From: a virus
Virus record (IMG/VR): IMGVR_UViG_3300048074_000119
DNA length: 64,000 nt
Strand: one strand, 5' to 3'
Shown: piece by piece, positions 1 to 64,000 of the stretch
Position numbering within the stretch: the first letter of the stretch is position 1
Layout of the letters: each line of letters starts with the position of its first letter
The notes under the pieces: model-generated
What the model was told of the DNA's origin: nothing
The model's input: only the letters and a program-made list of their open reading frames with translations
Databases searched by the model: none
Made by a program: the position numbers and the translations under genes

Positions 1-353
1 CCGCGGGCCTCAGTGCGGCCGCCGCGCCGCCGAAGAAGAAGGTGACCGTGCCGACCGTCGCTCTGCCCAAGCCGAGCAAGCTGCCGGGTGGCGTCACGAC
101 GTCGCCGGGCGCCGAGCCGGTGCGGCCCCCGGGTGCGTACGGCCCGAGCCCCTCGAGCTCGACGCCGGGTGGCGGCGTCGACGACTACAACGCCGGTGCG
201 CAGGTGGGGCGTGCGGACGGCCTCGTGGCGAACGCGACGCTGAGCGTCGACCCGTGGGTGTCCCCGAGCGACCTCATGGTCCACTACGACACCGACCAGT
301 CCGATGCCTGGAAGAAGGGCTACAAGACGGCGTTCAACAACGCGATCGGCTGA
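1..353 (+). CDS. C-terminal part of a Pro/Gly-rich protein (5' end outside window)
   Basis: Frame is open from the window start. C-terminal YNAG..G / AWKKGY motif resembles GYAKG / AWRNGY in 63216-63881. Confidence 0.6.
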   Translation, partial: AGLSAAAAPPKKKVTVPTVALPKPSKLPGGVTTSPGAEPVRPPGAYGPSPSSSTPGGGVDDYNAGAQVGRADGLVANATLSVDPWVSPSDLMVHYDTDQSDAWKKGYKTAFNNAIG

Positions 354-358
354 GCATC

Positions 359-1027
359 ATGGACACGAAGCGCACTTTGATGTTCGCGGGCGGCGGCCTC
401 TTGGTCGCGACGGGTGTGGGCTTCGGCGTCCGCGCGTATCGACGGCGCGGGCTCGACGCTGGGTGCGACCCGCTCCCGCTCTGGCCGCACAAGCTCGACA
501 ACGTCGTCATGGTCGACTCGGCGCTCGAGGTCAACTACGACATTCTGGTCGTGCGCAGCGAAGCGGCGAAGAAGATCATCGCGGCCCTCAACGACTACGA
601 CTTGGCGCAGTTCCAGTGGACCGCTCCTGCCGACGACCCGGACCAAGGCACGGACATGGTCTACACGGCCGCGGCGTTCGATCTGCGTCCTGCTCGTGTC
701 GGCAGCACCAAGGCGGGCGCGTACGTCGCAGCGGCCGCGCTGGCGGGGTTCAACGTCTACATCAACGTCCGTCTGACCAACCTGGTCGACGGCCCGGTGT
801 CGATCCTGCCGTCGCTCGCGGGTCGCAGCTACGAGCGCGACATCATCATCGGCTCGCCGAGCTCGAAGATGGCCGACCATGCGTACTTCGGGAAGGACGT
901 GGCAATCACGCGCTCGCAACGCGCTCTCCTCGTGCGCGGCGCCGCACAGGCAGCCCCCAAGCTGCCGCCATTCGTAGCTTCGACGCTCGACAAGCCCGCG
1001 GTGGTGCCCGCGATCCAAGAGCACTGA
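359..1027 (+). CDS. N-terminally membrane-anchored protein, paralog of 60821-61798
   Basis: ATG 359; hydrophobic GGGLLVATGVGFGV followed by RAYRRR; shares AALAGFNV with the 60821 protein. Confidence 0.65.
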   Translation: MDTKRTLMFAGGGLLVATGVGFGVRAYRRRGLDAGCDPLPLWPHKLDNVVMVDSALEVNYDILVVRSEAAKKIIAALNDYDLAQFQWTAPADDPDQGTDMVYTAAAFDLRPARVGSTKAGAYVAAAALAGFNVYINVRLTNLVDGPVSILPSLAGRSYERDIIIGSPSSKMADHAYFGKDVAITRSQRALLVRGAAQAAPKLPPFVASTLDKPAVVPAIQEH

Positions 1028-1096
1028 CCCCCGTCCAGCGGCTCTGGCGCCGACCCTCCGAAGGTCGGGTAGGTGGTTCAACTCCACCACGGGGGG
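1028..1096 (+). tRNA. tRNA-Arg(CCG)-like, short D arm
   Basis: Acceptor CCCCCGT/ACGGGGG; 6-bp anticodon stem with loop CTCCGAA; T loop TTCAACT. Confidence 0.7.
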
Positions 1097-1097
1097 C

Positions 1098-1169
1098 CGC
1101 AGGGAAGCCAAGAGGCTGGCTGGGGCCCATAACCCCGGCGACCAGGGGCAGTACCTGGCCCTGCATCCA
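1098..1169 (+). tRNA. initiator-like tRNA-Met(CAT) with non-canonical D and T loops
   Basis: C1:A72 mismatch; GGG/CCC in anticodon stem; loop CCCATAA; T loop GGCAGTA; encoded CCA. Confidence 0.65.
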
Positions 1170-1170
1170 C

Positions 1171-1239
1171 GGCTGCGTGTCTCGGAGACGGGCGCTCCTC
1201 ATAAGGGTGACCACGAGGGTTCGACTCCCTTCGCAGCCA
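1171..1239 (+). tRNA. tRNA-Met/Ile2(CAT), 3-nt D loop
   Basis: GGCTGCG/CGCAGCC; D arm GTCT-CGG-AGAC; loop CTCATAA; T loop TTCGACT. Confidence 0.7.
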
Positions 1240-1240
1240 C

Positions 1241-1313
1241 TGGGGTGTCCCTCGGAGGGCGTCTCGGCCTTGAACCGGGTATGCGTCTGGTTCGACACCA
1301 GCCACCCCAACCA
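1241..1313 (+). tRNA. tRNA-Gln(TTG), 3-nt D loop
   Basis: TGGGGTG/CACCCCA (U1-A72 typical of Gln); D arm CCCT-CGG-AGGG; loop CCTTGAA; CCA. Confidence 0.75.
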
Positions 1314-1317
1314 CCAT

Positions 1318-1392
1318 CAGCCTGTAGCGCACTGGTAGCGCGCTCCCTTGGGGAGGGAGAGGTCGCGAGTTCGATTCTCGCCAGGCTGACCA
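1318..1392 (+). tRNA. tRNA-Pro(GGG)
   Basis: Canonical cloverleaf; CAGCCTG/CAGGCTG; loop TTGGGGA; CCA. Confidence 0.92.
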
Positions 1393-1465
1393 ACGGCCCG
1401 CACATGGGTCGTGTATGGGTTGCAGAGCCCACCTCGAGCATGTAGGCTCGGGTTCGTGAACGAGA

Positions 1466-1537
1466 CGGCGTGTAGGCCAGTGGTAGGTCACTCGGTTCGG
1501 GACCGAGATTTCGGGAGTTCGATTCTCCCCACGCCGA
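1466..1537 (+). tRNA. tRNA-Pro(CGG)
   Basis: Canonical cloverleaf; CGGCGTG/CACGCCG; loop TTCGGGA. Confidence 0.92.
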
Positions 1538-1543
1538 CGACAC

Positions 1544-1611
1544 GGGACGCCCCTTGGAAGGGAGCATGCCCTCACACGGCGCGCGACAGGGTCCGATTCC
1601 CTGGCGTCCTA
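1544..1611 (+). tRNA. tRNA-Val(CAC)-like, short D arm
   Basis: GGGACGC/GCGTCCT; D arm CCCT-TGGA-AGGG; loop CTCACAC; T loop TCCGATT. Confidence 0.65.
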
Positions 1612-1612
1612 C

Positions 1613-1685
1613 GCACCGCTGGTCCTCTGGTAGAGGTCGCCCGTCTGATACGCGGGAGAGTTGGGTTCGATCCCCGAGCGGTGCA
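1613..1685 (+). tRNA. tRNA-Ile(GAT)
   Basis: GCACCGC/GCGGTGC; stem CCCGT/GCGGG with loop CTGATAC; T loop TTCGATC. Confidence 0.8.
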
Positions 1686-1686
1686 C

Positions 1687-1757
1687 GCGAGTCGACGGTA
1701 CGGTACCTGGTCTTCCTGACGCGAAGACTGCTCGGGGTTCGACTCCCCGGACTCGCA
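1687..1757 (+). tRNA. tRNA-Val(GAC), 3-nt D loop
   Basis: GCGAGTC/GACTCGC; D arm GGTA-CGG-TACC; 6-bp anticodon stem with loop CTGACGC. Confidence 0.75.
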
Positions 1758-1759
1758 CG

Positions 1760-2011
1760 ATGGATCAAGAGCGGATGAAGGTTCAGGCTTGGATGGAGAA
1801 GCAGCAGATCGGGCTCGACCTCCCGGTCCGGGTGCAGCTCAAGATCGACGGCGAAGTCTTCTGGTTCAGCCTGAAGATCGGCCTCGACTTCGCGAACCGC
1901 ATCGAGAACGATCCCATCGTGTCCGCCTACACGCCGCACTGGGCGCCGTGGCAGTTGCGATGCACCCGTCACTTCCTGTTGTGTGTGCCCAAGCCGGAGG
2001 ACGGAGCATGA
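1760..2011 (+). CDS. hypothetical protein
   Basis: ATG just after last tRNA; stop overlaps next start. Confidence 0.55.
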   Translation: MDQERMKVQAWMEKQQIGLDLPVRVQLKIDGEVFWFSLKIGLDFANRIENDPIVSAYTPHWAPWQLRCTRHFLLCVPKPEDGA

Positions 2012-2415
2012 GCGGCAAGACCACGTACGCCGAGGGGTTCGAGCGGTGCATCCACAGCCTTTCCGCGACCGAGTGGAAGTTCGCGGCAGGCAGCCGACGC
2101 GACGTCACGGCGCCGTTGCAGTTCACGCTGGCGAGCTGGTCGGCCAAGTACATCCTGATCGACGAGTTGTACGTGGGCGACGAGCTGTGCGCGGTGAAGG
2201 TGCCAGGAACACTCGTGTCCGACGACCGGAGCCTCGAGCGGTACGCGCCGTTGCTGCTGACCACCGCAGCAACCGACCTAGCGATGGTTCTGGGTCGCCC
2301 GCCGTACCTGATTCGCGATCACGTCGGCAAGGACATCACCGTCGTCCTGCGCAACCTCACCGCCAACCCCGTGCAGGTGTACGGGGCGATCATCGAGGTG
2401 GCTGAGCGATCGTGA
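2008..2415 (+). CDS. beta-sandwich protein, divergent member of the 59656 family
   Basis: ILIDELYVG and GKDITVVLRNLTANPVQVYGAI align with LVVDDIRIG and GITISLSLRNISGNPVTFRAAM. Confidence 0.55.
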   Translation: MSGKTTYAEGFERCIHSLSATEWKFAAGSRRDVTAPLQFTLASWSAKYILIDELYVGDELCAVKVPGTLVSDDRSLERYAPLLLTTAATDLAMVLGRPPYLIRDHVGKDITVVLRNLTANPVQVYGAIIEVAERS

Positions 2416-2606
2416 GCTACGGTGGCGCGCGCGAGGCGCGCAAGCGTGAAGCCGACCTCGAGTTCTTGGCGCGGTGCGTGACGGCGACCGAGCCGGAGCT
2501 GCTCAAGATGCTGCGCGACCTGGGCAAGAACAGCCCGGAGTGGAAGCGCGTCGCCGTGAAGCGTGCGCTGTCGCGGATCGCCAAGGCGCGGTTGCGGTCG
2601 TTTTGA
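2412..2606 (+). CDS. small hypothetical protein
   Basis: Coupled ORF in operon. Confidence 0.5.
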   Translation: MSYGGAREARKREADLEFLARCVTATEPELLKMLRDLGKNSPEWKRVAVKRALSRIAKARLRSF

Positions 2607-2631
2607 CGTATGGCCCGCGTAGGGGTATAAC
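2603..2631 (+). promoter_or_regulatory. sigma70-like promoter, leaderless
   Basis: TTGACG-17-TATAAC; ATG 6 nt downstream at 2638. Confidence 0.75.
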
Positions 2632-2637
2632 CGGGCC

Positions 2638-3480
2638 ATGGCGGCGGACGACATCGATCGGGAGCTGGAACACGCGGAGCGAGCCGGCAACGAGCGCCTC
2701 GCCAACATGCTGCGCGAGTTGCGCGCGACGCGGTTGGACCGGAAGGACGCGGCCAAGCTCTACCTCGGCAACGAGCAGCCGGTCATCACGCTGACCGGCC
2801 TCGACAGCAAGGTGCTCTGGTGGCAGGCGCGCCGTCTGCTGGACGAGCACCTGAACGTGGAGCTGGGGATCCTCTGGTCGGACTCGCGCGACGAGCCGCG
2901 GTACATGCGGCGGTCGGCGGTCTGCTCCGCGCTCGAGCGCCTGCCGATGCGCTGCGCCGTGCACGTCTGTGGGGCGGCCGCGACCAAGGCCTTCCTCGGT
3001 CTAGAGACGGACGACCGCTCCGACGTGTCGCACGCCACGATGCGCGATGCCATCCGTCAGTACGCGACCCGTGTGCAGATCAACGGCCGGGTCAGCGCGC
3101 TCCATGTCGCGCGGGCAACCGGCCTGTTCCGGCGCACCGTCATCACGCAGTGGAGCCGCCCGGACGCGAACAGGTCCTGGGACGACGCGGCGGGACGCAC
3201 GTACTTCCCCAACACGGCGCTCTTGGTGGACGCCTCGGGTGGCCGAGGGGTGGAGCCCGAGCACTGGGAGGTGCCTGATGTGAAGGCTCCGGTGGGGTTC
3301 GCGGGTGGGCTGAGCCTCGAGAACCTGGCCTTCCACATGCCGAAGATCCTGGCGCTGTCCAAGCCGGGCTTCTGGATCGACATGGAGACCAGCCTCCGCA
3401 CGGACGACTGGTTCGACATGGAGCGAGCCAAGGCCACCGTCCAGGCGTTCGAGACACTGATGAAGCGGGCCGGGCTGTGA
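2638..3480 (+). CDS. phosphoribosylanthranilate isomerase (TrpF)-like TIM barrel
   Basis: LLVDASGGRG, VGFAGGL..EN, WIDMETSLR motifs. Confidence 0.7.
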   Translation: MAADDIDRELEHAERAGNERLANMLRELRATRLDRKDAAKLYLGNEQPVITLTGLDSKVLWWQARRLLDEHLNVELGILWSDSRDEPRYMRRSAVCSALERLPMRCAVHVCGAAATKAFLGLETDDRSDVSHATMRDAIRQYATRVQINGRVSALHVARATGLFRRTVITQWSRPDANRSWDDAAGRTYFPNTALLVDASGGRGVEPEHWEVPDVKAPVGFAGGLSLENLAFHMPKILALSKPGFWIDMETSLRTDDWFDMERAKATVQAFETLMKRAGL

Positions 3481-3866
3481 AACGCGGTCTGGCGCGCCTC
3501 GTCTGGTGGTCGGCCCGCGAGGGGCCGAAGGTGATCGAGCGCCCGCTCGCGCGGGTCGAGGCCGCCACCCTGGGGAGAGCACTGCGCGCGCTCGGGGAAC
3601 TGTTCCCGGTGGGCATGGAGGTGGCGCGTCTGCGGCGAGAGGCCGAACGCATGCGGGAAGAGTTCAGGGACTTCGAGCGGCGTTCTGCGCGGGTGCACAA
3701 GAGGATGGCGAAGGTGCAGCGCAACATCGAGCAGACCAATCGCCTCATCAAGGCGACGGTGGAGCAGAACGTGCAGCTGTCGGCGCGGTACAAGGCGGCG
3801 CAAGACGAGGCGGCCGCTCTGCGGCTCCACGCTCTGCTCCCACGAAAGAAGGCGATCCAGTGCTGA
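3477..3866 (+). CDS. coiled-coil hypothetical protein
   Basis: Heptad-rich, coupled ORF. Confidence 0.5.
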   Translation: MKRGLARLVWWSAREGPKVIERPLARVEAATLGRALRALGELFPVGMEVARLRREAERMREEFRDFERRSARVHKRMAKVQRNIEQTNRLIKATVEQNVQLSARYKAAQDEAAALRLHALLPRKKAIQC

Positions 3867-4177
3867 CCAACCCAATCCACGTGCGCATGACCGTCAAGAT
3901 CCGCGGCCGCGAGCTCGTGAAGACGACCGCGCTGTCGACCGAGCATCCCGAGGACGAGGACGCGATGACCGCGTTGGGGGTCCAGCTGCGGAAGCTCGGG
4001 CGGCTCCCGAGCGGCCCGCTGACCGCCACCGAGGTGCCCCAAGAGGTGCGGATCGACGTGCTGTCGGGTCTCCCCGTGCGGCACGAAGCAATCTGGATCC
4101 GGGCCGAGAAGATCAAGGGCCTGCTGGACGAGAAGATGGCTCTGCTCGAGTTCGTGAAGGAGTTCGAGGGCGCATGA
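3860..4177 (+). CDS. hypothetical protein
   Basis: GTG start, coupled ORF. Confidence 0.5.
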   Translation: MLTNPIHVRMTVKIRGRELVKTTALSTEHPEDEDAMTALGVQLRKLGRLPSGPLTATEVPQEVRIDVLSGLPVRHEAIWIRAEKIKGLLDEKMALLEFVKEFEGA

Positions 4178-4419
4178 CCTCCCCTCCTCCCGCGGGCGCG
4201 TCAACGAAGAGCGAGACGGTCATGAGCGTTCGCGTCAAACTCATCGACGGCGTCGCGTACGCCCACATGAACGACATTGCGCTCTACCTCGAGAACGTCG
4301 CCAAGGAGGTGAGGGCGGACGCTGGACCCCTGGTTGTCCGTCACGCGGCCGCCAACGCCATCTCGGCCATGAGTGAGAAGGTGCGCGCGGCAGCCCACAA
4401 AGCGGAGACCGAAAGATGA
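4174..4419 (+). CDS. hypothetical protein
   Basis: ATGA overlap; TSTKSET segment repeated at start of the next ORF. Confidence 0.5.
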   Translation: MTSPPPAGASTKSETVMSVRVKLIDGVAYAHMNDIALYLENVAKEVRADAGPLVVRHAAANAISAMSEKVRAAAHKAETER

Positions 4420-4628
4420 GCGAGTCGACGAAGAGCGAGACGATCCCGGTGCCTCCGACGATGGAGGAAGCAGCCTCGATCGCTGCCGTCGAGGTGTGGC
4501 CGACGTGCAGCGACAAGGCGCGAGCGATCGTGTCGGGTCTGCTCAAGAGCCTCCCGCCCCCTTCGGGACCCATCAAGGTGCGGATCCTCCGCGGCGAGCG
4601 GGACACCGACTACTTCAGCGACAAGTGA
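4416..4628 (+). CDS. hypothetical protein
   Basis: ATGA overlap. Confidence 0.5.
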   Translation: MSESTKSETIPVPPTMEEAASIAAVEVWPTCSDKARAIVSGLLKSLPPPSGPIKVRILRGERDTDYFSDK

Positions 4629-4635
4629 GCCCACC

Positions 4636-5118
4636 ATGACCTCCCCCCTCCACATTCCGACCGGCGTGAGCATCGGTGTCCTCGCGGCGGCGGTCGTCAT
4701 CCTCGTCCTGCGCCGCCTGATGATGAACGCGACCGCGCGGGCGACCAGCGGCTGGGCGCAGTCCATCCGTCCGGGCCTCGTCTTGGTCTACACCCCACCC
4801 ACGAACAGCGAGATCCGTCGCATCTACCTCCAGACGGTGGACGTCGTGCCGGGCAAGCGGACGTTCATCAATCCGTCGGGGCTCACGATCAAGTACGTGT
4901 ACCTCCTGCCCATCGGAACGGGCTCTGGTGCCGAGGCCGAGCTGCTCCGCATCTTGGAGGAGGATGGCGGGTCGGCGATGCTGATCGACGGGTGGAAGTA
5001 CATCGTCGACGACCACGTCAACGAGATGCCGGCGGAAGAGGGGTGGCTTCACGCGAAGATCGTCCACCCGAGCCGGGTGTCGTCTTGGCGTCCTCGCGTG
5101 CGTTGGGTGGCCGGATGA
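4636..5118 (+). CDS. membrane-anchored hypothetical protein
   Basis: N-terminal hydrophobic helix. Confidence 0.55.
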   Translation: MTSPLHIPTGVSIGVLAAAVVILVLRRLMMNATARATSGWAQSIRPGLVLVYTPPTNSEIRRIYLQTVDVVPGKRTFINPSGLTIKYVYLLPIGTGSGAEAELLRILEEDGGSAMLIDGWKYIVDDHVNEMPAEEGWLHAKIVHPSRVSSWRPRVRWVAG

Positions 5119-5510
5119 GCGGGCCCGCGACCGATGCACTCGACAACCGCTGCCCAGCCTGCAACATCGGCACTGTCGCGCGGCGCGGCGGATCTGGTCG
5201 TTTCCAGTGGACGGGGGCCCACGGCTACATCCCCATACCAGAGGATCTTCTCATCCTCACCTGCGACCATCCAAGTTGCAAGGCCGAGTGGATCGATGGC
5301 GCGGGGGCCGAGGCGCTCGACGCGCACGCCGCGCAGTGGACCCCGCCCCTTGGATGGAAGCGCGTGCAGCGGCACGAGCCAAACTGCAAGTTCTACCCCT
5401 GCGTGTGTGGCTGCATCCCCGACGTGAAGCCCACGGATCGTGGCATCTGCACCTGCTGGATGGGCGGTGCCGAGGAAGACCCTCTTCCGCCGGGAAGGGA
5501 GCGCAAGTGA
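5115..5510 (+). CDS. zinc-ribbon protein
   Basis: CPAC...CDHPSC and C-terminal CxC clusters. Confidence 0.55.
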   Translation: MSGPATDALDNRCPACNIGTVARRGGSGRFQWTGAHGYIPIPEDLLILTCDHPSCKAEWIDGAGAEALDAHAAQWTPPLGWKRVQRHEPNCKFYPCVCGCIPDVKPTDRGICTCWMGGAEEDPLPPGRERK

Positions 5511-6193
5511 CTGACCTGACCGAGGAGTACATCCAGCGAGAGATCGCCTACGAGCGCGCGTGCCTGGTCGCGCTCGGGCTCGACCTCGTGGGGAACGAGA
5601 CCCTGGCCGAGGCCCGGGCCGAGTACAAGCGCGTGGCGGCGATGGACTGCGTGCCTCCCCTCGCCCCGTCGTGGCACAGCCGGGTCAAGTCGCGGCTAGC
5701 GAACTGGGCCGAGTGGGAGCGCGACCTGCCCCGCCCCCCGGCCAACAACCACTACGCCCACTGCGAGGCCTGTCGCGCCCAGGGCCTGGCCGAGAGCACC
5801 CCGCCGCAGGTGCACCTCCACGGGCAGCACGGCAACCACGACGACGCCTACATCGTCGGCGACCGGAAGGGGTTGCTGCGGCTCGCGGAGGCCATCCAGA
5901 CGGCCCTGGCAGGTCTGCACGACCAGACGCGCGGCCAGGGGGTGGCGGGCGTCACAGCCCGTGACGGGGAGGGCTACGCCCTGTACGTGGTGGCCCTGTC
6001 GGAGGAGCGCTTCGCGGGCACCCAGCTGCCCTACCAGCTCCATGGAGCCAGCCCGCCCGCCCCCGGTCGGCCTCCGTGGAGCCTGGTCACCCACGCCCCG
6101 GACGAGAGAGTCTTGGACGACAAGGAATGGTTCCGGCACCCCGCGGTCGACGACCACCGCCCGGTCCAGCAACAGAAGAAGGAAGACCGATGA
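5507..6193 (+). CDS. hypothetical protein
   Basis: GTGA overlap. Confidence 0.5.
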   Translation: MTDLTEEYIQREIAYERACLVALGLDLVGNETLAEARAEYKRVAAMDCVPPLAPSWHSRVKSRLANWAEWERDLPRPPANNHYAHCEACRAQGLAESTPPQVHLHGQHGNHDDAYIVGDRKGLLRLAEAIQTALAGLHDQTRGQGVAGVTARDGEGYALYVVALSEERFAGTQLPYQLHGASPPAPGRPPWSLVTHAPDERVLDDKEWFRHPAVDDHRPVQQQKKEDR

Positions 6194-6744
6194 CCACCGA
6201 ACAGATGCCCACGTGCTCCGCCTGCGGAACGATCCTGCCGACGACGGTTCAGGCAGCAGAGTACCGCGTCATCAGCAACAACGACCTCATCGGCTTTCTC
6301 GGGTCGGCGCTCGCGCATGCGGGCTGGCGCGTGCTGGCGACGTACAGCGAACCCATGCTGCGTCAGCTCTCCATCGCGGGGGTGTGGCGCGACACGTTCG
6401 TCCAAGAGCCCCGCTTTATCATCGGTCGTGGCGGTCGCGACGAGCTGATGGAGACCTTGAAGAGGAGCCTCCGAGAGGCGACCGACGAGAAGAGCAAGTT
6501 GAAGTACGAGGTCGAGCGGTTGCAGCGTGCCGAGAAGGTCTTGAGCGACCGCCTCGAGAGCACCGCCCGCGCGGCCGCTGACCGCATGAAAGAGGTGGAG
6601 GCCGTTCGCGAGGAACTCGCGCAGGTGCGAGAAGGCCACGAGCAGCAAGACGCTGCGCACCACCGACTCGAGGCCGACTTCGGCAAGGTGCGGGCGGCCA
6701 TCGGCGACCTCGCGCTCAAGAAGATCCTGGACGCGGCCAAGTGA
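6190..6744 (+). CDS. zinc-ribbon plus coiled-coil protein
   Basis: CSAC; long heptad C-terminus. Confidence 0.55.
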   Translation: MTTEQMPTCSACGTILPTTVQAAEYRVISNNDLIGFLGSALAHAGWRVLATYSEPMLRQLSIAGVWRDTFVQEPRFIIGRGGRDELMETLKRSLREATDEKSKLKYEVERLQRAEKVLSDRLESTARAAADRMKEVEAVREELAQVREGHEQQDAAHHRLEADFGKVRAAIGDLALKKILDAAK

Positions 6745-7121
6745 TCACGATCCACCAGTTTGTGCTCGGCATGATCCTGACCTCCGTGGGAACCGCGGCA
6801 GGATTGCTTGCCTTCGGGCTGTGGCTGAGTCGCCGCAACGACGCGGCAGCGGACAAGTCCGACAACGTGCACATCATCACGCGCGGCGCGCGCGCGATCT
6901 TGGTGGTCGATGTGAAGAGCGGGCACCAAGAGACCGTCGAACTGTCGCCCGACCGTGCGTTCGTGCTCGCCCGCAACCTCTCGGACGCGGCCAACATGGT
7001 CTGGCGCCGAAAGAAGGCGCCGACGCGGATGGGGGTGGCGAGGTTCGACATGCGCAAGCAACGTCGTCGCACCCGCGAGGAGGCGACACCAGCCACGGAG
7101 GAGGCCGAGCATGGGGTATAG
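6741..7121 (+). CDS. membrane protein
   Basis: N-terminal TM segment. Confidence 0.5.
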   Translation: MITIHQFVLGMILTSVGTAAGLLAFGLWLSRRNDAAADKSDNVHIITRGARAILVVDVKSGHQETVELSPDRAFVLARNLSDAANMVWRRKKAPTRMGVARFDMRKQRRRTREEATPATEEAEHGV

Positions 7122-7497
7122 CATCGGGTTCGACAGCAACACGAAGCGCGACATCGGCTACGGCGTGCCCGCGGTGTGTGACCACCCGGGCTGCAAGAAG
7201 CCGATCGACCGCGGCCTCGGTCACATGTGCGGCGGGTTGCAGACGGAAGGGAAGTGGAACAACGGCTGCGGCCTCTTCTTCTGCGGCGAGCACCTCCGCG
7301 TCACGGGCGTGTGCGCGCGGTGCTCCAGCGGGCGGACGGCCTTCAAGCCGAAGGCGGACGTCGACGAGTGGCTGCGTCACAAGCTGGCCGATGCCTCGTG
7401 GGGCAAGTGGCGCAAGGCGCATCCAGTCGAGGTGGAGAACATCCGGCGGCAGCTCGCGCGCAGGAAGGGAGGCGCCGATGTCGATGCCCGACAGTGA
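7111..7497 (+). CDS. conserved phage Cys/His-rich protein
   Basis: MGYSIG..RDIGYGVPAVCDHPGC..IDRGL motif recalled from phage hypotheticals. Confidence 0.65.
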   Translation: MGYSIGFDSNTKRDIGYGVPAVCDHPGCKKPIDRGLGHMCGGLQTEGKWNNGCGLFFCGEHLRVTGVCARCSSGRTAFKPKADVDEWLRHKLADASWGKWRKAHPVEVENIRRQLARRKGGADVDARQ

Positions 7498-7672
7498 GGT
7501 GGACGCGCTGATGCAGGTGCTCGAGGTCGCGCTCATCGGCACCTACGACGACGTGCAAGCGGCGGACGAAGTCGGTCGGCGCGACTACGGCCGCAAGATC
7601 GTCGGCGAGGTCATGTACCGGCAGATGCTGCCGAGCGTCGGCCTGCGGATCTTGCGCGGCGGTGAGCCGTGA
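7478..7672 (+). CDS. small hypothetical protein
   Basis: Coupled ORF. Confidence 0.45.
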   Translation: MSMPDSEVDALMQVLEVALIGTYDDVQAADEVGRRDYGRKIVGEVMYRQMLPSVGLRILRGGEP

Positions 7673-8631
7673 AGCCGCCCGTCGATCCGCACCGGGCGGC
7701 CCGCGAGGACTGGCTCTTGGCGATGGCCGTGGGGGACGCGGCCTGCATCTCGACCGAGTTCGTGAAGCCAGACGACCCGATCGTGGTGAAGACGCTCACG
7801 ACGCTGGACATGGGTCGGTTCGTGGGGTCGACGGCCCTCGAGCTGCCGCCGGGCCGGTACACCGACGACACGCAGATGACGATCGCCGTGGTGGAGTCGC
7901 TGCTCGAGGCGCAGATGAGCACCCCTGGCCTCGCGAACGCGGTCGTGCGCGTGTTTCAGCGCGATCGCCGCCCGGGGTACGCGCGGGGCTTCCAGTCCGT
8001 TCTGGCGACCGTGTCGGATGGGCAGGAGCTGATGACCCGCCTCCACGGTCGCAACAACTCCGAGAAGAACGGTGCGGCGATGCGCGCCATCCCCTACGGG
8101 CTCTTGGGCTATGCCATGTCCGCGATGGTGGTGCACGCGCAGCTCGGGGCCAAGCTCACCCACGACAGCCTCAGCGGTCGCTGGTCGTCCGCGGCGGTGG
8201 CTGCATTGGCGGCGATGGCGAAATCGGGCAAGGACCGAGCTGCGTTCGCGGGTGAGCTGCGTCAGACGATGCTCATGGTCACGGGCGACACGCGCAGGTT
8301 TGGTCCGGTGCCCGACCCGCTCCGGTGGCTCTGCGAACCCTACTACGGTCGCGTCGAGGGCGGAGGCGCCGACAGCGACAGCCTGGCGTGGCTGACGGTC
8401 CGTGCGGTCTTGCGCGTCGTCCACGAGGCACAGAGCATCCGCAACGCCCTCGAGCTCACCATCAAGCAAGGTGGGGACACCGACACGGTGGGCGCGCTGT
8501 CGTGTGGGATCTTGGCGCTCACCGGGATGCCCCTTGAGCCGTGGATGGTCGAGCAGATCGAGGACGGCCGCTTCGGCCGAGACTACCTACGTGCCTTGGG
8601 TGCACGGATGCTGGGGGCTACCAATGGCTGA
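7669..8631 (+). CDS. ADP-ribosylglycohydrolase (DraG/ARH family)
   Basis: AVGDA, YTDDTQMT, NGAAMR, GGDTDT motifs. Confidence 0.9.
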   Translation: MKPPVDPHRAAREDWLLAMAVGDAACISTEFVKPDDPIVVKTLTTLDMGRFVGSTALELPPGRYTDDTQMTIAVVESLLEAQMSTPGLANAVVRVFQRDRRPGYARGFQSVLATVSDGQELMTRLHGRNNSEKNGAAMRAIPYGLLGYAMSAMVVHAQLGAKLTHDSLSGRWSSAAVAALAAMAKSGKDRAAFAGELRQTMLMVTGDTRRFGPVPDPLRWLCEPYYGRVEGGGADSDSLAWLTVRAVLRVVHEAQSIRNALELTIKQGGDTDTVGALSCGILALTGMPLEPWMVEQIEDGRFGRDYLRALGARMLGATNG

Positions 8632-9223
8632 CACGATCAACGTCTACGTCTACCGCCACGCCGAGGGCGTCGGCCTGTCGCTCAACGACCTGCGGGTGGC
8701 AGGTCCCAAGCCGAGAGGTGGCGCCGAGGTCATCCACTCGTTCGACGTCCACATGGCCGACCTGCTCCTCGCTCTACGGCCGGATGGTTCGGAGTCGTCG
8801 ACCTTCGACGCGAAGAGCGACACGCCGAAGTCGCCGAGCCAGGCCATGCAGGTGCTGGCGGCATTCGCGCGCACGGCCCCCGGTCGCTTGCCGGAGCGTG
8901 TCGAGAAGGCGCTGCAGTTGGCGGAGGTGAGTGCCTTCTCGCACAGTGGCAAGGCGACCGCGCTGGGGACGAAGTCGATCGTCGTCCGTATCGGCGATTT
9001 CGAGTCCGTGGCAGTGGACGAGTCTGGGCGTCCCATCAGGTCGACGACGGTAGAGGCGTACGAGCTGCGGTCGCTCCAGTTGAGGACGCGGCAAGATCGC
9101 CTGACTGTCGAGAACAATGGATGGCTCTCAGGTTGTGCTCGCGACGAGGTGCCGATGGTGCTGTTGTCGAGAGTGGACTTCGAGCGCCTCGTTCTGTTCG
9201 CGGAGGCGCCAACGGGTCTGTAG
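8624..9223 (+). CDS. hypothetical protein
   Basis: Coupled ORF ending before a promoter. Confidence 0.5.
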   Translation: MADTINVYVYRHAEGVGLSLNDLRVAGPKPRGGAEVIHSFDVHMADLLLALRPDGSESSTFDAKSDTPKSPSQAMQVLAAFARTAPGRLPERVEKALQLAEVSAFSHSGKATALGTKSIVVRIGDFESVAVDESGRPIRSTTVEAYELRSLQLRTRQDRLTVENNGWLSGCARDEVPMVLLSRVDFERLVLFAEAPTGL

Positions 9224-9225
9224 TC

Positions 9226-9254
9226 TTGACGATGGTCCGGGTATGGGCAACACT
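9226..9254 (+). promoter_or_regulatory. sigma70-like promoter, leaderless
   Basis: TTGACG-17-AACACT; ATG 7 nt downstream at 9262. Confidence 0.6.
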
Positions 9255-9261
9255 GGGCCAC

Positions 9262-9759
9262 ATGATGAATCCCAACACCACGCCCATCGCTGACCCCCGC
9301 CCGCTCCTCCTGCTGATCCCCGAGACCATCGTCGCCGGGCGCAACTCGGCGCTCACCGAGCCGTTCCTCCGAGCGTATCGCGAGCGCCACCCGACGGCGC
9401 CCGCGCTCGCGACGCTGAGGCCCATGCCCGACATCCTGAAGGTGGTCCCGGCGTCTTGGCGGCTGGTGCTCATCCCCGAGCTGTCCATCCTGCCGCAGAG
9501 GCTGATCGTGGACAGCAAGGAGCTGGTGCTCGGCGCGCCCCCGGACGAGGCGGCGAAGAACATCATCCTCAAGTCGGCGAGCCCGGCGAAGCTCGAAGAG
9601 GCGTACTCGTTCGAGCGTTTCATGGAGAGCTGGCCGGGGTCCATCCCGGATCTGCACTTCGAGCGCGTCGCCAAGCGCGCGGAGATCGTCCTCGAGATCG
9701 AGAACAACAACGAGGGCCCGGTGCTCTTCCGCGGCGCACTGCTCGGCAGCGGCGGCTGA
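9262..9759 (+). CDS. hypothetical protein
   Basis: Starts immediately after promoter. Confidence 0.55.
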   Translation: MMNPNTTPIADPRPLLLLIPETIVAGRNSALTEPFLRAYRERHPTAPALATLRPMPDILKVVPASWRLVLIPELSILPQRLIVDSKELVLGAPPDEAAKNIILKSASPAKLEEAYSFERFMESWPGSIPDLHFERVAKRAEIVLEIENNNEGPVLFRGALLGSGG

Positions 9760-9984
9760 GTGATCGACGCGGAATCGATCGAGGCGCTCTGCGACCAGGT
9801 GTCGGCGGGGGTGTGTAGCGACGCCACCCCCTCCGAGCGCCATGCCGCATGGGCGGCGCTCACGAAGGTGCACGGCTGGCTCGAGGTGGCGGCCGACGTG
9901 GTGTCGGTGGCCAAGCTGGTCGAGGAGGGGACCGCGCCGCCCTCCGAACTGTTCAACACGATCGCGCGCTTGAGGACCCCATGA
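9760..9984 (+). CDS. hypothetical protein
   Basis: Abuts previous stop. Confidence 0.45.
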   Translation: MIDAESIEALCDQVSAGVCSDATPSERHAAWAALTKVHGWLEVAADVVSVAKLVEEGTAPPSELFNTIARLRTP

Positions 9985-10331
9985 CCTACGTCATCTTCGG
10001 CATCGGCGTCTTGGCGGTGTTGGTCTTGGTGCGCGTGGCTATGAACATGCGCAGTTGGCGCAACCTCGAGCGTAACGCCGCCATCGACCCGCTCTGCCTC
10101 GCGATGCTCACGATTCTCCGCGACGAGGCCAAGGATGGCATGGTGGTCAGCGACATCATGGGACGCACCGTGCGGACGGTCCCTGGTGCGACGTACAAGC
10201 AAGCGCTGATGGCGTTCAGTGCCATCAAAGCGCTCGAACTGATCGTCGCTGTGGGCACGGCCGTTCCTTCTGGCACACCCACCTACGTGCTCAGCGCTCT
10301 CGGCCTCCAGTGGGTCCAGAAGGGCGAGTGA
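9981..10331 (+). CDS. TM segment plus winged-helix-like domain
   Basis: Hydrophobic N-terminus; C-terminal Y.LS..G pattern of PadR-like wHTH. Confidence 0.45.
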   Translation: MTYVIFGIGVLAVLVLVRVAMNMRSWRNLERNAAIDPLCLAMLTILRDEAKDGMVVSDIMGRTVRTVPGATYKQALMAFSAIKALELIVAVGTAVPSGTPTYVLSALGLQWVQKGE

Positions 10332-10337
10332 CGAGCG

Positions 10338-10778
10338 ATGAGGCCGTACGTCGAGCGCCACGTCCTCGGGCCCGACATGATCGAGTTGCTCCGGCGTGTG
10401 AGCCATTTCGTCGGCATCGTTCCCGAGCAGGACGAGGGTGGCCAAGAGGTGCGCTGTCACGAACTCGCCAGGGCGGTGCAAAGCTTCCTAAGCCAGTCGG
10501 AGCCCCTCTACCGGTGGGAGGTCTGCGACGGGAAGTTCCTCAGGCTCTACGACCACTCGTGGCTCGAGCTGACGACGCCGCGCGACGAGCTCACGAAGAG
10601 GGCGATACGCATCTCCGGAACGGAGCGCGTGGTGCTCGACGTCTATGCGATCGGCGCGGTCCCGCAGGTGCAGATGGTCTACCAGTCGGCCCTGATGGAC
10701 AGGTTCCAGCGAGGTGCTCCCCGGGAGGACATTCGGCACGACGTGGTGACGTGGTTGGGCCGATGGAGGCACCTGTGA
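10338..10778 (+). CDS. hypothetical protein
   Basis: ORF in operon. Confidence 0.5.
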   Translation: MRPYVERHVLGPDMIELLRRVSHFVGIVPEQDEGGQEVRCHELARAVQSFLSQSEPLYRWEVCDGKFLRLYDHSWLELTTPRDELTKRAIRISGTERVVLDVYAIGAVPQVQMVYQSALMDRFQRGAPREDIRHDVVTWLGRWRHL

Positions 10779-10981
10779 ACGTGTTCGCTCTCGTGCGCGA
10801 GACCGTGGCGCTGCGACGCGCCTACGACTGCACCCACAGCTGGGTGAAGGCGACCGAGACCGAGGAGCAGTGCGCTCACTGCGGCGTCATCGCCACCGCC
10901 GAGGGGAAGGCGAACCTGCGCGCGATGACCGTGAGCTGGCATCGTCGTCGGGGGACCATGCCCCCTCCGGAGGCAGGATGA
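10775..10981 (+). CDS. small zinc-binding protein
   Basis: CTH...CAHC. Confidence 0.45.
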   Translation: MNVFALVRETVALRRAYDCTHSWVKATETEEQCAHCGVIATAEGKANLRAMTVSWHRRRGTMPPPEAG

Positions 10982-11247
10982 CCCACATCTTGGCCAGCGC
11001 CATCCGTCGTGGCGCTCCGGCTCGTCCGGTCGGGCGCCAGTGGGCCGCGGTGACAGTTCGGGTGGAGAAGGGTAGCCTGATCGTTCAGCCGGGGATCGGC
11101 GTGCTCAAGCCCGAGACGCTCGTGTTCCCGGTGCCGGACACTGTGTTGGTGCAGGGTCCGGACGGGGAAGTGATCCGCCCGAGCGGGCGCTTCATGATCA
11201 CGACCGAGACGTTCGACCCCTACCACCTCGTCATCGACGACTTCTAG
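10978..11247 (+). CDS. hypothetical protein
   Basis: ATGA overlap. Confidence 0.45.
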   Translation: MTHILASAIRRGAPARPVGRQWAAVTVRVEKGSLIVQPGIGVLKPETLVFPVPDTVLVQGPDGEVIRPSGRFMITTETFDPYHLVIDDF

Positions 11248-11254
11248 GACCCCT

Positions 11255-11704
11255 GTGACCTTGCTCCGTCTCTCCGAGACCGCGTTCTTCGTCGTCTGCG
11301 TCGGCGCCGCGCTCGTGCTGCTGGTGCTGATCGTGGCGGCCGTGGCGGACCTGCCGATCGGGCTTGTGGCAGGCCTCTGGGGCGTGGTGCGTGTGGTCCC
11401 GGCGCTGATCTGGTTGAAGTGGCGCGCGTTCAAGTCGTGGCTGTGGATGAAGGTGGTCTGGCCGATCCGTCGCCGGAAGGACGATCGGCTCATCGCGGAG
11501 AGGGAGCGCAAGGGGTTGCCCGTCTACATCCGCTGCGCCGATCACAAGGACTTTGGGGGGAGCTGCGAGAACGATGCGACGTGGGCCATCATCGCCGACT
11601 TCAACCCAGACAACATGCCGACGTACTGCGACGGTTGCGCGGAGAAGTGCGTGGAGAAGGCCGATGGAACCATGAAGCGTGTGGGACCGGTGGAGCGCCG
11701 ATGA
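11255..11704 (+). CDS. membrane protein with C-terminal Cys cluster
   Basis: Two TM segments; CxxC pairs. Confidence 0.5.
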   Translation: MTLLRLSETAFFVVCVGAALVLLVLIVAAVADLPIGLVAGLWGVVRVVPALIWLKWRAFKSWLWMKVVWPIRRRKDDRLIAERERKGLPVYIRCADHKDFGGSCENDATWAIIADFNPDNMPTYCDGCAEKCVEKADGTMKRVGPVERR

Positions 11705-12984
11705 AGACCACGTTCCAGAGGTTGGACAACGACCTCGTGCTGGGTGTCGCCAAGAACAAGCACCTGAACTCCGTGGCCGTGCTCGTGGCTGTGCGGGTGG
11801 GGTCGCGCGACGAGCCCAAGGGGATGCACGGGGCAGCGCACTTCCTCGAGCACATGCTCTTCCGGGGAACGAAGCGGCGACCGAACTCGTTGGCGCTCAC
11901 CGGGCTGGTGGAGTCGAAGGGTGGCGACTGCAACGCCTTCACGGACAAGGACCTGACGTGCCTCCACGTCCGGATGGTGAAGAACGACGGCCTGGTGGCG
12001 GTGGACGTCGTGCACGACATGATAGCGAACCCGCTCCTCCGCACGGCCGATGTGAAGCAAGAGCGCGTGGTCGTGCGCGACGAGATCGCCGCCTCCGACA
12101 ACGACCCGAACCAGACGCTCTGGAAGCTGTCGGAGAGCATCGCGTACGCAGGAACGGGTCTCGAGCATCCGGTCTTGGGGACCGATGTGGACTTCTCTGC
12201 CGCGTCGCTCCGCAAGTTCTTCCGCTACCACTACGTGCCGCGCAAGATGGCGGTGGTGTTGGCAGGCGCCGTCGACGACGAGGTCATCGCAGAGGCGACC
12301 CGGCTGTTCGGGTCCCTGCCGTACGTGCCCTCGGTGTCGAACAGCAAGATGGTCCACGTCGAGCACATGGCCCCGGAGCCACCCCCACCGGGAGTCTCGT
12401 TCAAGGTGGCGGGCACCGATCGCCTCGACGTCGTCATGCGCTTCCCGGGGGTGCCCGAGGGACACCCTCACGACCGGGCCCTCGAACTGCTGATGCTGGC
12501 GTTGGGCGGCTTCTCCTCCGGCCGCCTGTTCCAGTCTCTCCGGGAGCGGGATGGGCTCTGCTACGCCATCCAAGCCTCCGTGGAGGGGCATCGCGGCGTG
12601 GGGTCAGCGATCATCACGACCGAGTTGAGCCCAGAGAAGTTCGGCCTCGCGATGCAGGCCATCTGGAAGGAGGTCTGGGCGGTCCGGAAGCGCGGCCTGA
12701 GCGTCGAGGAGCTCAAGGCGGTCAAGGCCTACAGCCAAGCGAACGTGCTGTTGCAGAAGGACCAGCCGCTGCAGGTGGCGGAGGAGGCGGCCCGCGCGGT
12801 GCTCCTCAGCCGCTACGAGACCCCGGCAGAAGAGATCCGGAGGATCGACGCGGTCACGCTCGAGGACATCCGGGTGGTGGCCAAGCTCTACCTGGATCTG
12901 ACCAAGGTGCACGTGGCGGTCGTGGGACCGGCCTCGGCGCGCCGGAGCGTCGAGAAGCCGATCGCGGCCCCGTGGCTCTGGTGA
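11701..12984 (+). CDS. M16 family zinc metallopeptidase
   Basis: GSRDE, HFLEHMLFRGT (HxxEH), NAFT, LFQSLRERDGLCY motifs. Confidence 0.92.
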   Translation: MKTTFQRLDNDLVLGVAKNKHLNSVAVLVAVRVGSRDEPKGMHGAAHFLEHMLFRGTKRRPNSLALTGLVESKGGDCNAFTDKDLTCLHVRMVKNDGLVAVDVVHDMIANPLLRTADVKQERVVVRDEIAASDNDPNQTLWKLSESIAYAGTGLEHPVLGTDVDFSAASLRKFFRYHYVPRKMAVVLAGAVDDEVIAEATRLFGSLPYVPSVSNSKMVHVEHMAPEPPPPGVSFKVAGTDRLDVVMRFPGVPEGHPHDRALELLMLALGGFSSGRLFQSLRERDGLCYAIQASVEGHRGVGSAIITTELSPEKFGLAMQAIWKEVWAVRKRGLSVEELKAVKAYSQANVLLQKDQPLQVAEEAARAVLLSRYETPAEEIRRIDAVTLEDIRVVAKLYLDLTKVHVAVVGPASARRSVEKPIAAPWLW

Positions 12985-12994
12985 CCGACGGCCG

Positions 12995-13023
12995 TTGACA
13001 ACCGCCCATGCATGGGCCATCCT
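12995..13023 (+). promoter_or_regulatory. sigma70-like promoter with palindromic spacer, leaderless
   Basis: TTGACA-17-CATCCT; spacer holds the perfect palindrome GCCCATGCATGGGC; ATG 6 nt downstream at 13030. Confidence 0.7.
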
Positions 13024-13029
13024 CGGCCC

Positions 13030-14895
13030 ATGGTTGCAACCGCGGAGCAGCTCGGCCCGGCCGAGCGCATCATCCAAGCGCTGATCGGCTACACGGACCA
13101 CATGGTCCACAACCGCCCGGGCATCGTGGTGCCCGCGCAGAACCCCGTCGGCAAGCAGTGGTTCTACTGCAAGCGGGCGAAGGGGGAGGGGGACCAGAGC
13201 CTCTGCATCCGACAGGACAAGGTGGGCACGAAGACCGTGCCCCGGCGCATCGGCGTGATCGGTCCCGACGGCATCGTTCGGGACGGGGCCCGTGTGGTGG
13301 GCGAGTTCCGGGAGGCGGGCATCTTCAAGGAGGTCGCCGTCTGGATGTACCGTCAGGTGGCGGAGGTCTGGAAGGTCGACAACGAGTTCGCGGCGCACTG
13401 GGCGAGCTACCAGTACCCGCTCGAGAACCGGGACCTCAAGGCGGTGCTGGCGGCGTTCCTGCTGGTGCAGTCCCGCAAGGGCGACCCGGTGCACGACATG
13501 AGGGATGGGGTGGCCCAGTTCCTCTTCGCTGACGAGGACTACCGGGAGGTCGGCGAGGCGATGATGCTCGGGCCGGTGAACGGTCCGAAGGGCAAGGAGC
13601 TGGACCCCAAGCAGATCCTCCGGGTCCGGCGGGTGCTCGAGCTGCCGGAGGTCGTGGCGATCAACCGCGAGCTCGGGTTCAGCCGCGGCCGCGGCACGCC
13701 GTACGGCCGCTGGGAGACGGTGGTCCGCAAGTGGCTCGAGCACCGTGAGGACAACCCGAAGCTCATGGTGGGCCTGATCAAGTCGGGCATGCGCCGCATG
13801 GTTCGGACGCTGGCGACCCTGAGCCACTACAAGCCGAAGACCCAGAAGTTCTACCAGCAGCTGCGCTGGAAGCAGACGCAGGCCAAGAGCGGTCACCGTC
13901 AGGTGGCCATCGGGATGGCGATCGAGGCGGCGGAGACCTGGGAGGGCCTGAGCGAGGCCGACATCTGCGCCCGCATCGTGAAGGAGCGCCTCTCGTGGAA
14001 GGCGGTCGTGCCGCGCATCCCGGCGGCGATCGGGGTCACCAAGGCGATGGTGGCGGCGGCGATCGAGTCGGGGGGCTTCTCGGACAAGGAGCTGGTGGTC
14101 TACGCCCCGACCATCGAAGCGTTCGGCCTGCTCGAGGACGCGGCAATCAAGGCGCGCTGGATGGCGGCGCTCCAGTCGGCAGAGGACCTCCGTGCGGCGA
14201 ACGTCGCCAAGCGGATGCGGGGGGACGAGGCCAAGGCCCAGATGGTCGAGGCGGCGGAGAAGGTGGTCCAGAAGGCGGTCGAAGAGGTCGTCCGCGGGAT
14301 CATGGTGAAGGTCGTCGTGGACATCTCGGGGTCGATGGACAAGTCGATCGAGCGCGCGAAGGAGCTGACGGCCAAGATCGTCCAGGCCTTCCCGCCGGAG
14401 AAGATGTCGGTCTCCGTGTTCAACACGGTCGGCCGCGAGGTGGTCATCAAGCACCGCTCCGTGGCCGGGGTGATGCAGGCGTTCCAGGGCATCCGCGCGA
14501 CGGGTGGCACCAGCTACGCCGAGGGTGTGAAGGCGCTCCTGCACCACCGCGCAGCGCCCGACGAGGACACGGTCTACTTCTTCATCGGCGACCAAGAGAA
14601 CAGCGTGGGGCCGTCGTTCACGCCCGCGTTCGGTGACGAGCGCCCGGTCGCGTTCGGCATGCTCCAGGTGGGCGGCCACGGCCTCTGCGTCAAGAACACG
14701 GCGGTGCTGCTCGGCATCCCGTGCTTCGACATCGACGAGAAGACGTTCGACGACCCGTACGCGATCCCGCGCACCCTGCGCGCGCTCATCGCGTCGACGC
14801 CGGTGGGGGTCATGGCGACGGCGTCCAAGCGCGTGGTCTTGGCGGACACCATCCTCAAGACCGAGCTGCTCAAGCGTCCCGTCTGGGCGGCCTGA
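13030..14895 (+). CDS. helical N-domain plus vWA domain protein (TROVE/Ro60-like architecture)
   Basis: MIDAS DISGSM, GGTSY and FIGD motifs in C-terminus; long alpha-helical N-terminus. Ro60 homology is unconfirmed. Confidence 0.7.
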   Translation: MVATAEQLGPAERIIQALIGYTDHMVHNRPGIVVPAQNPVGKQWFYCKRAKGEGDQSLCIRQDKVGTKTVPRRIGVIGPDGIVRDGARVVGEFREAGIFKEVAVWMYRQVAEVWKVDNEFAAHWASYQYPLENRDLKAVLAAFLLVQSRKGDPVHDMRDGVAQFLFADEDYREVGEAMMLGPVNGPKGKELDPKQILRVRRVLELPEVVAINRELGFSRGRGTPYGRWETVVRKWLEHREDNPKLMVGLIKSGMRRMVRTLATLSHYKPKTQKFYQQLRWKQTQAKSGHRQVAIGMAIEAAETWEGLSEADICARIVKERLSWKAVVPRIPAAIGVTKAMVAAAIESGGFSDKELVVYAPTIEAFGLLEDAAIKARWMAALQSAEDLRAANVAKRMRGDEAKAQMVEAAEKVVQKAVEEVVRGIMVKVVVDISGSMDKSIERAKELTAKIVQAFPPEKMSVSVFNTVGREVVIKHRSVAGVMQAFQGIRATGGTSYAEGVKALLHHRAAPDEDTVYFFIGDQENSVGPSFTPAFGDERPVAFGMLQVGGHGLCVKNTAVLLGIPCFDIDEKTFDDPYAIPRTLRALIASTPVGVMATASKRVVLADTILKTELLKRPVWAA

Positions 14896-15170
14896 TGTCG
14901 GAGGAGCACGAACGAGACCTGATCTACCAGCGGGCCGACGCTGCGCGCGTGGGCCTGAAGGCGATGGATCGGGTGGAGCGGGCTGCGCGCGTCCGAAGGG
15001 TGCGCTGGCTGGTGACGCTGTTCGTCCTCGCGTTCGTGCTCCCCTCCGCCGTCTACCAGCTGGCCTGGTACTGGTTCTCGGAGACGCACGAGTGCACGCG
15101 GTGGCAGCGCTTCGATCAGCCGCACCCGCCCTTGGCGTACAGCGCGTGCGTGGAGTGGAAGCGGCGCTGA
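14895..15170 (+). CDS. membrane protein
   Basis: Single TM; coupled start. Confidence 0.5.
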   Translation: MSEEHERDLIYQRADAARVGLKAMDRVERAARVRRVRWLVTLFVLAFVLPSAVYQLAWYWFSETHECTRWQRFDQPHPPLAYSACVEWKRR

Positions 15171-15188
15171 GGCCGCGAGGAGAAGCCA

Positions 15189-15500
15189 ATGAGCAACAAA
15201 GATGTGGTCGTCTACGACACCGACACGCTGCGAAAGCTCCGCGATTTCACGTTCGATCCGGACAAGCCGTTCCGCGAAAGCGTCAACACGTTTCTGGAGG
15301 TGCTGGGTGCCGCGCGCGACGTGGCTGGGTGGACTGGCACACTCAGTTTCGGGGTCATGTGTGGGGTCGTGCTCAAGGTCAGCCACTATGGCTGGATGCT
15401 GAAGAAGCCGGGCGTTCTGCTCGATCGGGGTGAGTGGGCCCCCACCTTGGCGGATCCGGAATCGTTCGTGAGCGCGCTCGAGGCGTGGTGCAGCCCGTGA
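15189..15500 (+). CDS. hypothetical protein
   Basis: RBS GAGGAG upstream. Confidence 0.55.
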   Translation: MSNKDVVVYDTDTLRKLRDFTFDPDKPFRESVNTFLEVLGAARDVAGWTGTLSFGVMCGVVLKVSHYGWMLKKPGVLLDRGEWAPTLADPESFVSALEAWCSP

Positions 15501-15661
15501 GTCACGAACCGCGACTTCGCCGCCTCCGCTCTATCATGGAGGACGAAGGCCTTCTGGTTCGGCGGCGAAGCGTGCAGGGGCGATACGTCGCCGCGTGGGT
15601 GACGCTGTCCATCGGCATCGCCATGCTGGTGTACTTCATGGTTCACGGGGGTTCCCAGTGA
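15497..15661 (+). CDS. small membrane protein
   Basis: C-terminal TM; GTGA overlap. Confidence 0.45.
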   Translation: MSHEPRLRRLRSIMEDEGLLVRRRSVQGRYVAAWVTLSIGIAMLVYFMVHGGSQ

Positions 15662-16056
15662 GCGTAGAGGGTGACGCGCCCGCCGCGGTGGTGCACGACG
15701 AGCAGTGCGACCAAGACCGAGCCAAGAGGGAGGCATGCTTCTGTGGTGCGTCGGCCGCGACGTCGCCAGGGCAGCTCATGACCCAGCTCTCGTGGGCTCG
15801 GATGCAGTACCAAGAGCGGGTCGAGCAGCTCTGCGCGTCGGCAGGGCGCCCCGTCGTCGAAGCCGCCTTGGCGCTGCTCCCGCAGGGTCCTGTCGAGACG
15901 AAGACGCACGAGGAGGAGAAGAGGTTCCAGCTGACGCTGTGGCTGGCGCGCGACGAGCACGCCCAGGCCGCTCGGAAGGTCATCGCCGACGGTGGCATCT
16001 ACTGCGTCTATCACGGTGGCGACATGCGTCGCTGCCCACCCGGATCGCACACGTAG
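15658..16056 (+). CDS. hypothetical protein
   Basis: GTGA overlap. Confidence 0.45.
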   Translation: MSVEGDAPAAVVHDEQCDQDRAKREACFCGASAATSPGQLMTQLSWARMQYQERVEQLCASAGRPVVEAALALLPQGPVETKTHEEEKRFQLTLWLARDEHAQAARKVIADGGIYCVYHGGDMRRCPPGSHT

Positions 16057-16064
16057 GAGGTCTC

Positions 16065-17333
16065 GTGTCCAAGCGCAACGTGTCCAAGTCCAAGCCCACG
16101 CCCCCGCCCGTCCCGACGACGACCTCCGGCACTTTCCAAGGGGTGCCTTGGCGCGTGACGATATCGCCGGCCGATGTTCCTCACATGATCCTCTGCCCGG
16201 ACGGTCGGCGTCGTCACCCGATGTATCCCAGCCGCGCTGCGGCCGAGGCCGTTGCGGAGGTCGTACGCCGTCGCCGCGCCGGGTGCACGGCCTTCTCTAG
16301 CATCTCCACGCCGTGCATGTGTCCCACCCCGAAGGGTCCTCACACGGTCGAGTCGGTGGACGACTACAACAAGCGCATCGATCAGCAACGCATGAAGGAG
16401 AACACGATGGCCGCGAAGACCACGAAGAAGACCGCGACGAAGAAGGGCGCCCGTGCGACCGAGCAGCCCGCCCATGCGCCGGAGGCTCCGGCGGTGCCGC
16501 CGCCCCCGGCCGTCCCGCCGCCGCCCATCGCGCCGCCCGCGGCCTTCCCGCCGTCGGACACCTTCGGGCAGTCGCTCCCCGACGTGGTGGAGTTGCACGG
16601 CCTCCGGGCGAAGCTCTTCTCGGGGACGGAGGAAGAGCGGGTGGAGGCGTGGAAGAAGATCCAGGAGATCGAGCAGCGTCGCCGCATCCGCGACATCAAC
16701 GAGCGTGTGTTCTCGAACGCGGTGGCGACAGCGACGGCGGCGACCGTGGGGCGTGTGGAGGGCAACCTCCTCGAGCTCACGAAGGCGCTGGTCGACGAGG
16801 CGCGTCGGCGTGACCAGAAGAAGGCGCGCAAGAAGGAGCGCGTCCACATCGTGCTCAAGGGCGGCGGCCTCGACGTCGACATCACGGCGGAGAACGTCAA
16901 GGAGGCGGCGAAGCGCCTGCGCAAGGTGCTCTCGCGAATCGATCCGGAGTCGCCGTCCGCGTGGGCGGTCGAGCGCACGCTGACCCTGCAGTTCCCCGAG
17001 ACGCTGGTGCCGCCCGGTGGGGTCGAGTCGCTGCGGGTGCGGGTCGAGGCGCCGTTCAAGAACGAGCGCTTCGTGCTGACCTGCCCGCAGCTCAGCGACC
17101 TCGTGGTCGAGGACGTCCGGGTGGGGGGCAAGTCGATGTTCGACTCGGACGGTCTCGGCGCGGTGCCAGCGACGGCCTACGGCGTCACGTCGGTGGGCGT
17201 GGGCATGACGTGGACCGCGGCGCAGCCCGGGCAGTTCATCGTCGTGAAGGTCCGCAACACGGGCAAGGTGCCGGCGATGGTGCGGGCGGCGTGCTTCGGC
17301 CGCGACCCGGGCCACTACAGCGAACGGACCTAG
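16065..17333 (+). CDS. Pro-rich linker protein with C-terminal beta-sandwich domain of the 59656 family (alternative start 16407)
   Basis: RTLTLQFPET..ERFV..LVVEDVRVG..VPA..VGVG..PG..RN..RAACFGR aligns to 59656. AAGGAG precedes ATG 16407. Confidence 0.7.
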   Translation: MSKRNVSKSKPTPPPVPTTTSGTFQGVPWRVTISPADVPHMILCPDGRRRHPMYPSRAAAEAVAEVVRRRRAGCTAFSSISTPCMCPTPKGPHTVESVDDYNKRIDQQRMKENTMAAKTTKKTATKKGARATEQPAHAPEAPAVPPPPAVPPPPIAPPAAFPPSDTFGQSLPDVVELHGLRAKLFSGTEEERVEAWKKIQEIEQRRRIRDINERVFSNAVATATAATVGRVEGNLLELTKALVDEARRRDQKKARKKERVHIVLKGGGLDVDITAENVKEAAKRLRKVLSRIDPESPSAWAVERTLTLQFPETLVPPGGVESLRVRVEAPFKNERFVLTCPQLSDLVVEDVRVGGKSMFDSDGLGAVPATAYGVTSVGVGMTWTAAQPGQFIVVKVRNTGKVPAMVRAACFGRDPGHYSERT

Positions 17334-17335
17334 CG

Positions 17336-17506
17336 ATGGCCGCCGCACGTAAGAAAGCAGCAGGACGGTCACCGAAGTCGATGGAGCAGGAGATCGCCGC
17401 GCTGAAGGAGCAGTTGGAGCACGCGCGCGTCGACCTTGGCCTGCTGCGCGATGACGTGCGCCTGCTGCAAACGGACGTGCTTCGGCTCAAGGTGGGGCAG
17501 CTATGA
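17336..17506 (+). CDS. small coiled-coil protein
   Basis: Leucine heptads. Confidence 0.5.
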   Translation: MAAARKKAAGRSPKSMEQEIAALKEQLEHARVDLGLLRDDVRLLQTDVLRLKVGQL

Positions 17507-18090
17507 GCGCAAAGCGTGGAGTCGCGGCCCCGAAGCTCCTCCAGAAGGCCACCCAGAAGAAGAAGGCGAAGAAGGTGTCCCCGCCGGAGCCGCCGGGCTT
17601 GGCGGTGGGGGACGTCGTGGTCTGGCGTCGGGCCTACCCGAACGACTGGATGGAGTTGCGTGTGGTGAAGTCCATCAAGCGGACGGCGTCCCTGCACTAC
17701 CTGCGCGTCACCATCGGCGAGTTGGGTGAAGAGAAGGGGGATCGTCAGACGTCCACGGTCTTCTCGTGGAGCGTCTCGCAGCGCCGCGGTCGGTACGGCA
17801 CGTCGTTCAGCGCGCAGTACATCGAGCCGCTGACCCCGGAACTCGAGGAACGGATCGCGGCGCAGATGTTGGTGGCCCGCGCCGCCACCGTCTTCGACCC
17901 GACGGAGCGGATGCGCGCCGCGGTCCGGGACATGAAGTTCACGGCGTCCTTCGGCGCACTGATGCAGCTCAAGAACGTCGAGACGGCGATCGCGCCGCAG
18001 CTGTACGAGCTGCGCCGGACGGTGTCGGCGGTGGAGAAGCTGCTCCGCGACATCGAAGCTCTACGCAGCCGCGCCAAGCACCTGACCTGA
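17503..18090 (+). CDS. hypothetical protein
   Basis: ATGA overlap. Confidence 0.55.
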   Translation: MSAKRGVAAPKLLQKATQKKKAKKVSPPEPPGLAVGDVVVWRRAYPNDWMELRVVKSIKRTASLHYLRVTIGELGEEKGDRQTSTVFSWSVSQRRGRYGTSFSAQYIEPLTPELEERIAAQMLVARAATVFDPTERMRAAVRDMKFTASFGALMQLKNVETAIAPQLYELRRTVSAVEKLLRDIEALRSRAKHLT

Positions 18091-18102
18091 GGAGAGGCGT
18101 TC

Positions 18103-18654
18103 ATGTCGATCTACGTGGCGAGCAAGTCGAAGATGGGCCCCGAGTGGAAGCGCTGGCGTGAGGCCGGGATCCCCATCATCAGCACGTGGATCGACGAGTG
18201 CGGGCCGGGCGAGTCGAACCTGCCCGCGCTCTGGACGCGCTGCATCCAAGAGGTGTCGTCGGCCCAGGTGTTGGTGCTGGTGCACAACGAGGGCGAGGTG
18301 CAGAAGGGTTCCCTCGTCGAGATGGGCGCCGCGCTGACGTCGGGCGCGAGCGTGATCTGGGTGGGCCCCGAGTACCTGAGCGCCCAGCACCACCCCTTGG
18401 TGCATCACGCCCAGAACGTCGATGTGGCGATGGCGATGGCGATGACCAGCGTCGTCCGCGCAGCGCCGCTTCGGTTTGACCGGCGGTGCTGGAACACCCG
18501 CACCTACGAGATCGTGGGCCGCTTCATCGCCAAGCAGGCCTTGGGGATGCACATCATGTCGCTGCACCTGTCAGAGGCCAACGACGTCCTCATGTCCTAC
18601 ACGTCCTACACGAACGGTCCGGAGACCCCGGCCAACCCGGAGCCCGCGAAATGA
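18103..18654 (+). CDS. nucleoside 2-deoxyribosyltransferase-like protein
   Basis: IYVAS, STWID, GSLVEMGAAL pattern. Confidence 0.6.
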   Translation: MSIYVASKSKMGPEWKRWREAGIPIISTWIDECGPGESNLPALWTRCIQEVSSAQVLVLVHNEGEVQKGSLVEMGAALTSGASVIWVGPEYLSAQHHPLVHHAQNVDVAMAMAMTSVVRAAPLRFDRRCWNTRTYEIVGRFIAKQALGMHIMSLHLSEANDVLMSYTSYTNGPETPANPEPAK

Positions 18655-26330: not shown

Positions 26331-26923
26331 ACGGGGCGGAACGCAAGAGGGTGGTGGAGGAGATCGAGCGGGCGCCACAACGTCAGCACGAGCACCGTGT
26401 ACTCGTGCTCACGAACGGGTATGCGCCCCACAAGGTCGTGTCGTGGGATCGCGCGATCACGATGATCTACACGAACAAGGTCGAGGTGGTGGAGCACACC
26501 GACGAGGTCATCTACCAGAAGGGCGACCTGACCATCCACATGCCCTCAGTGGTCCGCCTGTCGAAGCCGACGCCCCGCCTCAAGAAGGCGATCAAGTTCT
26601 CGAGGATGAACGTGTTCACGCGCGACGGGTTCAGCTGCTGCTACTGCGGCAGCCCGAAGCGGATGCACGAGCTCAACTACGACCACGTCGTCCCGCGGGA
26701 GCACGGTGGCAAGACGGTCTGGGAGAACATCGTCTCGGCCTGCTACCCGTGCAACTCGAGGAAGGCGAACCGGACGCCGGAGCAGGCGGGCATGAAGCTC
26801 CTGCGCCGTCCGCACAAGCCGAAGCACCTGCCGATGATGGGCCCGAGGTTCGATCCGAAGGACATCCCTCCGGCATGGGTCGAGTGGGTGAAAGACTTCT
26901 TCGTCCAAGAGGCGGTGGCATGA
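26327..26923 (+). CDS. HNH endonuclease
   Basis: RDGFSCCYCG, DHVVP..HGG..WEN.V.AC..CN..K. Confidence 0.92.
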   Translation: MNGAERKRVVEEIERAPQRQHEHRVLVLTNGYAPHKVVSWDRAITMIYTNKVEVVEHTDEVIYQKGDLTIHMPSVVRLSKPTPRLKKAIKFSRMNVFTRDGFSCCYCGSPKRMHELNYDHVVPREHGGKTVWENIVSACYPCNSRKANRTPEQAGMKLLRRPHKPKHLPMMGPRFDPKDIPPAWVEWVKDFFVQEAVA

Positions 26924-27750
26924 CGATCGCGGAACTCTTCGTCTTCATCCCCGCCATGATGGCGCTGCTCGGCTTCATGGCGGGTCGATGGCAGAACCCT
27001 TCGCTCGCCCGCATCCCGCTGGAAGTCTGGTTCTTCGGCCTGTTCGCTGGGGCCGCGACCATCATCGGGCCGCACTCGCGCAACGGTCAGCTGTGCTCGG
27101 TGGCGGCCGCGGTGCTGGCGGGCGCCGTCGTCTACAAGTTCGCCGCGGGGACGCCCGCGCGCTGGGAGCACTTGAAGGGGCTGGTCGTCGATCGGTCGAA
27201 CACCGCCGCCATGGTGAAGTGGTTCCGCACGCGCACGATGGAGGCGACGGGCATCGTGTGGGTGGTGCCATCCGTGGTGGTGGACAACCAGATCATCTGC
27301 GCGGGTACCGGGTCCACGAGCTACGCGGTGGCGGTCGAGGGCGAGTTCCCCTTCGAGTTTTTCGAGGTGCTGCGCACGTTGAACAAGGACGTGCCGATGT
27401 CGAAGGTCTACGAGGTGAGCGCGGGGAAACTGCTGAGCGAAGTCATGGAGCATTCGCCCGCCGAAGTGTTCGCGGCCGCCCGGATGCCGAACGGTCAGTG
27501 GATCTCGATCTGCAACAGCGGCGTCACCGCAGCGGTCACCGAACGCATGGTGCAGCAGGGGCGTGGCAACCCGCTGTCGGTGCGTCACGCGATGCAGCGT
27601 GCACGGCTGGTCGAGATGTTCACCAGGGTCTCGTCCGACGAGAGCAGCATTCACTTCCGCGGCGACGGATCCGATGGCCCCTTCCCGATCTTCGTGACGT
27701 CGATCGCCGACGTGGAGACCGATCTCAAGCGAAGCGCCGGACGAGGTTGA
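26920..27750 (+). CDS. membrane protein
   Basis: Three N-terminal TM segments. Confidence 0.55.
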   Translation: MTIAELFVFIPAMMALLGFMAGRWQNPSLARIPLEVWFFGLFAGAATIIGPHSRNGQLCSVAAAVLAGAVVYKFAAGTPARWEHLKGLVVDRSNTAAMVKWFRTRTMEATGIVWVVPSVVVDNQIICAGTGSTSYAVAVEGEFPFEFFEVLRTLNKDVPMSKVYEVSAGKLLSEVMEHSPAEVFAAARMPNGQWISICNSGVTAAVTERMVQQGRGNPLSVRHAMQRARLVEMFTRVSSDESSIHFRGDGSDGPFPIFVTSIADVETDLKRSAGRG

Positions 27751-28231
27751 CGAGCGCCGCGACGCCCTCCTCGTTGTGGAGCGCGATGCTGGTCTCGAAC
27801 ACGTCGACATCGTCGTGCCCGGCCCACCGGGTGAACACGCACTCGGCCGCGCCGTCGCAGAACCGTGCCTCGATGTCCCCGTGGGGCAGGTTCCATTCGG
27901 CCTGAACGTGACCCTCGGGCGTGGGGAACAGGTGCGGTTGGGGGACGCCGAGGATCTCGAGGCGCGCGAAGAGCGCGATCAGCCAAGTGACCTCGGAGGC
28001 GGGGATGGGTTCGCCCTTGCCGTAGAGCCACCCCGCCTCGAGCTGGGCGAGTTGGGTGAGGCGTTCGGCGCAGCTGGGGCGAGAGGCGGGCCCCAAGGTC
28101 TCGAGCTCGGCGCGGGCCTTCTCTCGAACGGAGGGGTGGATGGGGCGGCCCCTGGTCTTGCTCGTGTCCCGCATGAACGTGCGCCAAGAGTGGTAGCGGG
28201 CTTCGTGGTGCGGATCGACTGGCGCGTTCAC
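27725..28231 (-). CDS. hypothetical phage protein
   Basis: Isolated minus-strand ORF; L..GW..G.G.P and PHLFPTPEG.VQAEW pattern. Confidence 0.55.
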   Translation of the reverse strand: MNAPVDPHHEARYHSWRTFMRDTSKTRGRPIHPSVREKARAELETLGPASRPSCAERLTQLAQLEAGWLYGKGEPIPASEVTWLIALFARLEILGVPQPHLFPTPEGHVQAEWNLPHGDIEARFCDGAAECVFTRWAGHDDVDVFETSIALHNEEGVAALVNLVRRFA

Positions 28232-28304
28232 CCCCTGATCCTACCACGCGCTTGCGCCGCGCTTCGGGATTGAGGCCCGTCCTCGAGCCCGGTACGGTTC
28301 TCGG

Positions 28305-28374
28305 GCCGTTGTCCCACTGGCGGGAGGGGCCCACTTGTAGGGGCCCGGAGCGGGTTCGATTCCCGTCGGCGGCT
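28305..28374 (+). tRNA. tRNA-Thr(TGT)-like with 8-nt anticodon loop
   Basis: GCCGTTG/CGGCGGC; stem GGGCCC/GGGCCC around ACTTGTAG; T loop TTCGATT. Confidence 0.65.
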
Positions 28375-28390
28375 CTGGTACCGTTCCTGG

Positions 28391-28840
28391 GTGACCGAAG
28401 TAACCACCCTCGTCAAGACCCACTGGTTCGTGCTGGTCGCCGCGGTACTGATCGGCGCCTTCATCCGCTTGCTCAAGGCGGACACGGTGTTTCCGTTCAC
28501 CATCCACAACAAGCGCTGGTACGCCCCGCTGTCGATCGCGCTCGGGCTGGTGGCCGCGCTGGTGGACCACACCCTCTTCGCGACCGTCTGGAAGATGGCG
28601 ATCCTGCGGGGTCTGTTCGCGGGGTTCCTGCCGGTCGTGGGGCACGACGTCATGGTCAAGAGCGTGCTGACGGCGGTGCTGTCGAAGGCCGGCTTCAAGG
28701 ACGTCCCGGTGGGTCGGCTCCTCTCGATCGACGACGAGAAGGAGGCGAAGGAGGCCGAGGCGAAGGCGGAGAAGTTGAAGGCCGAGGCGAAAAAGGACGC
28801 GGACGCAGAGCCGGAGTCGGACGCCCCGACCGCCTCCTAG
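28391..28840 (+). CDS. holin-like membrane protein
   Basis: Three TM helices, highly charged C-tail. Confidence 0.55.
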   Translation: MTEVTTLVKTHWFVLVAAVLIGAFIRLLKADTVFPFTIHNKRWYAPLSIALGLVAALVDHTLFATVWKMAILRGLFAGFLPVVGHDVMVKSVLTAVLSKAGFKDVPVGRLLSIDDEKEAKEAEAKAEKLKAEAKKDADAEPESDAPTAS

Positions 28841-28920
28841 GAAGCGTTCTGGTCCGTACCTTGCCAGGTACGGGACCGTTCGGTGGACAGTCTTGGACCT
28901 CGGCGCGTACCGTGTGGACC

Positions 28921-29889
28921 ATGAGCAGTCTCACGGTCCGTTCCCGCCTCGCGTCCATCATCGAGCAGCTCGACACGTGCCAGCGCCGCAAGCTGGTGCT
29001 GCCGTTCCGCAGTCAGATCGTTTCTCCTGGCACCACGCGAGAGTTGGCTGCGTATCCGCAGCACATGTTCGCAGCACGCCACCTCGCGATCACGGTGTCA
29101 GCGCCTGCCGCTGCCGAACGGCCCGAGCCGTTGCTGGAGTCGGACATCAACCAAGTCTTCGTGGACGACCTCAGGACCGGGACCCAGTCGGACTTCTCGA
29201 CCGTGGGCGGCGTGCCGATCCGTAGCTTCGGCAACAAGGACCTGCACCTGCCGGCGAGCAGCGCTGGCCTCCAGCACACCCTGGTCGTCACCAACCGCGG
29301 AAGCGTGCCGGTCGTCGTCTACGCGACGATGTTCGGGGACGCGATCCGGTCCAGCGGCACGCAGCGCATCCGAGAGTCGCTCCACCAGCTCTACGAAGAG
29401 GTCCCGTCGGACACGGAGTGCCTCAAGCCGAAGGCTGGTGACGGGAACGATCGCGCCACCGCGGCGATGGTCGAGCACCTGCGCCGGATCATGTACCCGC
29501 AGGTGTCGTCCGACGCTGGACCAACGACATCGTGGATCGCCTTCTCCGAGGCACGGCTGGCGCCCTTCAAGGAAGCCACGATGGAGGTGGTGCCCCAAGA
29601 GGAGGTGCAGATCGCCGAGCTGGACTTCTCGGCGTCCTTGCCGCGCGAGGCTGGTGGTCTGATCGCGCCCGACGACTTGGACCGCCTGTTGGTCCAAGAC
29701 ATCTTGGTCGGTGGAGTGTCCCAGTTCGTAGGGAGCGGCGCCGTACCGATCAGCCACTTCAAGGGTCAGAAGCTCGGCTTCGACCGGGTTGTCTTCGGGC
29801 AGACGGTGGCGCTGCGCGTCCTCAACGTGGGTCCTGGCGAGGTGCAGCTCTCGGCGGTGGCGCGCGCGGGGCGAGAGGTGGCGTTCTGA
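28921..29889 (+). CDS. protein with two tandem beta-sandwich domains of the 59656 family
   Basis: Two copies of ..V(D/Q)D...G..S.F...G.VP...F motif. Preceded by TGGACA-18-TACCGT, 7 nt before ATG. Confidence 0.7.
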   Translation: MSSLTVRSRLASIIEQLDTCQRRKLVLPFRSQIVSPGTTRELAAYPQHMFAARHLAITVSAPAAAERPEPLLESDINQVFVDDLRTGTQSDFSTVGGVPIRSFGNKDLHLPASSAGLQHTLVVTNRGSVPVVVYATMFGDAIRSSGTQRIRESLHQLYEEVPSDTECLKPKAGDGNDRATAAMVEHLRRIMYPQVSSDAGPTTSWIAFSEARLAPFKEATMEVVPQEEVQIAELDFSASLPREAGGLIAPDDLDRLLVQDILVGGVSQFVGSGAVPISHFKGQKLGFDRVVFGQTVALRVLNVGPGEVQLSAVARAGREVAF

Positions 29890-30506
29890 TGGCCAAGACC
29901 CCGACCGCCGAGCAGCGCGAGCGCGAGCTCTTGGAGCACCAGGTCCACACGAACACCCACCTGATGGGGCGCATGGTCGCCCTGCTCGAGGGTGAGCAGG
30001 ACCTGCGCAAGCGCGAGATGGAGCTGCGCGAGAAGGACGAACACCTCAAGGGCGAGCACGAGAAGTTCCTGAGGGACAAGCGGGAGAAGCTGTTCACGCT
30101 GCTGTTGCCGCTGCTGCCGGTGTTGATGCCAAGGTTCGTGGAGAGCATCCAGAAGCTGTTCGACGGCAAGAACGGCACGTTCCAAGCGATGAGCGACGAC
30201 CTGAAGGGCATGCCGATCGCGGAGATGAACGTCCTGCTCGGCACGCTGACCGACGAGCAGATCGAGAACATCTCGAAGGCGCTCTTCAAGGCGCAGATCG
30301 CGGGTCTGGACCGCAAGACGCTGCTCGCGGCCCGCTCCGGTGACATCGGCGCCATCATGGGGACCTTCAGCTTCATGCGCGCCCTCGACGAGGAAGGTGT
30401 CAAGATCCTCATCGGGAACCTCGAGCCCGGCCAGTCCGCTGCGTTCGTGGAACTGTTCTCGCGCGTGGCGGAGAGAGACGCTGCCAAGTCCAAGCCCTCG
30501 GCCTGA
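29889..30506 (+). CDS. helical hypothetical protein
   Basis: Coupled start. Confidence 0.55.
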   Translation: MAKTPTAEQRERELLEHQVHTNTHLMGRMVALLEGEQDLRKREMELREKDEHLKGEHEKFLRDKREKLFTLLLPLLPVLMPRFVESIQKLFDGKNGTFQAMSDDLKGMPIAEMNVLLGTLTDEQIENISKALFKAQIAGLDRKTLLAARSGDIGAIMGTFSFMRALDEEGVKILIGNLEPGQSAAFVELFSRVAERDAAKSKPSA

Positions 30507-30514
30507 CGGGCCGG

Positions 30515-30544
30515 TTGACCGAGCGGACCGGACTGGGCCATACT
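30515..30544 (+). promoter_or_regulatory. sigma70-like promoter
   Basis: TTGACC-18-CATACT; ATG 6 nt downstream. Confidence 0.6.
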
Positions 30545-30594
30545 AGGGCCATGGTGGGCCGTTCGACGATGCCGTGCCGAAGGGGAGGTGCAGC

Positions 30595-30801
30595 GTGAGC
30601 TACCCGATCTGTCGATCCTGTCTCACCGATGATGAGGAAGCCATCCTCCTGGCGCGTGTGCCTGACTCCTCCGTCCGTTGCATCCGCTGCTTCAGGCCGG
30701 CGGAGATCGAAGCGCGTCGCACCCCCGCTCGTGTCGACCCGACCCGCGCCAACATGGTCTCTCCCGGCGTGTACGGCCCGTACCTCGGAGAGAAATCGTG
30801 A
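30595..30801 (+). CDS. small zinc-ribbon protein
   Basis: CRSC...CIRC; RBS GGGGAGGT. Confidence 0.5.
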   Translation: MSYPICRSCLTDDEEAILLARVPDSSVRCIRCFRPAEIEARRTPARVDPTRANMVSPGVYGPYLGEKS

Positions 30802-31007
30802 GCGTCAATGCGCGCAAGCGGGTGCTCGAGTACACAGGGGCCTCCCCCCACGCGAGCTACCCGAAGTGCGGGCCCTGCGTCGAGGCCGAGCTGGCCCATC
30901 GCCGCGCGGAGGGCCGTGCGTCGATGCGGCGGCTGGCCGTGCTCTCGGGCTTGGTGGTGGCGTACCTGCTGGTCATCTGGCGGTTCGCCGCCTTGGGGTG
31001 GCTGTGA
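30798..31007 (+). CDS. small membrane protein
   Basis: C-terminal TM. Confidence 0.45.
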   Translation: MSVNARKRVLEYTGASPHASYPKCGPCVEAELAHRRAEGRASMRRLAVLSGLVVAYLLVIWRFAALGWL

Positions 31008-31636
31008 TCGGGCGCCTGGTCGGTCGCGTGGTCGCGCAGGACGACGACGTGTGCACGATCGACGTGGGTGGCGTCGGCTACGACGTGACGGTGCCATCGG
31101 GTACGGTCGCGCGGGCGCAGCGCGAGCCGCCGGAAGAACGGGTGGTGGTCCACGTGCACACGGTCGTGCGCGAGGATGCGTTCCAGCTCTTCGGGTTCGC
31201 GTCGCAGATGGAGCGGGCGGTCTTCCGGGCGATGCTCGCGGTGTCGGGCATCGGTCCGAAGACGGCGGTCGGCATCCTCTCAGCGCTCCCCGTGACGAGC
31301 CTACGTGATGCGGTCGAGAGCAAGGACCTCGCGCGCCTGACGGACGTGCCCGGCATCGGCAAGAAGACGGCCGAGCGGATCGTGCTCGAGCTGGCGGGGA
31401 AGCTCGGGATGGTTCCTGGCAGCCCCACTGTCCCGACCGCCGCAAGCAAGGGAGCGGTCCAAGCGCCCTCGGCCCACGTGCGGGAGAGGACCCAGTCGCT
31501 CCAGGGGGCGCTGGCTGGCCTGGGCTTCAAGCCCGCGGTGGTGGAGCACGCGGTGGAAGCCGTTCGAGCTCGCATCGCGACCGACGTCCCGTTGCCCGAC
31601 CTTCTGCGTGAGGCGCTCGCCTTCACGAGCCGGTAG
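31004..31636 (+). CDS. ruvA: Holliday junction branch migration protein RuvA
   Basis: IDVGGVGYDV, HTVVREDAFQLFGF, VSGIGPKTA, VPGIGKKTAERIVLEL. Confidence 0.95.
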   Translation: MIGRLVGRVVAQDDDVCTIDVGGVGYDVTVPSGTVARAQREPPEERVVVHVHTVVREDAFQLFGFASQMERAVFRAMLAVSGIGPKTAVGILSALPVTSLRDAVESKDLARLTDVPGIGKKTAERIVLELAGKLGMVPGSPTVPTAASKGAVQAPSAHVRERTQSLQGALAGLGFKPAVVEHAVEAVRARIATDVPLPDLLREALAFTSR

Positions 31637-32023
31637 ACTGCCGAGGATGTTCGCGCAGACGTCGATCCGGACGACGAACCTGTCGTACGACCACGCCACG
31701 ATGGCCATCGGGTGCAACTGGCCGCCGAGCATCACCCACGCTCAAGGGCCGCTCGCCGCGCCCCCGCCCGCCGCCTACGGCCGCCTCCTGAAGGCGTTCG
31801 GGGAGGTGGTGGCCAACGCGAGCGTGGCCATGCGCCTGGCCTCGCGCGCGGCCGCCCGCCCGCGCCTGCCCGCGGGGGAACGGGTCGAGGCTGCCTGGGT
31901 GCCCCCTCCCCTCACGTGGCTCACGCCCCCTCCGCCCCGCCCGCACCTCAAGGCTCGGTCGCCCCGCCGCCGCCGAAACCTACGGATTCGCCGTCGGTCG
32001 ACCCGCCCGGCCCGGTGGCCCTC

Positions 32024-32052
32024 TTGACAGGGCGCGGGACCGTTCTCATTCT
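32024..32052 (+). promoter_or_regulatory. sigma70-like promoter
   Basis: TTGACA-17-CATTCT. Confidence 0.6.
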
Positions 32053-32164
32053 GATGGAACCGCTCCGGTCAGTAGCCCATCTTCGCAGCCCCTCCGGGAC
32101 CTTCTCGTCATGAACCCATAGCACCGACGCCACGCTCGCATCCTCGGACCCCCTGACCCACTAC

Positions 32165-32458
32165 GTGGTGGTGCGGTCCGACCTACCGCGAGGCTTGCAG
32201 GCCGCGCACATCGTCCATGCCGCTGGCGAAAGCAGCTCGGGCGCTCTCCCGAAGGACACCCACGCGGTGGTCCTGACGGTGAAGGGCGAGCCGGAGCTGC
32301 AAGCGCTGGCGCAGCGCCTCGAGCGCGCGGGCGTGCCACACGTGCTGATCGACGAGCCGGACGCGCCCTTCTTCGGGCAGGCGACCGCCATCGGAATCGT
32401 TCCCGCGCGAAAGGAGGCCGTGCGACGACAGCTGTCGTCGTTGCCGCTCTTGCGGTAG
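32165..32458 (+). CDS. peptidyl-tRNA hydrolase PTH2-like protein
   Basis: YVVVRSDLPRGLQAAHIVHA and EPD....TAIG. Start uncertain. Confidence 0.75.
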   Translation: MVVRSDLPRGLQAAHIVHAAGESSSGALPKDTHAVVLTVKGEPELQALAQRLERAGVPHVLIDEPDAPFFGQATAIGIVPARKEAVRRQLSSLPLLR

Positions 32459-32463
32459 ATCCC

Positions 32464-32546
32464 GGGGGAGTAGCTCATCGGCAGAGCACCGCCGTGACCC
32501 TTGCGGTTTCGGTGGAGGCAGGTCGGTTCAATTCCACCCTCCCCCA
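32464..32546 (+). ncRNA. tRNA-like RNA with elongated anticodon arm
   Basis: GGGGGAG/CTCCCCC; normal D arm; 27-nt anticodon arm; bulged T stem. Confidence 0.7.
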
Positions 32547-32549
32547 CGA

Positions 32550-32624
32550 GCGCTCTTAGCTCAAATGGTAGAGCACCCGGCTTATGGCGTCGGGATGTTG
32601 CAGGTTCAAGTCCTGCAGAGCGCG
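32550..32624 (+). tRNA. tRNA-Ile(TAT)-like with 9-nt anticodon loop
   Basis: GCGCTCT/AGAGCGC; canonical D and T arms; loop CTTATGGCG. Confidence 0.7.
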
Positions 32625-32631
32625 CAACGAG

Positions 32632-32889
32632 TCAGGCGGCGAAGGCGTAGGCGCGGCTGCCACCGGCCCCGATGTGGGGACAGAAGTAGACCTCGTCGAC
32701 GACGTCGGCGAAGGCGTCCATGTCGAGGCGCCGTCCGTCGCGATCGTAGGCCTGCCAGTCGTCCTTCGGCCGCCCGGTGTTGCGCGTCAGGCGAATGGCG
32801 ATGTCGCGCGCGTCGCCGACGGTCTGGAACGGCAGCAGCTCGAGGTCGACGGGGACACCTCCGATGACGACGCGCAGTGGGTGGGTCAT
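32632..32889 (-). CDS. DUF2604-like ubiquitin-like protein with GG plus extension
   Basis: V.IGG.PV.....TRNTGRP.DDW...D.DG..LD...GAGG-SRAYAFAA. Confidence 0.6.
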   Translation of the reverse strand: MTHPLRVVIGGVPVDLELLPFQTVGDARDIAIRLTRNTGRPKDDWQAYDRDGRRLDMDAFADVVDEVYFCPHIGAGGSRAYAFAA

Positions 32890-33266
32890 CGCCGACTCCG
32901 GATGAAGGCCCGCATGCCGACGATCTTGTTGGCTGCCTGCACCAAGTCGGTCACGTCGCCCAGGTTCCAGCCTCGCACGTTCAGGACCGTTCCTGGGCGT
33001 CCCGACGGGACGATCGCGATGGGAGCCCCGTCCTGCGCGTAGACCGTCCACGGGGGCAGCGGGGTGACCGGGAGTGCGGCTCCGGCCTTGAGGCGCTCGT
33101 CGAGCTCGAGCGCCCGCGCCTCGGCGTCCTTGAGGTCGGCGATGAGGTCGAGCATCTCCTGCGCAGTCGTGTTCATGGGGGCCCAGCCCTCGCCACAGGC
33201 AGCCTCCCAGCGAGCGATCCGCTCGTCGGACGTACGTCGACCCGTCGGGGGCTTGGCGTCGCTCAC
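32886..33266 (-). CDS. hypothetical protein
   Basis: Coupled ORF. Confidence 0.45.
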   Translation of the reverse strand: MSDAKPPTGRRTSDERIARWEAACGEGWAPMNTTAQEMLDLIADLKDAEARALELDERLKAGAALPVTPLPPWTVYAQDGAPIAIVPSGRPGTVLNVRGWNLGDVTDLVQAANKIVGMRAFIRSRR

Positions 33267-33697
33267 CGCTCGCCCGTGAGCTTGGCGAAGGCGACACCGG
33301 CATCGAACGCGATGGCCATCGCTGCCAAGCGCTCGCCCCGCTCCTCGGGCGCCATAGCGGGCCACTTCGCAGCCTCGTGTTCGGCGAAGCGGTGGGCGGC
33401 ATCCGAGATGCTGCGGTCGTCGAAGGCGTCGGTGGTGACGAGCAGGCGCGCCCAGACGGCGTCGGCGCTCGGCGGATCGTGGAGCGCGGCCTCGCCCGTC
33501 GGAGTGAGCGTGTAGATGGCCCCCCGTGCGTCGAGGCGCTTCGTGAGCAGCCCGCGTGCGACCAACGGGTCCAGTGTCAGCTCACCATCGGTCGGCAGTG
33601 CTGGTTGGAAGCTGTGCCGATATCCAGCAGCACGCTCGCCCACGGACTTCACCCAGTTGAGGTTGTGGCGCGTGGCTTGATCGATGGTGTTGCTCAT
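33263..33697 (-). CDS. hypothetical protein, possible wHTH
   Basis: LVARGLL.K......IYTLTPTG. Confidence 0.5.
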   Translation of the reverse strand: MSNTIDQATRHNLNWVKSVGERAAGYRHSFQPALPTDGELTLDPLVARGLLTKRLDARGAIYTLTPTGEAALHDPPSADAVWARLLVTTDAFDDRSISDAAHRFAEHEAAKWPAMAPEERGERLAAMAIAFDAGVAFAKLTGER

Positions 33698-33700
33698 GGC

Positions 33701-34084
33701 CTACGCGATCTTGGTGACGATCACGCGGCCTTCGGCGTCGCGCGTGACCAGGGAGTTGCCGAGACGCTGCGACCGAGGGACGGTCTTCCGTGTCCGTCGG
33801 ACCGGTTGCTCGCCGGTGGCGTCGGCTGCCCGGCTCGCCTCGACCAGCTGGCGCTCCCGTTCCACGACATCGGCCTGGGTCGACCGGCGATCGCGGATCT
33901 TGGCGCACGACCGGTTGACCATGGCGAGGTGCACGGCGCAGCGGACGCGCCCGGCAACGGGGGCCCTGGCGCAGCACCGCTCCACGCACAGGCCCAGGTC
34001 TCGGCGCTCCTGGTAGCTGAGCCTGCGCTGCGTCGGCTCCACCAAGGGTGATGTGTCGGACAGCGCTGTCCCCTCGAAACTCAT
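33701..34084 (-). CDS. zinc-finger protein
   Basis: LCVERCC..PV.GRVRC..HL, similar to repeats in 56350. Confidence 0.55.
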   Translation of the reverse strand: MSFEGTALSDTSPLVEPTQRRLSYQERRDLGLCVERCCARAPVAGRVRCAVHLAMVNRSCAKIRDRRSTQADVVERERQLVEASRAADATGEQPVRRTRKTVPRSQRLGNSLVTRDAEGRVIVTKIA

Positions 34085-34719
34085 GCCAGGAAGTCTCCGA
34101 TGTTCGGGATGAGGTCGCGACTCGAGCGATCGGCGGTGGGCTCGAACAGTTCCTTGCTCACGGGGCCGTACCGACCCGACACACTGTAAGCACTGGCGAC
34201 GAGCTTGTAGAGGTCGGCGTCGCGGGCTTCGCGCGGTGCAAGCGCATACGCGACCTCGGCCGCGGCCGCCGCATCTTGGAGCTGAAGCTCGATGGCGTCC
34301 GAGGCGATCGCCCGGGCAAGCCGCGCCGCCGCCGAGCGAGCGAGGTCAACGCTCTCCGGCGCGCAGACAACCCGGCCGCCCTTGAGCTCGAACCAGCGGC
34401 ACCGTTCGTCTAGCAGCGAGGACAGGAACGCAAGCGCTGGCGAGCGCCGTCCGAAGAACCAGCATCTGCTGGCCGAAGAGAACAGGGGGAGCCTGGCGTT
34501 CCCGAACGAAACACGGTCGTGCAGGTCGACCGCGTGCCCGCCCCGCACCAACCGTTCCCGCGCCCCCTGCCGTAGGGCCCACCGCTGCCCGGAGCCCGCC
34601 TCGACGAGCTCGTCGGGCTGGCTGTCCCCGGCGATGTTGCCGACGATGAAGTCGCACTCGAGGAACGGCGCTCGCCGCTGCGCCTCGGAGCACATCACCG
34701 CCAGGTGATACTGCAACAT
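34081..34719 (-). CDS. hypothetical protein, leaderless
   Basis: ATG 7 nt after -10 element. Confidence 0.5.
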   Translation of the reverse strand: MLQYHLAVMCSEAQRRAPFLECDFIVGNIAGDSQPDELVEAGSGQRWALRQGARERLVRGGHAVDLHDRVSFGNARLPLFSSASRCWFFGRRSPALAFLSSLLDERCRWFELKGGRVVCAPESVDLARSAAARLARAIASDAIELQLQDAAAAAEVAYALAPREARDADLYKLVASAYSVSGRYGPVSKELFEPTADRSSRDLIPNIGDFLA

Positions 34720-34726
34720 GAGCCGC

Positions 34727-34756
34727 AGTATAGCCCATGACTGGGCCATGTGTCGA
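34727..34756 (-). promoter_or_regulatory. sigma70-like promoter with palindromic spacer
   Basis: Minus strand TCGACA-18-TATACT; spacer GCCCATGACTGGGC. Confidence 0.65.
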
Positions 34757-34774
34757 AGGTGGGTTGAACCGGTC

Positions 34775-35254
34775 CTACCGGGCGGGGGATGGGATGGTCT
34801 GGGCGTGGCGGCCGTAGCCCTCGTCGCCGACGTCCCGGACCAAGTTGATGACCCGTTCCCCCAAGCTGGAGACGGTGAACGGAGGCACGTAGAGGAGCGG
34901 GGTGACCCCAGGAGGCACCCCGTGCTCGCAGAAGAACTCCCCGAAGACGAAGAGCGTCCAGGCGAGCTGCCCGCTCAGCTTGGTGGCCCACTCCCTCGAG
35001 CGCTTGCGCGCGTCCCGCCGCACCCAGATCCGGACCTCGTACTTGTGGGGCTCGTGCTGGATGCACGCCTTGCCCATCTCCCTGTCCCAGCACTCCGGGT
35101 GGATGTTGCAGAGGGGAGCCTCGAACAGGCAGACCCGCTGGGCGAACTGTTCCTTCCGGAGCCAGTAGGCGCCGTTCTTGGTCTCCTCGTGGGTGGCCAG
35201 GCGAAAGGCCTCGGGGCTCTCGATGACCCACTCCCGGCGGACGACGATGCGCAT
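34775..35254 (-). CDS. hypothetical protein
   Basis: Coupled ORF. Confidence 0.5.
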   Translation of the reverse strand: MRIVVRREWVIESPEAFRLATHEETKNGAYWLRKEQFAQRVCLFEAPLCNIHPECWDREMGKACIQHEPHKYEVRIWVRRDARKRSREWATKLSGQLAWTLFVFGEFFCEHGVPPGVTPLLYVPPFTVSSLGERVINLVRDVGDEGYGRHAQTIPSPAR

Positions 35255-35781
35255 CAGCCGCCCTTGGCCTGGTCCCGGAGGAAGCTGGCGTTGATGAGGA
35301 GCATGTTGTCGTAGGCGAACGCCAAGGCGTCGAAGATGCGGGCCGGGCCGAGCTGCGGGTAGCGCCGGAGCATGGTCTCGGTGGCGGTCCCTTGGCGGTG
35401 CCACGCCCAGAGCCGATGGACCGGGATGATCGTGTCCTTGATGACCGGGACCCCGTCGGCGTTCAGGGTGACGTGGGGGTGCGGCACGAGGACTTCCGGC
35501 ATCGGCGGTAGCGCCACGGGAGCGGGCGCGGTCGGGGGACCACCGATGGTCTGGAGTTCCCATTCGCCATGCCCTTCGTCGGGTGCGTCCCCGAGAACTC
35601 GTCCGCAGACGACGCAGACGTACTCGCGCTTGCTCTTTCCCACGTTGCGAGAGTTGACGGGGCGCCTGTCTGGATGGGCAGGGCAGGTCGGACGTTCGGG
35701 GAGGGTCAGCATGGTCGGCCTCAGTCGTCGGCGCCTGTCTGGATGGGCAGGGCAGGTCGGACGTTCGGGGAGGGTCAGCAT
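35254..35781 (-). CDS. zinc-ribbon plus DUF433-like protein, N-terminus duplicated
   Basis: GVPVIKDT.IPV..L...T.E.ML..YPQL....I.DALAFA. Confidence 0.7.
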   Translation of the reverse strand: MLTLPERPTCPAHPDRRRRLRPTMLTLPERPTCPAHPDRRPVNSRNVGKSKREYVCVVCGRVLGDAPDEGHGEWELQTIGGPPTAPAPVALPPMPEVLVPHPHVTLNADGVPVIKDTIIPVHRLWAWHRQGTATETMLRRYPQLGPARIFDALAFAYDNMLLINASFLRDQAKGG

Positions 35782-35799
35782 GGTCGGCCTCAGTCGTCG
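35662..35799. repeat. exact 69-bp tandem duplication
   Basis: 35662-35730 equals 35731-35799. Confidence 0.95.
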
Positions 35800-37307
35800 T
35801 AGTTGTCGGGGAGGGTCTCGCCCTTGGCGGGGTTGTCGAAGCGGACGTAGTCGTCGAAGAACTTGAGCCTCACCCTACCAGTGGGCCCGTTGCGCTGCTT
35901 CGCGACGTTGACCTCGGCGAGGCCACGGACCTTCAGTGACTCCGGGGACTGCTTGTCCTGGATGTAGTAGTCGGGGCGGTAGATGAACTGGACCATGTCG
36001 GCGTCCTGTTCGATGGCCCCGCTCTCGCGAAGGTCCGCCAGCTGGGGCCGCTTGTCCTTGCCTCGAGTCTCGACCGAGCGGTTCAGCTGGGAGAGCGCGA
36101 CGACGGGGACCCGGAGTTCCTTGGCCAGGTTCTTGAGCCCGCGGGAGATTTCCGCAATCTCTTGCTCCCGGTTGCCCGCGCGGCTCCCGGCGCTGATCCC
36201 CATGAGCTGGATGTAGTCGATGACGATGAGGCCGATCCGCTGGGTGAACCGACCCTCCTTCGCGGGGTCCGGGCGGTTGTACTCGGCCTGGATCCGTCGG
36301 ACCCGTGAGCGGATGTCGAGCACGGAGAGGCTGGTCGTGTCGTCGAACCAGATCGGCAGCTGGGAGACGCGGTTGGCGCTCTCGACGAGGCGATCCCACG
36401 AATCGCCCTGCACCATGCCCGCACGAAAGGAGCTGAGGTTGACCCGCGCCTCGCTGCACATGACGCGGTCGGAGAGCTGGTGGGTGGGCATCTCGAGGGA
36501 GAACACCACGCAGCCGAAGGTCTCTTGGTCCGGGTCGGGCGTCACCTCCCCGTCTGGATCCTGGATCATCTTCGGGGACACCACGTTGAGCGCCATGTTC
36601 ATGACGTACGCGGTCTTTCCCATGCCGGGGCGCGCGGCGACGATGATCAACTCGCCGTCGTGCATGCCGCTGGTGAGCGTGTCCAACTCGTAGAAGCCGG
36701 TGGGCACGCCGGTGACCCGTCGTCCTCGAGCGGCCGCCTCCTCGTAGCGCTGGAACGACGTCTTGATGGCGTCGTAGGCAAGGATGGGCGAGTTGCGGTC
36801 CTTGGTGTGCGCGAGCTTGTAGATGCGCTGCTCGGCGCCGTCGATGAATTCCTGGGCGTTGCCGTAGTCGCCGTAGCCCTCGGCCGCGACCATCTGGCAC
36901 GTCTCGATCAGCTGTCGGATGCGGTACGTGTCGAGGATGATCTTGGCGTGCGCGGCGACGTGGGCGACCGCGGGTGTGGCGTCCACGAGGCGCGCCATGT
37001 AGGCGAGGCCGCCGATGGCCTGGAGCTTGTCGGTGCGGCGCAGGACCTCGGCGACGGTCTGGATGTCGACGGGGGCGCCCTCGCGATGGAGCTCCAAGGC
37101 GACGTCGTAGATCCGGCGGTGGGCGTCGATGTAGAACGGGTCGCTGTTCGGCAGGACCTCGGCGACGAGGTCGAACGCCTTGGTCTCGGTGAGGATCGCG
37201 GACATGACCGCGGCCTCGGCGTCGTTGTTGTGGGGTGGGACGCGCCCTGCGATGTCGACGGCTTGAACGCGGGGCTTGAAACGGTTGGGATCGCGAGGCT
37301 CGGCCAT
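35790..37307 (-). CDS. dnaB: replicative DNA helicase DnaB
   Basis: PPHN..AE.AV, IIVAARPGMGKT, FSLEM, IVIDYIQL, ALSQLNR, DLRESGAIEQDAD, KQRNGPTG. Confidence 0.97.
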   Translation of the reverse strand: MAEPRDPNRFKPRVQAVDIAGRVPPHNNDAEAAVMSAILTETKAFDLVAEVLPNSDPFYIDAHRRIYDVALELHREGAPVDIQTVAEVLRRTDKLQAIGGLAYMARLVDATPAVAHVAAHAKIILDTYRIRQLIETCQMVAAEGYGDYGNAQEFIDGAEQRIYKLAHTKDRNSPILAYDAIKTSFQRYEEAAARGRRVTGVPTGFYELDTLTSGMHDGELIIVAARPGMGKTAYVMNMALNVVSPKMIQDPDGEVTPDPDQETFGCVVFSLEMPTHQLSDRVMCSEARVNLSSFRAGMVQGDSWDRLVESANRVSQLPIWFDDTTSLSVLDIRSRVRRIQAEYNRPDPAKEGRFTQRIGLIVIDYIQLMGISAGSRAGNREQEIAEISRGLKNLAKELRVPVVALSQLNRSVETRGKDKRPQLADLRESGAIEQDADMVQFIYRPDYYIQDKQSPESLKVRGLAEVNVAKQRNGPTGRVRLKFFDDYVRFDNPAKGETLPDNYDD

Positions 37308-37735
37308 CAGTTGTTGTTGTTCGCGGGCGAGAACGACTTGTGGACGACGTCGAGTTGGCGGAGCACCGTGCGGACGGCCTCCTGGGTGCGGTGCGGTTCC
37401 TTGGGGTACCAGGCGTACGTGAACAGGTCGTTCGGCCGGTAGATGGGGTTGACCAGCGAGTCCTCGGGGGCCTTCACGGCCTCGGCGAACTGCCGGATGA
37501 TGTCGAGGTCCTCTGAGAGCGCCGGGCGCTGCGGTGGCCACACGCGGGCGACGAAGAGGGCGAGGCCGGTGGTCTCCATCGACAGGCCGATGCGGATGCC
37601 GAAGGCGTGGTTGAACACGGGGACGACGGGCTCGCGCTTGCCCTCGGGCAGCTCGAGCTGCTGGACGAGCCGCTTGAGCACCTCGGCGATCATCTCGTCG
37701 GCGATCTGGACGATGGACTTCGCGTTGCTGGGCAT
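37307..37735 (-). CDS. hypothetical protein
   Basis: Coupled to dnaB. Confidence 0.55.
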   Translation of the reverse strand: MPSNAKSIVQIADEMIAEVLKRLVQQLELPEGKREPVVPVFNHAFGIRIGLSMETTGLALFVARVWPPQRPALSEDLDIIRQFAEAVKAPEDSLVNPIYRPNDLFTYAWYPKEPHRTQEAVRTVLRQLDVVHKSFSPANNNN

Positions 37736-38037
37736 CACCCCTCCTTCTTCGGCACGTTCTTGCCGTCCACTCGACGTTGCTTCACGAACTCCCGCTGACC
37801 CTGGCGGAACTTGGCCCACTGGTTCGGGGTCAGGCGGCTCTTGATGTACTCCAGCGTGACGGTGCCGTGGAAGTTCTTGACGGGGTGCTGGTTGTAGTCG
37901 CGCTCGTAGGCCCAGTGGAGGACGAACCGTTCGGCGCCACCTTCCGCGGCCGCCTCCGAGAACCAGTAGAGGATGTTCTGGAGAGGCCGCTTGTTGCGGG
38001 CGACGCCGCGGTTCGCGCGGATCTTGCCGGGCTCCAT
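37735..38037 (-). CDS. basic hypothetical protein
   Basis: Coupled ORF. Confidence 0.55.
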   Translation of the reverse strand: MEPGKIRANRGVARNKRPLQNILYWFSEAAAEGGAERFVLHWAYERDYNQHPVKNFHGTVTLEYIKSRLTPNQWAKFRQGQREFVKQRRVDGKNVPKKEG

Positions 38038-38972
38038 CAGCCACCACGTCCCAGATCGGGCCCGATCATCTTGGACGCGCGCACCAACGCGCGCGCCAGA
38101 GGGATCGTGAGCTTCTCCAAGATCGTCAGACGATCGTTGAGCGTGCGTGCGTCCACCTCCTCACCGCTTCGAGTCGCCCGGTCGCGTTGACGACGTATGG
38201 CGTTGGTGACGTCCTCGAGAAATTCGACGCTGCAGAGCATCTCGTCCAGCGCCCCCAGCGGCTTTGGGTATGCGATGTCGAAGATGGGCGCCGATGGGGG
38301 GACCCGCATGATGTTGATGAACCATCCCACCGGCCACCTTGTGGCCTGACCGTTGGCCTCCTCTTCGGTCGTGAAGCGATACGCCTCTGTGCGGTCCGCA
38401 CTGACTCCACCAGCCAAGTCGGTCACGTAGCAGAGCGATGCGTCCATTCGGGAAGTTAGCTGAATGATCCACCCTGCCGTGAGCGCAGGCGGCTTGGCCT
38501 CGGTCGCGCCCGCGGTGACCGTCAACGGAAGGACGCGGATGTCGCTGGCGAGAGCATGCAGCGACATGCGGCCCCCCGCCGCGATGGCCGCGTTCTCCAC
38601 GATCTCCGCCGCCGCTTCGCGGATCCGCTCGGCGTCCACCGTGATGCCGCGCGCGCGGCAGAGCGCCTCGATCAGCTGGCTCACCGCCTCCGGTGGCAAC
38701 GGCACCGCCCCGCCCTCGTAGTCGGCGTACTGCCCGACGAACTCGAACACGTTGCCCTTCTTGTGGACGGTGAGGTGGCACGACTTGTTGGTGGGGTCCT
38801 GCCACCGGAACAGGGCGCTCTGGATCTCGGCGAGCACGCGGGCCTGCTCGGCGAGGGCGTAGGACTGGCGCTCGAGGTCCAAGCTGTCCTTCGTCAGCCG
38901 CTCTGCTTGGGCGCGCATCTCCTGCGAGCGCTTGAGCATCTGCGCGGGGGTCTCGGGGGTCGTCACGGTCAC
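38037..38972 (-). CDS. hypothetical protein
   Basis: Coupled ORF. Confidence 0.5.
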   Translation of the reverse strand: MTVTTPETPAQMLKRSQEMRAQAERLTKDSLDLERQSYALAEQARVLAEIQSALFRWQDPTNKSCHLTVHKKGNVFEFVGQYADYEGGAVPLPPEAVSQLIEALCRARGITVDAERIREAAAEIVENAAIAAGGRMSLHALASDIRVLPLTVTAGATEAKPPALTAGWIIQLTSRMDASLCYVTDLAGGVSADRTEAYRFTTEEEANGQATRWPVGWFINIMRVPPSAPIFDIAYPKPLGALDEMLCSVEFLEDVTNAIRRQRDRATRSGEEVDARTLNDRLTILEKLTIPLARALVRASKMIGPDLGRGG

Positions 38973-39856
38973 GCCTTCCAGCTGACGGTGATCGGGGAGA
39001 AGCCTTCGGCGTCGCGCTTGCGGCGCGCGGCGGTGCCGGAGGTGCCGCGGATCTCCACCTCGACCTTCTTGTCGCCCTTCTTCCCCTTCGTCTTCCGGGT
39101 GATCTTGAAGACCTTGGCGTTGCACTCGAGGTAGGCGTTGGCGCCGGTCTCGCCGAGCACGAGGTTGGGGCGAGCGAGTTCCATGGCCTCGTCGGGGGTG
39201 GTCATGTAGTCGCCGGTGACGGTGTGGAAGTTCTCGGGCCTGTCCAGCTCCTCGACGCGGATCTGTCGGCTCGCGTCGAAGGGGCGCGGGAGGACGGACT
39301 TCTCGACGTAGAGGGGGTGCTTGGGGCTGCCGTCGTCGTTGAGCCCGAGGGTCAGGACAGGGGCGGCACCGTCGCCGACCAGTTGCAGGACCGCTCGGAC
39401 ACGGGCGCGGAAGACTTCTTCCTGCTGGAAGGTGCGTCCCCAGGCGACGACGACCCGGTTGCTCTTGGCGATGACCGCTTGGATGTAGCTGTCGTTCTTG
39501 GGGCCGACACTGTTGGCCAGGCCCTGCTCGAGGAGCTTGTCGGGGTCGGTGCTGCGGTAGGCGAAGAGGTTGATCACGGTGACGTCGCTGAACCCCCAGT
39601 CGCGGGCGTACTGGACGACCCGTCGGACGGTGGGGTCGTTGACGTTCTGGTCGGCCGTGGAGGGGTTGAGCATCAGGAAGGTGCAGCGCCCGCCCTTGAG
39701 CTCGGAGGCGAACAGGCTCTGCTGGGTGTTCAGGGGGATGTGGAGCAGGTAGCGGAAGCGCCCGCAGGCCGAGAAGACGGCCGAGCGTCCGCCGTCCCCC
39801 TTCGCAGTCTTGTCGGGCAGCAGGTTGGCGATGGGAGGTTGAGGCTGCGTCTGCAT
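38969..39856 (-). CDS. DUF1643 family protein
   Basis: FLMLNPSTAD...DPTVRR, INLFAYRSTDP, GPKND, VVAWG, SPKHPLY. Confidence 0.9.
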   Translation of the reverse strand: MQTQPQPPIANLLPDKTAKGDGGRSAVFSACGRFRYLLHIPLNTQQSLFASELKGGRCTFLMLNPSTADQNVNDPTVRRVVQYARDWGFSDVTVINLFAYRSTDPDKLLEQGLANSVGPKNDSYIQAVIAKSNRVVVAWGRTFQQEEVFRARVRAVLQLVGDGAAPVLTLGLNDDGSPKHPLYVEKSVLPRPFDASRQIRVEELDRPENFHTVTGDYMTTPDEAMELARPNLVLGETGANAYLECNAKVFKITRKTKGKKGDKKVEVEIRGTSGTAARRKRDAEGFSPITVSWKA

Positions 39857-40725
39857 CACGAATGCTCCTGGATGGCGAGAAGGTCGAGGACGTCTTGGAG
39901 GGTGAAGCTGAGCCGCTTGGCCGTCAGGAGCAGGTCCCGGACGCCGTCGGGGAGGGTACTGCGGGCGGTGGCGGTGAGGGTCGCGAGCTTGATGACGTCG
40001 CTCTTGTCGAGCTGGGGCGCAGGCGGTGGCATGGGGACCTCGGGTTCGGGGGAAGAGGGGCGTGCGATGGTCAGCGAAGCGGTGACCCACTCGTCGCCCT
40101 CGAGTCCGTCGTCGGCCACGGTCGTGGGCCACGTGGGGAGAGGCGCGAAGTTGAGGGCGGGGAACAGTTCCAGCAAGAGCGCGTGCTGCATCGGATTCGG
40201 GGAGGAGCGGTCGGTCTCCCACTCGTTGAGCAGGGTGGTCCTTGCTCTGTCGCTGCTGAAACCGAGCAGTTCGGCGAGCGTGCCCAGGCTGAGGTCGTTC
40301 GACTTGCGCGCCGCGCGCAGGCAGGCGCCGAAGGACGAGATGTCGCCCTTGCTCAAGACCTGGTGGGCCTCCTCGGCCGAGAGCGGGGGAGTCGGAGGAT
40401 CTTGGCGGGCCGCATTGAGGGTCCGGATCATGGGCAGCGCCCTGATGCGGTCCATGGGCCACGACGACGCCTTGTGGTCGACCATGAAGTACGGTCGCCC
40501 GGCGTCATCGCAGCGCTGGCGGACGGCGTTGATGGCGGTGTGGCCACCGACCGTGATGACGACGAGCGCGCCGTCGAACCGCAGCAAGTCGCTGCGCTGC
40601 GCCTCACGGAAGGTGAGGTGCTCGCTCGTCACCCCGTTGGCCGCGAGCCTCTGTTGGAGGTTCTCGTGCTGCAGGGTCCGGAGCATGGCCACGAGGGCCA
40701 CGTGTGGTTCGTGGACGACGCTCAT
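39856..40725 (-). CDS. DUF2325-like plus XRE helix-turn-helix protein
   Basis: FG..LRAARK..DLSLGTLAELLG.....L..WET. Confidence 0.65.
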   Translation of the reverse strand: MSVVHEPHVALVAMLRTLQHENLQQRLAANGVTSEHLTFREAQRSDLLRFDGALVVITVGGHTAINAVRQRCDDAGRPYFMVDHKASSWPMDRIRALPMIRTLNAARQDPPTPPLSAEEAHQVLSKGDISSFGACLRAARKSNDLSLGTLAELLGFSSDRARTTLLNEWETDRSSPNPMQHALLLELFPALNFAPLPTWPTTVADDGLEGDEWVTASLTIARPSSPEPEVPMPPPAPQLDKSDVIKLATLTATARSTLPDGVRDLLLTAKRLSFTLQDVLDLLAIQEHS

Positions 40726-41180
40726 CCACCGCCCCTCGGTACGCCCAGTCGGCGCTTGAGCAGCAGCGCAGGCCCCGGCCCACACGGATACGGGTCGAGC
40801 GCACAGACAGCCTCCCAGCCGTCCTTCCCGTACTGGTTCAGCTTTTCGTGATCCAGGTGGGAAAGAAGGAGGGCCAGGTACTCCCACCGCGGTGCAGCGG
40901 CGAGCGCGTGCGGCGGGTACAGGCGGTCGGCCAGACGGAGAATCTCCTCAGGCGAGGACGGCTTTGACGGGTCAGCCATGGTCGATGTCGTCACGGCGTC
41001 CCGCAACAGCGTCGCGATGGTGAAGGCCTGCTGCGGTGTGCGGCACAGCACGCGCGACGTGATCGGGTTGTGGCCACCTTCCAGGTACGCGACGATCTTG
41101 ACCTCGCGTCCGGACGCGACGGCGTCGTGGACGAGGTGTCCGTGGCGGCTGCGGTCGTCGGGGTAGGTCTTGTCGGTCAT
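40722..41180 (-). CDS. hypothetical protein (DUF4177-like C-terminus)
   Basis: RWEY......LNQYGKDGWEAV. Confidence 0.55.
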   Translation of the reverse strand: MTDKTYPDDRSRHGHLVHDAVASGREVKIVAYLEGGHNPITSRVLCRTPQQAFTIATLLRDAVTTSTMADPSKPSSPEEILRLADRLYPPHALAAAPRWEYLALLLSHLDHEKLNQYGKDGWEAVCALDPYPCGPGPALLLKRRLGVPRGGG

Positions 41181-41533
41181 TCGGAGCCTCCGGGGAGCAA
41201 CGATGCGTCGAGGGCCTCGAGCGCTTCCTTGGTGGCGAGGTGGCCACAGTTGCACTCGGGCCCGTGCCGAAACATGCGCCGCGGCGAGGTGGGGCGACTC
41301 GCCTGCGCCACTTCGCAGTCCTCGTCGTGACCATGTTCGAGACGCTCCCGCAAGAGCGCCACGCAGTCGGCGACGAGCGCCGTGTTCGCGGGCGAGTGCA
41401 GGACGATGTGAGCGGCGTCTGCGGCTCGAAAGGCGAGACGCCGGAGCCCCTCGAAGGGCCACCACCCGAGAAGGCCGTCGAGCGACGCCTCCTTCGCGAG
41501 TCGCCTCGCAACGACCTCCCATCGTTCAGCCAT
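41177..41533 (-). CDS. hypothetical protein
   Basis: GH..DC...C.CG motif. Confidence 0.5.
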   Translation of the reverse strand: MAERWEVVARRLAKEASLDGLLGWWPFEGLRRLAFRAADAAHIVLHSPANTALVADCVALLRERLEHGHDEDCEVAQASRPTSPRRMFRHGPECNCGHLATKEALEALDASLLPGGSE

Positions 41534-42743
41534 GGCGCACCTCCCACCCGACCCATCCGACCTGCAGCCGGGGCGGGAACTCGCGCACCCGAAACTCCTC
41601 GGGCCACTCCGAGGGGTCGGCGCCCTTCCTGTCGGCGAAGCGCGGCGCGCCGGTCTTGTCGACCTTCCCCGACTTCCACCAGTCCTGATCCTCGGGCATG
41701 TCGGGCACCCAGAGGGGCGACGACCCGAGTTGCTTGATGAACAGGGCGGGCCCCCCGACCTCACCGCGGCGCTCGAGGCTCGCCTTGGCGTGCTTGCACT
41801 GGTCGAGGATGGCGCGCGCCCATCGGAGGTCGAACCCGCGCGACCCGGGACCGCTCTCGCCGCCCACGATGACCCAGTCGAGGCGCGGGCCTCCGCTGAG
41901 GCCGTGGTCACCGTTGCTCCAGTAGGCGGTGCCGGTGAGGGCGTTGTAGAGGTCGGCGCCCTCGCGGTCCCACCACGCGCCGTCGTTCAGCATGGTGAGG
42001 TCGAGGGGGCCGAGGGCGGGTTCGTAGGAGATGTACCGCTGGGCGGCGGGGGTCTGGAGCAGGTCGAGGATGCGCTTGTTGCCCCACTCCTGGTTCTCGA
42101 CGCTGACGCCGAGCATGAGGTTCGGGAGCGGGTGGAAGAGCTTGCTGTAGGAGAAGGGCACGTTCTTCTCGTCGGGGTCGGCCGCGAGGCCGCCGTCCTT
42201 CCAGGCGCGCCCGGTGATGCCCGCGACGTACTCGGAGAAGCAGACGTCGCCATCGCCGATGATGACCTTCCCGTCGACGGCCTTGGCCCAGCGCTCGACG
42301 AGGACGTGGGGCTCGACGCTCAGGTAGTCCCGCATCCAGCCCGCGCGCTTGGTGAGAACCTGGAAGGTGTGGGCGGGCACGTTGTCGAGGGTGGCGCACG
42401 CGAGCATCACGCCGAAGACGGCGTCGATGTCGTCCAGCGAGAACTCCTCGTAGAAGAGGTCTCCCATGTTGGCGACGAAGATGCGGCTCGCCTTGCGCAG
42501 ACGCAGGGGCATCATCAGGTCGTCCCAGGCCATCCGGACCTCCCCTGTCCAGCGCGGGACGCGCACGGTCTGCAAGCCCTTCCGCTCGGGGAGCACGGCG
42601 AGGTCCTTGTACTTGGGATGGTGCTTGAGCCGCGTGGCGGAGAGTCGCGCCGCGTAGCAGTTCAGGCAGCCTGGCGACGCGACCCGGCAGCCGTTCGCGA
42701 GCGGCCAGCTGACGTCGGTCCACTCGATGGTGGTGGTGCCCAT
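41526..42743 (-). CDS. DUF5131 / phage Gp37Gp68 family protein
   Basis: TIEWTD, SPGCLNCYA, IFVANMGDLF, FQVLTKR, LGVSVENQ, WVIVGGESG, FIKQLG. Confidence 0.92.
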   Translation of the reverse strand: MGTTTIEWTDVSWPLANGCRVASPGCLNCYAARLSATRLKHHPKYKDLAVLPERKGLQTVRVPRWTGEVRMAWDDLMMPLRLRKASRIFVANMGDLFYEEFSLDDIDAVFGVMLACATLDNVPAHTFQVLTKRAGWMRDYLSVEPHVLVERWAKAVDGKVIIGDGDVCFSEYVAGITGRAWKDGGLAADPDEKNVPFSYSKLFHPLPNLMLGVSVENQEWGNKRILDLLQTPAAQRYISYEPALGPLDLTMLNDGAWWDREGADLYNALTGTAYWSNGDHGLSGGPRLDWVIVGGESGPGSRGFDLRWARAILDQCKHAKASLERRGEVGGPALFIKQLGSSPLWVPDMPEDQDWWKSGKVDKTGAPRFADRKGADPSEWPEEFRVREFPPRLQVGWVGWEVRHG

Positions 42744-43072
42744 CAGTCCTCCCGTCCGTCGAACGCGAGCTTGTAGACCGTGGCCCACTCGACCCGGGTG
42801 ACGTCGAGCACGATGACGACGCCGTCCTGCGTCACACCCGTGAACCGCCAGCCCACGGGGACGTCGCCCGTCGTGTCAGGGAAGTCGAACAGGCCGCTGA
42901 CGAAGCCGCTGACGAAGCTCTTGAGGAGCCCGGGCGGATGCAGCGGCTTGCAGCGAAGCGTGATCTGTGGCGGCAGGACCCCCGGCCTCCCGCTGCGCAC
43001 GACCATGGCTTCCATGGCGGAGAGCGCCAGAGCCTTGGCCTTGTCCTCGGTGGTCGCGAACAGGTGCAGCAT
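42743..43072 (-). CDS. hypothetical protein
   Basis: Coupled ORF. Confidence 0.45.
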   Translation of the reverse strand: MLHLFATTEDKAKALALSAMEAMVVRSGRPGVLPPQITLRCKPLHPPGLLKSFVSGFVSGLFDFPDTTGDVPVGWRFTGVTQDGVVIVLDVTRVEWATVYKLAFDGRED

Positions 43073-43476
43073 CAGCCTTCCTCCGACCACGAAATCCGGA
43101 AGTGCCAACTGAAGTTGTCGCGGGGCATGTCCCCCCACACCTTCTTGGCCTCGGGCAGCGCCATGACGTCGCTCCACGGAGCGTCCTGCGCGGGATCGAG
43201 CACCGGTCCAAAGGTGGGGGCCTCTTGGCCGAAGGTGAAGGTGAGCTGGGCCTGGACCTTGAATCCCGCCGCGGCCAAGCGACGCGCCAGCGCGGGCGAC
43301 GTCATGAGAACGGCGAACCCCACGTCGGCGATGGTCGTGAAGTGCATCAGGTAGTCGTGAAGGACGCGATCCTCCTTGTTCATGATGTGAACGCGGCGCA
43401 GGACGTCGACCGCGTTGTCCATCGTGATCGACAGTTGGGCATGCTTGAGGCTGATGCGCTGGGGGTCACTGTCCAT
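43072..43476 (-). CDS. hypothetical protein
   Basis: Coupled ORF. Confidence 0.5.
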   Translation of the reverse strand: MDSDPQRISLKHAQLSITMDNAVDVLRRVHIMNKEDRVLHDYLMHFTTIADVGFAVLMTSPALARRLAAAGFKVQAQLTFTFGQEAPTFGPVLDPAQDAPWSDVMALPEAKKVWGDMPRDNFSWHFRISWSEEG

Positions 43477-43702
43477 GAGGGTCTCCAAGGTCGGCGAGCA
43501 GGATGATGTGGATGGCGGCGAGGACGAGGTGCTCCGCGACCGCGCGGGACGGGTGCAGGCAGATCAGGTGGCCTCGGTCGTCGATGTAGACGCCGGGCAG
43601 GTGCAGGCGGGCGAACCGTTCCCGGGCCTTGGTGGGGTCCGAGAGCTGCTGGGCGCAGTGGCCCCCATCGCTGACCTCACCATCGTTGTAGACGAGGGTC
43701 AT
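43466..43702 (-). CDS. small hypothetical protein
   Basis: Coupled ORF. Confidence 0.4.
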   Translation of the reverse strand: MTLVYNDGEVSDGGHCAQQLSDPTKARERFARLHLPGVYIDDRGHLICLHPSRAVAEHLVLAAIHIILLADLGDPHGQ

Positions 43703-44010
43703 GCTGCGGTGGAGGACGAGCGCCGGAAGCCGCCGATGAAGGCGCTCGAGGGCGATTCCTTGGCGAGGCTGTCGACGAGGCTCGCGATGCGGGCGGGATC
43801 CTCCCCGAGCGCGGAGTAGACGATGACGCCCCGGCGGTAGCGCGGGGTCCACTTCACGAGCTGGCGCGCGAGGTCGTGGTGGAGGATGTTGACGTCGCAG
43901 CGCAGCTTGCGGGCCAGCTCGGGCACGACGGTGGGCCCGTTGGCGGCCAGGTAGGCCTTGATGGTCTCGTAGCGGGCGAGCCGCTGGGCGTCGCGTTCGG
44001 TCTTGGTCAT
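43699..44010 (-). CDS. winged HTH-like protein
   Basis: YL..NGP..V.ELA.KL......L..DL. Confidence 0.5.
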   Translation of the reverse strand: MTKTERDAQRLARYETIKAYLAANGPTVVPELARKLRCDVNILHHDLARQLVKWTPRYRRGVIVYSALGEDPARIASLVDSLAKESPSSAFIGGFRRSSSTAA

Positions 44011-44933
44011 GTCAGCAGCATCTCCTTGATGTCGTCCATGTACTCGTCCATCGACTGGTCGAAGTCCGGAACGCCCGACAGCTCGAGCCGCCCCGGCAGT
44101 TCGTCGTTGGGATCGTCGGCTGCCTCGATGGCCCAGCGGCGACCCGCGATGTTGTGGACCGCGTCGATGAACACCTCCTTGGCTCGATCGAACGACCAAG
44201 CGCGGCTGCGGCCATAGTAATGGGCACGCTTGGCGCACTCGATGAAGGAGACCGCGAAGTCGGGCAGGGTGACGTTCTCCTCCGGCGAGAGGTCGTCGCC
44301 GCGGGGAGGGTTGGGGCAGTAGAGTTCGCGCTCGATGGAGAGGGCGATGCGGTCGGCGAACTTGAGCGTCATGCGCTCCTCGACGCTCAGCGGGCGCAGC
44401 TTCCGCTTGTCGACGATGCAGGCGAAGAAGTTGTTCTCGATGATCTTGAAGAAGGGGAAGAGCTGCTTGAGCGGGCTGATCTTGTCGCCGAGCCACGCTT
44501 CCGGGGAGTCGTGGAGGACGGCGTGCTCGAGGAGCGCGAGGTGCTCCGGCTCGTTCCAGTAGAGGGTGCGCGCCACAGAGTCGGCTTTCGCCTCGCGCGC
44601 CTTGCAGCGCTTGCGTTCGTAGAGCTGGAAGACGAGCCACAGCACAAGCACGGAGTGCTGCGCGACGGTGTAGAGGATGGTGTTCTCGCGCTGGCGATAG
44701 CGCTCGGTGTCCAAGCCGACGTGGCCGCCGAACCGCGCGATGGCCGCGAGCCCATGGGCCATGTCCGACAGCGTCAATTCGTCGGGCTGCGGGTCGAGCA
44801 GGTGCACCTTCGTCCCCGACAAGGCGGTGAACCAGGGGCCGCGCGGCGGGCCCATCCAGCGGCCGGGATAGAAGTCGGAGAGCTTGAAGTCTTCGTCGGC
44901 GGCGTTCAGCCTACCGACCAGGTTCTGGTGCAT
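44007..44933 (-). CDS. HD-domain phosphohydrolase (YfbR-like)
   Basis: AHGLA..ARFGGH, YTVAQHSVLV, LHD.PEA.LGD, K.AD. Confidence 0.85.
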   Translation of the reverse strand: MHQNLVGRLNAADEDFKLSDFYPGRWMGPPRGPWFTALSGTKVHLLDPQPDELTLSDMAHGLAAIARFGGHVGLDTERYRQRENTILYTVAQHSVLVLWLVFQLYERKRCKAREAKADSVARTLYWNEPEHLALLEHAVLHDSPEAWLGDKISPLKQLFPFFKIIENNFFACIVDKRKLRPLSVEERMTLKFADRIALSIERELYCPNPPRGDDLSPEENVTLPDFAVSFIECAKRAHYYGRSRAWSFDRAKEVFIDAVHNIAGRRWAIEAADDPNDELPGRLELSGVPDFDQSMDEYMDDIKEMLLT

Positions 44934-44955
44934 CCGCGGGTAACCTCCGGGGCTT

Positions 44956-45006
44956 AGTATGGTCCGAACATGGGTCGTTGACAACCATAAACGGTCCAGG
45001 CAGAAT
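44956..45006. promoter_or_regulatory. overlapping divergent sigma70-like promoters
   Basis: Plus: TTGACA(44978)-17-CAGAAT. Minus: TTGTCA(44984)-17-CATACT. The -35 hexamers overlap. Confidence 0.7.
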
Positions 45007-45015
45007 GCCAGCACG

Positions 45016-45246
45016 ATGAAGCCAGGCCTCCGCCGCCCCCAGCGCTACCTCGTCAGCCTGTTCGACGAGGTCACCCGACAGACCCGGTACCTGCCCGAAG
45101 AGGGGCGAGACTCTACCACTCTGCCCGAGCGCGCGCGGCAGTTCAAGTCGACCCACGAAGCCAGCACGGTGCTCGACAAGATGAACGACACCTGGAAGCG
45201 CGGCGCGAAGTCCGTCCCTCTTCCTGCGGGCGTGGCGGTCCGATGA
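45016..45246 (+). CDS. hypothetical protein
   Basis: Follows promoter. Confidence 0.5.
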   Translation: MKPGLRRPQRYLVSLFDEVTRQTRYLPEEGRDSTTLPERARQFKSTHEASTVLDKMNDTWKRGAKSVPLPAGVAVR

Positions 45247-45340
45247 TCGGACGCCTGCTCGAGGCGATGATCGTGGTCCTGGCGCTCGGCCTGGGCCTGA
45301 GCATGTGCGCGTCCGAGGGCCCCACCGCCTTGGAGGCGCG

Positions 45341-45967
45341 ATGACGACGAACTTCGACATGCACGCCATCCAGCCCCGCCAGTTGTGGATGAATCGAGAC
45401 ACCGGTGTGCCGGCCAAGATTGTCTCCTACTTGGAGCGGCAGGACCAAGTGGTGCTGATGATCTCCAACGGCGGCGGTGCCGAGAAGCTGGACATCGCGA
45501 CGTTCCGCGCGGCCTACCAGTACCTCCCGCCCCACAAGCACAGCCTCACGAATCCACGCTTCCCGAAGACGAAGCCCCCCGCCTCGGCGAAGGTCACCAA
45601 GAAGCTGACGGGGCGCAAGAAGAGCCCGGAGACGGACCTCGTCAAGAGCATCCTCGCCCGGCTCGAGCAGATGCCAGGGGTCGCGGCCTGGCGGAACAAC
45701 ACCGGGGTCTTCAAGGCCCCTGCGACGGCGACGACGCGCCGCAAGTTCGTGCGCTTCGGCGCCCCCGGGAGCGGGGACATCTTCGTCGTGGTAGCACCCC
45801 TTGGCCGCTTCCTGTCGGTCGAGGCGAAGGCGCCGAAGGGTACAGAGCGCACCAGCCAGAAGCTCTGGCGGCAGAAGATGCGCCGCATGGGCGCAGCCTC
45901 GATCGTGGTGCGCAGCGTAGATGAAGTGGTCGCGGCGATCGTCGCGATGCAGAACGACAAGACGTAG
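45341..45967 (+). CDS. VRR-NUC / PD-(D/E)xK nuclease
   Basis: WRNNTG, G.PG.GDI, FL..EAK.PKG....Q. Confidence 0.8.
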   Translation: MTTNFDMHAIQPRQLWMNRDTGVPAKIVSYLERQDQVVLMISNGGGAEKLDIATFRAAYQYLPPHKHSLTNPRFPKTKPPASAKVTKKLTGRKKSPETDLVKSILARLEQMPGVAAWRNNTGVFKAPATATTRRKFVRFGAPGSGDIFVVVAPLGRFLSVEAKAPKGTERTSQKLWRQKMRRMGAASIVVRSVDEVVAAIVAMQNDKT

Positions 45968-46000
45968 GCAGCGCAGGAGACCCCTGCTGAGGAGACGTGG

Positions 46001-46849
46001 ATGGCCCGCAAGACCAAGACCGAGACCGTGACCGAGACCAAGACCGAAGTGGCGCCGCCCGTGCCCACCCCCACGCCCCAGGCCGCCCCGGCCCCGACCA
46101 AGGGCAAGGCGAAGGCCTCGGCCAAGCCCCTCCCCAAGAACGCGGCCAAGAAGGTGGCTGCCGCCGCCGGGAAGCGTTCCAAGGCCGCCTTGACCGCCCC
46201 CGCGACCCCCAAGAAGAGGGTCATCAACGGCCACCCGGTCCAGCTGCCGACCCCGCAGAGCGCGCCCGCCCCGACCGCCGAGCCGCCCGCCGACCTCGCG
46301 CCCGCCCCCGCCCCCACCCCCGCGGCGCCCGGCCCCACCTCGGACGGCTTCCGGGAGGTCAAGAGCACGGGGCTCGCGCGCACCCTCATGCAGCTCGAAC
46401 GCCCCTGTGAGGTCTGCGGCAAGGCGCTGACCTTCGGCGAGGAAGTGTTCGGTCGCGTCGCCACGATGACCGATGGCACCATGATGCGCGGCGACTTCCA
46501 GCCGCGCTGCCTCGAGCACGGCCCCGATCTCACGGCCCCGATCATGGCGGGTGCCCCGGCGGAGAAGACGCCCCAAGAGCGGGAATGGGAGGCCGTCCAA
46601 GACGAGTCCGATCTGATCAACGAGGCCATCCAGGGGGCGATGTCGGTCCTGCCGCCCCCGGAGAACCCGCCGCGCCGCGCGCTCTCGATCTACCTCTGCT
46701 TCCTCTCTGGTGCCGCCCACGCGGCGCTCGAGATGGGCATCGACTACGAGCACGCGATCGAGGACTTCGCCAACCACTACGGCGAGATCCTCCAGCAGCA
46801 GCGCCACGCGCCCGCAACCCAGCAGGACGGGAATGCCTCGCCCGCGTAG
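46001..46849 (+). CDS. Pro/Ala/Lys-rich protein with zinc ribbon
   Basis: Low-complexity N-terminus; CEVC...CLEH; RBS GAGGAG. Confidence 0.6.
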   Translation: MARKTKTETVTETKTEVAPPVPTPTPQAAPAPTKGKAKASAKPLPKNAAKKVAAAAGKRSKAALTAPATPKKRVINGHPVQLPTPQSAPAPTAEPPADLAPAPAPTPAAPGPTSDGFREVKSTGLARTLMQLERPCEVCGKALTFGEEVFGRVATMTDGTMMRGDFQPRCLEHGPDLTAPIMAGAPAEKTPQEREWEAVQDESDLINEAIQGAMSVLPPPENPPRRALSIYLCFLSGAAHAALEMGIDYEHAIEDFANHYGEILQQQRHAPATQQDGNASPA

Positions 46850-47114
46850 CCTGATGCAGAACCGGCTCTTCATCTACGAGGAGCCGATCCGCACCTCCAC
46901 GGCCGCCCGTGTCCCCCCGATGTTCGGCTTCCGCTGCGACTGCGGGGAGTCGGCCTACGGGGAGCTGCCGGCGGACATCGAGATCGTCGAGGACGTGACC
47001 TCGCTGAGCGAGGCGCTGTCCGAGGCGGACAAGGACGGTCTCGAGGAGTTCCTTCGGGAGCACGAGGCCGCGAAGCACGTCGTTCAGCCCACGCTGATCT
47101 ACGGAGGGAAGTAG
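46833..47114 (+). CDS. hypothetical protein
   Basis: FRCDCG; coupled ORF. Confidence 0.5.
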   Translation: MPRPRSLMQNRLFIYEEPIRTSTAARVPPMFGFRCDCGESAYGELPADIEIVEDVTSLSEALSEADKDGLEEFLREHEAAKHVVQPTLIYGGK

Positions 47115-47117
47115 ACG

Positions 47118-47582
47118 ATGCCGCAGGAGCCGATCGGTTCGAGGGTGGCCGGGTGGGTGGTCCGTGACCCCCATCGCATCCTGCGCAACGCCTGTCTTGA
47201 GGCGAAGGAGGAGTGCCCCGTCGGGGGTTGCTACGCGAACGTCGAAGACGCGCTCGACGACATGCGCGCGTGGTTCAAGAAGTGGGCGCACCAGCTCTAC
47301 TTCCCGAAGCTCGACCAGTTCGCGAAGGTCGCCGTGGAGAACGGTTGGTGGCTCTGCACCAAGATCCAGATCGGGGAGCGTGCGCGGCCGCCCTACCCGA
47401 TGACCGTCCCGCACGCGACGGTCTACGTGGAGGCGCGGACCGACGCACCCGCCGAGTCCTCGCACCCCGCGATCGCGGCAGTCCCCTCGAGTTGGCACGG
47501 CGACCTCAAGCAGCAGATGGTCGACGAGGTGTGGCTCACCCTCGCGCTCGAACCGTGGCCCAAGGCCTCGAACGTCCGATGA
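47118..47582 (+). CDS. hypothetical protein
   Basis: ORF in operon. Confidence 0.5.
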   Translation: MPQEPIGSRVAGWVVRDPHRILRNACLEAKEECPVGGCYANVEDALDDMRAWFKKWAHQLYFPKLDQFAKVAVENGWWLCTKIQIGERARPPYPMTVPHATVYVEARTDAPAESSHPAIAAVPSSWHGDLKQQMVDEVWLTLALEPWPKASNVR

Positions 47583-48490
47583 TCGACGCGCCCTTTCCCT
47601 GGTACGGAGGCAAGTCGCTGGCGGCCCCGGCGATCTGGGACGCGCTGGGCGCCAACGTGGGGCACTACGTCGAGCCCTTCGCTGGGTCTCTCGCGACCCT
47701 GCTGGGTCGTCCAGGGGGGCCGGGGGTCATCGAGACGGTCAACGACAAGGACGCGCTGATCGCGAACTTCTGGCGGGCCGCGGCAGCCAACCCCGAGGAG
47801 CTGGCGAAGAAGGTCGACTGGCCCGTGAACGAGGCCGACCTCCACGCGCGGCATCTGCGCCTCCACGAGCGTCACGAGGCGATCCGCGAGGAGGTGATGA
47901 CCGACCCGCACTTCTACGACGTCACGGCGGCGGCGTGGTGGGTCTGGGGGCTCTGCCAGTGGATCGGCGGCACCTGGTGCGACGGGAAGAAGCCGCGCCG
48001 CCAGCTGCCCAAGCTCGCCTCCCAGAACGGGGTGCTCCGCAAGCGGACGGGACGCAGCGAGCTCGTCCAGTGGTTCGCCGACCTCCAAGCGCGCCTGCGC
48101 CCGGTCCGCGTGGCGTGCGGGGACTGGACGCGCGTGGTCACGGACAGCGTCCTCTTCTGCCAGCAGAACGGCGCGGCGACGACCGTCGGTGTGCTCTTGG
48201 ACCCTCCCTACGCGAAGGGGGACATGGACTACGCGGCCGGGGGCGTGGGCGGCGCGCTGGCGGAGGACGTCCGGAAGTGGGCGGTCGAGCGCGGAGAAGA
48301 CCGCCGCCTACGCATCGTGCTCTGCGGGCTCGAGAGCGACCACGAGATGCCTACGGGCTGGCGCAAGGTCCTCTGGTCGGCGAAGAACGGTTCGCGCGGC
48401 GTCCGCTCGAACGGCCAGAGCGAGTGTCTCTGGCTCTCCCCTCACTGTCTCGGCAACCGTCAGCCCACCCTCTTCCAAGGATTCCTATGA
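47579..48490 (+). CDS. DNA adenine methyltransferase (Dam-like)
   Basis: PFPWYGGK, YVEPFAG, ND.D, DPPY. Confidence 0.9.
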   Translation: MIDAPFPWYGGKSLAAPAIWDALGANVGHYVEPFAGSLATLLGRPGGPGVIETVNDKDALIANFWRAAAANPEELAKKVDWPVNEADLHARHLRLHERHEAIREEVMTDPHFYDVTAAAWWVWGLCQWIGGTWCDGKKPRRQLPKLASQNGVLRKRTGRSELVQWFADLQARLRPVRVACGDWTRVVTDSVLFCQQNGAATTVGVLLDPPYAKGDMDYAAGGVGGALAEDVRKWAVERGEDRRLRIVLCGLESDHEMPTGWRKVLWSAKNGSRGVRSNGQSECLWLSPHCLGNRQPTLFQGFL

Positions 48491-49023
48491 GAGCGATCTA
48501 CCTCACCCCGAACATCGAGACGCTGGCTGTGTCGGTGGGGCTGACCTTCCCGGAAGCCCTCCGCAACGTGGCGGCGCAGGGGGCAGACGAGAACCCACAG
48601 ATCCGCAGCCTCATGCCCGGGATGCTCGAGCTGACGATCAACCAGGTGAGCGGGCACGTTGCGTCACAGCACGAGCGTCTGGTGCAGACCCTCACGGTGA
48701 CGGACATGAACCGCGCGCGGGCGATCTACGCGATCCTGCACGACATCGCGCGCTGCAACGACATCGTCTGGAAGCTGCGCCGTGCACACGAGTTGTGGGG
48801 TGACGGGAGCGAGGTGGCGTCCGGGCAGAGAGCGGAGGCTGTCAAGGCCGTCAGCAGTCTCGCGCTGCTCCCGATCACGGACGGGCGGTTGCACACGTGG
48901 GCCGTCGGGGCTGCCGAGACGATGGCGGTGGTGCTGGTGCGGTCCCTGTCCACCATGCGGATGCTCGAGCCCGCGGAACGTCCGCCCAAGCAGATGGAGA
49001 CGGAAGAGGCCGAGACGTCGTGA
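48487..49023 (+). CDS. hypothetical protein
   Basis: ATGA overlap. Confidence 0.5.
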   Translation: MRAIYLTPNIETLAVSVGLTFPEALRNVAAQGADENPQIRSLMPGMLELTINQVSGHVASQHERLVQTLTVTDMNRARAIYAILHDIARCNDIVWKLRRAHELWGDGSEVASGQRAEAVKAVSSLALLPITDGRLHTWAVGAAETMAVVLVRSLSTMRMLEPAERPPKQMETEEAETS

Positions 49024-49472
49024 AGATCCTGACCTGCACCGAGGGGGAGCGCGAGCTGCTCGACACCGTCCTCGCGTGGTCGCGCGCCCTCGCCGCGTGC
49101 GAGAAGGCCCACGCCCAAGGCGACGAAGCGCGGCGCGTTCAGCAGGCGAACCTCGCCCACGGCACGCTGCACCCGCGCATGGTGACACTCGCGGCGCGGG
49201 AGAGCCGCTGCACGTGGGCGTTCCACCCCTCGTTGAAGGTGTCCCACGGGCAGGCGGCCTACGTGCCGCAGTGGATGATCGACCAATACGAGCGCAACAA
49301 GGCCCACCCCAACCGAGAGCCCGGGTGTCCAGGCTGCGACCTCTTCGGGATCTGCGCGTGGCACCTGACGCCCCCGGAGAACCGCGCCCGCCGCGGTCAC
49401 CCGCGGGCCATGGGCGCGGCCGCCGAGAAGCCGAAGAAGCGGTCCCGCGCGAAGGCCGTGGAGATCGGCTAG
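49020..49472 (+). CDS. hypothetical protein
   Basis: GTGA overlap. Confidence 0.45.
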   Translation: MKILTCTEGERELLDTVLAWSRALAACEKAHAQGDEARRVQQANLAHGTLHPRMVTLAARESRCTWAFHPSLKVSHGQAAYVPQWMIDQYERNKAHPNREPGCPGCDLFGICAWHLTPPENRARRGHPRAMGAAAEKPKKRSRAKAVEIG

Positions 49473-49484
49473 ACTGGGGGCACG

Positions 49485-50153
49485 ATGCCGTTCAAGGTCG
49501 GACCCGATGGCAAGCAGTTGCGTGGCCTGGCCTGCGTGCCCCCCGAGGAGCGCAAGAAGATCGCGAGCAAGGGGCAGAAGGCAGCTCGAGCGAAGGGCGG
49601 CTGCTACCAGTTCGACCACGAGACGGCGGTCCGCGCGGGCCACAAGGGTGGGGCAGCTCCGAAGCGTCGCCTGAAGACGATCGAGGAGGTCACGGAGCGA
49701 ACGGAGGTGGCGATCGCCTCCGCGAAGCACGACGCGAACGAGATGCGCCGTCTGATCGGCACCATCGCGGAAGAGGTCGCCGAGGTCGAGCAGATGGCGG
49801 CGGCCGCCGAAGGCCGTCCGGTGTCGCCCGAGCAGGCGGCCGCGGCGGAGGATGCGCTCGTCAAGTGGACCCGTGGGCAGCTCCCGGCGCCGGTGATGAC
49901 TGCGCTCGGCCGCTTCGGTGGAGCTCAGGACGAGTTCGCGCGTCAGGCCAGGGTGGCCGAGAAGCTCCGTCAGCAGCTCGCCGAGGTGCAGCGTCGCGCT
50001 GCGATGGAGGGCGCGCCTCCGAGTCCGGCCGTGGAGACGCAGGCGATCGCGCGCGACGTCGCCAAGATGGAGAAGGCGATCGAGGCGACGCCTCCGTCGC
50101 AGTCGGTCTCGCTCTTCCGTCGCCTGATGGGTGGCCTCTCGAACGTCGACTGA
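49485..50153 (+). CDS. KGG-motif stress protein fused to coiled coil
   Basis: PEERKKIASKGQK..F..E.A..AG.KGG. Confidence 0.7.
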   Translation: MPFKVGPDGKQLRGLACVPPEERKKIASKGQKAARAKGGCYQFDHETAVRAGHKGGAAPKRRLKTIEEVTERTEVAIASAKHDANEMRRLIGTIAEEVAEVEQMAAAAEGRPVSPEQAAAAEDALVKWTRGQLPAPVMTALGRFGGAQDEFARQARVAEKLRQQLAEVQRRAAMEGAPPSPAVETQAIARDVAKMEKAIEATPPSQSVSLFRRLMGGLSNVD

Positions 50154-50156
50154 GTC

Positions 50157-50450
50157 GTGGGGAGCGGGGAGGAAGAGGGCGGATCGCCCATCGAGCGACT
50201 GGCGAGGCTGCTCGAGCGGGCGGGAGCGCGGGTGACGCTCGACCACGAGCGCAGCACCGCTCGCCCGTGCTTCTTCTGTGGAGCCACGGCGGTGCGTCGC
50301 GACCTCTGCAAGGTCGGCGTCTGGGCAGAGGACCGCCGAGGCAACGTGCGTCGCGGCGACCCCATCGAGCGGCCCGTGTGCGCCGGTTGCCAGGTGGCAC
50401 ATATGGGTCGTTGTGGACCATGCGAGAGCGCTGGTGATCTGAAAAAGTGA
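50157..50450 (+). CDS. zinc-binding hypothetical protein
   Basis: CFFC, CAGC, CGPC. Confidence 0.45.
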   Translation: MGSGEEEGGSPIERLARLLERAGARVTLDHERSTARPCFFCGATAVRRDLCKVGVWAEDRRGNVRRGDPIERPVCAGCQVAHMGRCGPCESAGDLKK

Positions 50451-50631
50451 CGTGGCGCTCGCAATGGCCCTTGCGCGTTGGCAGAGCGTGATCTACTAGT
50501 GATGTCTGTCGGCGAACTGCGGTCGCCGTAACTCGAGGTCGTGGTTCACGGCACTCGAGAACCATCTTCGGATGGACCTCTCGCAATGCGAGACGTAAGC
50601 CCACAACATTGCTGATGTGATTCGGTTACCT

Positions 50632-52145
50632 GTTGAGCGGCCTGCGTGGTGTGTGGATTCGTTCAGGCGGTCGCCTCGCACCTCCCCGTGCGCTTGCTCC
50701 CAGCGACGTTGAGCGGCCTGCGTGGTGTGTGGATTCGTTCAGGCTGTCGCACAACGGTCGAACGGCCTGCGTGTGTGGATTCGTTCAGGGTCGGCTTGTG
50801 CCCCTTCGGCTCGCGGCCGCAGCGAGCGGCAAGTTGAGCGGCCTGCGTGGCGTATGGATTCGTTCAGGATGATGCCTCCTCTGCGTGCTGGACCACCCAG
50901 AACGGCCTGCGTTGTGTGGATTCGTTCAGGGTTACGCATGTGCTTGGTCGCTCGGCCGCTGCGTGTTGGTTGAGCGGCCTGCGTGGTGTGTGGATTCGTT
51001 CAGGGGGGAAGGCCGACAGTTCTAGGCCTGCGTGGTTGTGGATTTCATTCAGGGCCATGACCTGGACCAGCTCGCGGGTTGAGCGGCCCCGCGTGATGTG
51101 TGGATTCGTTCAGGGACAGGCTGGCTGACTCGTACCGCGAAGGGGGTTGAGCGGCCTGCGCAGGCAGGGTGAGGCCCAAAGCCACGCACCTCAGGCCTGG
51201 TGTTGAGCGGCCTGCGTGGTGTGTGGATTCGTTCAGGCTGGCGGGCCACCGACGGTGTGGTGTGTGGACTCGTTCAGGGCGTCGAGCACAGTGTGCCCCA
51301 CTGACCGCCGGTTGGATTCGTGCAGGAGGGCGTCCACGAATAGGCCTGTGAACACGCCGCCGACTGTTGAGTGCCGTTCAGGGGCGAGAGACCCGCGATG
51401 CAAGTATCGCGGGTTTGGCGGTGTGTGCGTTCATGGAGCCCGGAGAGCCTAGAGACCACGTGCGCGTCGTCCGGCCGTTGATTGTCTGCGTGATGTGACG
51501 ATTCGTTCAGGACACCCGGGCAAGCGAGACGCATCATCGAGGCCTTGAGCTGCCTGCGGATTCGTTCAGGGCGCGAGGCTCGTAGCCGCTCCCCAATAGG
51601 GAGGTCTGTTGAGCGGCCTGCGTGGATTCGTTCAGGAAGCACGCTCCACAGAATCAAGATCAACACTCTCCGGTTGAGCGGCCTGCGTGGTGTGTGGATC
51701 TGTTCAGGCTGTTGGGTGCGTATCTCAGGCTCAATGGCGGACACCCCTGGAGATCATGGTGACGTGGATTTCGTCAGGCGGCTGCCGCGCTCGTGGTTCG
51801 ATGGGTTCGGTCAGGGCGCTCCACCTCCATTCTCCGCGGCTAGTAGGGGTCGATGTGGATGCTCCGTCGCGGCCTGCGTGGGGTGTGGATTCGTTCAGGG
51901 CGATCAAGTCCGCGCAAAGTTCCGCTGTCAGGGAGGGGACGCTTCCGATGAGCGCGGTACGCCGCAGGGTCATCGACTAGCGAGCCATCAATGGGGATTC
52001 GTTCAGGTCGTCAACCTCCGCTGGTTCCGAGACCTGCTGATGCTGATGACCGCAGGAGCCCCGCCGGGATAGCCTGTGTGGAGAATTCGTCAGGACGTCG
52101 CGATGCAGTCCACCTCCGGATTGACTTGTGTGTGTGGATCGTAGG
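50632..52145 (+). CRISPR. degenerate CRISPR-like array, 36-bp repeat, no cas genes in window
   Basis: GTTGAGCGGCCTGCGTGGTGTGTGGATTCGTTCAGG exact at 50632, 50708, 50969, 51202; near-exact at 50833, 51078, 51673; about 15 further decayed copies; unique spacers. Confidence 0.75.
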
Positions 52146-52537
52146 GCGTCCGCTCAGGCTATCTTGCCTCACGAAGACTCGCGCAGGGCCAAGGCGCACT
52201 ACTGCAGGTCGCGCACGTGCTTGGTCGCGGTTCCGAAGGCGCACTACTGCAGGGACCTGACACACGAGCTCGAAGCGCAGGTGACGGAGTCACGGATCTT
52301 GGGCGAGCGGGCCTGCGCAGGTTCTACGCGATCGGATGCATCCCCCTTCGTGTCGTGCGGGCATACACAGCAGGGGTCCGGGCCAGTTCGCGCCAAGACG
52401 CAGGTCGCGAGTACGTGACCGCTAGGCAGGGCACCAGTATCAAGCACATGGCAGGTGGACGAATCACGGCTTGGCGGGCTAGACCGCGGCCTGATTCACA
52501 AGACCCCGCAGGTCGTAGCCTCGTGTCTCCGCGGCGC

Positions 52538-53044
52538 TCAGCCGCTGACGAAGTCGCGAATCTCGGCAGGGCCGAGTCCAGACAGTGCCCCCACGACGAC
52601 CCAGTGTCGTGCGCGCGGGTCACGGGTCGGGATGGTTGCCAGCTCGGGGTTCGCCTCGGTCAGTTCGTCGTAGAGTCCGTCCACCAGCACCTGCCGCTCG
52701 AGGTGGTCGCCCGCCTCGGCGAGCGCCATCTGGGCGCGGTCGGCGTCCACCGGGGAGACCGATAGGTGGTAGTGGTGCGACCCCATCGCGATCGACGGGC
52801 GTCCGCGAGGCGCCCAGCGTCGCACGAGGTCGAGCCACAGCTCGCGGTCGACCCGGAACGGTGTCCGGGCGGCCTGAGGGTCACAGTTCGCGCACGCGCA
52901 CCCCACGGGGTGGTGCACGACCAGCTTCTGGAGCAGCGGCATCGTGAGCCCGACAGCCGCGAGTGCGGTGACGACCATGGAGTCGATCTTGGCGTCGGCC
53001 GCCACCTGGACGCCGAGGGCAGAGAGCTCGTCGAAGCGGGTCAC
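52538..53044 (-). CDS. hypothetical protein
   Basis: CACANC; ORF in minus block. Confidence 0.5.
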   Translation of the reverse strand: MTRFDELSALGVQVAADAKIDSMVVTALAAVGLTMPLLQKLVVHHPVGCACANCDPQAARTPFRVDRELWLDLVRRWAPRGRPSIAMGSHHYHLSVSPVDADRAQMALAEAGDHLERQVLVDGLYDELTEANPELATIPTRDPRARHWVVVGALSGLGPAEIRDFVSG

Positions 53045-53053
53045 CGGACCATC

Positions 53054-53467
53054 CTACGATGCCCAGGCCGGGATCGTCCACGGAGGGTCCCCCTCGAGTC
53101 GTTCGGCCCAACGCCAGCCTGCGTGGCCGCCCCAGAGCTGCCAGGCGACCCAGCCGTGGGTGTGGTCCCGGTCCCAGCCCGGCCGATGGTCGACTTGGTG
53201 GCGACGGAACCAGTTCCGCATCATGCGGAGGGTCTCGCGCGGGATGCTGCCGCCACGCGCGAGCGCTCGCGCGCGCTCGAGCGCGCCCTCCGTCAGCCCG
53301 GCTCCCCCGAACCCTTCGTCCACGAGGCGGAGGCCGTCCGCGGCCGCCTTGGAGACCCCGGCGGGGATCTCGGCGACCGCGAGGCGGGTGGGGCGCACGG
53401 CGCGCACGGTCGACCGGCGCGCCCCCCGCCGCCGCTTGCGCGAACGCTTCTTCCGGACCGTGGCCAC
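53054..53467 (-). CDS. conserved phage protein
   Basis: G...RAR.LA......ET...M..WF.RH...AW.LWGG.AG..WA motif recalled from phage head-region genes. Confidence 0.7.
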   Translation of the reverse strand: MATVRKKRSRKRRRGARRSTVRAVRPTRLAVAEIPAGVSKAAADGLRLVDEGFGGAGLTEGALERARALARGGSIPRETLRMMRNWFRRHQVDHRPGWDRDHTHGWVAWQLWGGHAGWRWAERLEGDPPWTIPAWAS

Positions 53468-53476
53468 CCGCCGAGG

Positions 53477-53800
53477 TTAGCCGGTCTTCGTGCGGAGCGC
53501 GATCCCGTCATCGGCCAGGCGCTGGTCGCACCAGACCCTCGCGTCGGCCTCGGAGTCGCGCACGCACTCGACCGCCGGTCCGCGCAGGGAGCGAACCCGA
53601 GCGCACCATCGGCCGTCGTCCAGTGGGAAGACGGCAGCACACCAGACCTGAGGGTCGTCCAGAGTTCGCCCGCGAACAGAGCGCAACGAGCCCTTGGGCT
53701 CGGACCACGGCGAGGCCGTGGGCGGGAGGCTGTCGCGGACGACGGCGACATCGTCCCCCGAGAGCGTGGGGATAGCGGCGAGGATCTCGTCGAGGGTCAT
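53477..53800 (-). CDS. hypothetical protein
   Basis: Coupled ORF. Confidence 0.45.
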   Translation of the reverse strand: MTLDEILAAIPTLSGDDVAVVRDSLPPTASPWSEPKGSLRSVRGRTLDDPQVWCAAVFPLDDGRWCARVRSLRGPAVECVRDSEADARVWCDQRLADDGIALRTKTG

Positions 53801-54441
53801 GCGTTGACCCTGGCGAGGCGCGAACGGTCGGCCTGCGCCTGTGCGATCGCGGACGCGAGCGCGGCGCCCGCCGTCGGGCCGGTCGCCGAGAACGTCCGCC
53901 GTCCGGGTGCCTGCGCGGTGGCGAGGTGCGCGCCGTGGGTCACCGGGGGCGCCAACAGGTTGATGCGGAGGTCGGCGGGGATGAGGTCCTCGAGCGTCAC
54001 GGCCCGGGGCCCGTCGGAGACCACCTCGACCACCTCGGCGGCGGGTCGTGCGGGCGACGGGACGTCGGCGCGCGCGCGCCCCCGGCTGCCGGGCTTCTTG
54101 CGCGGGGTGGCGACCTTGGGGGGAGGCGGGGTGGCGCTCGCGGCGATCGCAAGCGAGGCCTTCTCCTGCGCGGCCTCGCCGACCGTGAACACCTCGAACA
54201 CGGGCTTGCCGACGATGGCCACGATGGCAGCCAGCATCTTGAGCGATGGCCGGGCGCCCCCGAGCTCCATCTTGCGCAGCCGCGTCACGTTGACCCCGAC
54301 CTTGGGTGCCCAGTCGCTGCGCGTGAAGCCGAGCTTCTCCCGGATCAGCTTGATCTGGTTGCTGATGTTGGCCGTGGCCCGGGCGGCGCGGATCCGTGGG
54401 TCCACGACCAACTTGTAGCTGGGGTCGTGCTTCCCGCCCAT
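53797..54441 (-). CDS. XRE-family HTH regulator
   Basis: IKLIREKLGFTRSDWA.KVGV....L..ME.G...PS. Confidence 0.8.
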   Translation of the reverse strand: MGGKHDPSYKLVVDPRIRAARATANISNQIKLIREKLGFTRSDWAPKVGVNVTRLRKMELGGARPSLKMLAAIVAIVGKPVFEVFTVGEAAQEKASLAIAASATPPPPKVATPRKKPGSRGRARADVPSPARPAAEVVEVVSDGPRAVTLEDLIPADLRINLLAPPVTHGAHLATAQAPGRRTFSATGPTAGAALASAIAQAQADRSRLARVNA

Positions 54442-54442
54442 C

Positions 54443-54760
54443 TCAGTTCTCGGTCTCCTCGCGGATGCGGGGGGCGTTCGAGATGATGGGGGGGAGGGCG
54501 GGCTTGTCGACGACGATGCTGGCGATCGTCAGGGCGACGCTGGCGTCGATCAGCTGACAGATTTCGGTGGCCGTCAGCTGCACGAAGATGGCGTGGGTCA
54601 GGCGCCGGTTGCACAGCTCGGCCGCCTGGACGCAGGTCTTGTAGAGGAGGCCCGACTCGGAGAGCATGCTCTTGATCGTGGTCGCGGACTGGACCGCGTC
54701 GGCGATCAGGAACTCGATGGGCTTCTTGGCGGGTGCGGGGGGCGGGGGCGGGGATTCCAT
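54443..54760 (-). CDS. hypothetical protein
   Basis: ATG 6 nt after TACCAT. Confidence 0.5.
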   Translation of the reverse strand: MESPPPPPAPAKKPIEFLIADAVQSATTIKSMLSESGLLYKTCVQAAELCNRRLTHAIFVQLTATEICQLIDASVALTIASIVVDKPALPPIISNAPRIREETEN

Positions 54761-54832
54761 GCGGCGATGGTACCAGCCATGGGTCGAAAAGGCCACCGTG
54801 ACGTACCTGTTCGGACCATGGTAGGCTGACCC

Positions 54833-55360
54833 ATGGCTTCCGGGGACTTGCAGAGCCAGATCCTGGCGCACGTGCGCATCCACGGCGGTATCGCGCACAT
54901 CGCGCAATCCGCGGAGGAATGGGGGACGAAGGTGGAGACCATCAGAAGCGTTCTGCGTCGCCTGCGAGACCAGAAGAAGATCCACTACCTCCTGCACGAG
55001 CACATCCGCATCGTCGATCCCGCGCTCGCCGCCCCCGCTCGGCCGCCCCCTCCCCCTCCGCCGACCGTGCCCGCGGTCCCAGAGGCGAAGCGGCGCAAGA
55101 GGTCGCCCCCGCCGCCGCCTCCCCGAACGCTGCCGCCGCCCCGCCGCCTCGAGTTCGACTTCGACGACGAGAGCGAAGAGCAGGCACAGGAAGAAGCGGC
55201 CGCCGAAGAGGAAGAGGAGACGCCCCGCAAGCTGGTGACCGTCGGGGAACTCTCCGACGAAGAAGAGACGCGCCTGTTGCGCGTCCTCACCGAGTACCGG
55301 AAGACAGCCGACCGAGAGACGGCCGACCGAGAGAGGGAGACGGAGACGGATGGCACGTAG
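54833..55360 (+). CDS. wHTH-like protein with Pro-rich and acidic tail
   Basis: Divergent from 54760; GTGACG-18-TAGGCT upstream. Confidence 0.55.
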   Translation: MASGDLQSQILAHVRIHGGIAHIAQSAEEWGTKVETIRSVLRRLRDQKKIHYLLHEHIRIVDPALAAPARPPPPPPPTVPAVPEAKRRKRSPPPPPPRTLPPPRRLEFDFDDESEEQAQEEAAAEEEEETPRKLVTVGELSDEEETRLLRVLTEYRKTADRETADRERETETDGT

Positions 55361-55775
55361 AGTGACGGTCAAGGACTGGTACGCCGAGGCCATCGAGCGT
55401 TTCGGTGCGGACACCGATGCTTGGCAGGTGGTCTGCCCCGTCTGCAAGCACCCACAGACGATCGCGGAGATGAAAGCCGTCGGAATGCCGGAGGCGAGCT
55501 TCGCCTTCTCGTGCATCGGCAGATGGATCTCTGGTTCCAAGGAAGCGTTCGACAAGACGAAGACGGGCCCGTGCACCTACGCGGGTGGGGGGCTGTTCAA
55601 GCTCAATCCGGTGACGGTGGTGTTCCCCGACGGCAAGGAGCAGCATGCGTTCGAGTGGGCCGAGCCGACGACTTCTGCCTGCGCCTGCGGTCACTCCGTC
55701 GAGGAGCACGCGCCGACGGTCGAGCACCCTGGCTCACGAGGCTGCGCCGAGTGCGACTGCATCGCGTTCGTCTGA
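55350..55775 (+). CDS. VVA0879-like phage zinc-binding protein
   Basis: RFG.D...W..VCP.C.H.Q, FSCIGRW, C.YAGGGLFKLNP. Confidence 0.7.
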   Translation: MARRVTVKDWYAEAIERFGADTDAWQVVCPVCKHPQTIAEMKAVGMPEASFAFSCIGRWISGSKEAFDKTKTGPCTYAGGGLFKLNPVTVVFPDGKEQHAFEWAEPTTSACACGHSVEEHAPTVEHPGSRGCAECDCIAFV

Positions 55776-55954
55776 CCAGACCCGCTGTCGCCGCTGCTCC
55801 GACTGTCGCGGTGAGGAGCATCACTTCAGCATCGAGATCGTGGACTTCGCCGACAATGAGCCTGACCACCCCGCGGCGAAGGCAGGGCACCAGTCGTGGA
55901 TGGTCTGCAAGCACTGCGAAGCCTGGAAGCCGCTCACCGACAAGGACCTCGACG

Positions 55955-56353
55955 ATGCCTGAAACGCTCGACGCCGCCCGCCTCCTCGAACTGTTCGAGG
56001 CCATCGAGGCCGCCCCCGAATGGGAGCGCGAGATCGACATGAACTGCGCTATCGCCTCGGTCGAGTTCGACCGTCAGGTGACGGCCAAGGACACCAAGTG
56101 GGAGATCGTTCTCACGAAGGTGGGGCGCGACGGGAGCGAGGACGAGGACACACGCGCCGAGGCGCTCGCGGCGCTGTTCACGACGATCGATCGCCAGACG
56201 CTGCGCGACATGGTCGTGGCTCTACGACAGGTGAAGACCGCGCTCGGCGCGTACGACACACGCCTCACCCAGTCTGCCACCGACAGTTCGAGCGCGACGG
56301 CCGGAGCGCTGCTGGCGCACGCTCTTCGCACGGCGGGGTTCTCCACCCGATGA
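55955..56353 (+). CDS. hypothetical protein
   Basis: Coupled ORF. Confidence 0.5.
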   Translation: MPETLDAARLLELFEAIEAAPEWEREIDMNCAIASVEFDRQVTAKDTKWEIVLTKVGRDGSEDEDTRAEALAALFTTIDRQTLRDMVVALRQVKTALGAYDTRLTQSATDSSSATAGALLAHALRTAGFSTR

Positions 56354-56814
56354 CGACCGCGAAGAACCGTCCCGAGGGCTTCTGCACGCAGTGCAACAAG
56401 CGGCCTGTGAAGCCAGGACGAAAGCGCTGCGTCACCTGCCTTGCACACGCGAGCCGCTACCACGCGAAACGGGTTGCGGAGGCACTGAAGAGCGGCCTGT
56501 GCACCAAGTGCTGCGAACGAAAGGTGCGCAAAGGAAAGAAGCTCTGCGCGGCGTGTGCAGCCAAGACTCGGGCCTACGTGACGAAGCATCGAACCGAGGG
56601 CAACGCCCTCCTTGCATGCTACGTCTCGACGGAGATGGCCCACGCGGTGAAGGCGGCCGCGCAGGCCAAGGGGCAGAGCGTCAGCGAGTGGCTCCGTGGA
56701 GAGATCGAGCGAGCGCTCAGTCAGCCGACCTCGATCAGTGGCGGTTGTCCTGTGTCAGTCCGAAGACCCGCGTCCGCAGGAAGCTCTGCTCGGCCCGCAA
56801 GTTCGTCATCGTGA
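56350..56814 (+). CDS. tandem zinc-finger plus RHH-like protein
   Basis: Two CxxC...CxxC units; C-terminal VKAAA...G.SVSEWLR. Confidence 0.65.
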   Translation: MTTAKNRPEGFCTQCNKRPVKPGRKRCVTCLAHASRYHAKRVAEALKSGLCTKCCERKVRKGKKLCAACAAKTRAYVTKHRTEGNALLACYVSTEMAHAVKAAAQAKGQSVSEWLRGEIERALSQPTSISGGCPVSVRRPASAGSSARPASSSS

Positions 56815-57304
56815 CGACGCAGTCGCCATCGTCGGCGACGCCGCGGAGCATGATGCTCTGCGGGCCGACGCCGAGTCCGATCGGATCCCCGCCCATCGGC
56901 TCCCAGGGCTCGAGAACGGACCCGCCGTTGCGGAACGCTTTCTCGACGCGCTCGATGCACGTGGGCGTGTGGGTGAGCCCGGTGTTGTAGAGGAGCGCCA
57001 GCTCGAGGCCCGGGCGGTGCTCGAGCTGCGACCAGTGATCGAGCAGGTCGCGAGCGTGCGCGAGCAGCATGCGCGTCGACGACAGCCACGAGATGGCGGG
57101 TCGGTAGAGCGTGTGCTGCATGTCGAAGCGCACGAACCCGTCGCCGATCACGATCTCGCCGTACACGCGGTCGTCGGCAGACTCGACGACGGGGATCGGG
57201 ATGCGCGAACGCTGAAGGCCGAACGCTTCGGAGACGGCCTCAGCCAGCTGCTGCGCCGTCGCCTCGTCGAGGACGATGCGCTCGGTCCAGAGCACCGAGG
57301 TCAT
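56735..57304 (-). CDS. hypothetical protein
   Basis: Convergent overlap with 56350 ORF. Confidence 0.5.
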   Translation of the reverse strand: MTSVLWTERIVLDEATAQQLAEAVSEAFGLQRSRIPIPVVESADDRVYGEIVIGDGFVRFDMQHTLYRPAISWLSSTRMLLAHARDLLDHWSQLEHRPGLELALLYNTGLTHTPTCIERVEKAFRNGGSVLEPWEPMGGDPIGLGVGPQSIMLRGVADDGDCVVTMTNLRAEQSFLRTRVFGLTQDNRH

Positions 57305-57606
57305 CCGCCGTCGGGCTTCTTGCCGCTCCGCTGCTGGCTCTGGATGACGTCCATGTGCCGCTTGTAGATGGTCGCGACGTTGTGCTGCATCTCCTCGAGC
57401 GTGAGCCCGAGCTCGAGCGACTTGGCGACGAAGAGGCTGAGGAACGCGGTGTTCGAGGCGACCTCAAAGTGCCGATCGAACTCCTCCGTAGAGAGAGTCT
57501 TCTCCGAACGGCCCTGCTGGATCTTGATGGTCCCGAGCGCGCTCTGGATCGGAGTCAGGATCCGGGAGGCGCGCATCAGGATCGCTTGCTGTTCTTCGCG
57601 GGTCAT
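57301..57606 (-). CDS. hypothetical protein
   Basis: Coupled ORF. Confidence 0.5.
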   Translation of the reverse strand: MTREEQQAILMRASRILTPIQSALGTIKIQQGRSEKTLSTEEFDRHFEVASNTAFLSLFVAKSLELGLTLEEMQHNVATIYKRHMDVIQSQQRSGKKPDGG

Positions 57607-58571
57607 TGGTCCTCCACCACACCACTCGTGTCCTCGGAGAGAGAGTCGTCGGCGTCCTTCTTCCCGAACGCGCGTCCACGGATGGGACATCTCGGCGCCT
57701 TGCCATCGACGGGCACGCCGAGGATCCAGCGGAGGAGCTTGACGGTGATGCGCCGCTCCTCGGGCGTCAGGCCGTCGTTGTGCGGGTCGCCCTCGCCGGT
57801 CTTGAGGGAGAGGAACGCGCGGTTGATGCGGCTCTTGGTGGGGCGACGCGCGATCTCGAGGAGTGGCTTCTCGGGCTTGCCGCCGAACGCGGCGCTGCCG
57901 ATGCGCACCTTCACCGGGTCGGGCTCGTTGTTGGAGATCAGCTGCTCGAGCCACTGCTCCTGCTCGACGGGCGCGTAGTTGGCGAGCTTGTGCGCCTCCG
58001 AGAGCTGGAACATGGGCGTGTTCTTGCGCCACAGCTCCCGGAGCGGCTGGATGAGGTTCTCCCAGGCCACGGTCGCCTTGGCGATGCGGGTCGCCGAAGC
58101 GTTGTTCACGTTCTGCCGGCTGAAGATCAGTTCTACGGCCTTCTCGAGGGAGAGGCCGTGCTGCACGCGGAGCATCGACACACCCTCGGCGAGCTCGAAG
58201 TCCTTCGGCGGCAGCTGGCTGTTCTCGCCAAAGTTCTCGACCGCCTCGTCGAAGTCGGTCAGCGCGTTGCTGAACACGACGAATACGGGGTAGTCGCGCC
58301 GGTCTTGGTGGAGGACGTCCATCGCCGTCATGCGGCGATATCCAGCGATCAGCCGGTAGATCGCCCCGTCCTTGCGGGCTGGGATCCGCCGCACGCTGAC
58401 CGGCATGCGCTGCCCGTGACTCCCGATCAGGATGGCGAGTTCGATCGTGCTCGGCGCCGCAGGGTCAATCGCGCGGCCTCCACGGGACAGATTCCGACCA
58501 TGATCGACAAAAATCTGATCGCGTCGAACGACGGCCGTATCACGCTGCAAGGTCTCGGGCTCGGGTGCCAC
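57603..58571 (-). CDS. ParB/Srx-like protein
   Basis: G...PV.VR, Y.LIAG.RR..A, EN..R/Q.., following HTH-like segment. Confidence 0.75.
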   Translation of the reverse strand: MAPEPETLQRDTAVVRRDQIFVDHGRNLSRGGRAIDPAAPSTIELAILIGSHGQRMPVSVRRIPARKDGAIYRLIAGYRRMTAMDVLHQDRRDYPVFVVFSNALTDFDEAVENFGENSQLPPKDFELAEGVSMLRVQHGLSLEKAVELIFSRQNVNNASATRIAKATVAWENLIQPLRELWRKNTPMFQLSEAHKLANYAPVEQEQWLEQLISNNEPDPVKVRIGSAAFGGKPEKPLLEIARRPTKSRINRAFLSLKTGEGDPHNDGLTPEERRITVKLLRWILGVPVDGKAPRCPIRGRAFGKKDADDSLSEDTSGVVEDQ

Positions 58572-58704
58572 GAAAAAAAGCCTACGGTTTGGAACCGTAC
58601 ATTGTCAACGATTGCCAACGCTTGACAGTGTAGCGGTACCGAATGCACCGTATCGGGAACGCTACCCGCGAGGGTGGCCGACCGCGAAAGCAGCAGGAAA
58701 ACAG

Positions 58705-58923
58705 ATGCCCCGTGCCCCGAAGCCCGTCAACGACTACCTGCGTTTTGTGCAGCAACTGGCGCACCTGAGCCGCGTCATCGACGTCGACGAGAAGCGTCCG
58801 GAGGAGTGGAAGCGTTCGGCGAAGAAGGACGCACAGCGCCTCATTCGACGCCTGACGCAGGAGAATCGCGTGCGTGCTGCGCCAAAGAAGCGTGAGAAGA
58901 AGGCTCCGAAGACGACGGAATAG
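58705..58923 (+). CDS. small basic protein
   Basis: K/R-rich; A-rich RBS region. Confidence 0.45.
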   Translation: MPRAPKPVNDYLRFVQQLAHLSRVIDVDEKRPEEWKRSAKKDAQRLIRRLTQENRVRAAPKKREKKAPKTTE

Positions 58924-59037
58924 TGATTGATTCCGCGCTAGAAAAGCAGAAGTGGCGTCTGAGGCAAGGTCTCTTTTGCCTTTGACCACTCTCGTGCCGC
59001 ATGATTCTCTCTGATCGTTCACAACGTCGGAGGAGCA

Positions 59038-59556
59038 ATGGCCGAGAGCGTCACCGCAATGAACCAAGCTGCACGTCACGCCCTCACCCGGGCGAACGCG
59101 GTGCTCCAGAGCGTGGAGAACCCGCTGAACGTGGCGGCGGAGGAAGGCACGACCGTCCTCGTGCTCGCGGGCCAGGGCTACATGAGCGGCCGCTGGAACA
59201 ACCCGAAGGTCCCCGTCCTCGGGGCGCCTGTCGAGTTGGTCGGCGTCCTCGCCATGTACGCCGGTGCGCTCGCCAACATGATGCTCGAGGGTCCGCCCGT
59301 CGCCGACCGCTGCATGGTCAACGCGGGCACCGCGCTCCTCGGCGGCATGGCGTTCAAGTATTTCGCGGGCCTCGGCCTCAGCCACCGCCCGGCGACGGCT
59401 GCACCGGCTTCCGTGCCGGCCGCGAGCAAGGGTTACGGAGTGGGTCTGGCGACCCCCCGTCACGATGTGATCGGTGGCGCAGTCCCCCGTCACAACATCA
59501 CGGGGGGCGGCGCGCTCTCGGCCACCGAGGCCGCGCGTCTGGCTGCCCAGCGGTAG
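59038..59556 (+). CDS. membrane-associated putative virion protein
   Basis: RBS GGAGGAG; two hydrophobic segments. Confidence 0.65.
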   Translation: MAESVTAMNQAARHALTRANAVLQSVENPLNVAAEEGTTVLVLAGQGYMSGRWNNPKVPVLGAPVELVGVLAMYAGALANMMLEGPPVADRCMVNAGTALLGGMAFKYFAGLGLSHRPATAAPASVPAASKGYGVGLATPRHDVIGGAVPRHNITGGGALSATEAARLAAQR

Positions 59557-59655
59557 TACGTCCGACCCTCCGTCTGAGCCACGGAGAGTTCTCTCACCAG
59601 CGCGCAACAGTCACGAAACCAAGCACACAGACAACACCCTGAAGGAGTTTCGAGC

Positions 59656-60225
59656 ATGAGCTACCACGACATCGTCGGAGCCGACCTCGCGCTGGGCTAC
59701 CGCCACCACGCCCGCGGCCTCGCCATCGGCGCGGACGACGCGGAGCTGGCCAACGCGCTGGCGACCATCCAGGCCCGCGCCCCCTCGCTGGCCCAGGCCC
59801 TCGCCCCCCAGTCCGCCCAGACCGCGATGGTCCGCGAGCTGGCCGCCCGCAACGCCAGCGTCGTCGTGGCCCGTGAGCCCCTCGACAGCCGGACCCTCAC
59901 CCTGCCGTTCCCCGAGACCGTGATCCCGGCGAACAGCGCGGCGACCATCCAGGTCCTCCCGCAGACCCTGTTCCGCTGCGAGCGGTTCGTGATCCAGTCG
60001 GACATCGCGGGCTCGCTCGTGGTCGACGACATCCGCATCGGCACGCAGAGCCAGTTCTCGGCGTCCGGTCCGGTCCCGGCCCGCTGCTTCAGCGAGGTCG
60101 CGGTCGGCGTCGGTACCCTGTACGACACCGCCGAGCCCGGCATCACGATCAGCCTCTCGCTCCGCAACATCAGCGGCAACCCGGTGACCTTCCGGGCCGC
60201 GATGTTCGGCCGCGCGGTCCGCTGA
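59656..60225 (+). CDS. putative major capsid protein, single jelly-roll-like beta-sandwich
   Basis: A/C-rich leader with AAGGAG; strongly biased codons; all-beta C-domain; dedicated terminator. Fold is inferred. Confidence 0.6.
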   Translation: MSYHDIVGADLALGYRHHARGLAIGADDAELANALATIQARAPSLAQALAPQSAQTAMVRELAARNASVVVAREPLDSRTLTLPFPETVIPANSAATIQVLPQTLFRCERFVIQSDIAGSLVVDDIRIGTQSQFSASGPVPARCFSEVAVGVGTLYDTAEPGITISLSLRNISGNPVTFRAAMFGRAVR

Positions 60226-60248
60226 ACCACCCCCGCAAGGGACGCCCC

Positions 60249-60321
60249 CCGCCGGGCTTCGGTCCGGCGGTCAAGCCCCTCGCCTCGCTCCCCCAAGGGC
60301 GGTGCGAGGGGCTTTGCTTTT
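60249..60321 (+). terminator. UUCG hairpin plus intrinsic terminator
   Basis: CCGCCGGGC-TTCG-GTCCGGCGG, then AAGCCCCTCGC/GCGAGGGGCTT followed by TGCTTTT. Confidence 0.75.
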
Positions 60322-60336
60322 CCTCGGGAGACTTGA

Positions 60337-60789
60337 ATGGCCGCCGACAGCATCGGGTATCGGGTCACACACGTCCTTGGCGTCTTCTCGGGTGACCGGG
60401 ACGCTCCGCACCGTCGGACGCTCCGCGAGCGCACGCTGCTGCGCCACCTCTGGTGCATGGTCGAGGACAACCTCGACATCCTCGAGCACGCGGACCCGGG
60501 CGAGATCCTGCACCCGTACAAGTGCGGCACCTGGTACCAGGCCGAGCCCGATGGCCAGGAAGACTGGCTCGACATCCTCTGCGTCAACGACGAGGCCCGG
60601 AAGGGTCGTGGTGCGGACTGCGAAGACCTCGCGGCGTACCTTGCCGCTTGGTACATCTTCCACGGCATCGCGGCGTATCCTGTCTTCGTGTGGCGCTACC
60701 TGCCCGACGGCGGAACGCTCTACCACATCGTGGTCCAGCTCCCTGATGGGTCCATCGAAGACCCCAGCAAGCATCTCGGCATGGGCTGA
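60337..60789 (+). CDS. transglutaminase-like cysteine protease fold protein
   Basis: DCEDLAAY (Cys), YHIVV (His), EDPS (Asp) triad pattern. Confidence 0.75.
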   Translation: MAADSIGYRVTHVLGVFSGDRDAPHRRTLRERTLLRHLWCMVEDNLDILEHADPGEILHPYKCGTWYQAEPDGQEDWLDILCVNDEARKGRGADCEDLAAYLAAWYIFHGIAAYPVFVWRYLPDGGTLYHIVVQLPDGSIEDPSKHLGMG

Positions 60790-60820
60790 GAGGCTCCCCC
60801 CACCGAAGGATTCCCGTCCC

Positions 60821-61798
60821 ATGTACGAAGACAAGCACTCGACCTTGAAGACCGCAGCGGTGGTGACCGGCCTTGGCGCGGTCGGTGTGGCGCTGGGCGT
60901 CTACCTCTACCGCCGCCAGCACCCCGTGAGCCCCGGCTACTCGACGCTCCCGCTGCTCGCGGACCTCGACGGCGCCCCGCGCGGGCACTTCCAGGTCGCG
61001 CCCGATGGCGCGGTGGAGTTCCGGTCGAAGGACGGCCTCGGCGTGCTCGACTGGCTCACGAGCCAGCTCATCATGCCGAGCGGCAGCGACGCCACGATCT
61101 TCAAGATCATGCCGACACCCGACGGCCGCCCGATCCCCCCGGGAGCCTCGGCGAAGGACTTCGCGGTCTCGGCTGCGCTCGCGGGCTTCAACGTGCTCGC
61201 GCGCCCGTCGATCATGACGGCGGACGGCAAGGAGAAGGACCTCAAGTTCACCAAGGACACGCTCGCGGCCAAGCAGGGCGGCGGGTGGGCGATCATGGTG
61301 CGCGCGGACCCCAAGGGCGTCGGAACGATGCCGTCGCTGCCGGCGATGCCGGGCTTCACGCAGCCGGGCCTCGCCCTGCCGTCGACGGCGCAGCAGGTCC
61401 TCAAGCCGAACGCGGACCCCTACTCGGGGATGCCGCAGGACCTGGCCCAGAAGGTTCAGGCGGTGCTCGCCAAGTCCGATGCCAACCCGGCCGACATCGA
61501 GGCGGTCGCGAAGGATCTCGAGGCGAACTACCCGGGGGCCGCGGTGCTCCTGAACAAGAAGGCGGCCGACCTCAAGGGCAACAAGGCGCTCGAGTCGGTG
61601 ACGAGCGGCGCCGCGCTGCTCGTGCCGCGCGACCAGAAGGAGGCCAAGCGGCTCGCGATGTCGTTCGCGGGCCCGGACGGCCAGTACGCGGCGCTGCGCA
61701 AGGCCAACCCGCAGATCGCCCTCACGCCCCAGGGTCTCCGCCCGTGGGTCCCGGGCCAAGTCGTTCGCCTTCCGTTGAGCGCCATGAGGGGAGCCTGA
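60821..61798 (+). CDS. membrane-anchored protein with C-terminal LysM-like domain
   Basis: N-terminal TM; LRKANPQI...W.PGQVVRLP. Confidence 0.7.
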   Translation: MYEDKHSTLKTAAVVTGLGAVGVALGVYLYRRQHPVSPGYSTLPLLADLDGAPRGHFQVAPDGAVEFRSKDGLGVLDWLTSQLIMPSGSDATIFKIMPTPDGRPIPPGASAKDFAVSAALAGFNVLARPSIMTADGKEKDLKFTKDTLAAKQGGGWAIMVRADPKGVGTMPSLPAMPGFTQPGLALPSTAQQVLKPNADPYSGMPQDLAQKVQAVLAKSDANPADIEAVAKDLEANYPGAAVLLNKKAADLKGNKALESVTSGAALLVPRDQKEAKRLAMSFAGPDGQYAALRKANPQIALTPQGLRPWVPGQVVRLPLSAMRGA

Positions 61799-61799
61799 G

Positions 61800-62789
61800 A
61801 TGAAGACGATCAAGATCGACCTGCGTTTCCAGCGGATGGGCACCACGTGGTGCGCCATCGCCCTCGTCAAGAGCCCGTACTGCCCGGAGCCGCTCGAGAT
61901 CATCACCTGCATCGACACCAAGGACATGATGGCGATGACGGGTGCTGACGCGCCGGTCGCGAGCAGCGAGTGCCGCGTGCGCTCGCGCGACATGTGCCTC
62001 GACAGCGTGCTCGACTCGCTCAGCGCGCCGCAGAACGCGCCGATCGTCGCCCAGATGGCGGAAGCGTTCGACGCCTTCAAGGCGGGCATGCGCCTCTGCT
62101 CGGCGGCGATGAACCACGACCCCCGCGCAACGCTCGCGATCGTGGACCTCCACAAGCGCGCGGAGCACGATGGCGACCCGAACGCGCGCAAGCAGCTCGA
62201 CCTCCTCCGGCAGTGCCTCGAAGCCTGCACGGACGGTCGCTGCTCGTTCGAGTTCGTCATCAGCCCGGCAGCCGTCCAGGCGATCTCGGCGGGCATCAAC
62301 CCCTACTCGGGCCGCGGCGCGCAGGACATGGCGTCGGGCTGGGGTCCCTACGCTCCCTTCCCGATCTCGCTGGGTGACCAGGCGGGTGGCTGGGGTCCCT
62401 ACGCTCCCTTCCCGATCTCGCTGGGCGACCAGGCGGGCTGGGCAGGGTCGCGCGTCAACCGCATGCACCCGTCGAACGGTGCCCGCCAGGGCCTCTGGCC
62501 GAGCGACATGTCCGCGGGCGTCAACCCCTACTCGGGGCGCGGCGCGCAGGACATGGCCTCGGGCGTGAACCCCTACTCGGGGCGCGGCGCGCAGGACATG
62601 GCCTCGGGCGTGAACCCCTACTCGGGGCGCGGCGCGCAGGACATGGCGTCGGGCCGCAACCCGCCGAACGGTCTCGGCGCGCAGCACATGGCCTCGGGCC
62701 GCAACCCGCCGAACGGACTCGGCGCGCAGCACATGTCGTCGGGCCTCAACCCGTTCAGCGGCCTGCGTGCGGCCGAGATGTCGAGCTGA
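61800..62789 (+). CDS. putative virion protein with tandem peptide repeats
   Basis: GVNPYSGRGAQDMAS x3 tandem plus variants. Confidence 0.7.
   Translation: MKTIKIDLRFQRMGTTWCAIALVKSPYCPEPLEIITCIDTKDMMAMTGADAPVASSECRVRSRDMCLDSVLDSLSAPQNAPIVAQMAEAFDAFKAGMRLCSAAMNHDPRATLAIVDLHKRAEHDGDPNARKQLDLLRQCLEACTDGRCSFEFVISPAAVQAISAGINPYSGRGAQDMASGWGPYAPFPISLGDQAGGWGPYAPFPISLGDQAGWAGSRVNRMHPSNGARQGLWPSDMSAGVNPYSGRGAQDMASGVNPYSGRGAQDMASGVNPYSGRGAQDMASGRNPPNGLGAQHMASGRNPPNGLGAQHMSSGLNPFSGLRAAEMSS
62294..62786 (+). repeat. intragenic 45-, 48- and 51-bp repeat units
   Basis: Visible DNA tandem copies at 62337/62388, 62516/62561/62606 and about 62651/62699. Confidence 0.9.
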
Positions 62790-62790
62790 C

Positions 62791-63213
62791 ATGACCTGGC
62801 TGAACCAGTACGCGCACACGCACCACACCCGTGCGAACGGGACGACCGGCGCTGCCAGTGGTCACGAGATGTCGAACGATCCGCACTGTGGCAACACGGC
62901 GATCGGTCGCTCCGTGATCATCGGCAACCGCCGCATCGTGGGGTCCGCGCACGTCGGCGGCCCGCACGGCGGCCACGGTGGGCACGGCGGTGGTCATCAC
63001 GGGCACGGTGGGCACGGCCACCACGGTCACCGCGGCCACCACGGCCGGCACGGTCACGGCGGCCACGTCTTCTCGCCGGGCGGCCCGTACCCCGCCTACT
63101 ACGGGTACGACCCCTACTACTACGAGCCCGAAGAGGTGGTCTACGTCCTCGACCCGACGGCGTACGTCCCTCAGGAGCTCGGCACGCGCACGCGCACGCG
63201 CATGGGGACCTGA
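62791..63213 (+). CDS. His/Gly-rich protein
   Basis: HGGHGGHGGGHHGHGG tract followed by Y/P-rich segment. Confidence 0.65.
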   Translation: MTWLNQYAHTHHTRANGTTGAASGHEMSNDPHCGNTAIGRSVIIGNRRIVGSAHVGGPHGGHGGHGGGHHGHGGHGHHGHRGHHGRHGHGGHVFSPGGPYPAYYGYDPYYYEPEEVVYVLDPTAYVPQELGTRTRTRMGT

Positions 63214-63215
63214 AC

Positions 63216-64000: not shown

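Follow-up and report, generated by a model that had tools for sequence, protein, structure and literature searches.

Analysis of a 64,000-nucleotide stretch of viral DNA (IMGVR_UViG_3300048074_000119; hereafter, the window) uncovered a jelly-roll domain that, judged by sequence comparison, is common to three and possibly four genes of a GC-rich element of ~200 kb. The founding protein, P0001, represents a large, uncharacterised, virus-associated family without prior description. In our reading it may well be the major virion shell protein (capsomer or penton-type) of the element's particle, and the other copies of the domain are lineage-specific duplicates.

A jelly-roll domain is shared by dispersed genes

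BLASTP aligned residues 78–186 of P0001 with residues 303–413 of P0002 (45 of 111 identical, E 3e-24), in agreement with the initial annotation, which had counted by eye about 40 identities in about 110 positions at the P0002 C-terminus. The alignment of P0001 with both halves of P0003, also proposed there, is significant (E 7e-14 for the N-terminal and 2e-6 for the C-terminal half), and P0002 matches the two halves of P0003 at E 4e-6 and 7e-5. The motifs noted at the outset, L.LPF, V(D/E)D.R.G..S.F...G.VP, and PG..I...RN, are the conserved columns of the alignment. A profile built from 221 family domains recovered exactly four domain copies among the 814 six-frame ORFs of the window (E 1e-49, 5e-26, 2e-22, and 8e-32), carried by the three solid genes encoding P0001, P0002, and P0003 (Table 1). 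Counting the candidate in P0004, copies are spread over ~58 kb among non-structural genes, with one more outside the window, and form no single structural operon.

The domain had been assigned to four genes; BLASTP and profile searches uphold three of them, but for the fourth, encoding P0004, the similarity is marginal and not significant by sequence. BLASTP aligns just 28 P0004 residues (E 1e-3), the family profile covers only the last 25 (E 0.007), and profile–profile alignment (hhalign) yields 85 co-linear columns, including the PQ, V-G, VP, and N motifs, at a probability of 20%. P0004 is a real gene, as indicated by its GC3 of 0.88 and by homologues at 59–99% identity, two of which lie on related long contigs.

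Table 1 Coordinates of the jelly-roll genes, their domains, and associated features in the window
Feature	Position	Strand	Evidence or remark
P0004, candidate fourth copy, 135 aa	2008..2415	+	Real gene; homology to the jelly-roll domain unproven
P0002, paralogue, 422 aa	16065..17333	+	BLASTP, profile
Jelly-roll domain of P0002	16953..17312	+	41% identity to P0001, E 3e-24; profile E 8e-32
P0003, paralogue, 322 aa, tandem [helix + jelly-roll] unit	28921..29889	+	BLASTP; AF2
First jelly-roll of P0003, strands at residues 23–142	28978..29349	+	Profile E 5e-26; AF2
Second jelly-roll of P0003, strands at residues 203–317	29521..29883	+	Profile E 2e-22; AF2
Gene overlapping the P0003 stop with its own ATG (TGATG)	29889..30506	+	HMM E 1.2e-4, co-linear motifs; GC3 0.94
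P0169, upstream partner, 172 aa	59038..59556	+	Adjoins the family gene in 7/7 loci; E 5e-39
Shine-Dalgarno AAGGAG, 8 nt 5′ of the P0001 ATG	59642..59647	+	Sequence
P0001, founding gene, 189 aa	59656..60225	+	Translation; AF2; family; GC3 0.97
Jelly-roll domain of P0001	59872..60222	+	AF2 model, structure search, profile
Two GC-rich hairpins, then a T-rich run, terminator-like	60249..60325	+	Folding of downstream sequence
P0168, downstream partner, 150 aa, transglutaminase-like, papain-fold	60337..60789	+	Kept in 7/7 loci
Membrane-anchored protein, N-terminal TM helix and C-terminal LysM-like segment	60818..61798	+	Counterpart of the PG_binding_1 proteins of other loci

The founding gene carries the strongest expression signals

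The P0001 gene has the best Shine-Dalgarno site, its GC3 is the maximum in the window, and the 110 nt 3′ of its stop codon fold at −61.4 kcal/mol. A consensus terminator scan made no call at the terminator-like structure located there, because the T-run is interrupted; no such structure is found at the genes encoding P0002, P0003, or P0004. Of the original proposal that P0001 alone has the expression signals of a structural gene, what stands is that the strongest set, and the only terminator-like structure, are found there; ribosome sites are not exclusive to it, since those of P0002 and P0004 are of the GGAGG type. Contigs from RNA libraries show thin, even coverage of all genes, in which the P0001 gene is not singled out.

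P0001 adopts a common fold and is predicted to self-associate

P0001 begins with a disordered stretch that bears an HDIVGAD motif, followed by helices (residues 29–64) and a jelly-roll (residues 73–189). In the AF2 model (pLDDT 82 overall and ~97 for residues 73–189), the jelly-roll is eight-stranded and sits behind the N-terminal helices; the AF2 models thus give the jelly-roll-like fold that had been proposed, and not an Ig fold. Sphaerolipoviridae and P23-77, the comparators named in advance, lead the exhaustive structure search (Z 7.4–8.6), with HHIV-2 chain 6h82_b as the best match (Z 8.6, 111 residues aligned), followed by an HCIV-1 capsid chain (Z 8.2) and P23-77 VP17 (Z 7.4); STIV C381 (4ind) is also among the matches (Z 7.7). 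Chain 6h82_b is probably the penton protein VP9, judging from its residue range and the literature (PMC6414509), and VP9 of HHIV-2/HCIV-1-type viruses combines an N-terminal helix with a single barrel, the layout seen in P0001 (PMC6414509).

Non-capsid proteins match at equal Z, namely GOLD domains at 7.9–8.7 (7.0–8.7 with FlhE over both searches) and FlhE at 8.5; nanovirus coat and CBM-like domains also tie within the range of 7–8.7, which is the search tool's own usual range for best matches without true relatives. GOLD (p24/TMED), FlhE, and galactose-binding-like, discoidin, or CBM32 domains share the same general sandwich, with no sequence relationship (Pfam searches were empty) and in another biological setting, a warning that the jelly-roll fold is common. 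Since GOLD and FlhE tie with capsid chains, the fold alone does not say capsid. The fold and the rank of its comparators agree with the proposed capsid-type origin of the domain, but scores within the chance range do not single out a capsid. Further neighbours at Z ~6–7 include CBM32, discoidin, the furin P-domain, BcsB, and phage tail-fibre tips, and Bacillus endospore-appendage subunits appear at Z 6.0–6.1.

A three-copy model of P0001 reached an ipSAE of 0.76, against 0.00 for the best control, and contacts overlap by at least 45% among the three model runs, with a partner pLDDT of at least 66. In calibration, the ipSAE mark was reached by 20 of 30 proteins with structures solved as same-chain pairs and by 1 of 23 solved as single chains. 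In the model, the copies form an open head-to-tail chain, in which the face formed by residues 119–157 packs on residues 79–116/147–151/180–185 of the next copy; such a chain implies either a lattice or a ring with more than three members. P0001 would then be expressed at a high level, with neighbouring copies packing laterally into such rings or lattices.

The family leads a conserved wall and membrane module

Clustered at 50% identity, the P0001 family numbers at least 1,155 clusters. Neither Pfam nor PHROG contains a match, a 70-member profile returned 0 matches among all PDB sequences at E up to 10, and tblastn with four diverse members found no match in 50,697 GenBank phage records. ESM Atlas clusters of the family are labelled 80–95% viral, mostly Uroviricota, although these labels are automatic and rest on a minority of members. 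Mesophilic bacteria are its apparent hosts (Myxococcota; samples from bioreactors and activated sludge).

Seven unrelated loci, ranging in GC content from 36 to 71%, have the same three or four core genes in common. In all seven, the family gene stands between the gene for a small membrane protein and that for a transglutaminase-like enzyme, which is accompanied by an anchored peptidoglycan binder; the module reads small membrane protein, jelly-roll protein, transglutaminase-like enzyme, and membrane-anchored peptidoglycan binder, often with M23, SLT, or LRAT-type wall hydrolases further downstream. The upstream partner, P0169, contains an N-terminal helix, Gly-rich hydrophobic segments, and C-terminal HDVIGGA and ITGGG motifs. 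The downstream partner, P0168, has no direct Pfam match, but its Atlas model resembles Transglut_core clusters (TM 0.65–0.66) with feature matches to PF01841, and the motifs of a Cys-His-Asp triad (Cys in GADCEDLA, His in LYHIVV, Asp in EDPS) are conserved in 7/7 loci. These modelled and sequence features place P0168 in the transglutaminase-like/papain-fold superfamily. In one locus (L011), the enzyme is fused to the PG_binding_1 protein.

These neighbours raise the alternative of an entry or lysis cassette in which the jelly-roll binds carbohydrate or the cell wall; the family protein would be an adhesin or receptor-binding knob acting with the adjacent hydrolases, and P0002 a knob-tipped fibre. 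All neighbours are envelope-directed (transglutaminase-like/PG_binding_1, LysM, M23, SLT, LRAT), CBM32 and phage tail-fibre tips are among the structural neighbours at Z 6–7 listed above, and P0002 is fibre-like, with an arm and a C-terminal domain. We regard this as unlikely: the family gene is universal as the first late gene, no gene has stronger expression signals, and it is followed by a terminator of its own; the model shows copies side by side in an open chain, whereas knobs typically form closed trimers; and neither the four window proteins nor 70 family members have a Pfam match to any CBM family.

The small elements encoding the module span 11–29 kb and carry protein-primed polymerase, integrase, or partition genes; among the seven loci, three encode a protein-primed PolB, one an integrase, and one a RepB primase/DUF3987. 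Each small element has exactly one domain copy by profile search. No terminase, portal, or HK97 capsid match was found in the seven small loci, nor any HK97 capsid, portal, or terminase among the Pfam matches of locus L014. Module loci gave no ATPase family match that could represent a packaging ATPase, and a Walker-A motif is absent from the late genes of L001, L005, L006, L012, and L013, with L008 showing one in ParA only. In these elements the family protein leads a late module devoid of tailed-phage hallmarks and of a recognisable packaging ATPase. Because the family leads a conserved wall and membrane module in small virus-like elements, P0001 is probably a self-assembling virion shell protein, and both this context and the self-association model are consistent with that role.

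The window itself encodes DnaB, DUF5131, a dNMP phosphatase, many tRNAs, and HNH endonucleases, cargo that is typical of large phages. The element could accordingly be a jumbo phage with a tail, its HK97 capsid, portal, and terminase being encoded elsewhere in the genome. The family protein would then decorate the head, form a head fibre, or act as a scaffold-like accessory, and the paralogues would be further decorations. The Uroviricota labels would agree with this, and the part inspected covers ~70–90 kb of ~200 kb, so that the other ~110–130 kb could hold an HK97 module. This is, in our view, a decidedly unlikely explanation, given that nearly fully sampled elements of 17–29 kb have the family gene and no HK97, portal, or terminase match, that the tblastn search of phage genomes returned nothing, and that no capsid, portal, terminase, or tail family occurs among the ~80 proteins of the window and a 6 kb extension. 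The window's element also encodes ubiquitin-like genes, a CRISPR-like array, and tRNA arrays.

One family member resides on a replicating myxobacterial plasmid of 209.7 kb, pSa001 of Sandaracinus amylolyticus MSr10575, so a free virus is not the only possible carrier of the module. It also adjoins ParA/ParB genes, and provirus-like islands are present among the loci. A plasmid or mobile-element module that supplies its own membrane anchor and enzymes for wall remodelling, and that builds a polymer on the cell surface or a structure of the envelope (such as a jelly-roll fibre of Ena-like or pilus-like type), would suit these locations, the endospore-appendage neighbours, the open head-to-tail chain, and the lack of a packaging ATPase match. 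It appears quite improbable in view of the protein-primed polymerases, integrases, and provirus-like islands alongside, which are typical of viruses, the predominantly viral Atlas labels, and the acidic, Gly-rich N-terminus of P0001, in which no signal peptide is evident.

Paralogues probably arose by duplication and fusion in the large-genome lineage

P0002 has a basic, Pro-rich, coiled-coil N-terminal region of ~300 aa followed by one C-terminal jelly-roll, and has an orthologue of 441 aa (P0014). P0003 carries two jelly-rolls (AF2 pLDDT 82.8, pTM 0.74), and a 381-aa two-domain paralogue of it exists outside the window; tandem forms with 2–4 domain copies are widespread in the family. The Gly-motif region at the N-terminus of the founder is absent from the paralogues. 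Their domains cluster with the P0001 clade and separately from 175 domains of small elements, and in the two-domain proteins the N- and C-domains fall in separate groups. An old tandem duplication in the large-genome lineage probably produced a two-domain protein, later copied to give P0003 and the 381-aa paralogue, with another copy fused behind a long coiled-coil, Pro-rich arm to give P0002.

The gene overlapping the P0003 stop encodes a weak homologue of a ~280-aa coiled-coil protein kept in 5/7 related late modules. Of the roles first proposed for the extra copies (decoration proteins, assembly modulators, or interference factors against related viruses), P0003 alone offers a functional hint: as judged from sequence, it is translationally coupled to this late-module homologue, which points to a role in virion assembly rather than in interference. 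The paralogues might be minor components of the virion, its vertices, or its spikes that reuse the fold of the shell protein, as described for PRD1 P31/P5 and STIV A223/C381.

Two tandem jelly-rolls in one chain of ~320 aa recall double jelly-roll capsid proteins, and Foldseek lists those of both STIV and PBCV-1. P0003 was rejected as such a protein: these matches have TM ≤0.22 and rmsd 16–25 Å, none aligns across both domains, and all Z matches span one domain. In the AF2 model the barrels lie ~60 residues apart with two helices between them, which is not a pseudo-hexameric double-barrel geometry.

Comparison with known systems

P23-77 and the sphaerolipoviruses belong to the vertical single jelly-roll lineage, Helvetiavirae; the corresponding capsid module is that of Sphaerolipoviridae, Matshushitaviridae, and Simuloviridae. 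P0001 and its family resemble sphaerolipovirus VP9, VP4/VP7 (HHIV-2, HCIV-1), and P23-77 VP16/VP17 in having a single eight-stranded jelly-roll of ~110–120 residues after an N-terminal helix, a total size of 135–230 aa, a gene located among small membrane proteins, and side-by-side self-association, here as predicted for P0001. Unlike them, the family has no sequence or profile similarity to these proteins, the genes that always accompany it encode a transglutaminase-like enzyme and a peptidoglycan binder, its hosts are seemingly not haloarchaea or Thermus, and the Z scores do not separate them from unrelated jelly-rolls. Two defining traits of sphaerolipovirus-type modules are missing, since no second capsid gene lies alongside (they have two adjacent capsid genes forming heterodimers) and no FtsK/HerA-type packaging ATPase is found beside the family gene. 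To our knowledge, every dsDNA virus with vertical jelly-roll capsids has a packaging ATPase. These two absences, together with the Z ties with GOLD and FlhE, weigh against the shell reading.

Tentatively, the ~190-aa family could represent the capsid protein of a large, undescribed assemblage of non-tailed bacterial dsDNA viruses of 11–30 kb, with the window's element as a ~200 kb Myxococcota derivative. Such viruses would replicate via protein-primed polymerase, integrase, or partition systems and would rely on one single jelly-roll protein for a shell associated with a membrane, without a known packaging ATPase; the derivative would have retained the module, spread the capsid domain over five or more genes, and gained jumbo-phage-like cargo.

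Penton proteins of membrane-containing icosahedral viruses (HCIV-1/HHIV-2 VP9, PRD1 P31) are single barrels with an N-terminal helix that form pentamers at the vertices; the P0001 layout matches, its best Z is to the HHIV-2 chain read as the penton, and the open three-copy model would allow a ring with more than three copies. Reuse of a jelly-roll within one virion is established for PRD1, in the penton protein P31 and the N-domain of the spike protein P5, and for STIV, in A223 and C381 (triple jelly-roll turret), while HHIV-2 VP16 consists of four jelly-rolls end to end. The copies described here differ from those of PRD1 and STIV in being dispersed among non-structural genes and known from genes rather than from particles; as in PRD1, STIV, and HHIV-2 VP16, several proteins are built from one jelly-roll unit, whether it occurs singly, as a tandem repeat, or at the tip of an arm.

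A jelly-roll domain reused within one genome

The window has a GC content of 68%, and real genes were told from many spurious ORFs by codon-position GC. All four ORFs in which the initial annotation had placed one shared domain have coding-type GC3 (0.86–0.97), which does not continue upstream of the proposed starts. By BLASTP, residues 78–186 of the founding protein P0001 align with residues 303–413 of P0002 (45 of 111 identical; E 3e-24), and P0001 also matches the N-terminal (E 7e-14) and C-terminal (E 2e-6) halves of the two-domain protein P0003, which are likewise detected with P0002 (E 4e-6 and 7e-5). When the 814 six-frame ORFs of the window were all searched with a profile built from 221 family domains, it recovered the four domain copies in these three proteins (E 1e-49 to 2e-22) and nothing of weight beyond them. 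The proposal of one domain in four genes thus holds for P0001, P0002 and P0003, but P0004, itself a conserved gene, stays a candidate copy of marginal, unproven homology: BLASTP aligned 28 residues, the family profile matched 25 (E 0.007), and profile–profile comparison gave 85 co-linear columns with the family landmark residues at a probability of only 20%.

Structural-type expression signals, previously ascribed to the P0001 gene only, are indeed present there. AAGGAG lies 8 nt 5′ of its ATG, its GC3 is 0.97, and downstream come two strong hairpins and a T-run, a terminator-like arrangement that the paralogues do not have. The P0003 stop codon overlaps the ATG of the next gene (TGATG), whose product matches the C-terminal half of the late-module protein A7 with co-linear motifs (E 1.2e-4); overlap and match would connect the two-domain paralogue, if weakly, with morphogenesis. 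Four metatranscriptome libraries from bioreactors or activated sludge gave short contigs at depth 2–7 over P0001, P0002, P0003 and nearly all genes in the stretches covered (window 52000–64000 and 15500–30500), a thin coverage that gives no gene ranking and is compatible with DNA carry-over.

Features of the window and of other loci with a family member (L001 rows give window positions, except 18614-20329 and 19448-20332, which are positions in L001)
Locus	Position or contig	Feature	Remarks
L001	window, this element	locus	large-genome cargo, including DnaB and tRNA arrays, in other parts of the window
L001	2008-2415	P0004	candidate copy
L001	9121-9759	gene	C-terminal ~30 residues match the last two jelly-roll strands marginally (profile, E 0.0085), akin to the weak P0004 match; may be a very divergent copy or chance
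L001	11419-14895	M16 (insulinase-type) peptidase and VWA-domain protein in tandem	just upstream of P0002; unusual cargo in a phage-like genome
L001	16065-17333	P0002	one domain
L001	18614-20329	ORF weakly matched by A8 (E 0.004)	holds called gene 19448-20332
L001	28921-29889	P0003	two domains
L001	29889-30506	gene matching A7	start overlaps P0003 stop
L001	59038-59556	P0169	upstream small membrane protein
L001	59455-59520	HDVIGGA and ITGGG motifs	end of P0169; similar to the family repeats
L001	59656-60225	P0001	founding gene
L001	59656-59700	N-terminal repeat site	in P0001
L001	60337-60789	P0168	downstream ~150-aa protein
L005	25.9 kb contig	locus	integrase; M23 and SLT on matching near-identical contig
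L006	14.2 kb contig	locus	protein-primed PolB
L008	11.3 kb contig	locus	ParA
L008	2087-2240	N-terminal repeat site
L011	island in 68 kb contig	locus	RepB primase/DUF3987
L011	10001-10170	N-terminal repeat site
L011	10611-11819	transglutaminase-like fusion	402 aa
L012	23-29 kb contigs	locus	ParB, SNF2, MazG, protein-primed PolB
L013	17.6 kb contig	locus	ParB, protein-primed PolB, M23
L014	10001-11146	P0180	381 aa, two domains; same large genome beyond the window
L016	NZ_CP070226.1, 122.5-131.3 kb	locus on pSa001	209.7 kb, circular; cultured myxobacterium Sandaracinus amylolyticus MSr10575

Predicted fold and self-association

An AlphaFold2 model of P0001, computed from a 70-sequence alignment, comprises a disordered N-terminus (residues 1–25), a helical segment (29–64) and a jelly-roll (73–189) at pLDDT ~97, and P0003 is modeled as two helix-plus-jelly-roll units (pLDDT 82.8, pTM 0.74). 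As predicted, the domain is a jelly-roll and not an Ig fold. The leading matches in an exhaustive comparison of P0001 with 48,161 PDB representatives were HHIV-2 6h82_b (Z 8.6), HCIV-1 6h9c_Z (8.2), a GOLD domain (7.9), SPV1 and STIV C381 (both 7.7) and P23-77 VP17 (7.4), where matches less than one Z unit apart count as ties and Z 7–8 is the usual top score for models without true relatives. The order differs for P0003 (GOLD 8.7, FlhE 8.5, HHIV-2 8.2). The viral comparators anticipated from the sequence therefore head the P0001 search, but within ties, and they fall behind GOLD and FlhE for P0003. Likewise, of the capsid-type domain first proposed, the jelly-roll stands, whereas a capsid origin is not singled out; structure alone, as modeled, does not tell it from a lectin-like or GOLD-like origin. 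We also considered P0003 as a double-jelly-roll-like capsid protein and rejected this, since its two barrels superpose on no double jelly-roll capsid protein; Foldseek matches to proteins with tandem barrels, the STIV and PBCV-1 capsid proteins among them, have TM ≤0.22, which indicates that P0003 lacks double-jelly-roll geometry.

A three-copy model of P0001 reached an ipSAE of 0.76 vs. 0.00 for the best control, with at least 45% of contacts common to three runs and a partner pLDDT of at least 66. In calibration, 20 of 30 proteins solved as one-chain pairs attained the mark, as did one of 23 solved as single chains, although these figures come from two copies and the tool's own alignments and apply only roughly to the three-copy model. 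The predicted contacts form an open chain in which face 119–157 packs on residues 79–116/147–151/180–185 of the next copy and the outer faces remain free, as would be expected of a lattice or of a ring with more than three subunits, and unlike a closed trimer. The model thus supports self-association of P0001.

A shared module in unrelated elements

Family context bears most of the argument. Seven unrelated loci with a family member were read (GC 36–71%), with plasmid pSa001 as an eighth, and late genes were clustered by phmmer at seven of the eight (L005 was left out). Common to all seven are the small membrane protein, the jelly-roll protein and the downstream ~150-aa protein, which clusters with membrane-anchored peptidoglycan binders. 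Cys, His and Asp motifs are conserved in the ~150-aa protein, whose Atlas model resembles Transglut_core clusters (TM ~0.65). In L011, the transglutaminase-like domain is fused to a transmembrane, Pro-rich PG_binding_1 protein that is encoded by a separate 3′ gene at the other loci, and this fusion favors a membrane-anchored wall-active enzyme as the role of the partner. At their N-termini, family proteins have between one and five short repeats, [D/E]-[I/L/V]-[I/V]-[A/G]-G (HDIVGAD in P0001), and these Gly motifs, like the similar ones at the end of P0169, might be where the adjoining papain-fold enzyme cuts or docks; a maturation protease cutting there is a possible role for the same partner. 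With wall-active proteins as neighbors and a fold compatible with a lectin-like origin, the family protein could also be a wall-binding or receptor module; weighed with the predicted self-association, we consider this unlikely.

Two further proteins, A7 (~280 aa, coiled-coil) and A8 (~220 aa, Gly-rich, probably all-beta), each occur in five of the seven late modules, drawn from L006, L008, L011, L012, L013 and L016, and have no match in any database. In a search for a second, divergent capsid gene, A8 showed no relation to the jelly-roll family (hhalign probability 0.6%). By profile, each small element contains exactly one domain copy. No terminase, portal, HK97 capsid or tail family was found in the loci read, no Walker-A motif in the late genes examined (L001, L005, L006, L012, L013), and no inverted terminal repeats on contigs L005, L006, L008, L012 and L013. 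Among the ~80 proteins encoded in the window and in the 6 kb that follow it are replication, repair, nucleotide and HNH families, but no structural phage family. An HK97 head could be encoded beyond the inspected part of the genome, with the family protein as its accessory; set beside the recurrence of the module in small elements, this reading seems to us distinctly unlikely.

Plasmid pSa001, noted for its sandarazol gene cluster, bears the complete module once (membrane protein, 278-aa family protein WP_206607019.1, 263-aa protein, peptidoglycan binder, M23 and LRAT), which looks like an inserted virus-like element. The module might instead be plasmid-borne and make a surface polymer, a reading that we regard as improbable: the ESM Atlas clusters of the family are labeled 80–95% viral. 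In PLSDB, P0001 had no match and only the diverse member P0049 found pSa001.

A large family without database counterparts

Profile searches of 1.84 billion proteins (E ≤1e-3) uncovered at least 1,155 representative clusters (50% identity) with the domain. Most members are 175–230 aa long with the domain at the C-terminus, and some contain two to four tandem domains. Pfam and PHROGs gave no family match for the four window proteins or 70 family members, and no structural family among module neighbors or small-element late genes. The only matches were a weak one to a tape-measure family (E 0.02) and a partial one to a ‘baseplate hub’ domain in L012 (E 2.5e-7), which probably reflects a wall-hydrolase domain that is shared. 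Family members matched no PDB sequence, and PDB searches with family profile A2, profile A8 or P0168 yielded nothing useful. P0001 and the diverse members P0174, P0062 and P0049 had zero tblastn matches in INPHARED (50,697 GenBank phage records), window 58000–64000 had none to phages by megablast, and a pattern scan of IMG/VR with family alignment A3 found nothing. Structure searches of AFDB clusters and the ESM Atlas retrieved generic sandwiches and unnamed clusters of the family itself but nothing else, and we found no description of this group or module in the literature. P0001 is one member of this large family of virus-like elements, which is undescribed.

The large genome and its paralogues

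Contigs of 199,967 and 118,738 bp carry a protein 99% identical to P0001, and the shorter one encodes a fifth family gene, P0180, ~27 kb past the window end. Three KaiC/RecA-like ATPases, a TnpB (Cas12f1-like_TNB), two DSPc phosphatases and a YadA_stalk protein are encoded near P0180. DNA libraries of at least 12 studies contain the locus at 58–100% of sampled words; the public runs with it are bioreactor and activated-sludge samples, and a search of 185,579 species genomes gave a sole relative, which lies on a contig of a Myxococcales MAG.

Related long contigs encode orthologues of P0002, P0003 and P0004 with 52–99% identity, which indicates that the copies are maintained. A domain tree with 220 rows places the paralogue domains of the large genomes in the P0001 clade (SH-aLRT 87), and 175 small-element domains stand apart from it. 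N-domains and C-domains of the two-domain proteins fall into separate groups, a topology that implies an old tandem duplication followed by gene duplication. We infer that the other copies are lineage-specific duplicates serving as further virion parts.

Discussion

The most likely reading, to which we give about even credence, is that P0001 self-assembles and is the principal shell protein of a particle that this element makes. If so, more than 1,000 clusters (50% identity) with no Pfam, PHROG or deposited-phage match would mark widespread, overlooked tailless bacterial viruses. Their morphogenesis would be unusual, with one single jelly-roll shell protein, no recognizable packaging motor, and two constant partners, a transglutaminase-like enzyme and a peptidoglycan binder. 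In the window lineage, a single genome would then show a shell fold being duplicated, doubled in tandem and attached to arms; steps of this sort have been proposed to explain how vertex, spike and double-barrel proteins arose. The lineage would also raise the question of how a ~200 kb genome is packaged with such a system. Should the shell reading fail, a sizeable uncharacterized jelly-roll family of mobile elements, worth a database profile, would still be described here.

Among known systems, the penton protein VP9, as described in the HHIV-2 paper (PMC6414509), is built from an N-terminal helix and one barrel, and in HHIV-2 its first 40 residues are disordered. This agrees with HHIV-2 chain b (residues 39–173), and P0001 has the same layout. 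The family lies outside the sphaerolipovirus-type capsid module because two defining features, an adjacent second capsid gene and a packaging ATPase, were looked for and not found in the loci read, but it may work like that module all the same.

What the first reader, a model, noticed from the sequence alone, without database searches (positions are those of the whole stretch)
50632..52145. Orphan CRISPR-like array with a polar decay gradient and no cas gene nearby
Seen: about 22 copies of a 36-bp repeat. Four are exact; others carry substitutions or internal deletions between short direct repeats (e.g. 51608 lacks TGTGTGG; 51366 is collapsed). Decay generally increases rightwards. Spacers next to intact repeats are mostly 36-43 bp. 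Repeat ends can pair (TTGAGCG/CGTTCAG). No Cas1, Cas3, Cas12 or TnpB-like ORF was recognised in the flanks. I cannot assign the repeat to a known type. Inference: a virus-borne array using host or distant Cas proteins, a repeat-decoy anti-CRISPR RNA, or a non-CRISPR repeat system.
Basis: partly seen in the sequence, partly recalled or inferred. Interest (0 to 1): 0.75.

Follow-up and report, generated by a model that had tools for sequence, protein, structure and literature searches.

The report
Phage CRISPR array, distant Cas12f-like effector
This is a real but partly eroded CRISPR array in a large bioreactor phage, and it is not an orphan: a shared structured leader RNA links it, through related phages, to a miniature Cas12f-type protein with an altered cutting site, encoded about 30 kb away in this lineage.

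Summary
There are about 24 copies of a 36-nt repeat at 50632-52145. Four are exact, decay increases rightwards (rho -0.59, p 0.002), and no cas gene lies in the 64-kb window.

It is a CRISPR array, not a decoy or an iteron field.
- A relative phage (about 88% protein identity) has a clean version at the same locus: 11 full repeats and 36-39-nt spacers.
- A close strain has different leader-proximal spacers.
- A 90-nt leader core is 100% identical across these phages.

Walking along the relative's 118.7-kb contig found a 529-aa Cas12f-like gene 31 kb from the array. Its 90% ortholog lies on contigs from the same three samples that hold window-identical array flanks.

The nearest homolog (47% identity) sits directly beside a 36-nt-repeat array. 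That array's leader is homologous to this one, with five compensatory base-pair changes in three hairpins. Array, leader RNA and effector therefore form one system.

The whole effector clade has His in place of the first RuvC Asp (36 of 41), while the Glu, the last Asp and the zinc ribbon are kept.

No protospacer, adaptation gene or host repeat was found.

This scan has already reported similar phage "dead or altered Cas12f" modules on other DNA, so this is a new variant of a known kind.

The parts
50451..50631 (+). Leader of the array. It lies between the stop of the 97-aa Cys-rich ORF and the first repeat.
   Evidence: No codon-phase bias. 97% identical in strain L008 and 85% in relative L005.
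50506..50595 (+). Conserved structured RNA core of the leader, a candidate tracr-like or scaffold RNA. Four hairpins: H1 50510-50528, H2 50532-50559, H3 50562-50575 (UUCG loop), H4 50580-50592.
   Evidence: 100% identical in window, L008 and L005. Homologous to the leader of the effector-adjacent array in L020/L021. All 24 pairs are kept and 5 pairs changed on both sides; 1 of 500 shuffles reached this, and slid controls gave 0. The covariance model finds it only in front of these arrays.
50596..50631 (+). Variable post-scaffold segment. It weakly resembles a same-sense degenerate repeat ('repeat zero').
   Evidence: It differs between window and L005 where the repeat variants also differ. The resemblance is weak.
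50632..51237 (+). Better-preserved, leader-proximal part of the array. It holds the four exact repeats (50632, 50708, 50969, 51202), full-length variants at 50833 and 51078, and shortened copies between them.
   Evidence: The five leader-proximal units are absent from strain L008 and run X15, which carry other spacers there.
51238..52145 (+). Eroded part of the array: truncated, internally deleted and substituted repeats. The 3' end GGATTCGTTCAGG is the best-kept part.
   Evidence: Several units are shared with L008, and some (diverged) with L005.
52146..52512 (+). Relic trailer: 11 units that keep only the repeat's last 5 nt, (T/G)CAGG.
   Evidence: 28 per kb against 2.7 per kb, 0 of 2000 shuffles. 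The trailer includes a variant copy of spacer 50931-50968 at 52207-52228.
50157..50450 (+). 97-aa Cys-rich (zinc-ribbon-like) ORF that ends at the leader. It is conserved at this position in L005 and L008. Its role is unknown.
   Evidence: No Pfam hit. Not similar to the ORF next to the L020 array.
52538..53044 (-). 168-aa ORF converging on the array. It served as the anchor for finding related loci.

Best explanation
The region 50451-52512 is the CRISPR locus of a phage-borne, adaptation-less, type V-F-like system. It consists of a leader with a structured RNA, an array and relics of older units. SHOWN: the array is conserved at this locus in related phages. It has canonical geometry there (36-nt repeat, 36-39-nt spacers). 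Its spacer content differs between close strains. Its leader core is an RNA-like element kept through compensatory changes. The closest homolog of the lineage's Cas12f-like protein sits directly beside an array with a homologous leader and the same repeat design. INFERRED: transcription runs rightwards from the leader. Each repeat folds into a hairpin whose 3' strand ends in CAGG just before the spacer. The 528-aa Cas12f-like protein, encoded about 31 kb to the right (about 20 kb past the window's end), binds the repeat-derived handle plus the spacer as its guide, with the guide on the 3' side as in all Cas12 and TnpB proteins. The leader RNA probably serves as a tracr-like partner. The complex then finds complementary DNA. 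Only the leader-proximal, intact units are likely to be functional in this strain; the rest is erosion by small deletions. The clade carries His instead of the first RuvC Asp but keeps the Glu, the last Asp and the zinc ribbon. The outcome at the target (cutting, nicking, or binding and silencing) is therefore open. I lean slightly towards binding without double-strand cutting.
For: Array and geometry. The same locus in relative L005 has 11 full repeats, six identical to their consensus, and spacers of 36-39 nt; close strain L008 has five 37-nt spacers. Spacer turnover: run X15 and L008 (about 97% identical flanks) carry other spacers at the leader end and share some inner units. Leader: the 90-nt core is 100% conserved where neighbouring proteins are about 88% identical. 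Effector: L016:12549-14117 lies on the same 118,738-nt contig, 31 kb from the array. It hits PADLOC Cas12u3 at 9e-39 and Cas12f at 1e-36. By PDB sequence search the best hits are OsCas12f and AsCas12f at 1e-22 to 1e-23, with TnpB only at 1e-5. The model (pLDDT 84) best matches AsCas12f, with a target-normalised TM-score of 0.71. The ortholog P0019 (90% identity) lies in the same gene order on contigs from the same three JGI samples that hold window-identical flanks L001-L003. Link between array and effector: P0020 (47% identity) lies 0.74 kb upstream of, and on the same strand as, an array with a 36-nt hairpin repeat ending GCAGG and a homologous leader. Five helix pairs changed on both sides and none is broken. 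The repeat differences between window and L005 (U31C, C29U, U27G, U21C) all keep or improve pairing on the + strand only. The gene is not an insertion-sequence TnpB: it sits in a tight operon with 4-11-nt overlaps, its synteny is conserved, it has no non-coding 3' region, and NCBIfam TnpB scores fall below cut-off.
Against: The effector gene is not in the window. Its presence in this exact genome is inferred from sample co-occurrence and synteny, not seen. No anti-repeat pairing between the leader RNA and the repeat stands out above background, so the tracr role is unproven. No protospacer was found in 50,697 phage genomes, 72,556 plasmids, about 125 kb of the phage lineage itself, or IMG/VR with three exact seeds. 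No cas1, cas2 or cas4 was seen in about 91 kb of the lineage, so the way spacers are acquired is unexplained. Only one effector-adjacent example was recovered: a second homolog's contig ends at the gene, and a third had no DNA available. Most units in this strain are damaged. RNA-library contigs cover parts of the leader and array only at depth 2-5, no more than the flanking genes, so transcription is not shown.
Confidence: 0.72

Rival explanations
1. Defunct relic. The array was once served by the Cas12f-like protein or another Cas, but in this strain it is a decaying remnant with no present function, and the strain differences are only differential loss and recombination.
For: Only 4 of about 24 copies are exact. 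Many spacers are 5-31 nt, which is too short. Internal deletions and truncations are frequent. No protospacers and no adaptation genes were found.
Against: The leader core is 100% conserved. Leader-proximal units are intact in every strain and differ between 97%-identical strains. The repeat ends, especially the terminal CAGG, are kept even in heavily deleted units. The effector's motif II, motif III and zinc ribbon are conserved at 89% identity between lineages.
Confidence: 0.15
2. The array is served by a host CRISPR-Cas system, or it acts as an RNA decoy (RNA anti-CRISPR) against one.
For: Phage-borne arrays and solitary repeats that mimic host repeats are known from the literature (my own knowledge). 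No cas gene lies within 50 kb to the left or 12 kb to the right in the window.
Against: The repeat was absent from one genome each of 185,579 bacterial and archaeal species, using two tolerant patterns. The single metagenome hit is a chance single copy in a bacterial chromosome. The phage lineage has its own Cas12f-like gene, and a homolog carries the same kind of leader and array next to it.
Confidence: 0.06
3. A non-CRISPR repeat field, such as protein-binding iterons, a partition site or an array of small regulatory RNAs unrelated to any Cas protein.
For: The spacing is irregular in this strain. The region lies between convergent genes.
Against: Relatives show strict 36 + 37 nt periodicity with unique spacers. 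Repeat changes preserve an RNA hairpin on one strand only. A homologous leader and array lie next to a Cas12f-like gene.
Confidence: 0.03

Closest known systems
Type V-F1 (formerly V-U3) CRISPR-Cas12f systems, e.g. AsCas12f1 (PDB 8j12, 7wju, 8dzj) and OsCas12f (9nzq)
   Same: A miniature effector (528 aa) with a Cas12f fold and a TNB zinc ribbon; these are its best sequence and structure matches. A 36-nt repeat with the guide on the 3' side. A structured non-coding RNA just upstream of the array, where tracrRNAs of such loci lie.
   Different: RuvC motif I Asp is His throughout the clade. The effector lies 31 kb from the array in this lineage. The repeat forms its own end-to-end hairpin, and no anti-repeat duplex was demonstrated. 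No adaptation genes were seen. The system is phage-borne. The protein carries about 100 extra residues.
CRISPR-array-associated putative nuclease-dead Cas12f cluster, and dCas12f-sigmaE systems (Hoffmann et al., Nature 2026, PMC13472631; structure 9n9c)
   Same: Cas12f relatives with a changed RuvC site. An HTH gene next to the effector. Covarying structured RNAs in the intergenic region upstream of CRISPR arrays are described there as putative guide RNAs (Extended Data Fig. 1a legend). 9n9c is a structural match.
   Different: Those proteins carry C-terminal truncations that remove part of the RuvC site. Here the protein is full length, motifs II and III and the zinc ribbon are kept, and only motif I is changed, to a conserved His. 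No sigma-factor gene was seen. The carrier is a phage, not Bacteroidetes. No promoter target was identified.
TldR, TnpB-like nuclease-dead repressors, some phage-encoded (Wiegand et al., bioRxiv 10.1101/2023.11.30.569447)
   Same: Phage-borne, TnpB-derived RNA-guided proteins with an altered RuvC site that act, or may act, by binding.
   Different: TldRs use a single fixed guide RNA next to the gene, not a CRISPR array. This protein is closer to Cas12f than to TnpB.
Hypercompact type V systems of huge phages (CasPhi/Cas12j, Caslambda; Cas14-clade proteins in soil huge phages, PMC11748809)
   Same: Large phages carrying a single small type V effector and an array without cas1/cas2. The repeats are about 36 nt.
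   Different: A different effector family (Cas12f-like of about 530 aa, not about 700-800 aa). The effector is not adjacent to the array. The RuvC site is H-E-D.

Membership tests
CRISPR array (generic) | Direct repeats of 23-55 nt regularly interspaced by unique spacers of similar length | tested here: met
   Window: 36-nt repeat; intact neighbours are separated by 36-43 nt, but many units are damaged. Orthologous arrays: L005 has spacers of 36-39 nt, and L008 has five spacers of 37 nt.
CRISPR array (generic) | Conserved leader at one end, degenerate repeats at the other | tested here: met
   The leader core is 100% conserved. Decay runs rightwards, rho -0.59.
CRISPR array (generic) | Spacer content varies between close strains, most at the leader end | tested here: met
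   X15 and L008 against the window: the leader-proximal units all differ and some inner units are shared. Differential loss cannot be excluded.
CRISPR array (generic) | Spacers match foreign DNA (protospacers) | tested here: not met
   No match in phages, plasmids, the lineage's own about 125 kb, or three exact seeds in IMG/VR. The metagenomes of the source habitat could not be searched.
CRISPR array (generic) | Transcribed and processed into unit-length crRNAs | not testable with these tools
   Only assembled contigs of RNA libraries were available, at depth 2-5 and with no strand or end information.
Type V-F (Cas12f) CRISPR-Cas | Small effector with a TnpB-like RuvC fold and a TNB zinc ribbon, closest to Cas12f | tested here: met
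   PF07282 at 1.8e-9. PADLOC Cas12u3 at 9e-39 and Cas12f at 1e-36. PDB Cas12f at 1e-22 to 1e-23. Foldseek AsCas12f at E 1e-25, target-normalised TM-score 0.71. The gene lies outside the window, at L016:12549-14117 and L017:3204-4790.
Type V-F (Cas12f) CRISPR-Cas | Intact RuvC D-E-D catalytic triad | tested here: not met
   Motif I Asp is His ('AVHLG'). Among 41 clade members the position is H in 36, R in 4, N in 1 and never D. Motif II Glu is kept in 35 of 41 and motif III Asp in 39 of 41.
Type V-F (Cas12f) CRISPR-Cas | tracrRNA with an anti-repeat that pairs with the repeat | tested here: inconclusive
   A conserved, covarying structured RNA lies just upstream of the array. No duplex with the repeat exceeds background.
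Type V-F (Cas12f) CRISPR-Cas | Effector encoded next to its array | tested here: not met
   31 kb apart on contig k127_4340. Adjacent in the nearest homolog's locus L020/L021.
Type V-F (Cas12f) CRISPR-Cas | Adaptation genes (cas1, cas2, cas4), present in some V-F loci | tested here: not met
   None in the window. None in the precomputed Pfam lists of L005, L010, L014 and L016. About half of a genome of probably 200 kb or more is unseen.
Nuclease-dead Cas12f / TldR-type RNA-guided regulators | RuvC active site inactivated, usually with C-terminal truncation | tested here: inconclusive
   One of the three catalytic residues is replaced, by a conserved His. There is no truncation, and motifs II and III and the zinc ribbon are kept. 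Activity cannot be judged from sequence.
Nuclease-dead Cas12f / TldR-type RNA-guided regulators | Guides match promoters of regulated genes; sigma-factor or HTH partner | tested here: inconclusive
   A winged-helix (LexA-like or HVO_A0114-like) gene lies directly upstream of the effector in three loci. No sigma factor was seen and no target was found.
RNA anti-CRISPR / host-mimicking phage array | The repeat matches the repeat of a host CRISPR-Cas system | tested here: not met
   0 hits in genome contigs with two patterns.
IS200/IS605 or IS607 TnpB | Transposon context: tnpA or element ends, with a guide RNA overlapping the gene's 3' end and a non-coding tail | tested here: not met
   The gene is packed in an operon and the next ORF starts 2 nt after the stop or overlaps it by 4 nt. 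The same neighbours occur in two phage lineages. NCBIfam guided_TnpB scores 76.7, below the cut-off of 100.

The most novel reading that the evidence does not exclude
The 'H-E-D' Cas12f-like clade (His fixed at RuvC motif I; about 1,260 detectable members, many in phage-like contexts) may be a distinct, untested branch of type V. In this reading it works with a leader-encoded scaffold RNA plus hairpin-repeat crRNAs, and it binds or nicks DNA rather than cutting both strands. Large phages would use it, even with the array 30 kb from the effector and without their own adaptation genes, to silence host or rival-phage genes. The persistent CAGG just 5' of every spacer would then mark the minimal crRNA handle.
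Probability: 0.3. Interest if true: 0.75.

Novelty: new variant of a known kind. Interest (0 to 1): 0.55.

Why it matters
An array that looks cas-less in a 64-kb window can be tied to its effector by comparative evidence alone: an orthologous clean array, a covarying leader RNA and an effector-adjacent homolog.

The finding adds a phage lineage to the small, still untested group of CRISPR-associated Cas12f relatives with a changed RuvC site. It also shows that the change is a conserved Asp-to-His substitution across a whole clade, not random decay, so a modified activity rather than simple loss is worth testing.

If the protein binds without cutting, it would be a 528-aa natural programmable DNA binder with multiplexed guides. 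It would also be an example of phage-encoded RNA-guided regulation or interference.

The erosion pattern, in which repeat ends are kept and middles are deleted, gives a natural map of which repeat nucleotides matter.

Tried and rejected
**Whole genome.** None is held for this window, and records behind the loci are not searchable.

**Window against phage and plasmid collections.** No near matches for 40-64 kb of the window.

**Repeat searches.**
- Viral contigs, two patterns: 0 hits.
- Genome contigs, two patterns: 0 hits.
- Metagenome contigs: 0 hits, then one chance single copy inside a bacterial chromosome, L009.
- Rfam: nothing in the region even at E 5.

**Relatives in IMG/VR.** Flank proteins g86 and g87 have none. 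The effector profile has none either.

**Exact look-up of a window-end protein.** Failed.

**Stop-codon recoding.** Considered because three ORFs lie in one frame on each side of the array. Rejected because the separating stops are TAG, TGA and TAA.

**tRNA-like anti-repeat (note e1-5356826).** 331 places in the window reach the same criterion of 14 of 15 pairs with G-U allowed, so it is at chance level.

**Anti-repeat or tracr search by duplex energy.** Run over the leader and about 80 kb of the lineage. Nothing stood out above the -45 kcal/mol background of this G+C-rich DNA.

**Post-scaffold segment as a guide.** No match in the sequence held.

**Protospacer searches.** All negative.

**ORFs next to the arrays.** The window's 97-aa and 222-aa ORFs, L020's 186-aa ORF and L017's 218-aa ORF are not homologous to each other.

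**Further effector-adjacent examples.** P0022's contig had no DNA available. P0021's contig ends 80 nt after the gene.

**RNA-library contigs (X11, X14).** They cover bits of the leader, array and flanks at depth 2-5. This is not evidence of transcription.

**Promoter scan.** No sigma-70-like site in the leader.
Full report
**Observation**

A local alignment of the 36-nt consensus GTTGAGCGGCCTGCGTGGTGTGTGGATTCGTTCAGG against 50000-53000 finds 24 copies, all on the + strand, between 50632 and 52145. Four are exact: 50632, 50708, 50969 and 51202. Its 17-nt 3' part occurs 15 times with up to 2 mismatches, against 0.02 expected, and nowhere else in the window.

The copy at 51608 has a 7-nt internal deletion. 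The copy near 51366 is collapsed. Copy quality falls rightwards (Spearman -0.59, p 0.002). Gaps next to intact repeats are 36-43 nt, but elsewhere they are 5-92 nt.

Codon-phase analysis shows that 50451-52537 is non-coding and lies between convergent genes.

The repeat-derived region is longer than reported. The stretch 52146-52512 holds 11 (T/G)CAGG motifs, the repeat's last five bases, 21-57 nt apart. That is ten times the density elsewhere, and none of 2000 shuffles reached it.

**Context**

The window has 67% G+C. It carries tightly packed small genes, DnaB, RuvA, DUF5131, DUF1643, a D12 methylase, an M16 peptidase, a VWA protein and six Rfam tRNAs. This is a large phage, as earlier notes of this scan also concluded.

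No whole genome is held. Bioreactor metagenomes hold the region.

All 104 ORFs were scanned against PADLOC and NCBIfam. No Cas family appeared, any hidden hit is weaker than E 1.6e-6, and the largest protein is 627 aa. The statement "no cas gene nearby" is therefore true for the window.

**The array is a real, evolving CRISPR array**

The protein next to the array (52538-53044, minus strand) led to related contigs.

- *L005.* This is part of a 118,738-nt ENA contig from a phage whose proteins are about 88% identical. The same intergenic position holds a clean array of 11 full-length copies of GTTGAGCGGCCTGCGTGGTGCGTGAAGTTGCTCAGG, six of them identical to that consensus. Spacers are 36-39 nt, and a degenerate trailer follows.
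- *L008.* This close strain has a leader 97% identical to the window's. It has four exact repeats and five 37-nt spacers.
- *Window against L008.* The five leader-proximal units are all different. Several inner units are shared, some with small indels. Each strain also has inner units the other lacks.
- *Run X15.* An independent 2020 run shows the same L008-type spacers.
- *Older units.* Some are shared, in diverged form, even with L005.

This is the behaviour of a vertically inherited CRISPR array with turnover at the leader end and erosion elsewhere. Differential loss could explain part of it.

**The repeat is an RNA hairpin on the + strand**

The window repeat folds at -9.5 kcal/mol and the L005 repeat at -13.5 kcal/mol, with the two ends paired. 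The complementary strands fold at -2.0 and -7.2 kcal/mol.

Four of the differences between the two repeat variants fall at positions that pair in the folds, and each keeps or improves the pairing there (U31C, C29U, U27G, U21C). They would be A-C mismatches on the other strand.

Together with the position of the leader and the direction of decay, this sets transcription rightwards. The spacer then lies 3' of the repeat's CAGG end.

Eroded copies keep the 3' end best. Internally deleted copies keep both ends.

**The leader carries a conserved structured RNA**

A 90-nt core (50506-50595) is 100% identical in the window, L008 and L005. It is therefore more conserved than the flanking genes. It folds into four hairpins.

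**The effector**

I walked rightwards along the ENA contig with exact-protein look-ups. This found a gene for a 522-529-aa protein (L016:12549-14117; P0018) 31 kb from the array, on the strand on which the array is read. That position is about 20 kb beyond the end of the window's equivalent.

What it matches:
- Pfam Cas12f1-like TNB.
- PADLOC Cas12u3 at 9e-39 and Cas12f at 1e-36.
- By sequence, OsCas12f and AsCas12f in the PDB at 1e-22 to 1e-23, with TnpB only at 1e-5.
- By structure, an AlphaFold model (pLDDT 84, pTM 0.75) matches AsCas12f best, with Foldseek E 1e-25 and a target-normalised TM-score of 0.71. Other Cas12f proteins and dCas12f follow, and TnpB ranks lower.
- NCBIfam TnpB and Cas12f2 models are hit only below their cut-offs.

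It is not an insertion-sequence TnpB. It sits in a tight operon after a LexA-like winged-helix gene. The next ORF follows within 2 nt or overlaps it, and the neighbours are the same in two phage lineages.

Its 90% ortholog P0019 is found, in the same gene order, on JGI contigs from samples 3300048564, 3300048073 and 3300049436. These are the same three samples that hold contigs identical to the window's array flank. I therefore infer, but have not seen, that the window's phage encodes it.

**The link between array and effector**

An exhaustive search found a small family: 1,264 hits among 1.8 billion representatives. The nearest member outside the lineage is P0020 (47% identity). It lies on two 3-kb contigs with this order on one strand: winged-helix gene, effector, a 186-aa ORF, a 180-nt leader, then a CRISPR array.

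That array has a 36-nt hairpin repeat, GTCGCGAACGATCCTGGAACGAGAGATCGTTGCAGG, which also ends in GCAGG. Its spacers are 35-41 nt, after a first one of 65 nt.

Its leader is homologous to the window's leader core. In hairpins H1-H3 all 24 pairs are kept in every sequence, and five pairs changed on both sides. One of 500 shuffles reached this, and the slid controls gave no such pair and 25-44% pairing.

A covariance model of this RNA finds it only in front of these arrays.

So effector, leader RNA and array form one system. In the window's lineage the effector gene has simply come to lie far from the array.

This rests on one independent adjacent locus. Two further attempts gave no usable downstream DNA.

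**The altered active site**

In the alignments to Cas12f structures, the RuvC motif I Asp aligns with His ('AVHLG'). Among the 41 closest family members this position is His in 36, Arg in 4, Asn in 1 and never Asp. Motif II Glu is kept in 35, motif III Asp in 39, and the four zinc-ribbon Cys in all.

This is a fixed substitution, not decay. Sequence alone cannot say whether it abolishes DNA cutting, changes it, or leaves only RNA processing.

**Comparison with the literature and with this scan**

Hoffmann et al. [quoted passage not shown] Their dCas12f proteins are C-terminally truncated, and most are sigma-factor-linked. That is not the case here.

This scan has already reported phage modules with dead or altered Cas12f on other DNA (e1-5354919, e1-3410345, e1-5403747). 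I found those notes after reaching my reading. They agree with it but are not independent evidence.

**What remains open**

- No anti-repeat pairing between the leader RNA and the repeat rises above the high background of this G+C-rich DNA.
- The tRNA-like "anti-repeat" at 25028-25042 (e1-5356826) is at chance level: 331 places in the window meet the same criterion.
- No protospacer was found in phages, plasmids, the lineage's own about 125 kb, or IMG/VR with three exact seeds.
- No adaptation gene was seen in about 91 kb of the lineage.
- The repeat occurs in none of 185,579 species' genomes. This argues against borrowing host Cas proteins or decoying them.
- RNA-library contigs touch the locus only at trivial depth.
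- The persistence of CAGG in the oldest relics, and copies of leader hairpins H1-H3 on two other contigs of run X15, are unexplained.

**Verdict**

The array is a genuine, partly eroded CRISPR array of a phage-borne type V-F-like system with a leader-encoded structured RNA and a distant Cas12f-like effector that carries an H-E-D RuvC site (confidence about 0.7).

It fails two defining features of canonical type V-F: the D-E-D triad and effector adjacency. I therefore file it as a new variant of a known kind, not as a plain member.

Noticed in passing
window 52146-52512: The trailer beyond the reported end keeps only the repeat's last five bases, (T/G)CAGG: 11 times, 21-57 nt apart. Internally deleted repeats elsewhere also keep both ends. 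This suggests selection on the nucleotides just 5' of each spacer, or a biased deletion process.
   Followed up: partly
window 50508-50576 (run X15): Leader hairpins H1-H3 also lie on two other contigs of run X15 (37,215 and 11,120 nt), with 3-7 changes and unrelated flanks. Further copies of this scaffold RNA exist elsewhere, either at a second locus or in another phage.
   Followed up: no
window 50931-50968 and 52207-52228; L008 trailer: A leader-proximal spacer and two trailer relics are variants of one sequence (core CGCA-Y-R-TGCT-K-GGTCGC). Either the same target was sampled repeatedly or this is an old duplication.
   Followed up: no
window 50157-50450 (+): A 97-aa Cys-rich, zinc-ribbon-like ORF ends exactly at the leader and is conserved there in L005 and L008. 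It has no Pfam family.
   Followed up: partly
window 48897-50450 (+) and 52538-53800 (-): On each side of the array three consecutive ORFs lie in one reading frame, separated by single stops. The stops are TAG, TGA and TAA, so this is coincidence of packing and not stop-codon recoding.
   Followed up: yes
L016:11804-12535, L017:2594-3214, L020:259-585: A winged-helix DNA-binding gene (LexA-like or HVO_A0114-like) directly precedes and overlaps the Cas12f-like gene in three loci. This recalls the HTH association of dCas12f loci in the literature.
   Followed up: partly
L022:2377-3453 and 5913-7568: Another clade member (P0021, 41% identity) lies on a phage-like contig near a ParB_N gene. The contig ends 80 nt after the gene, so its array, if any, is unseen.
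   Followed up: partly
   Followed up: yes
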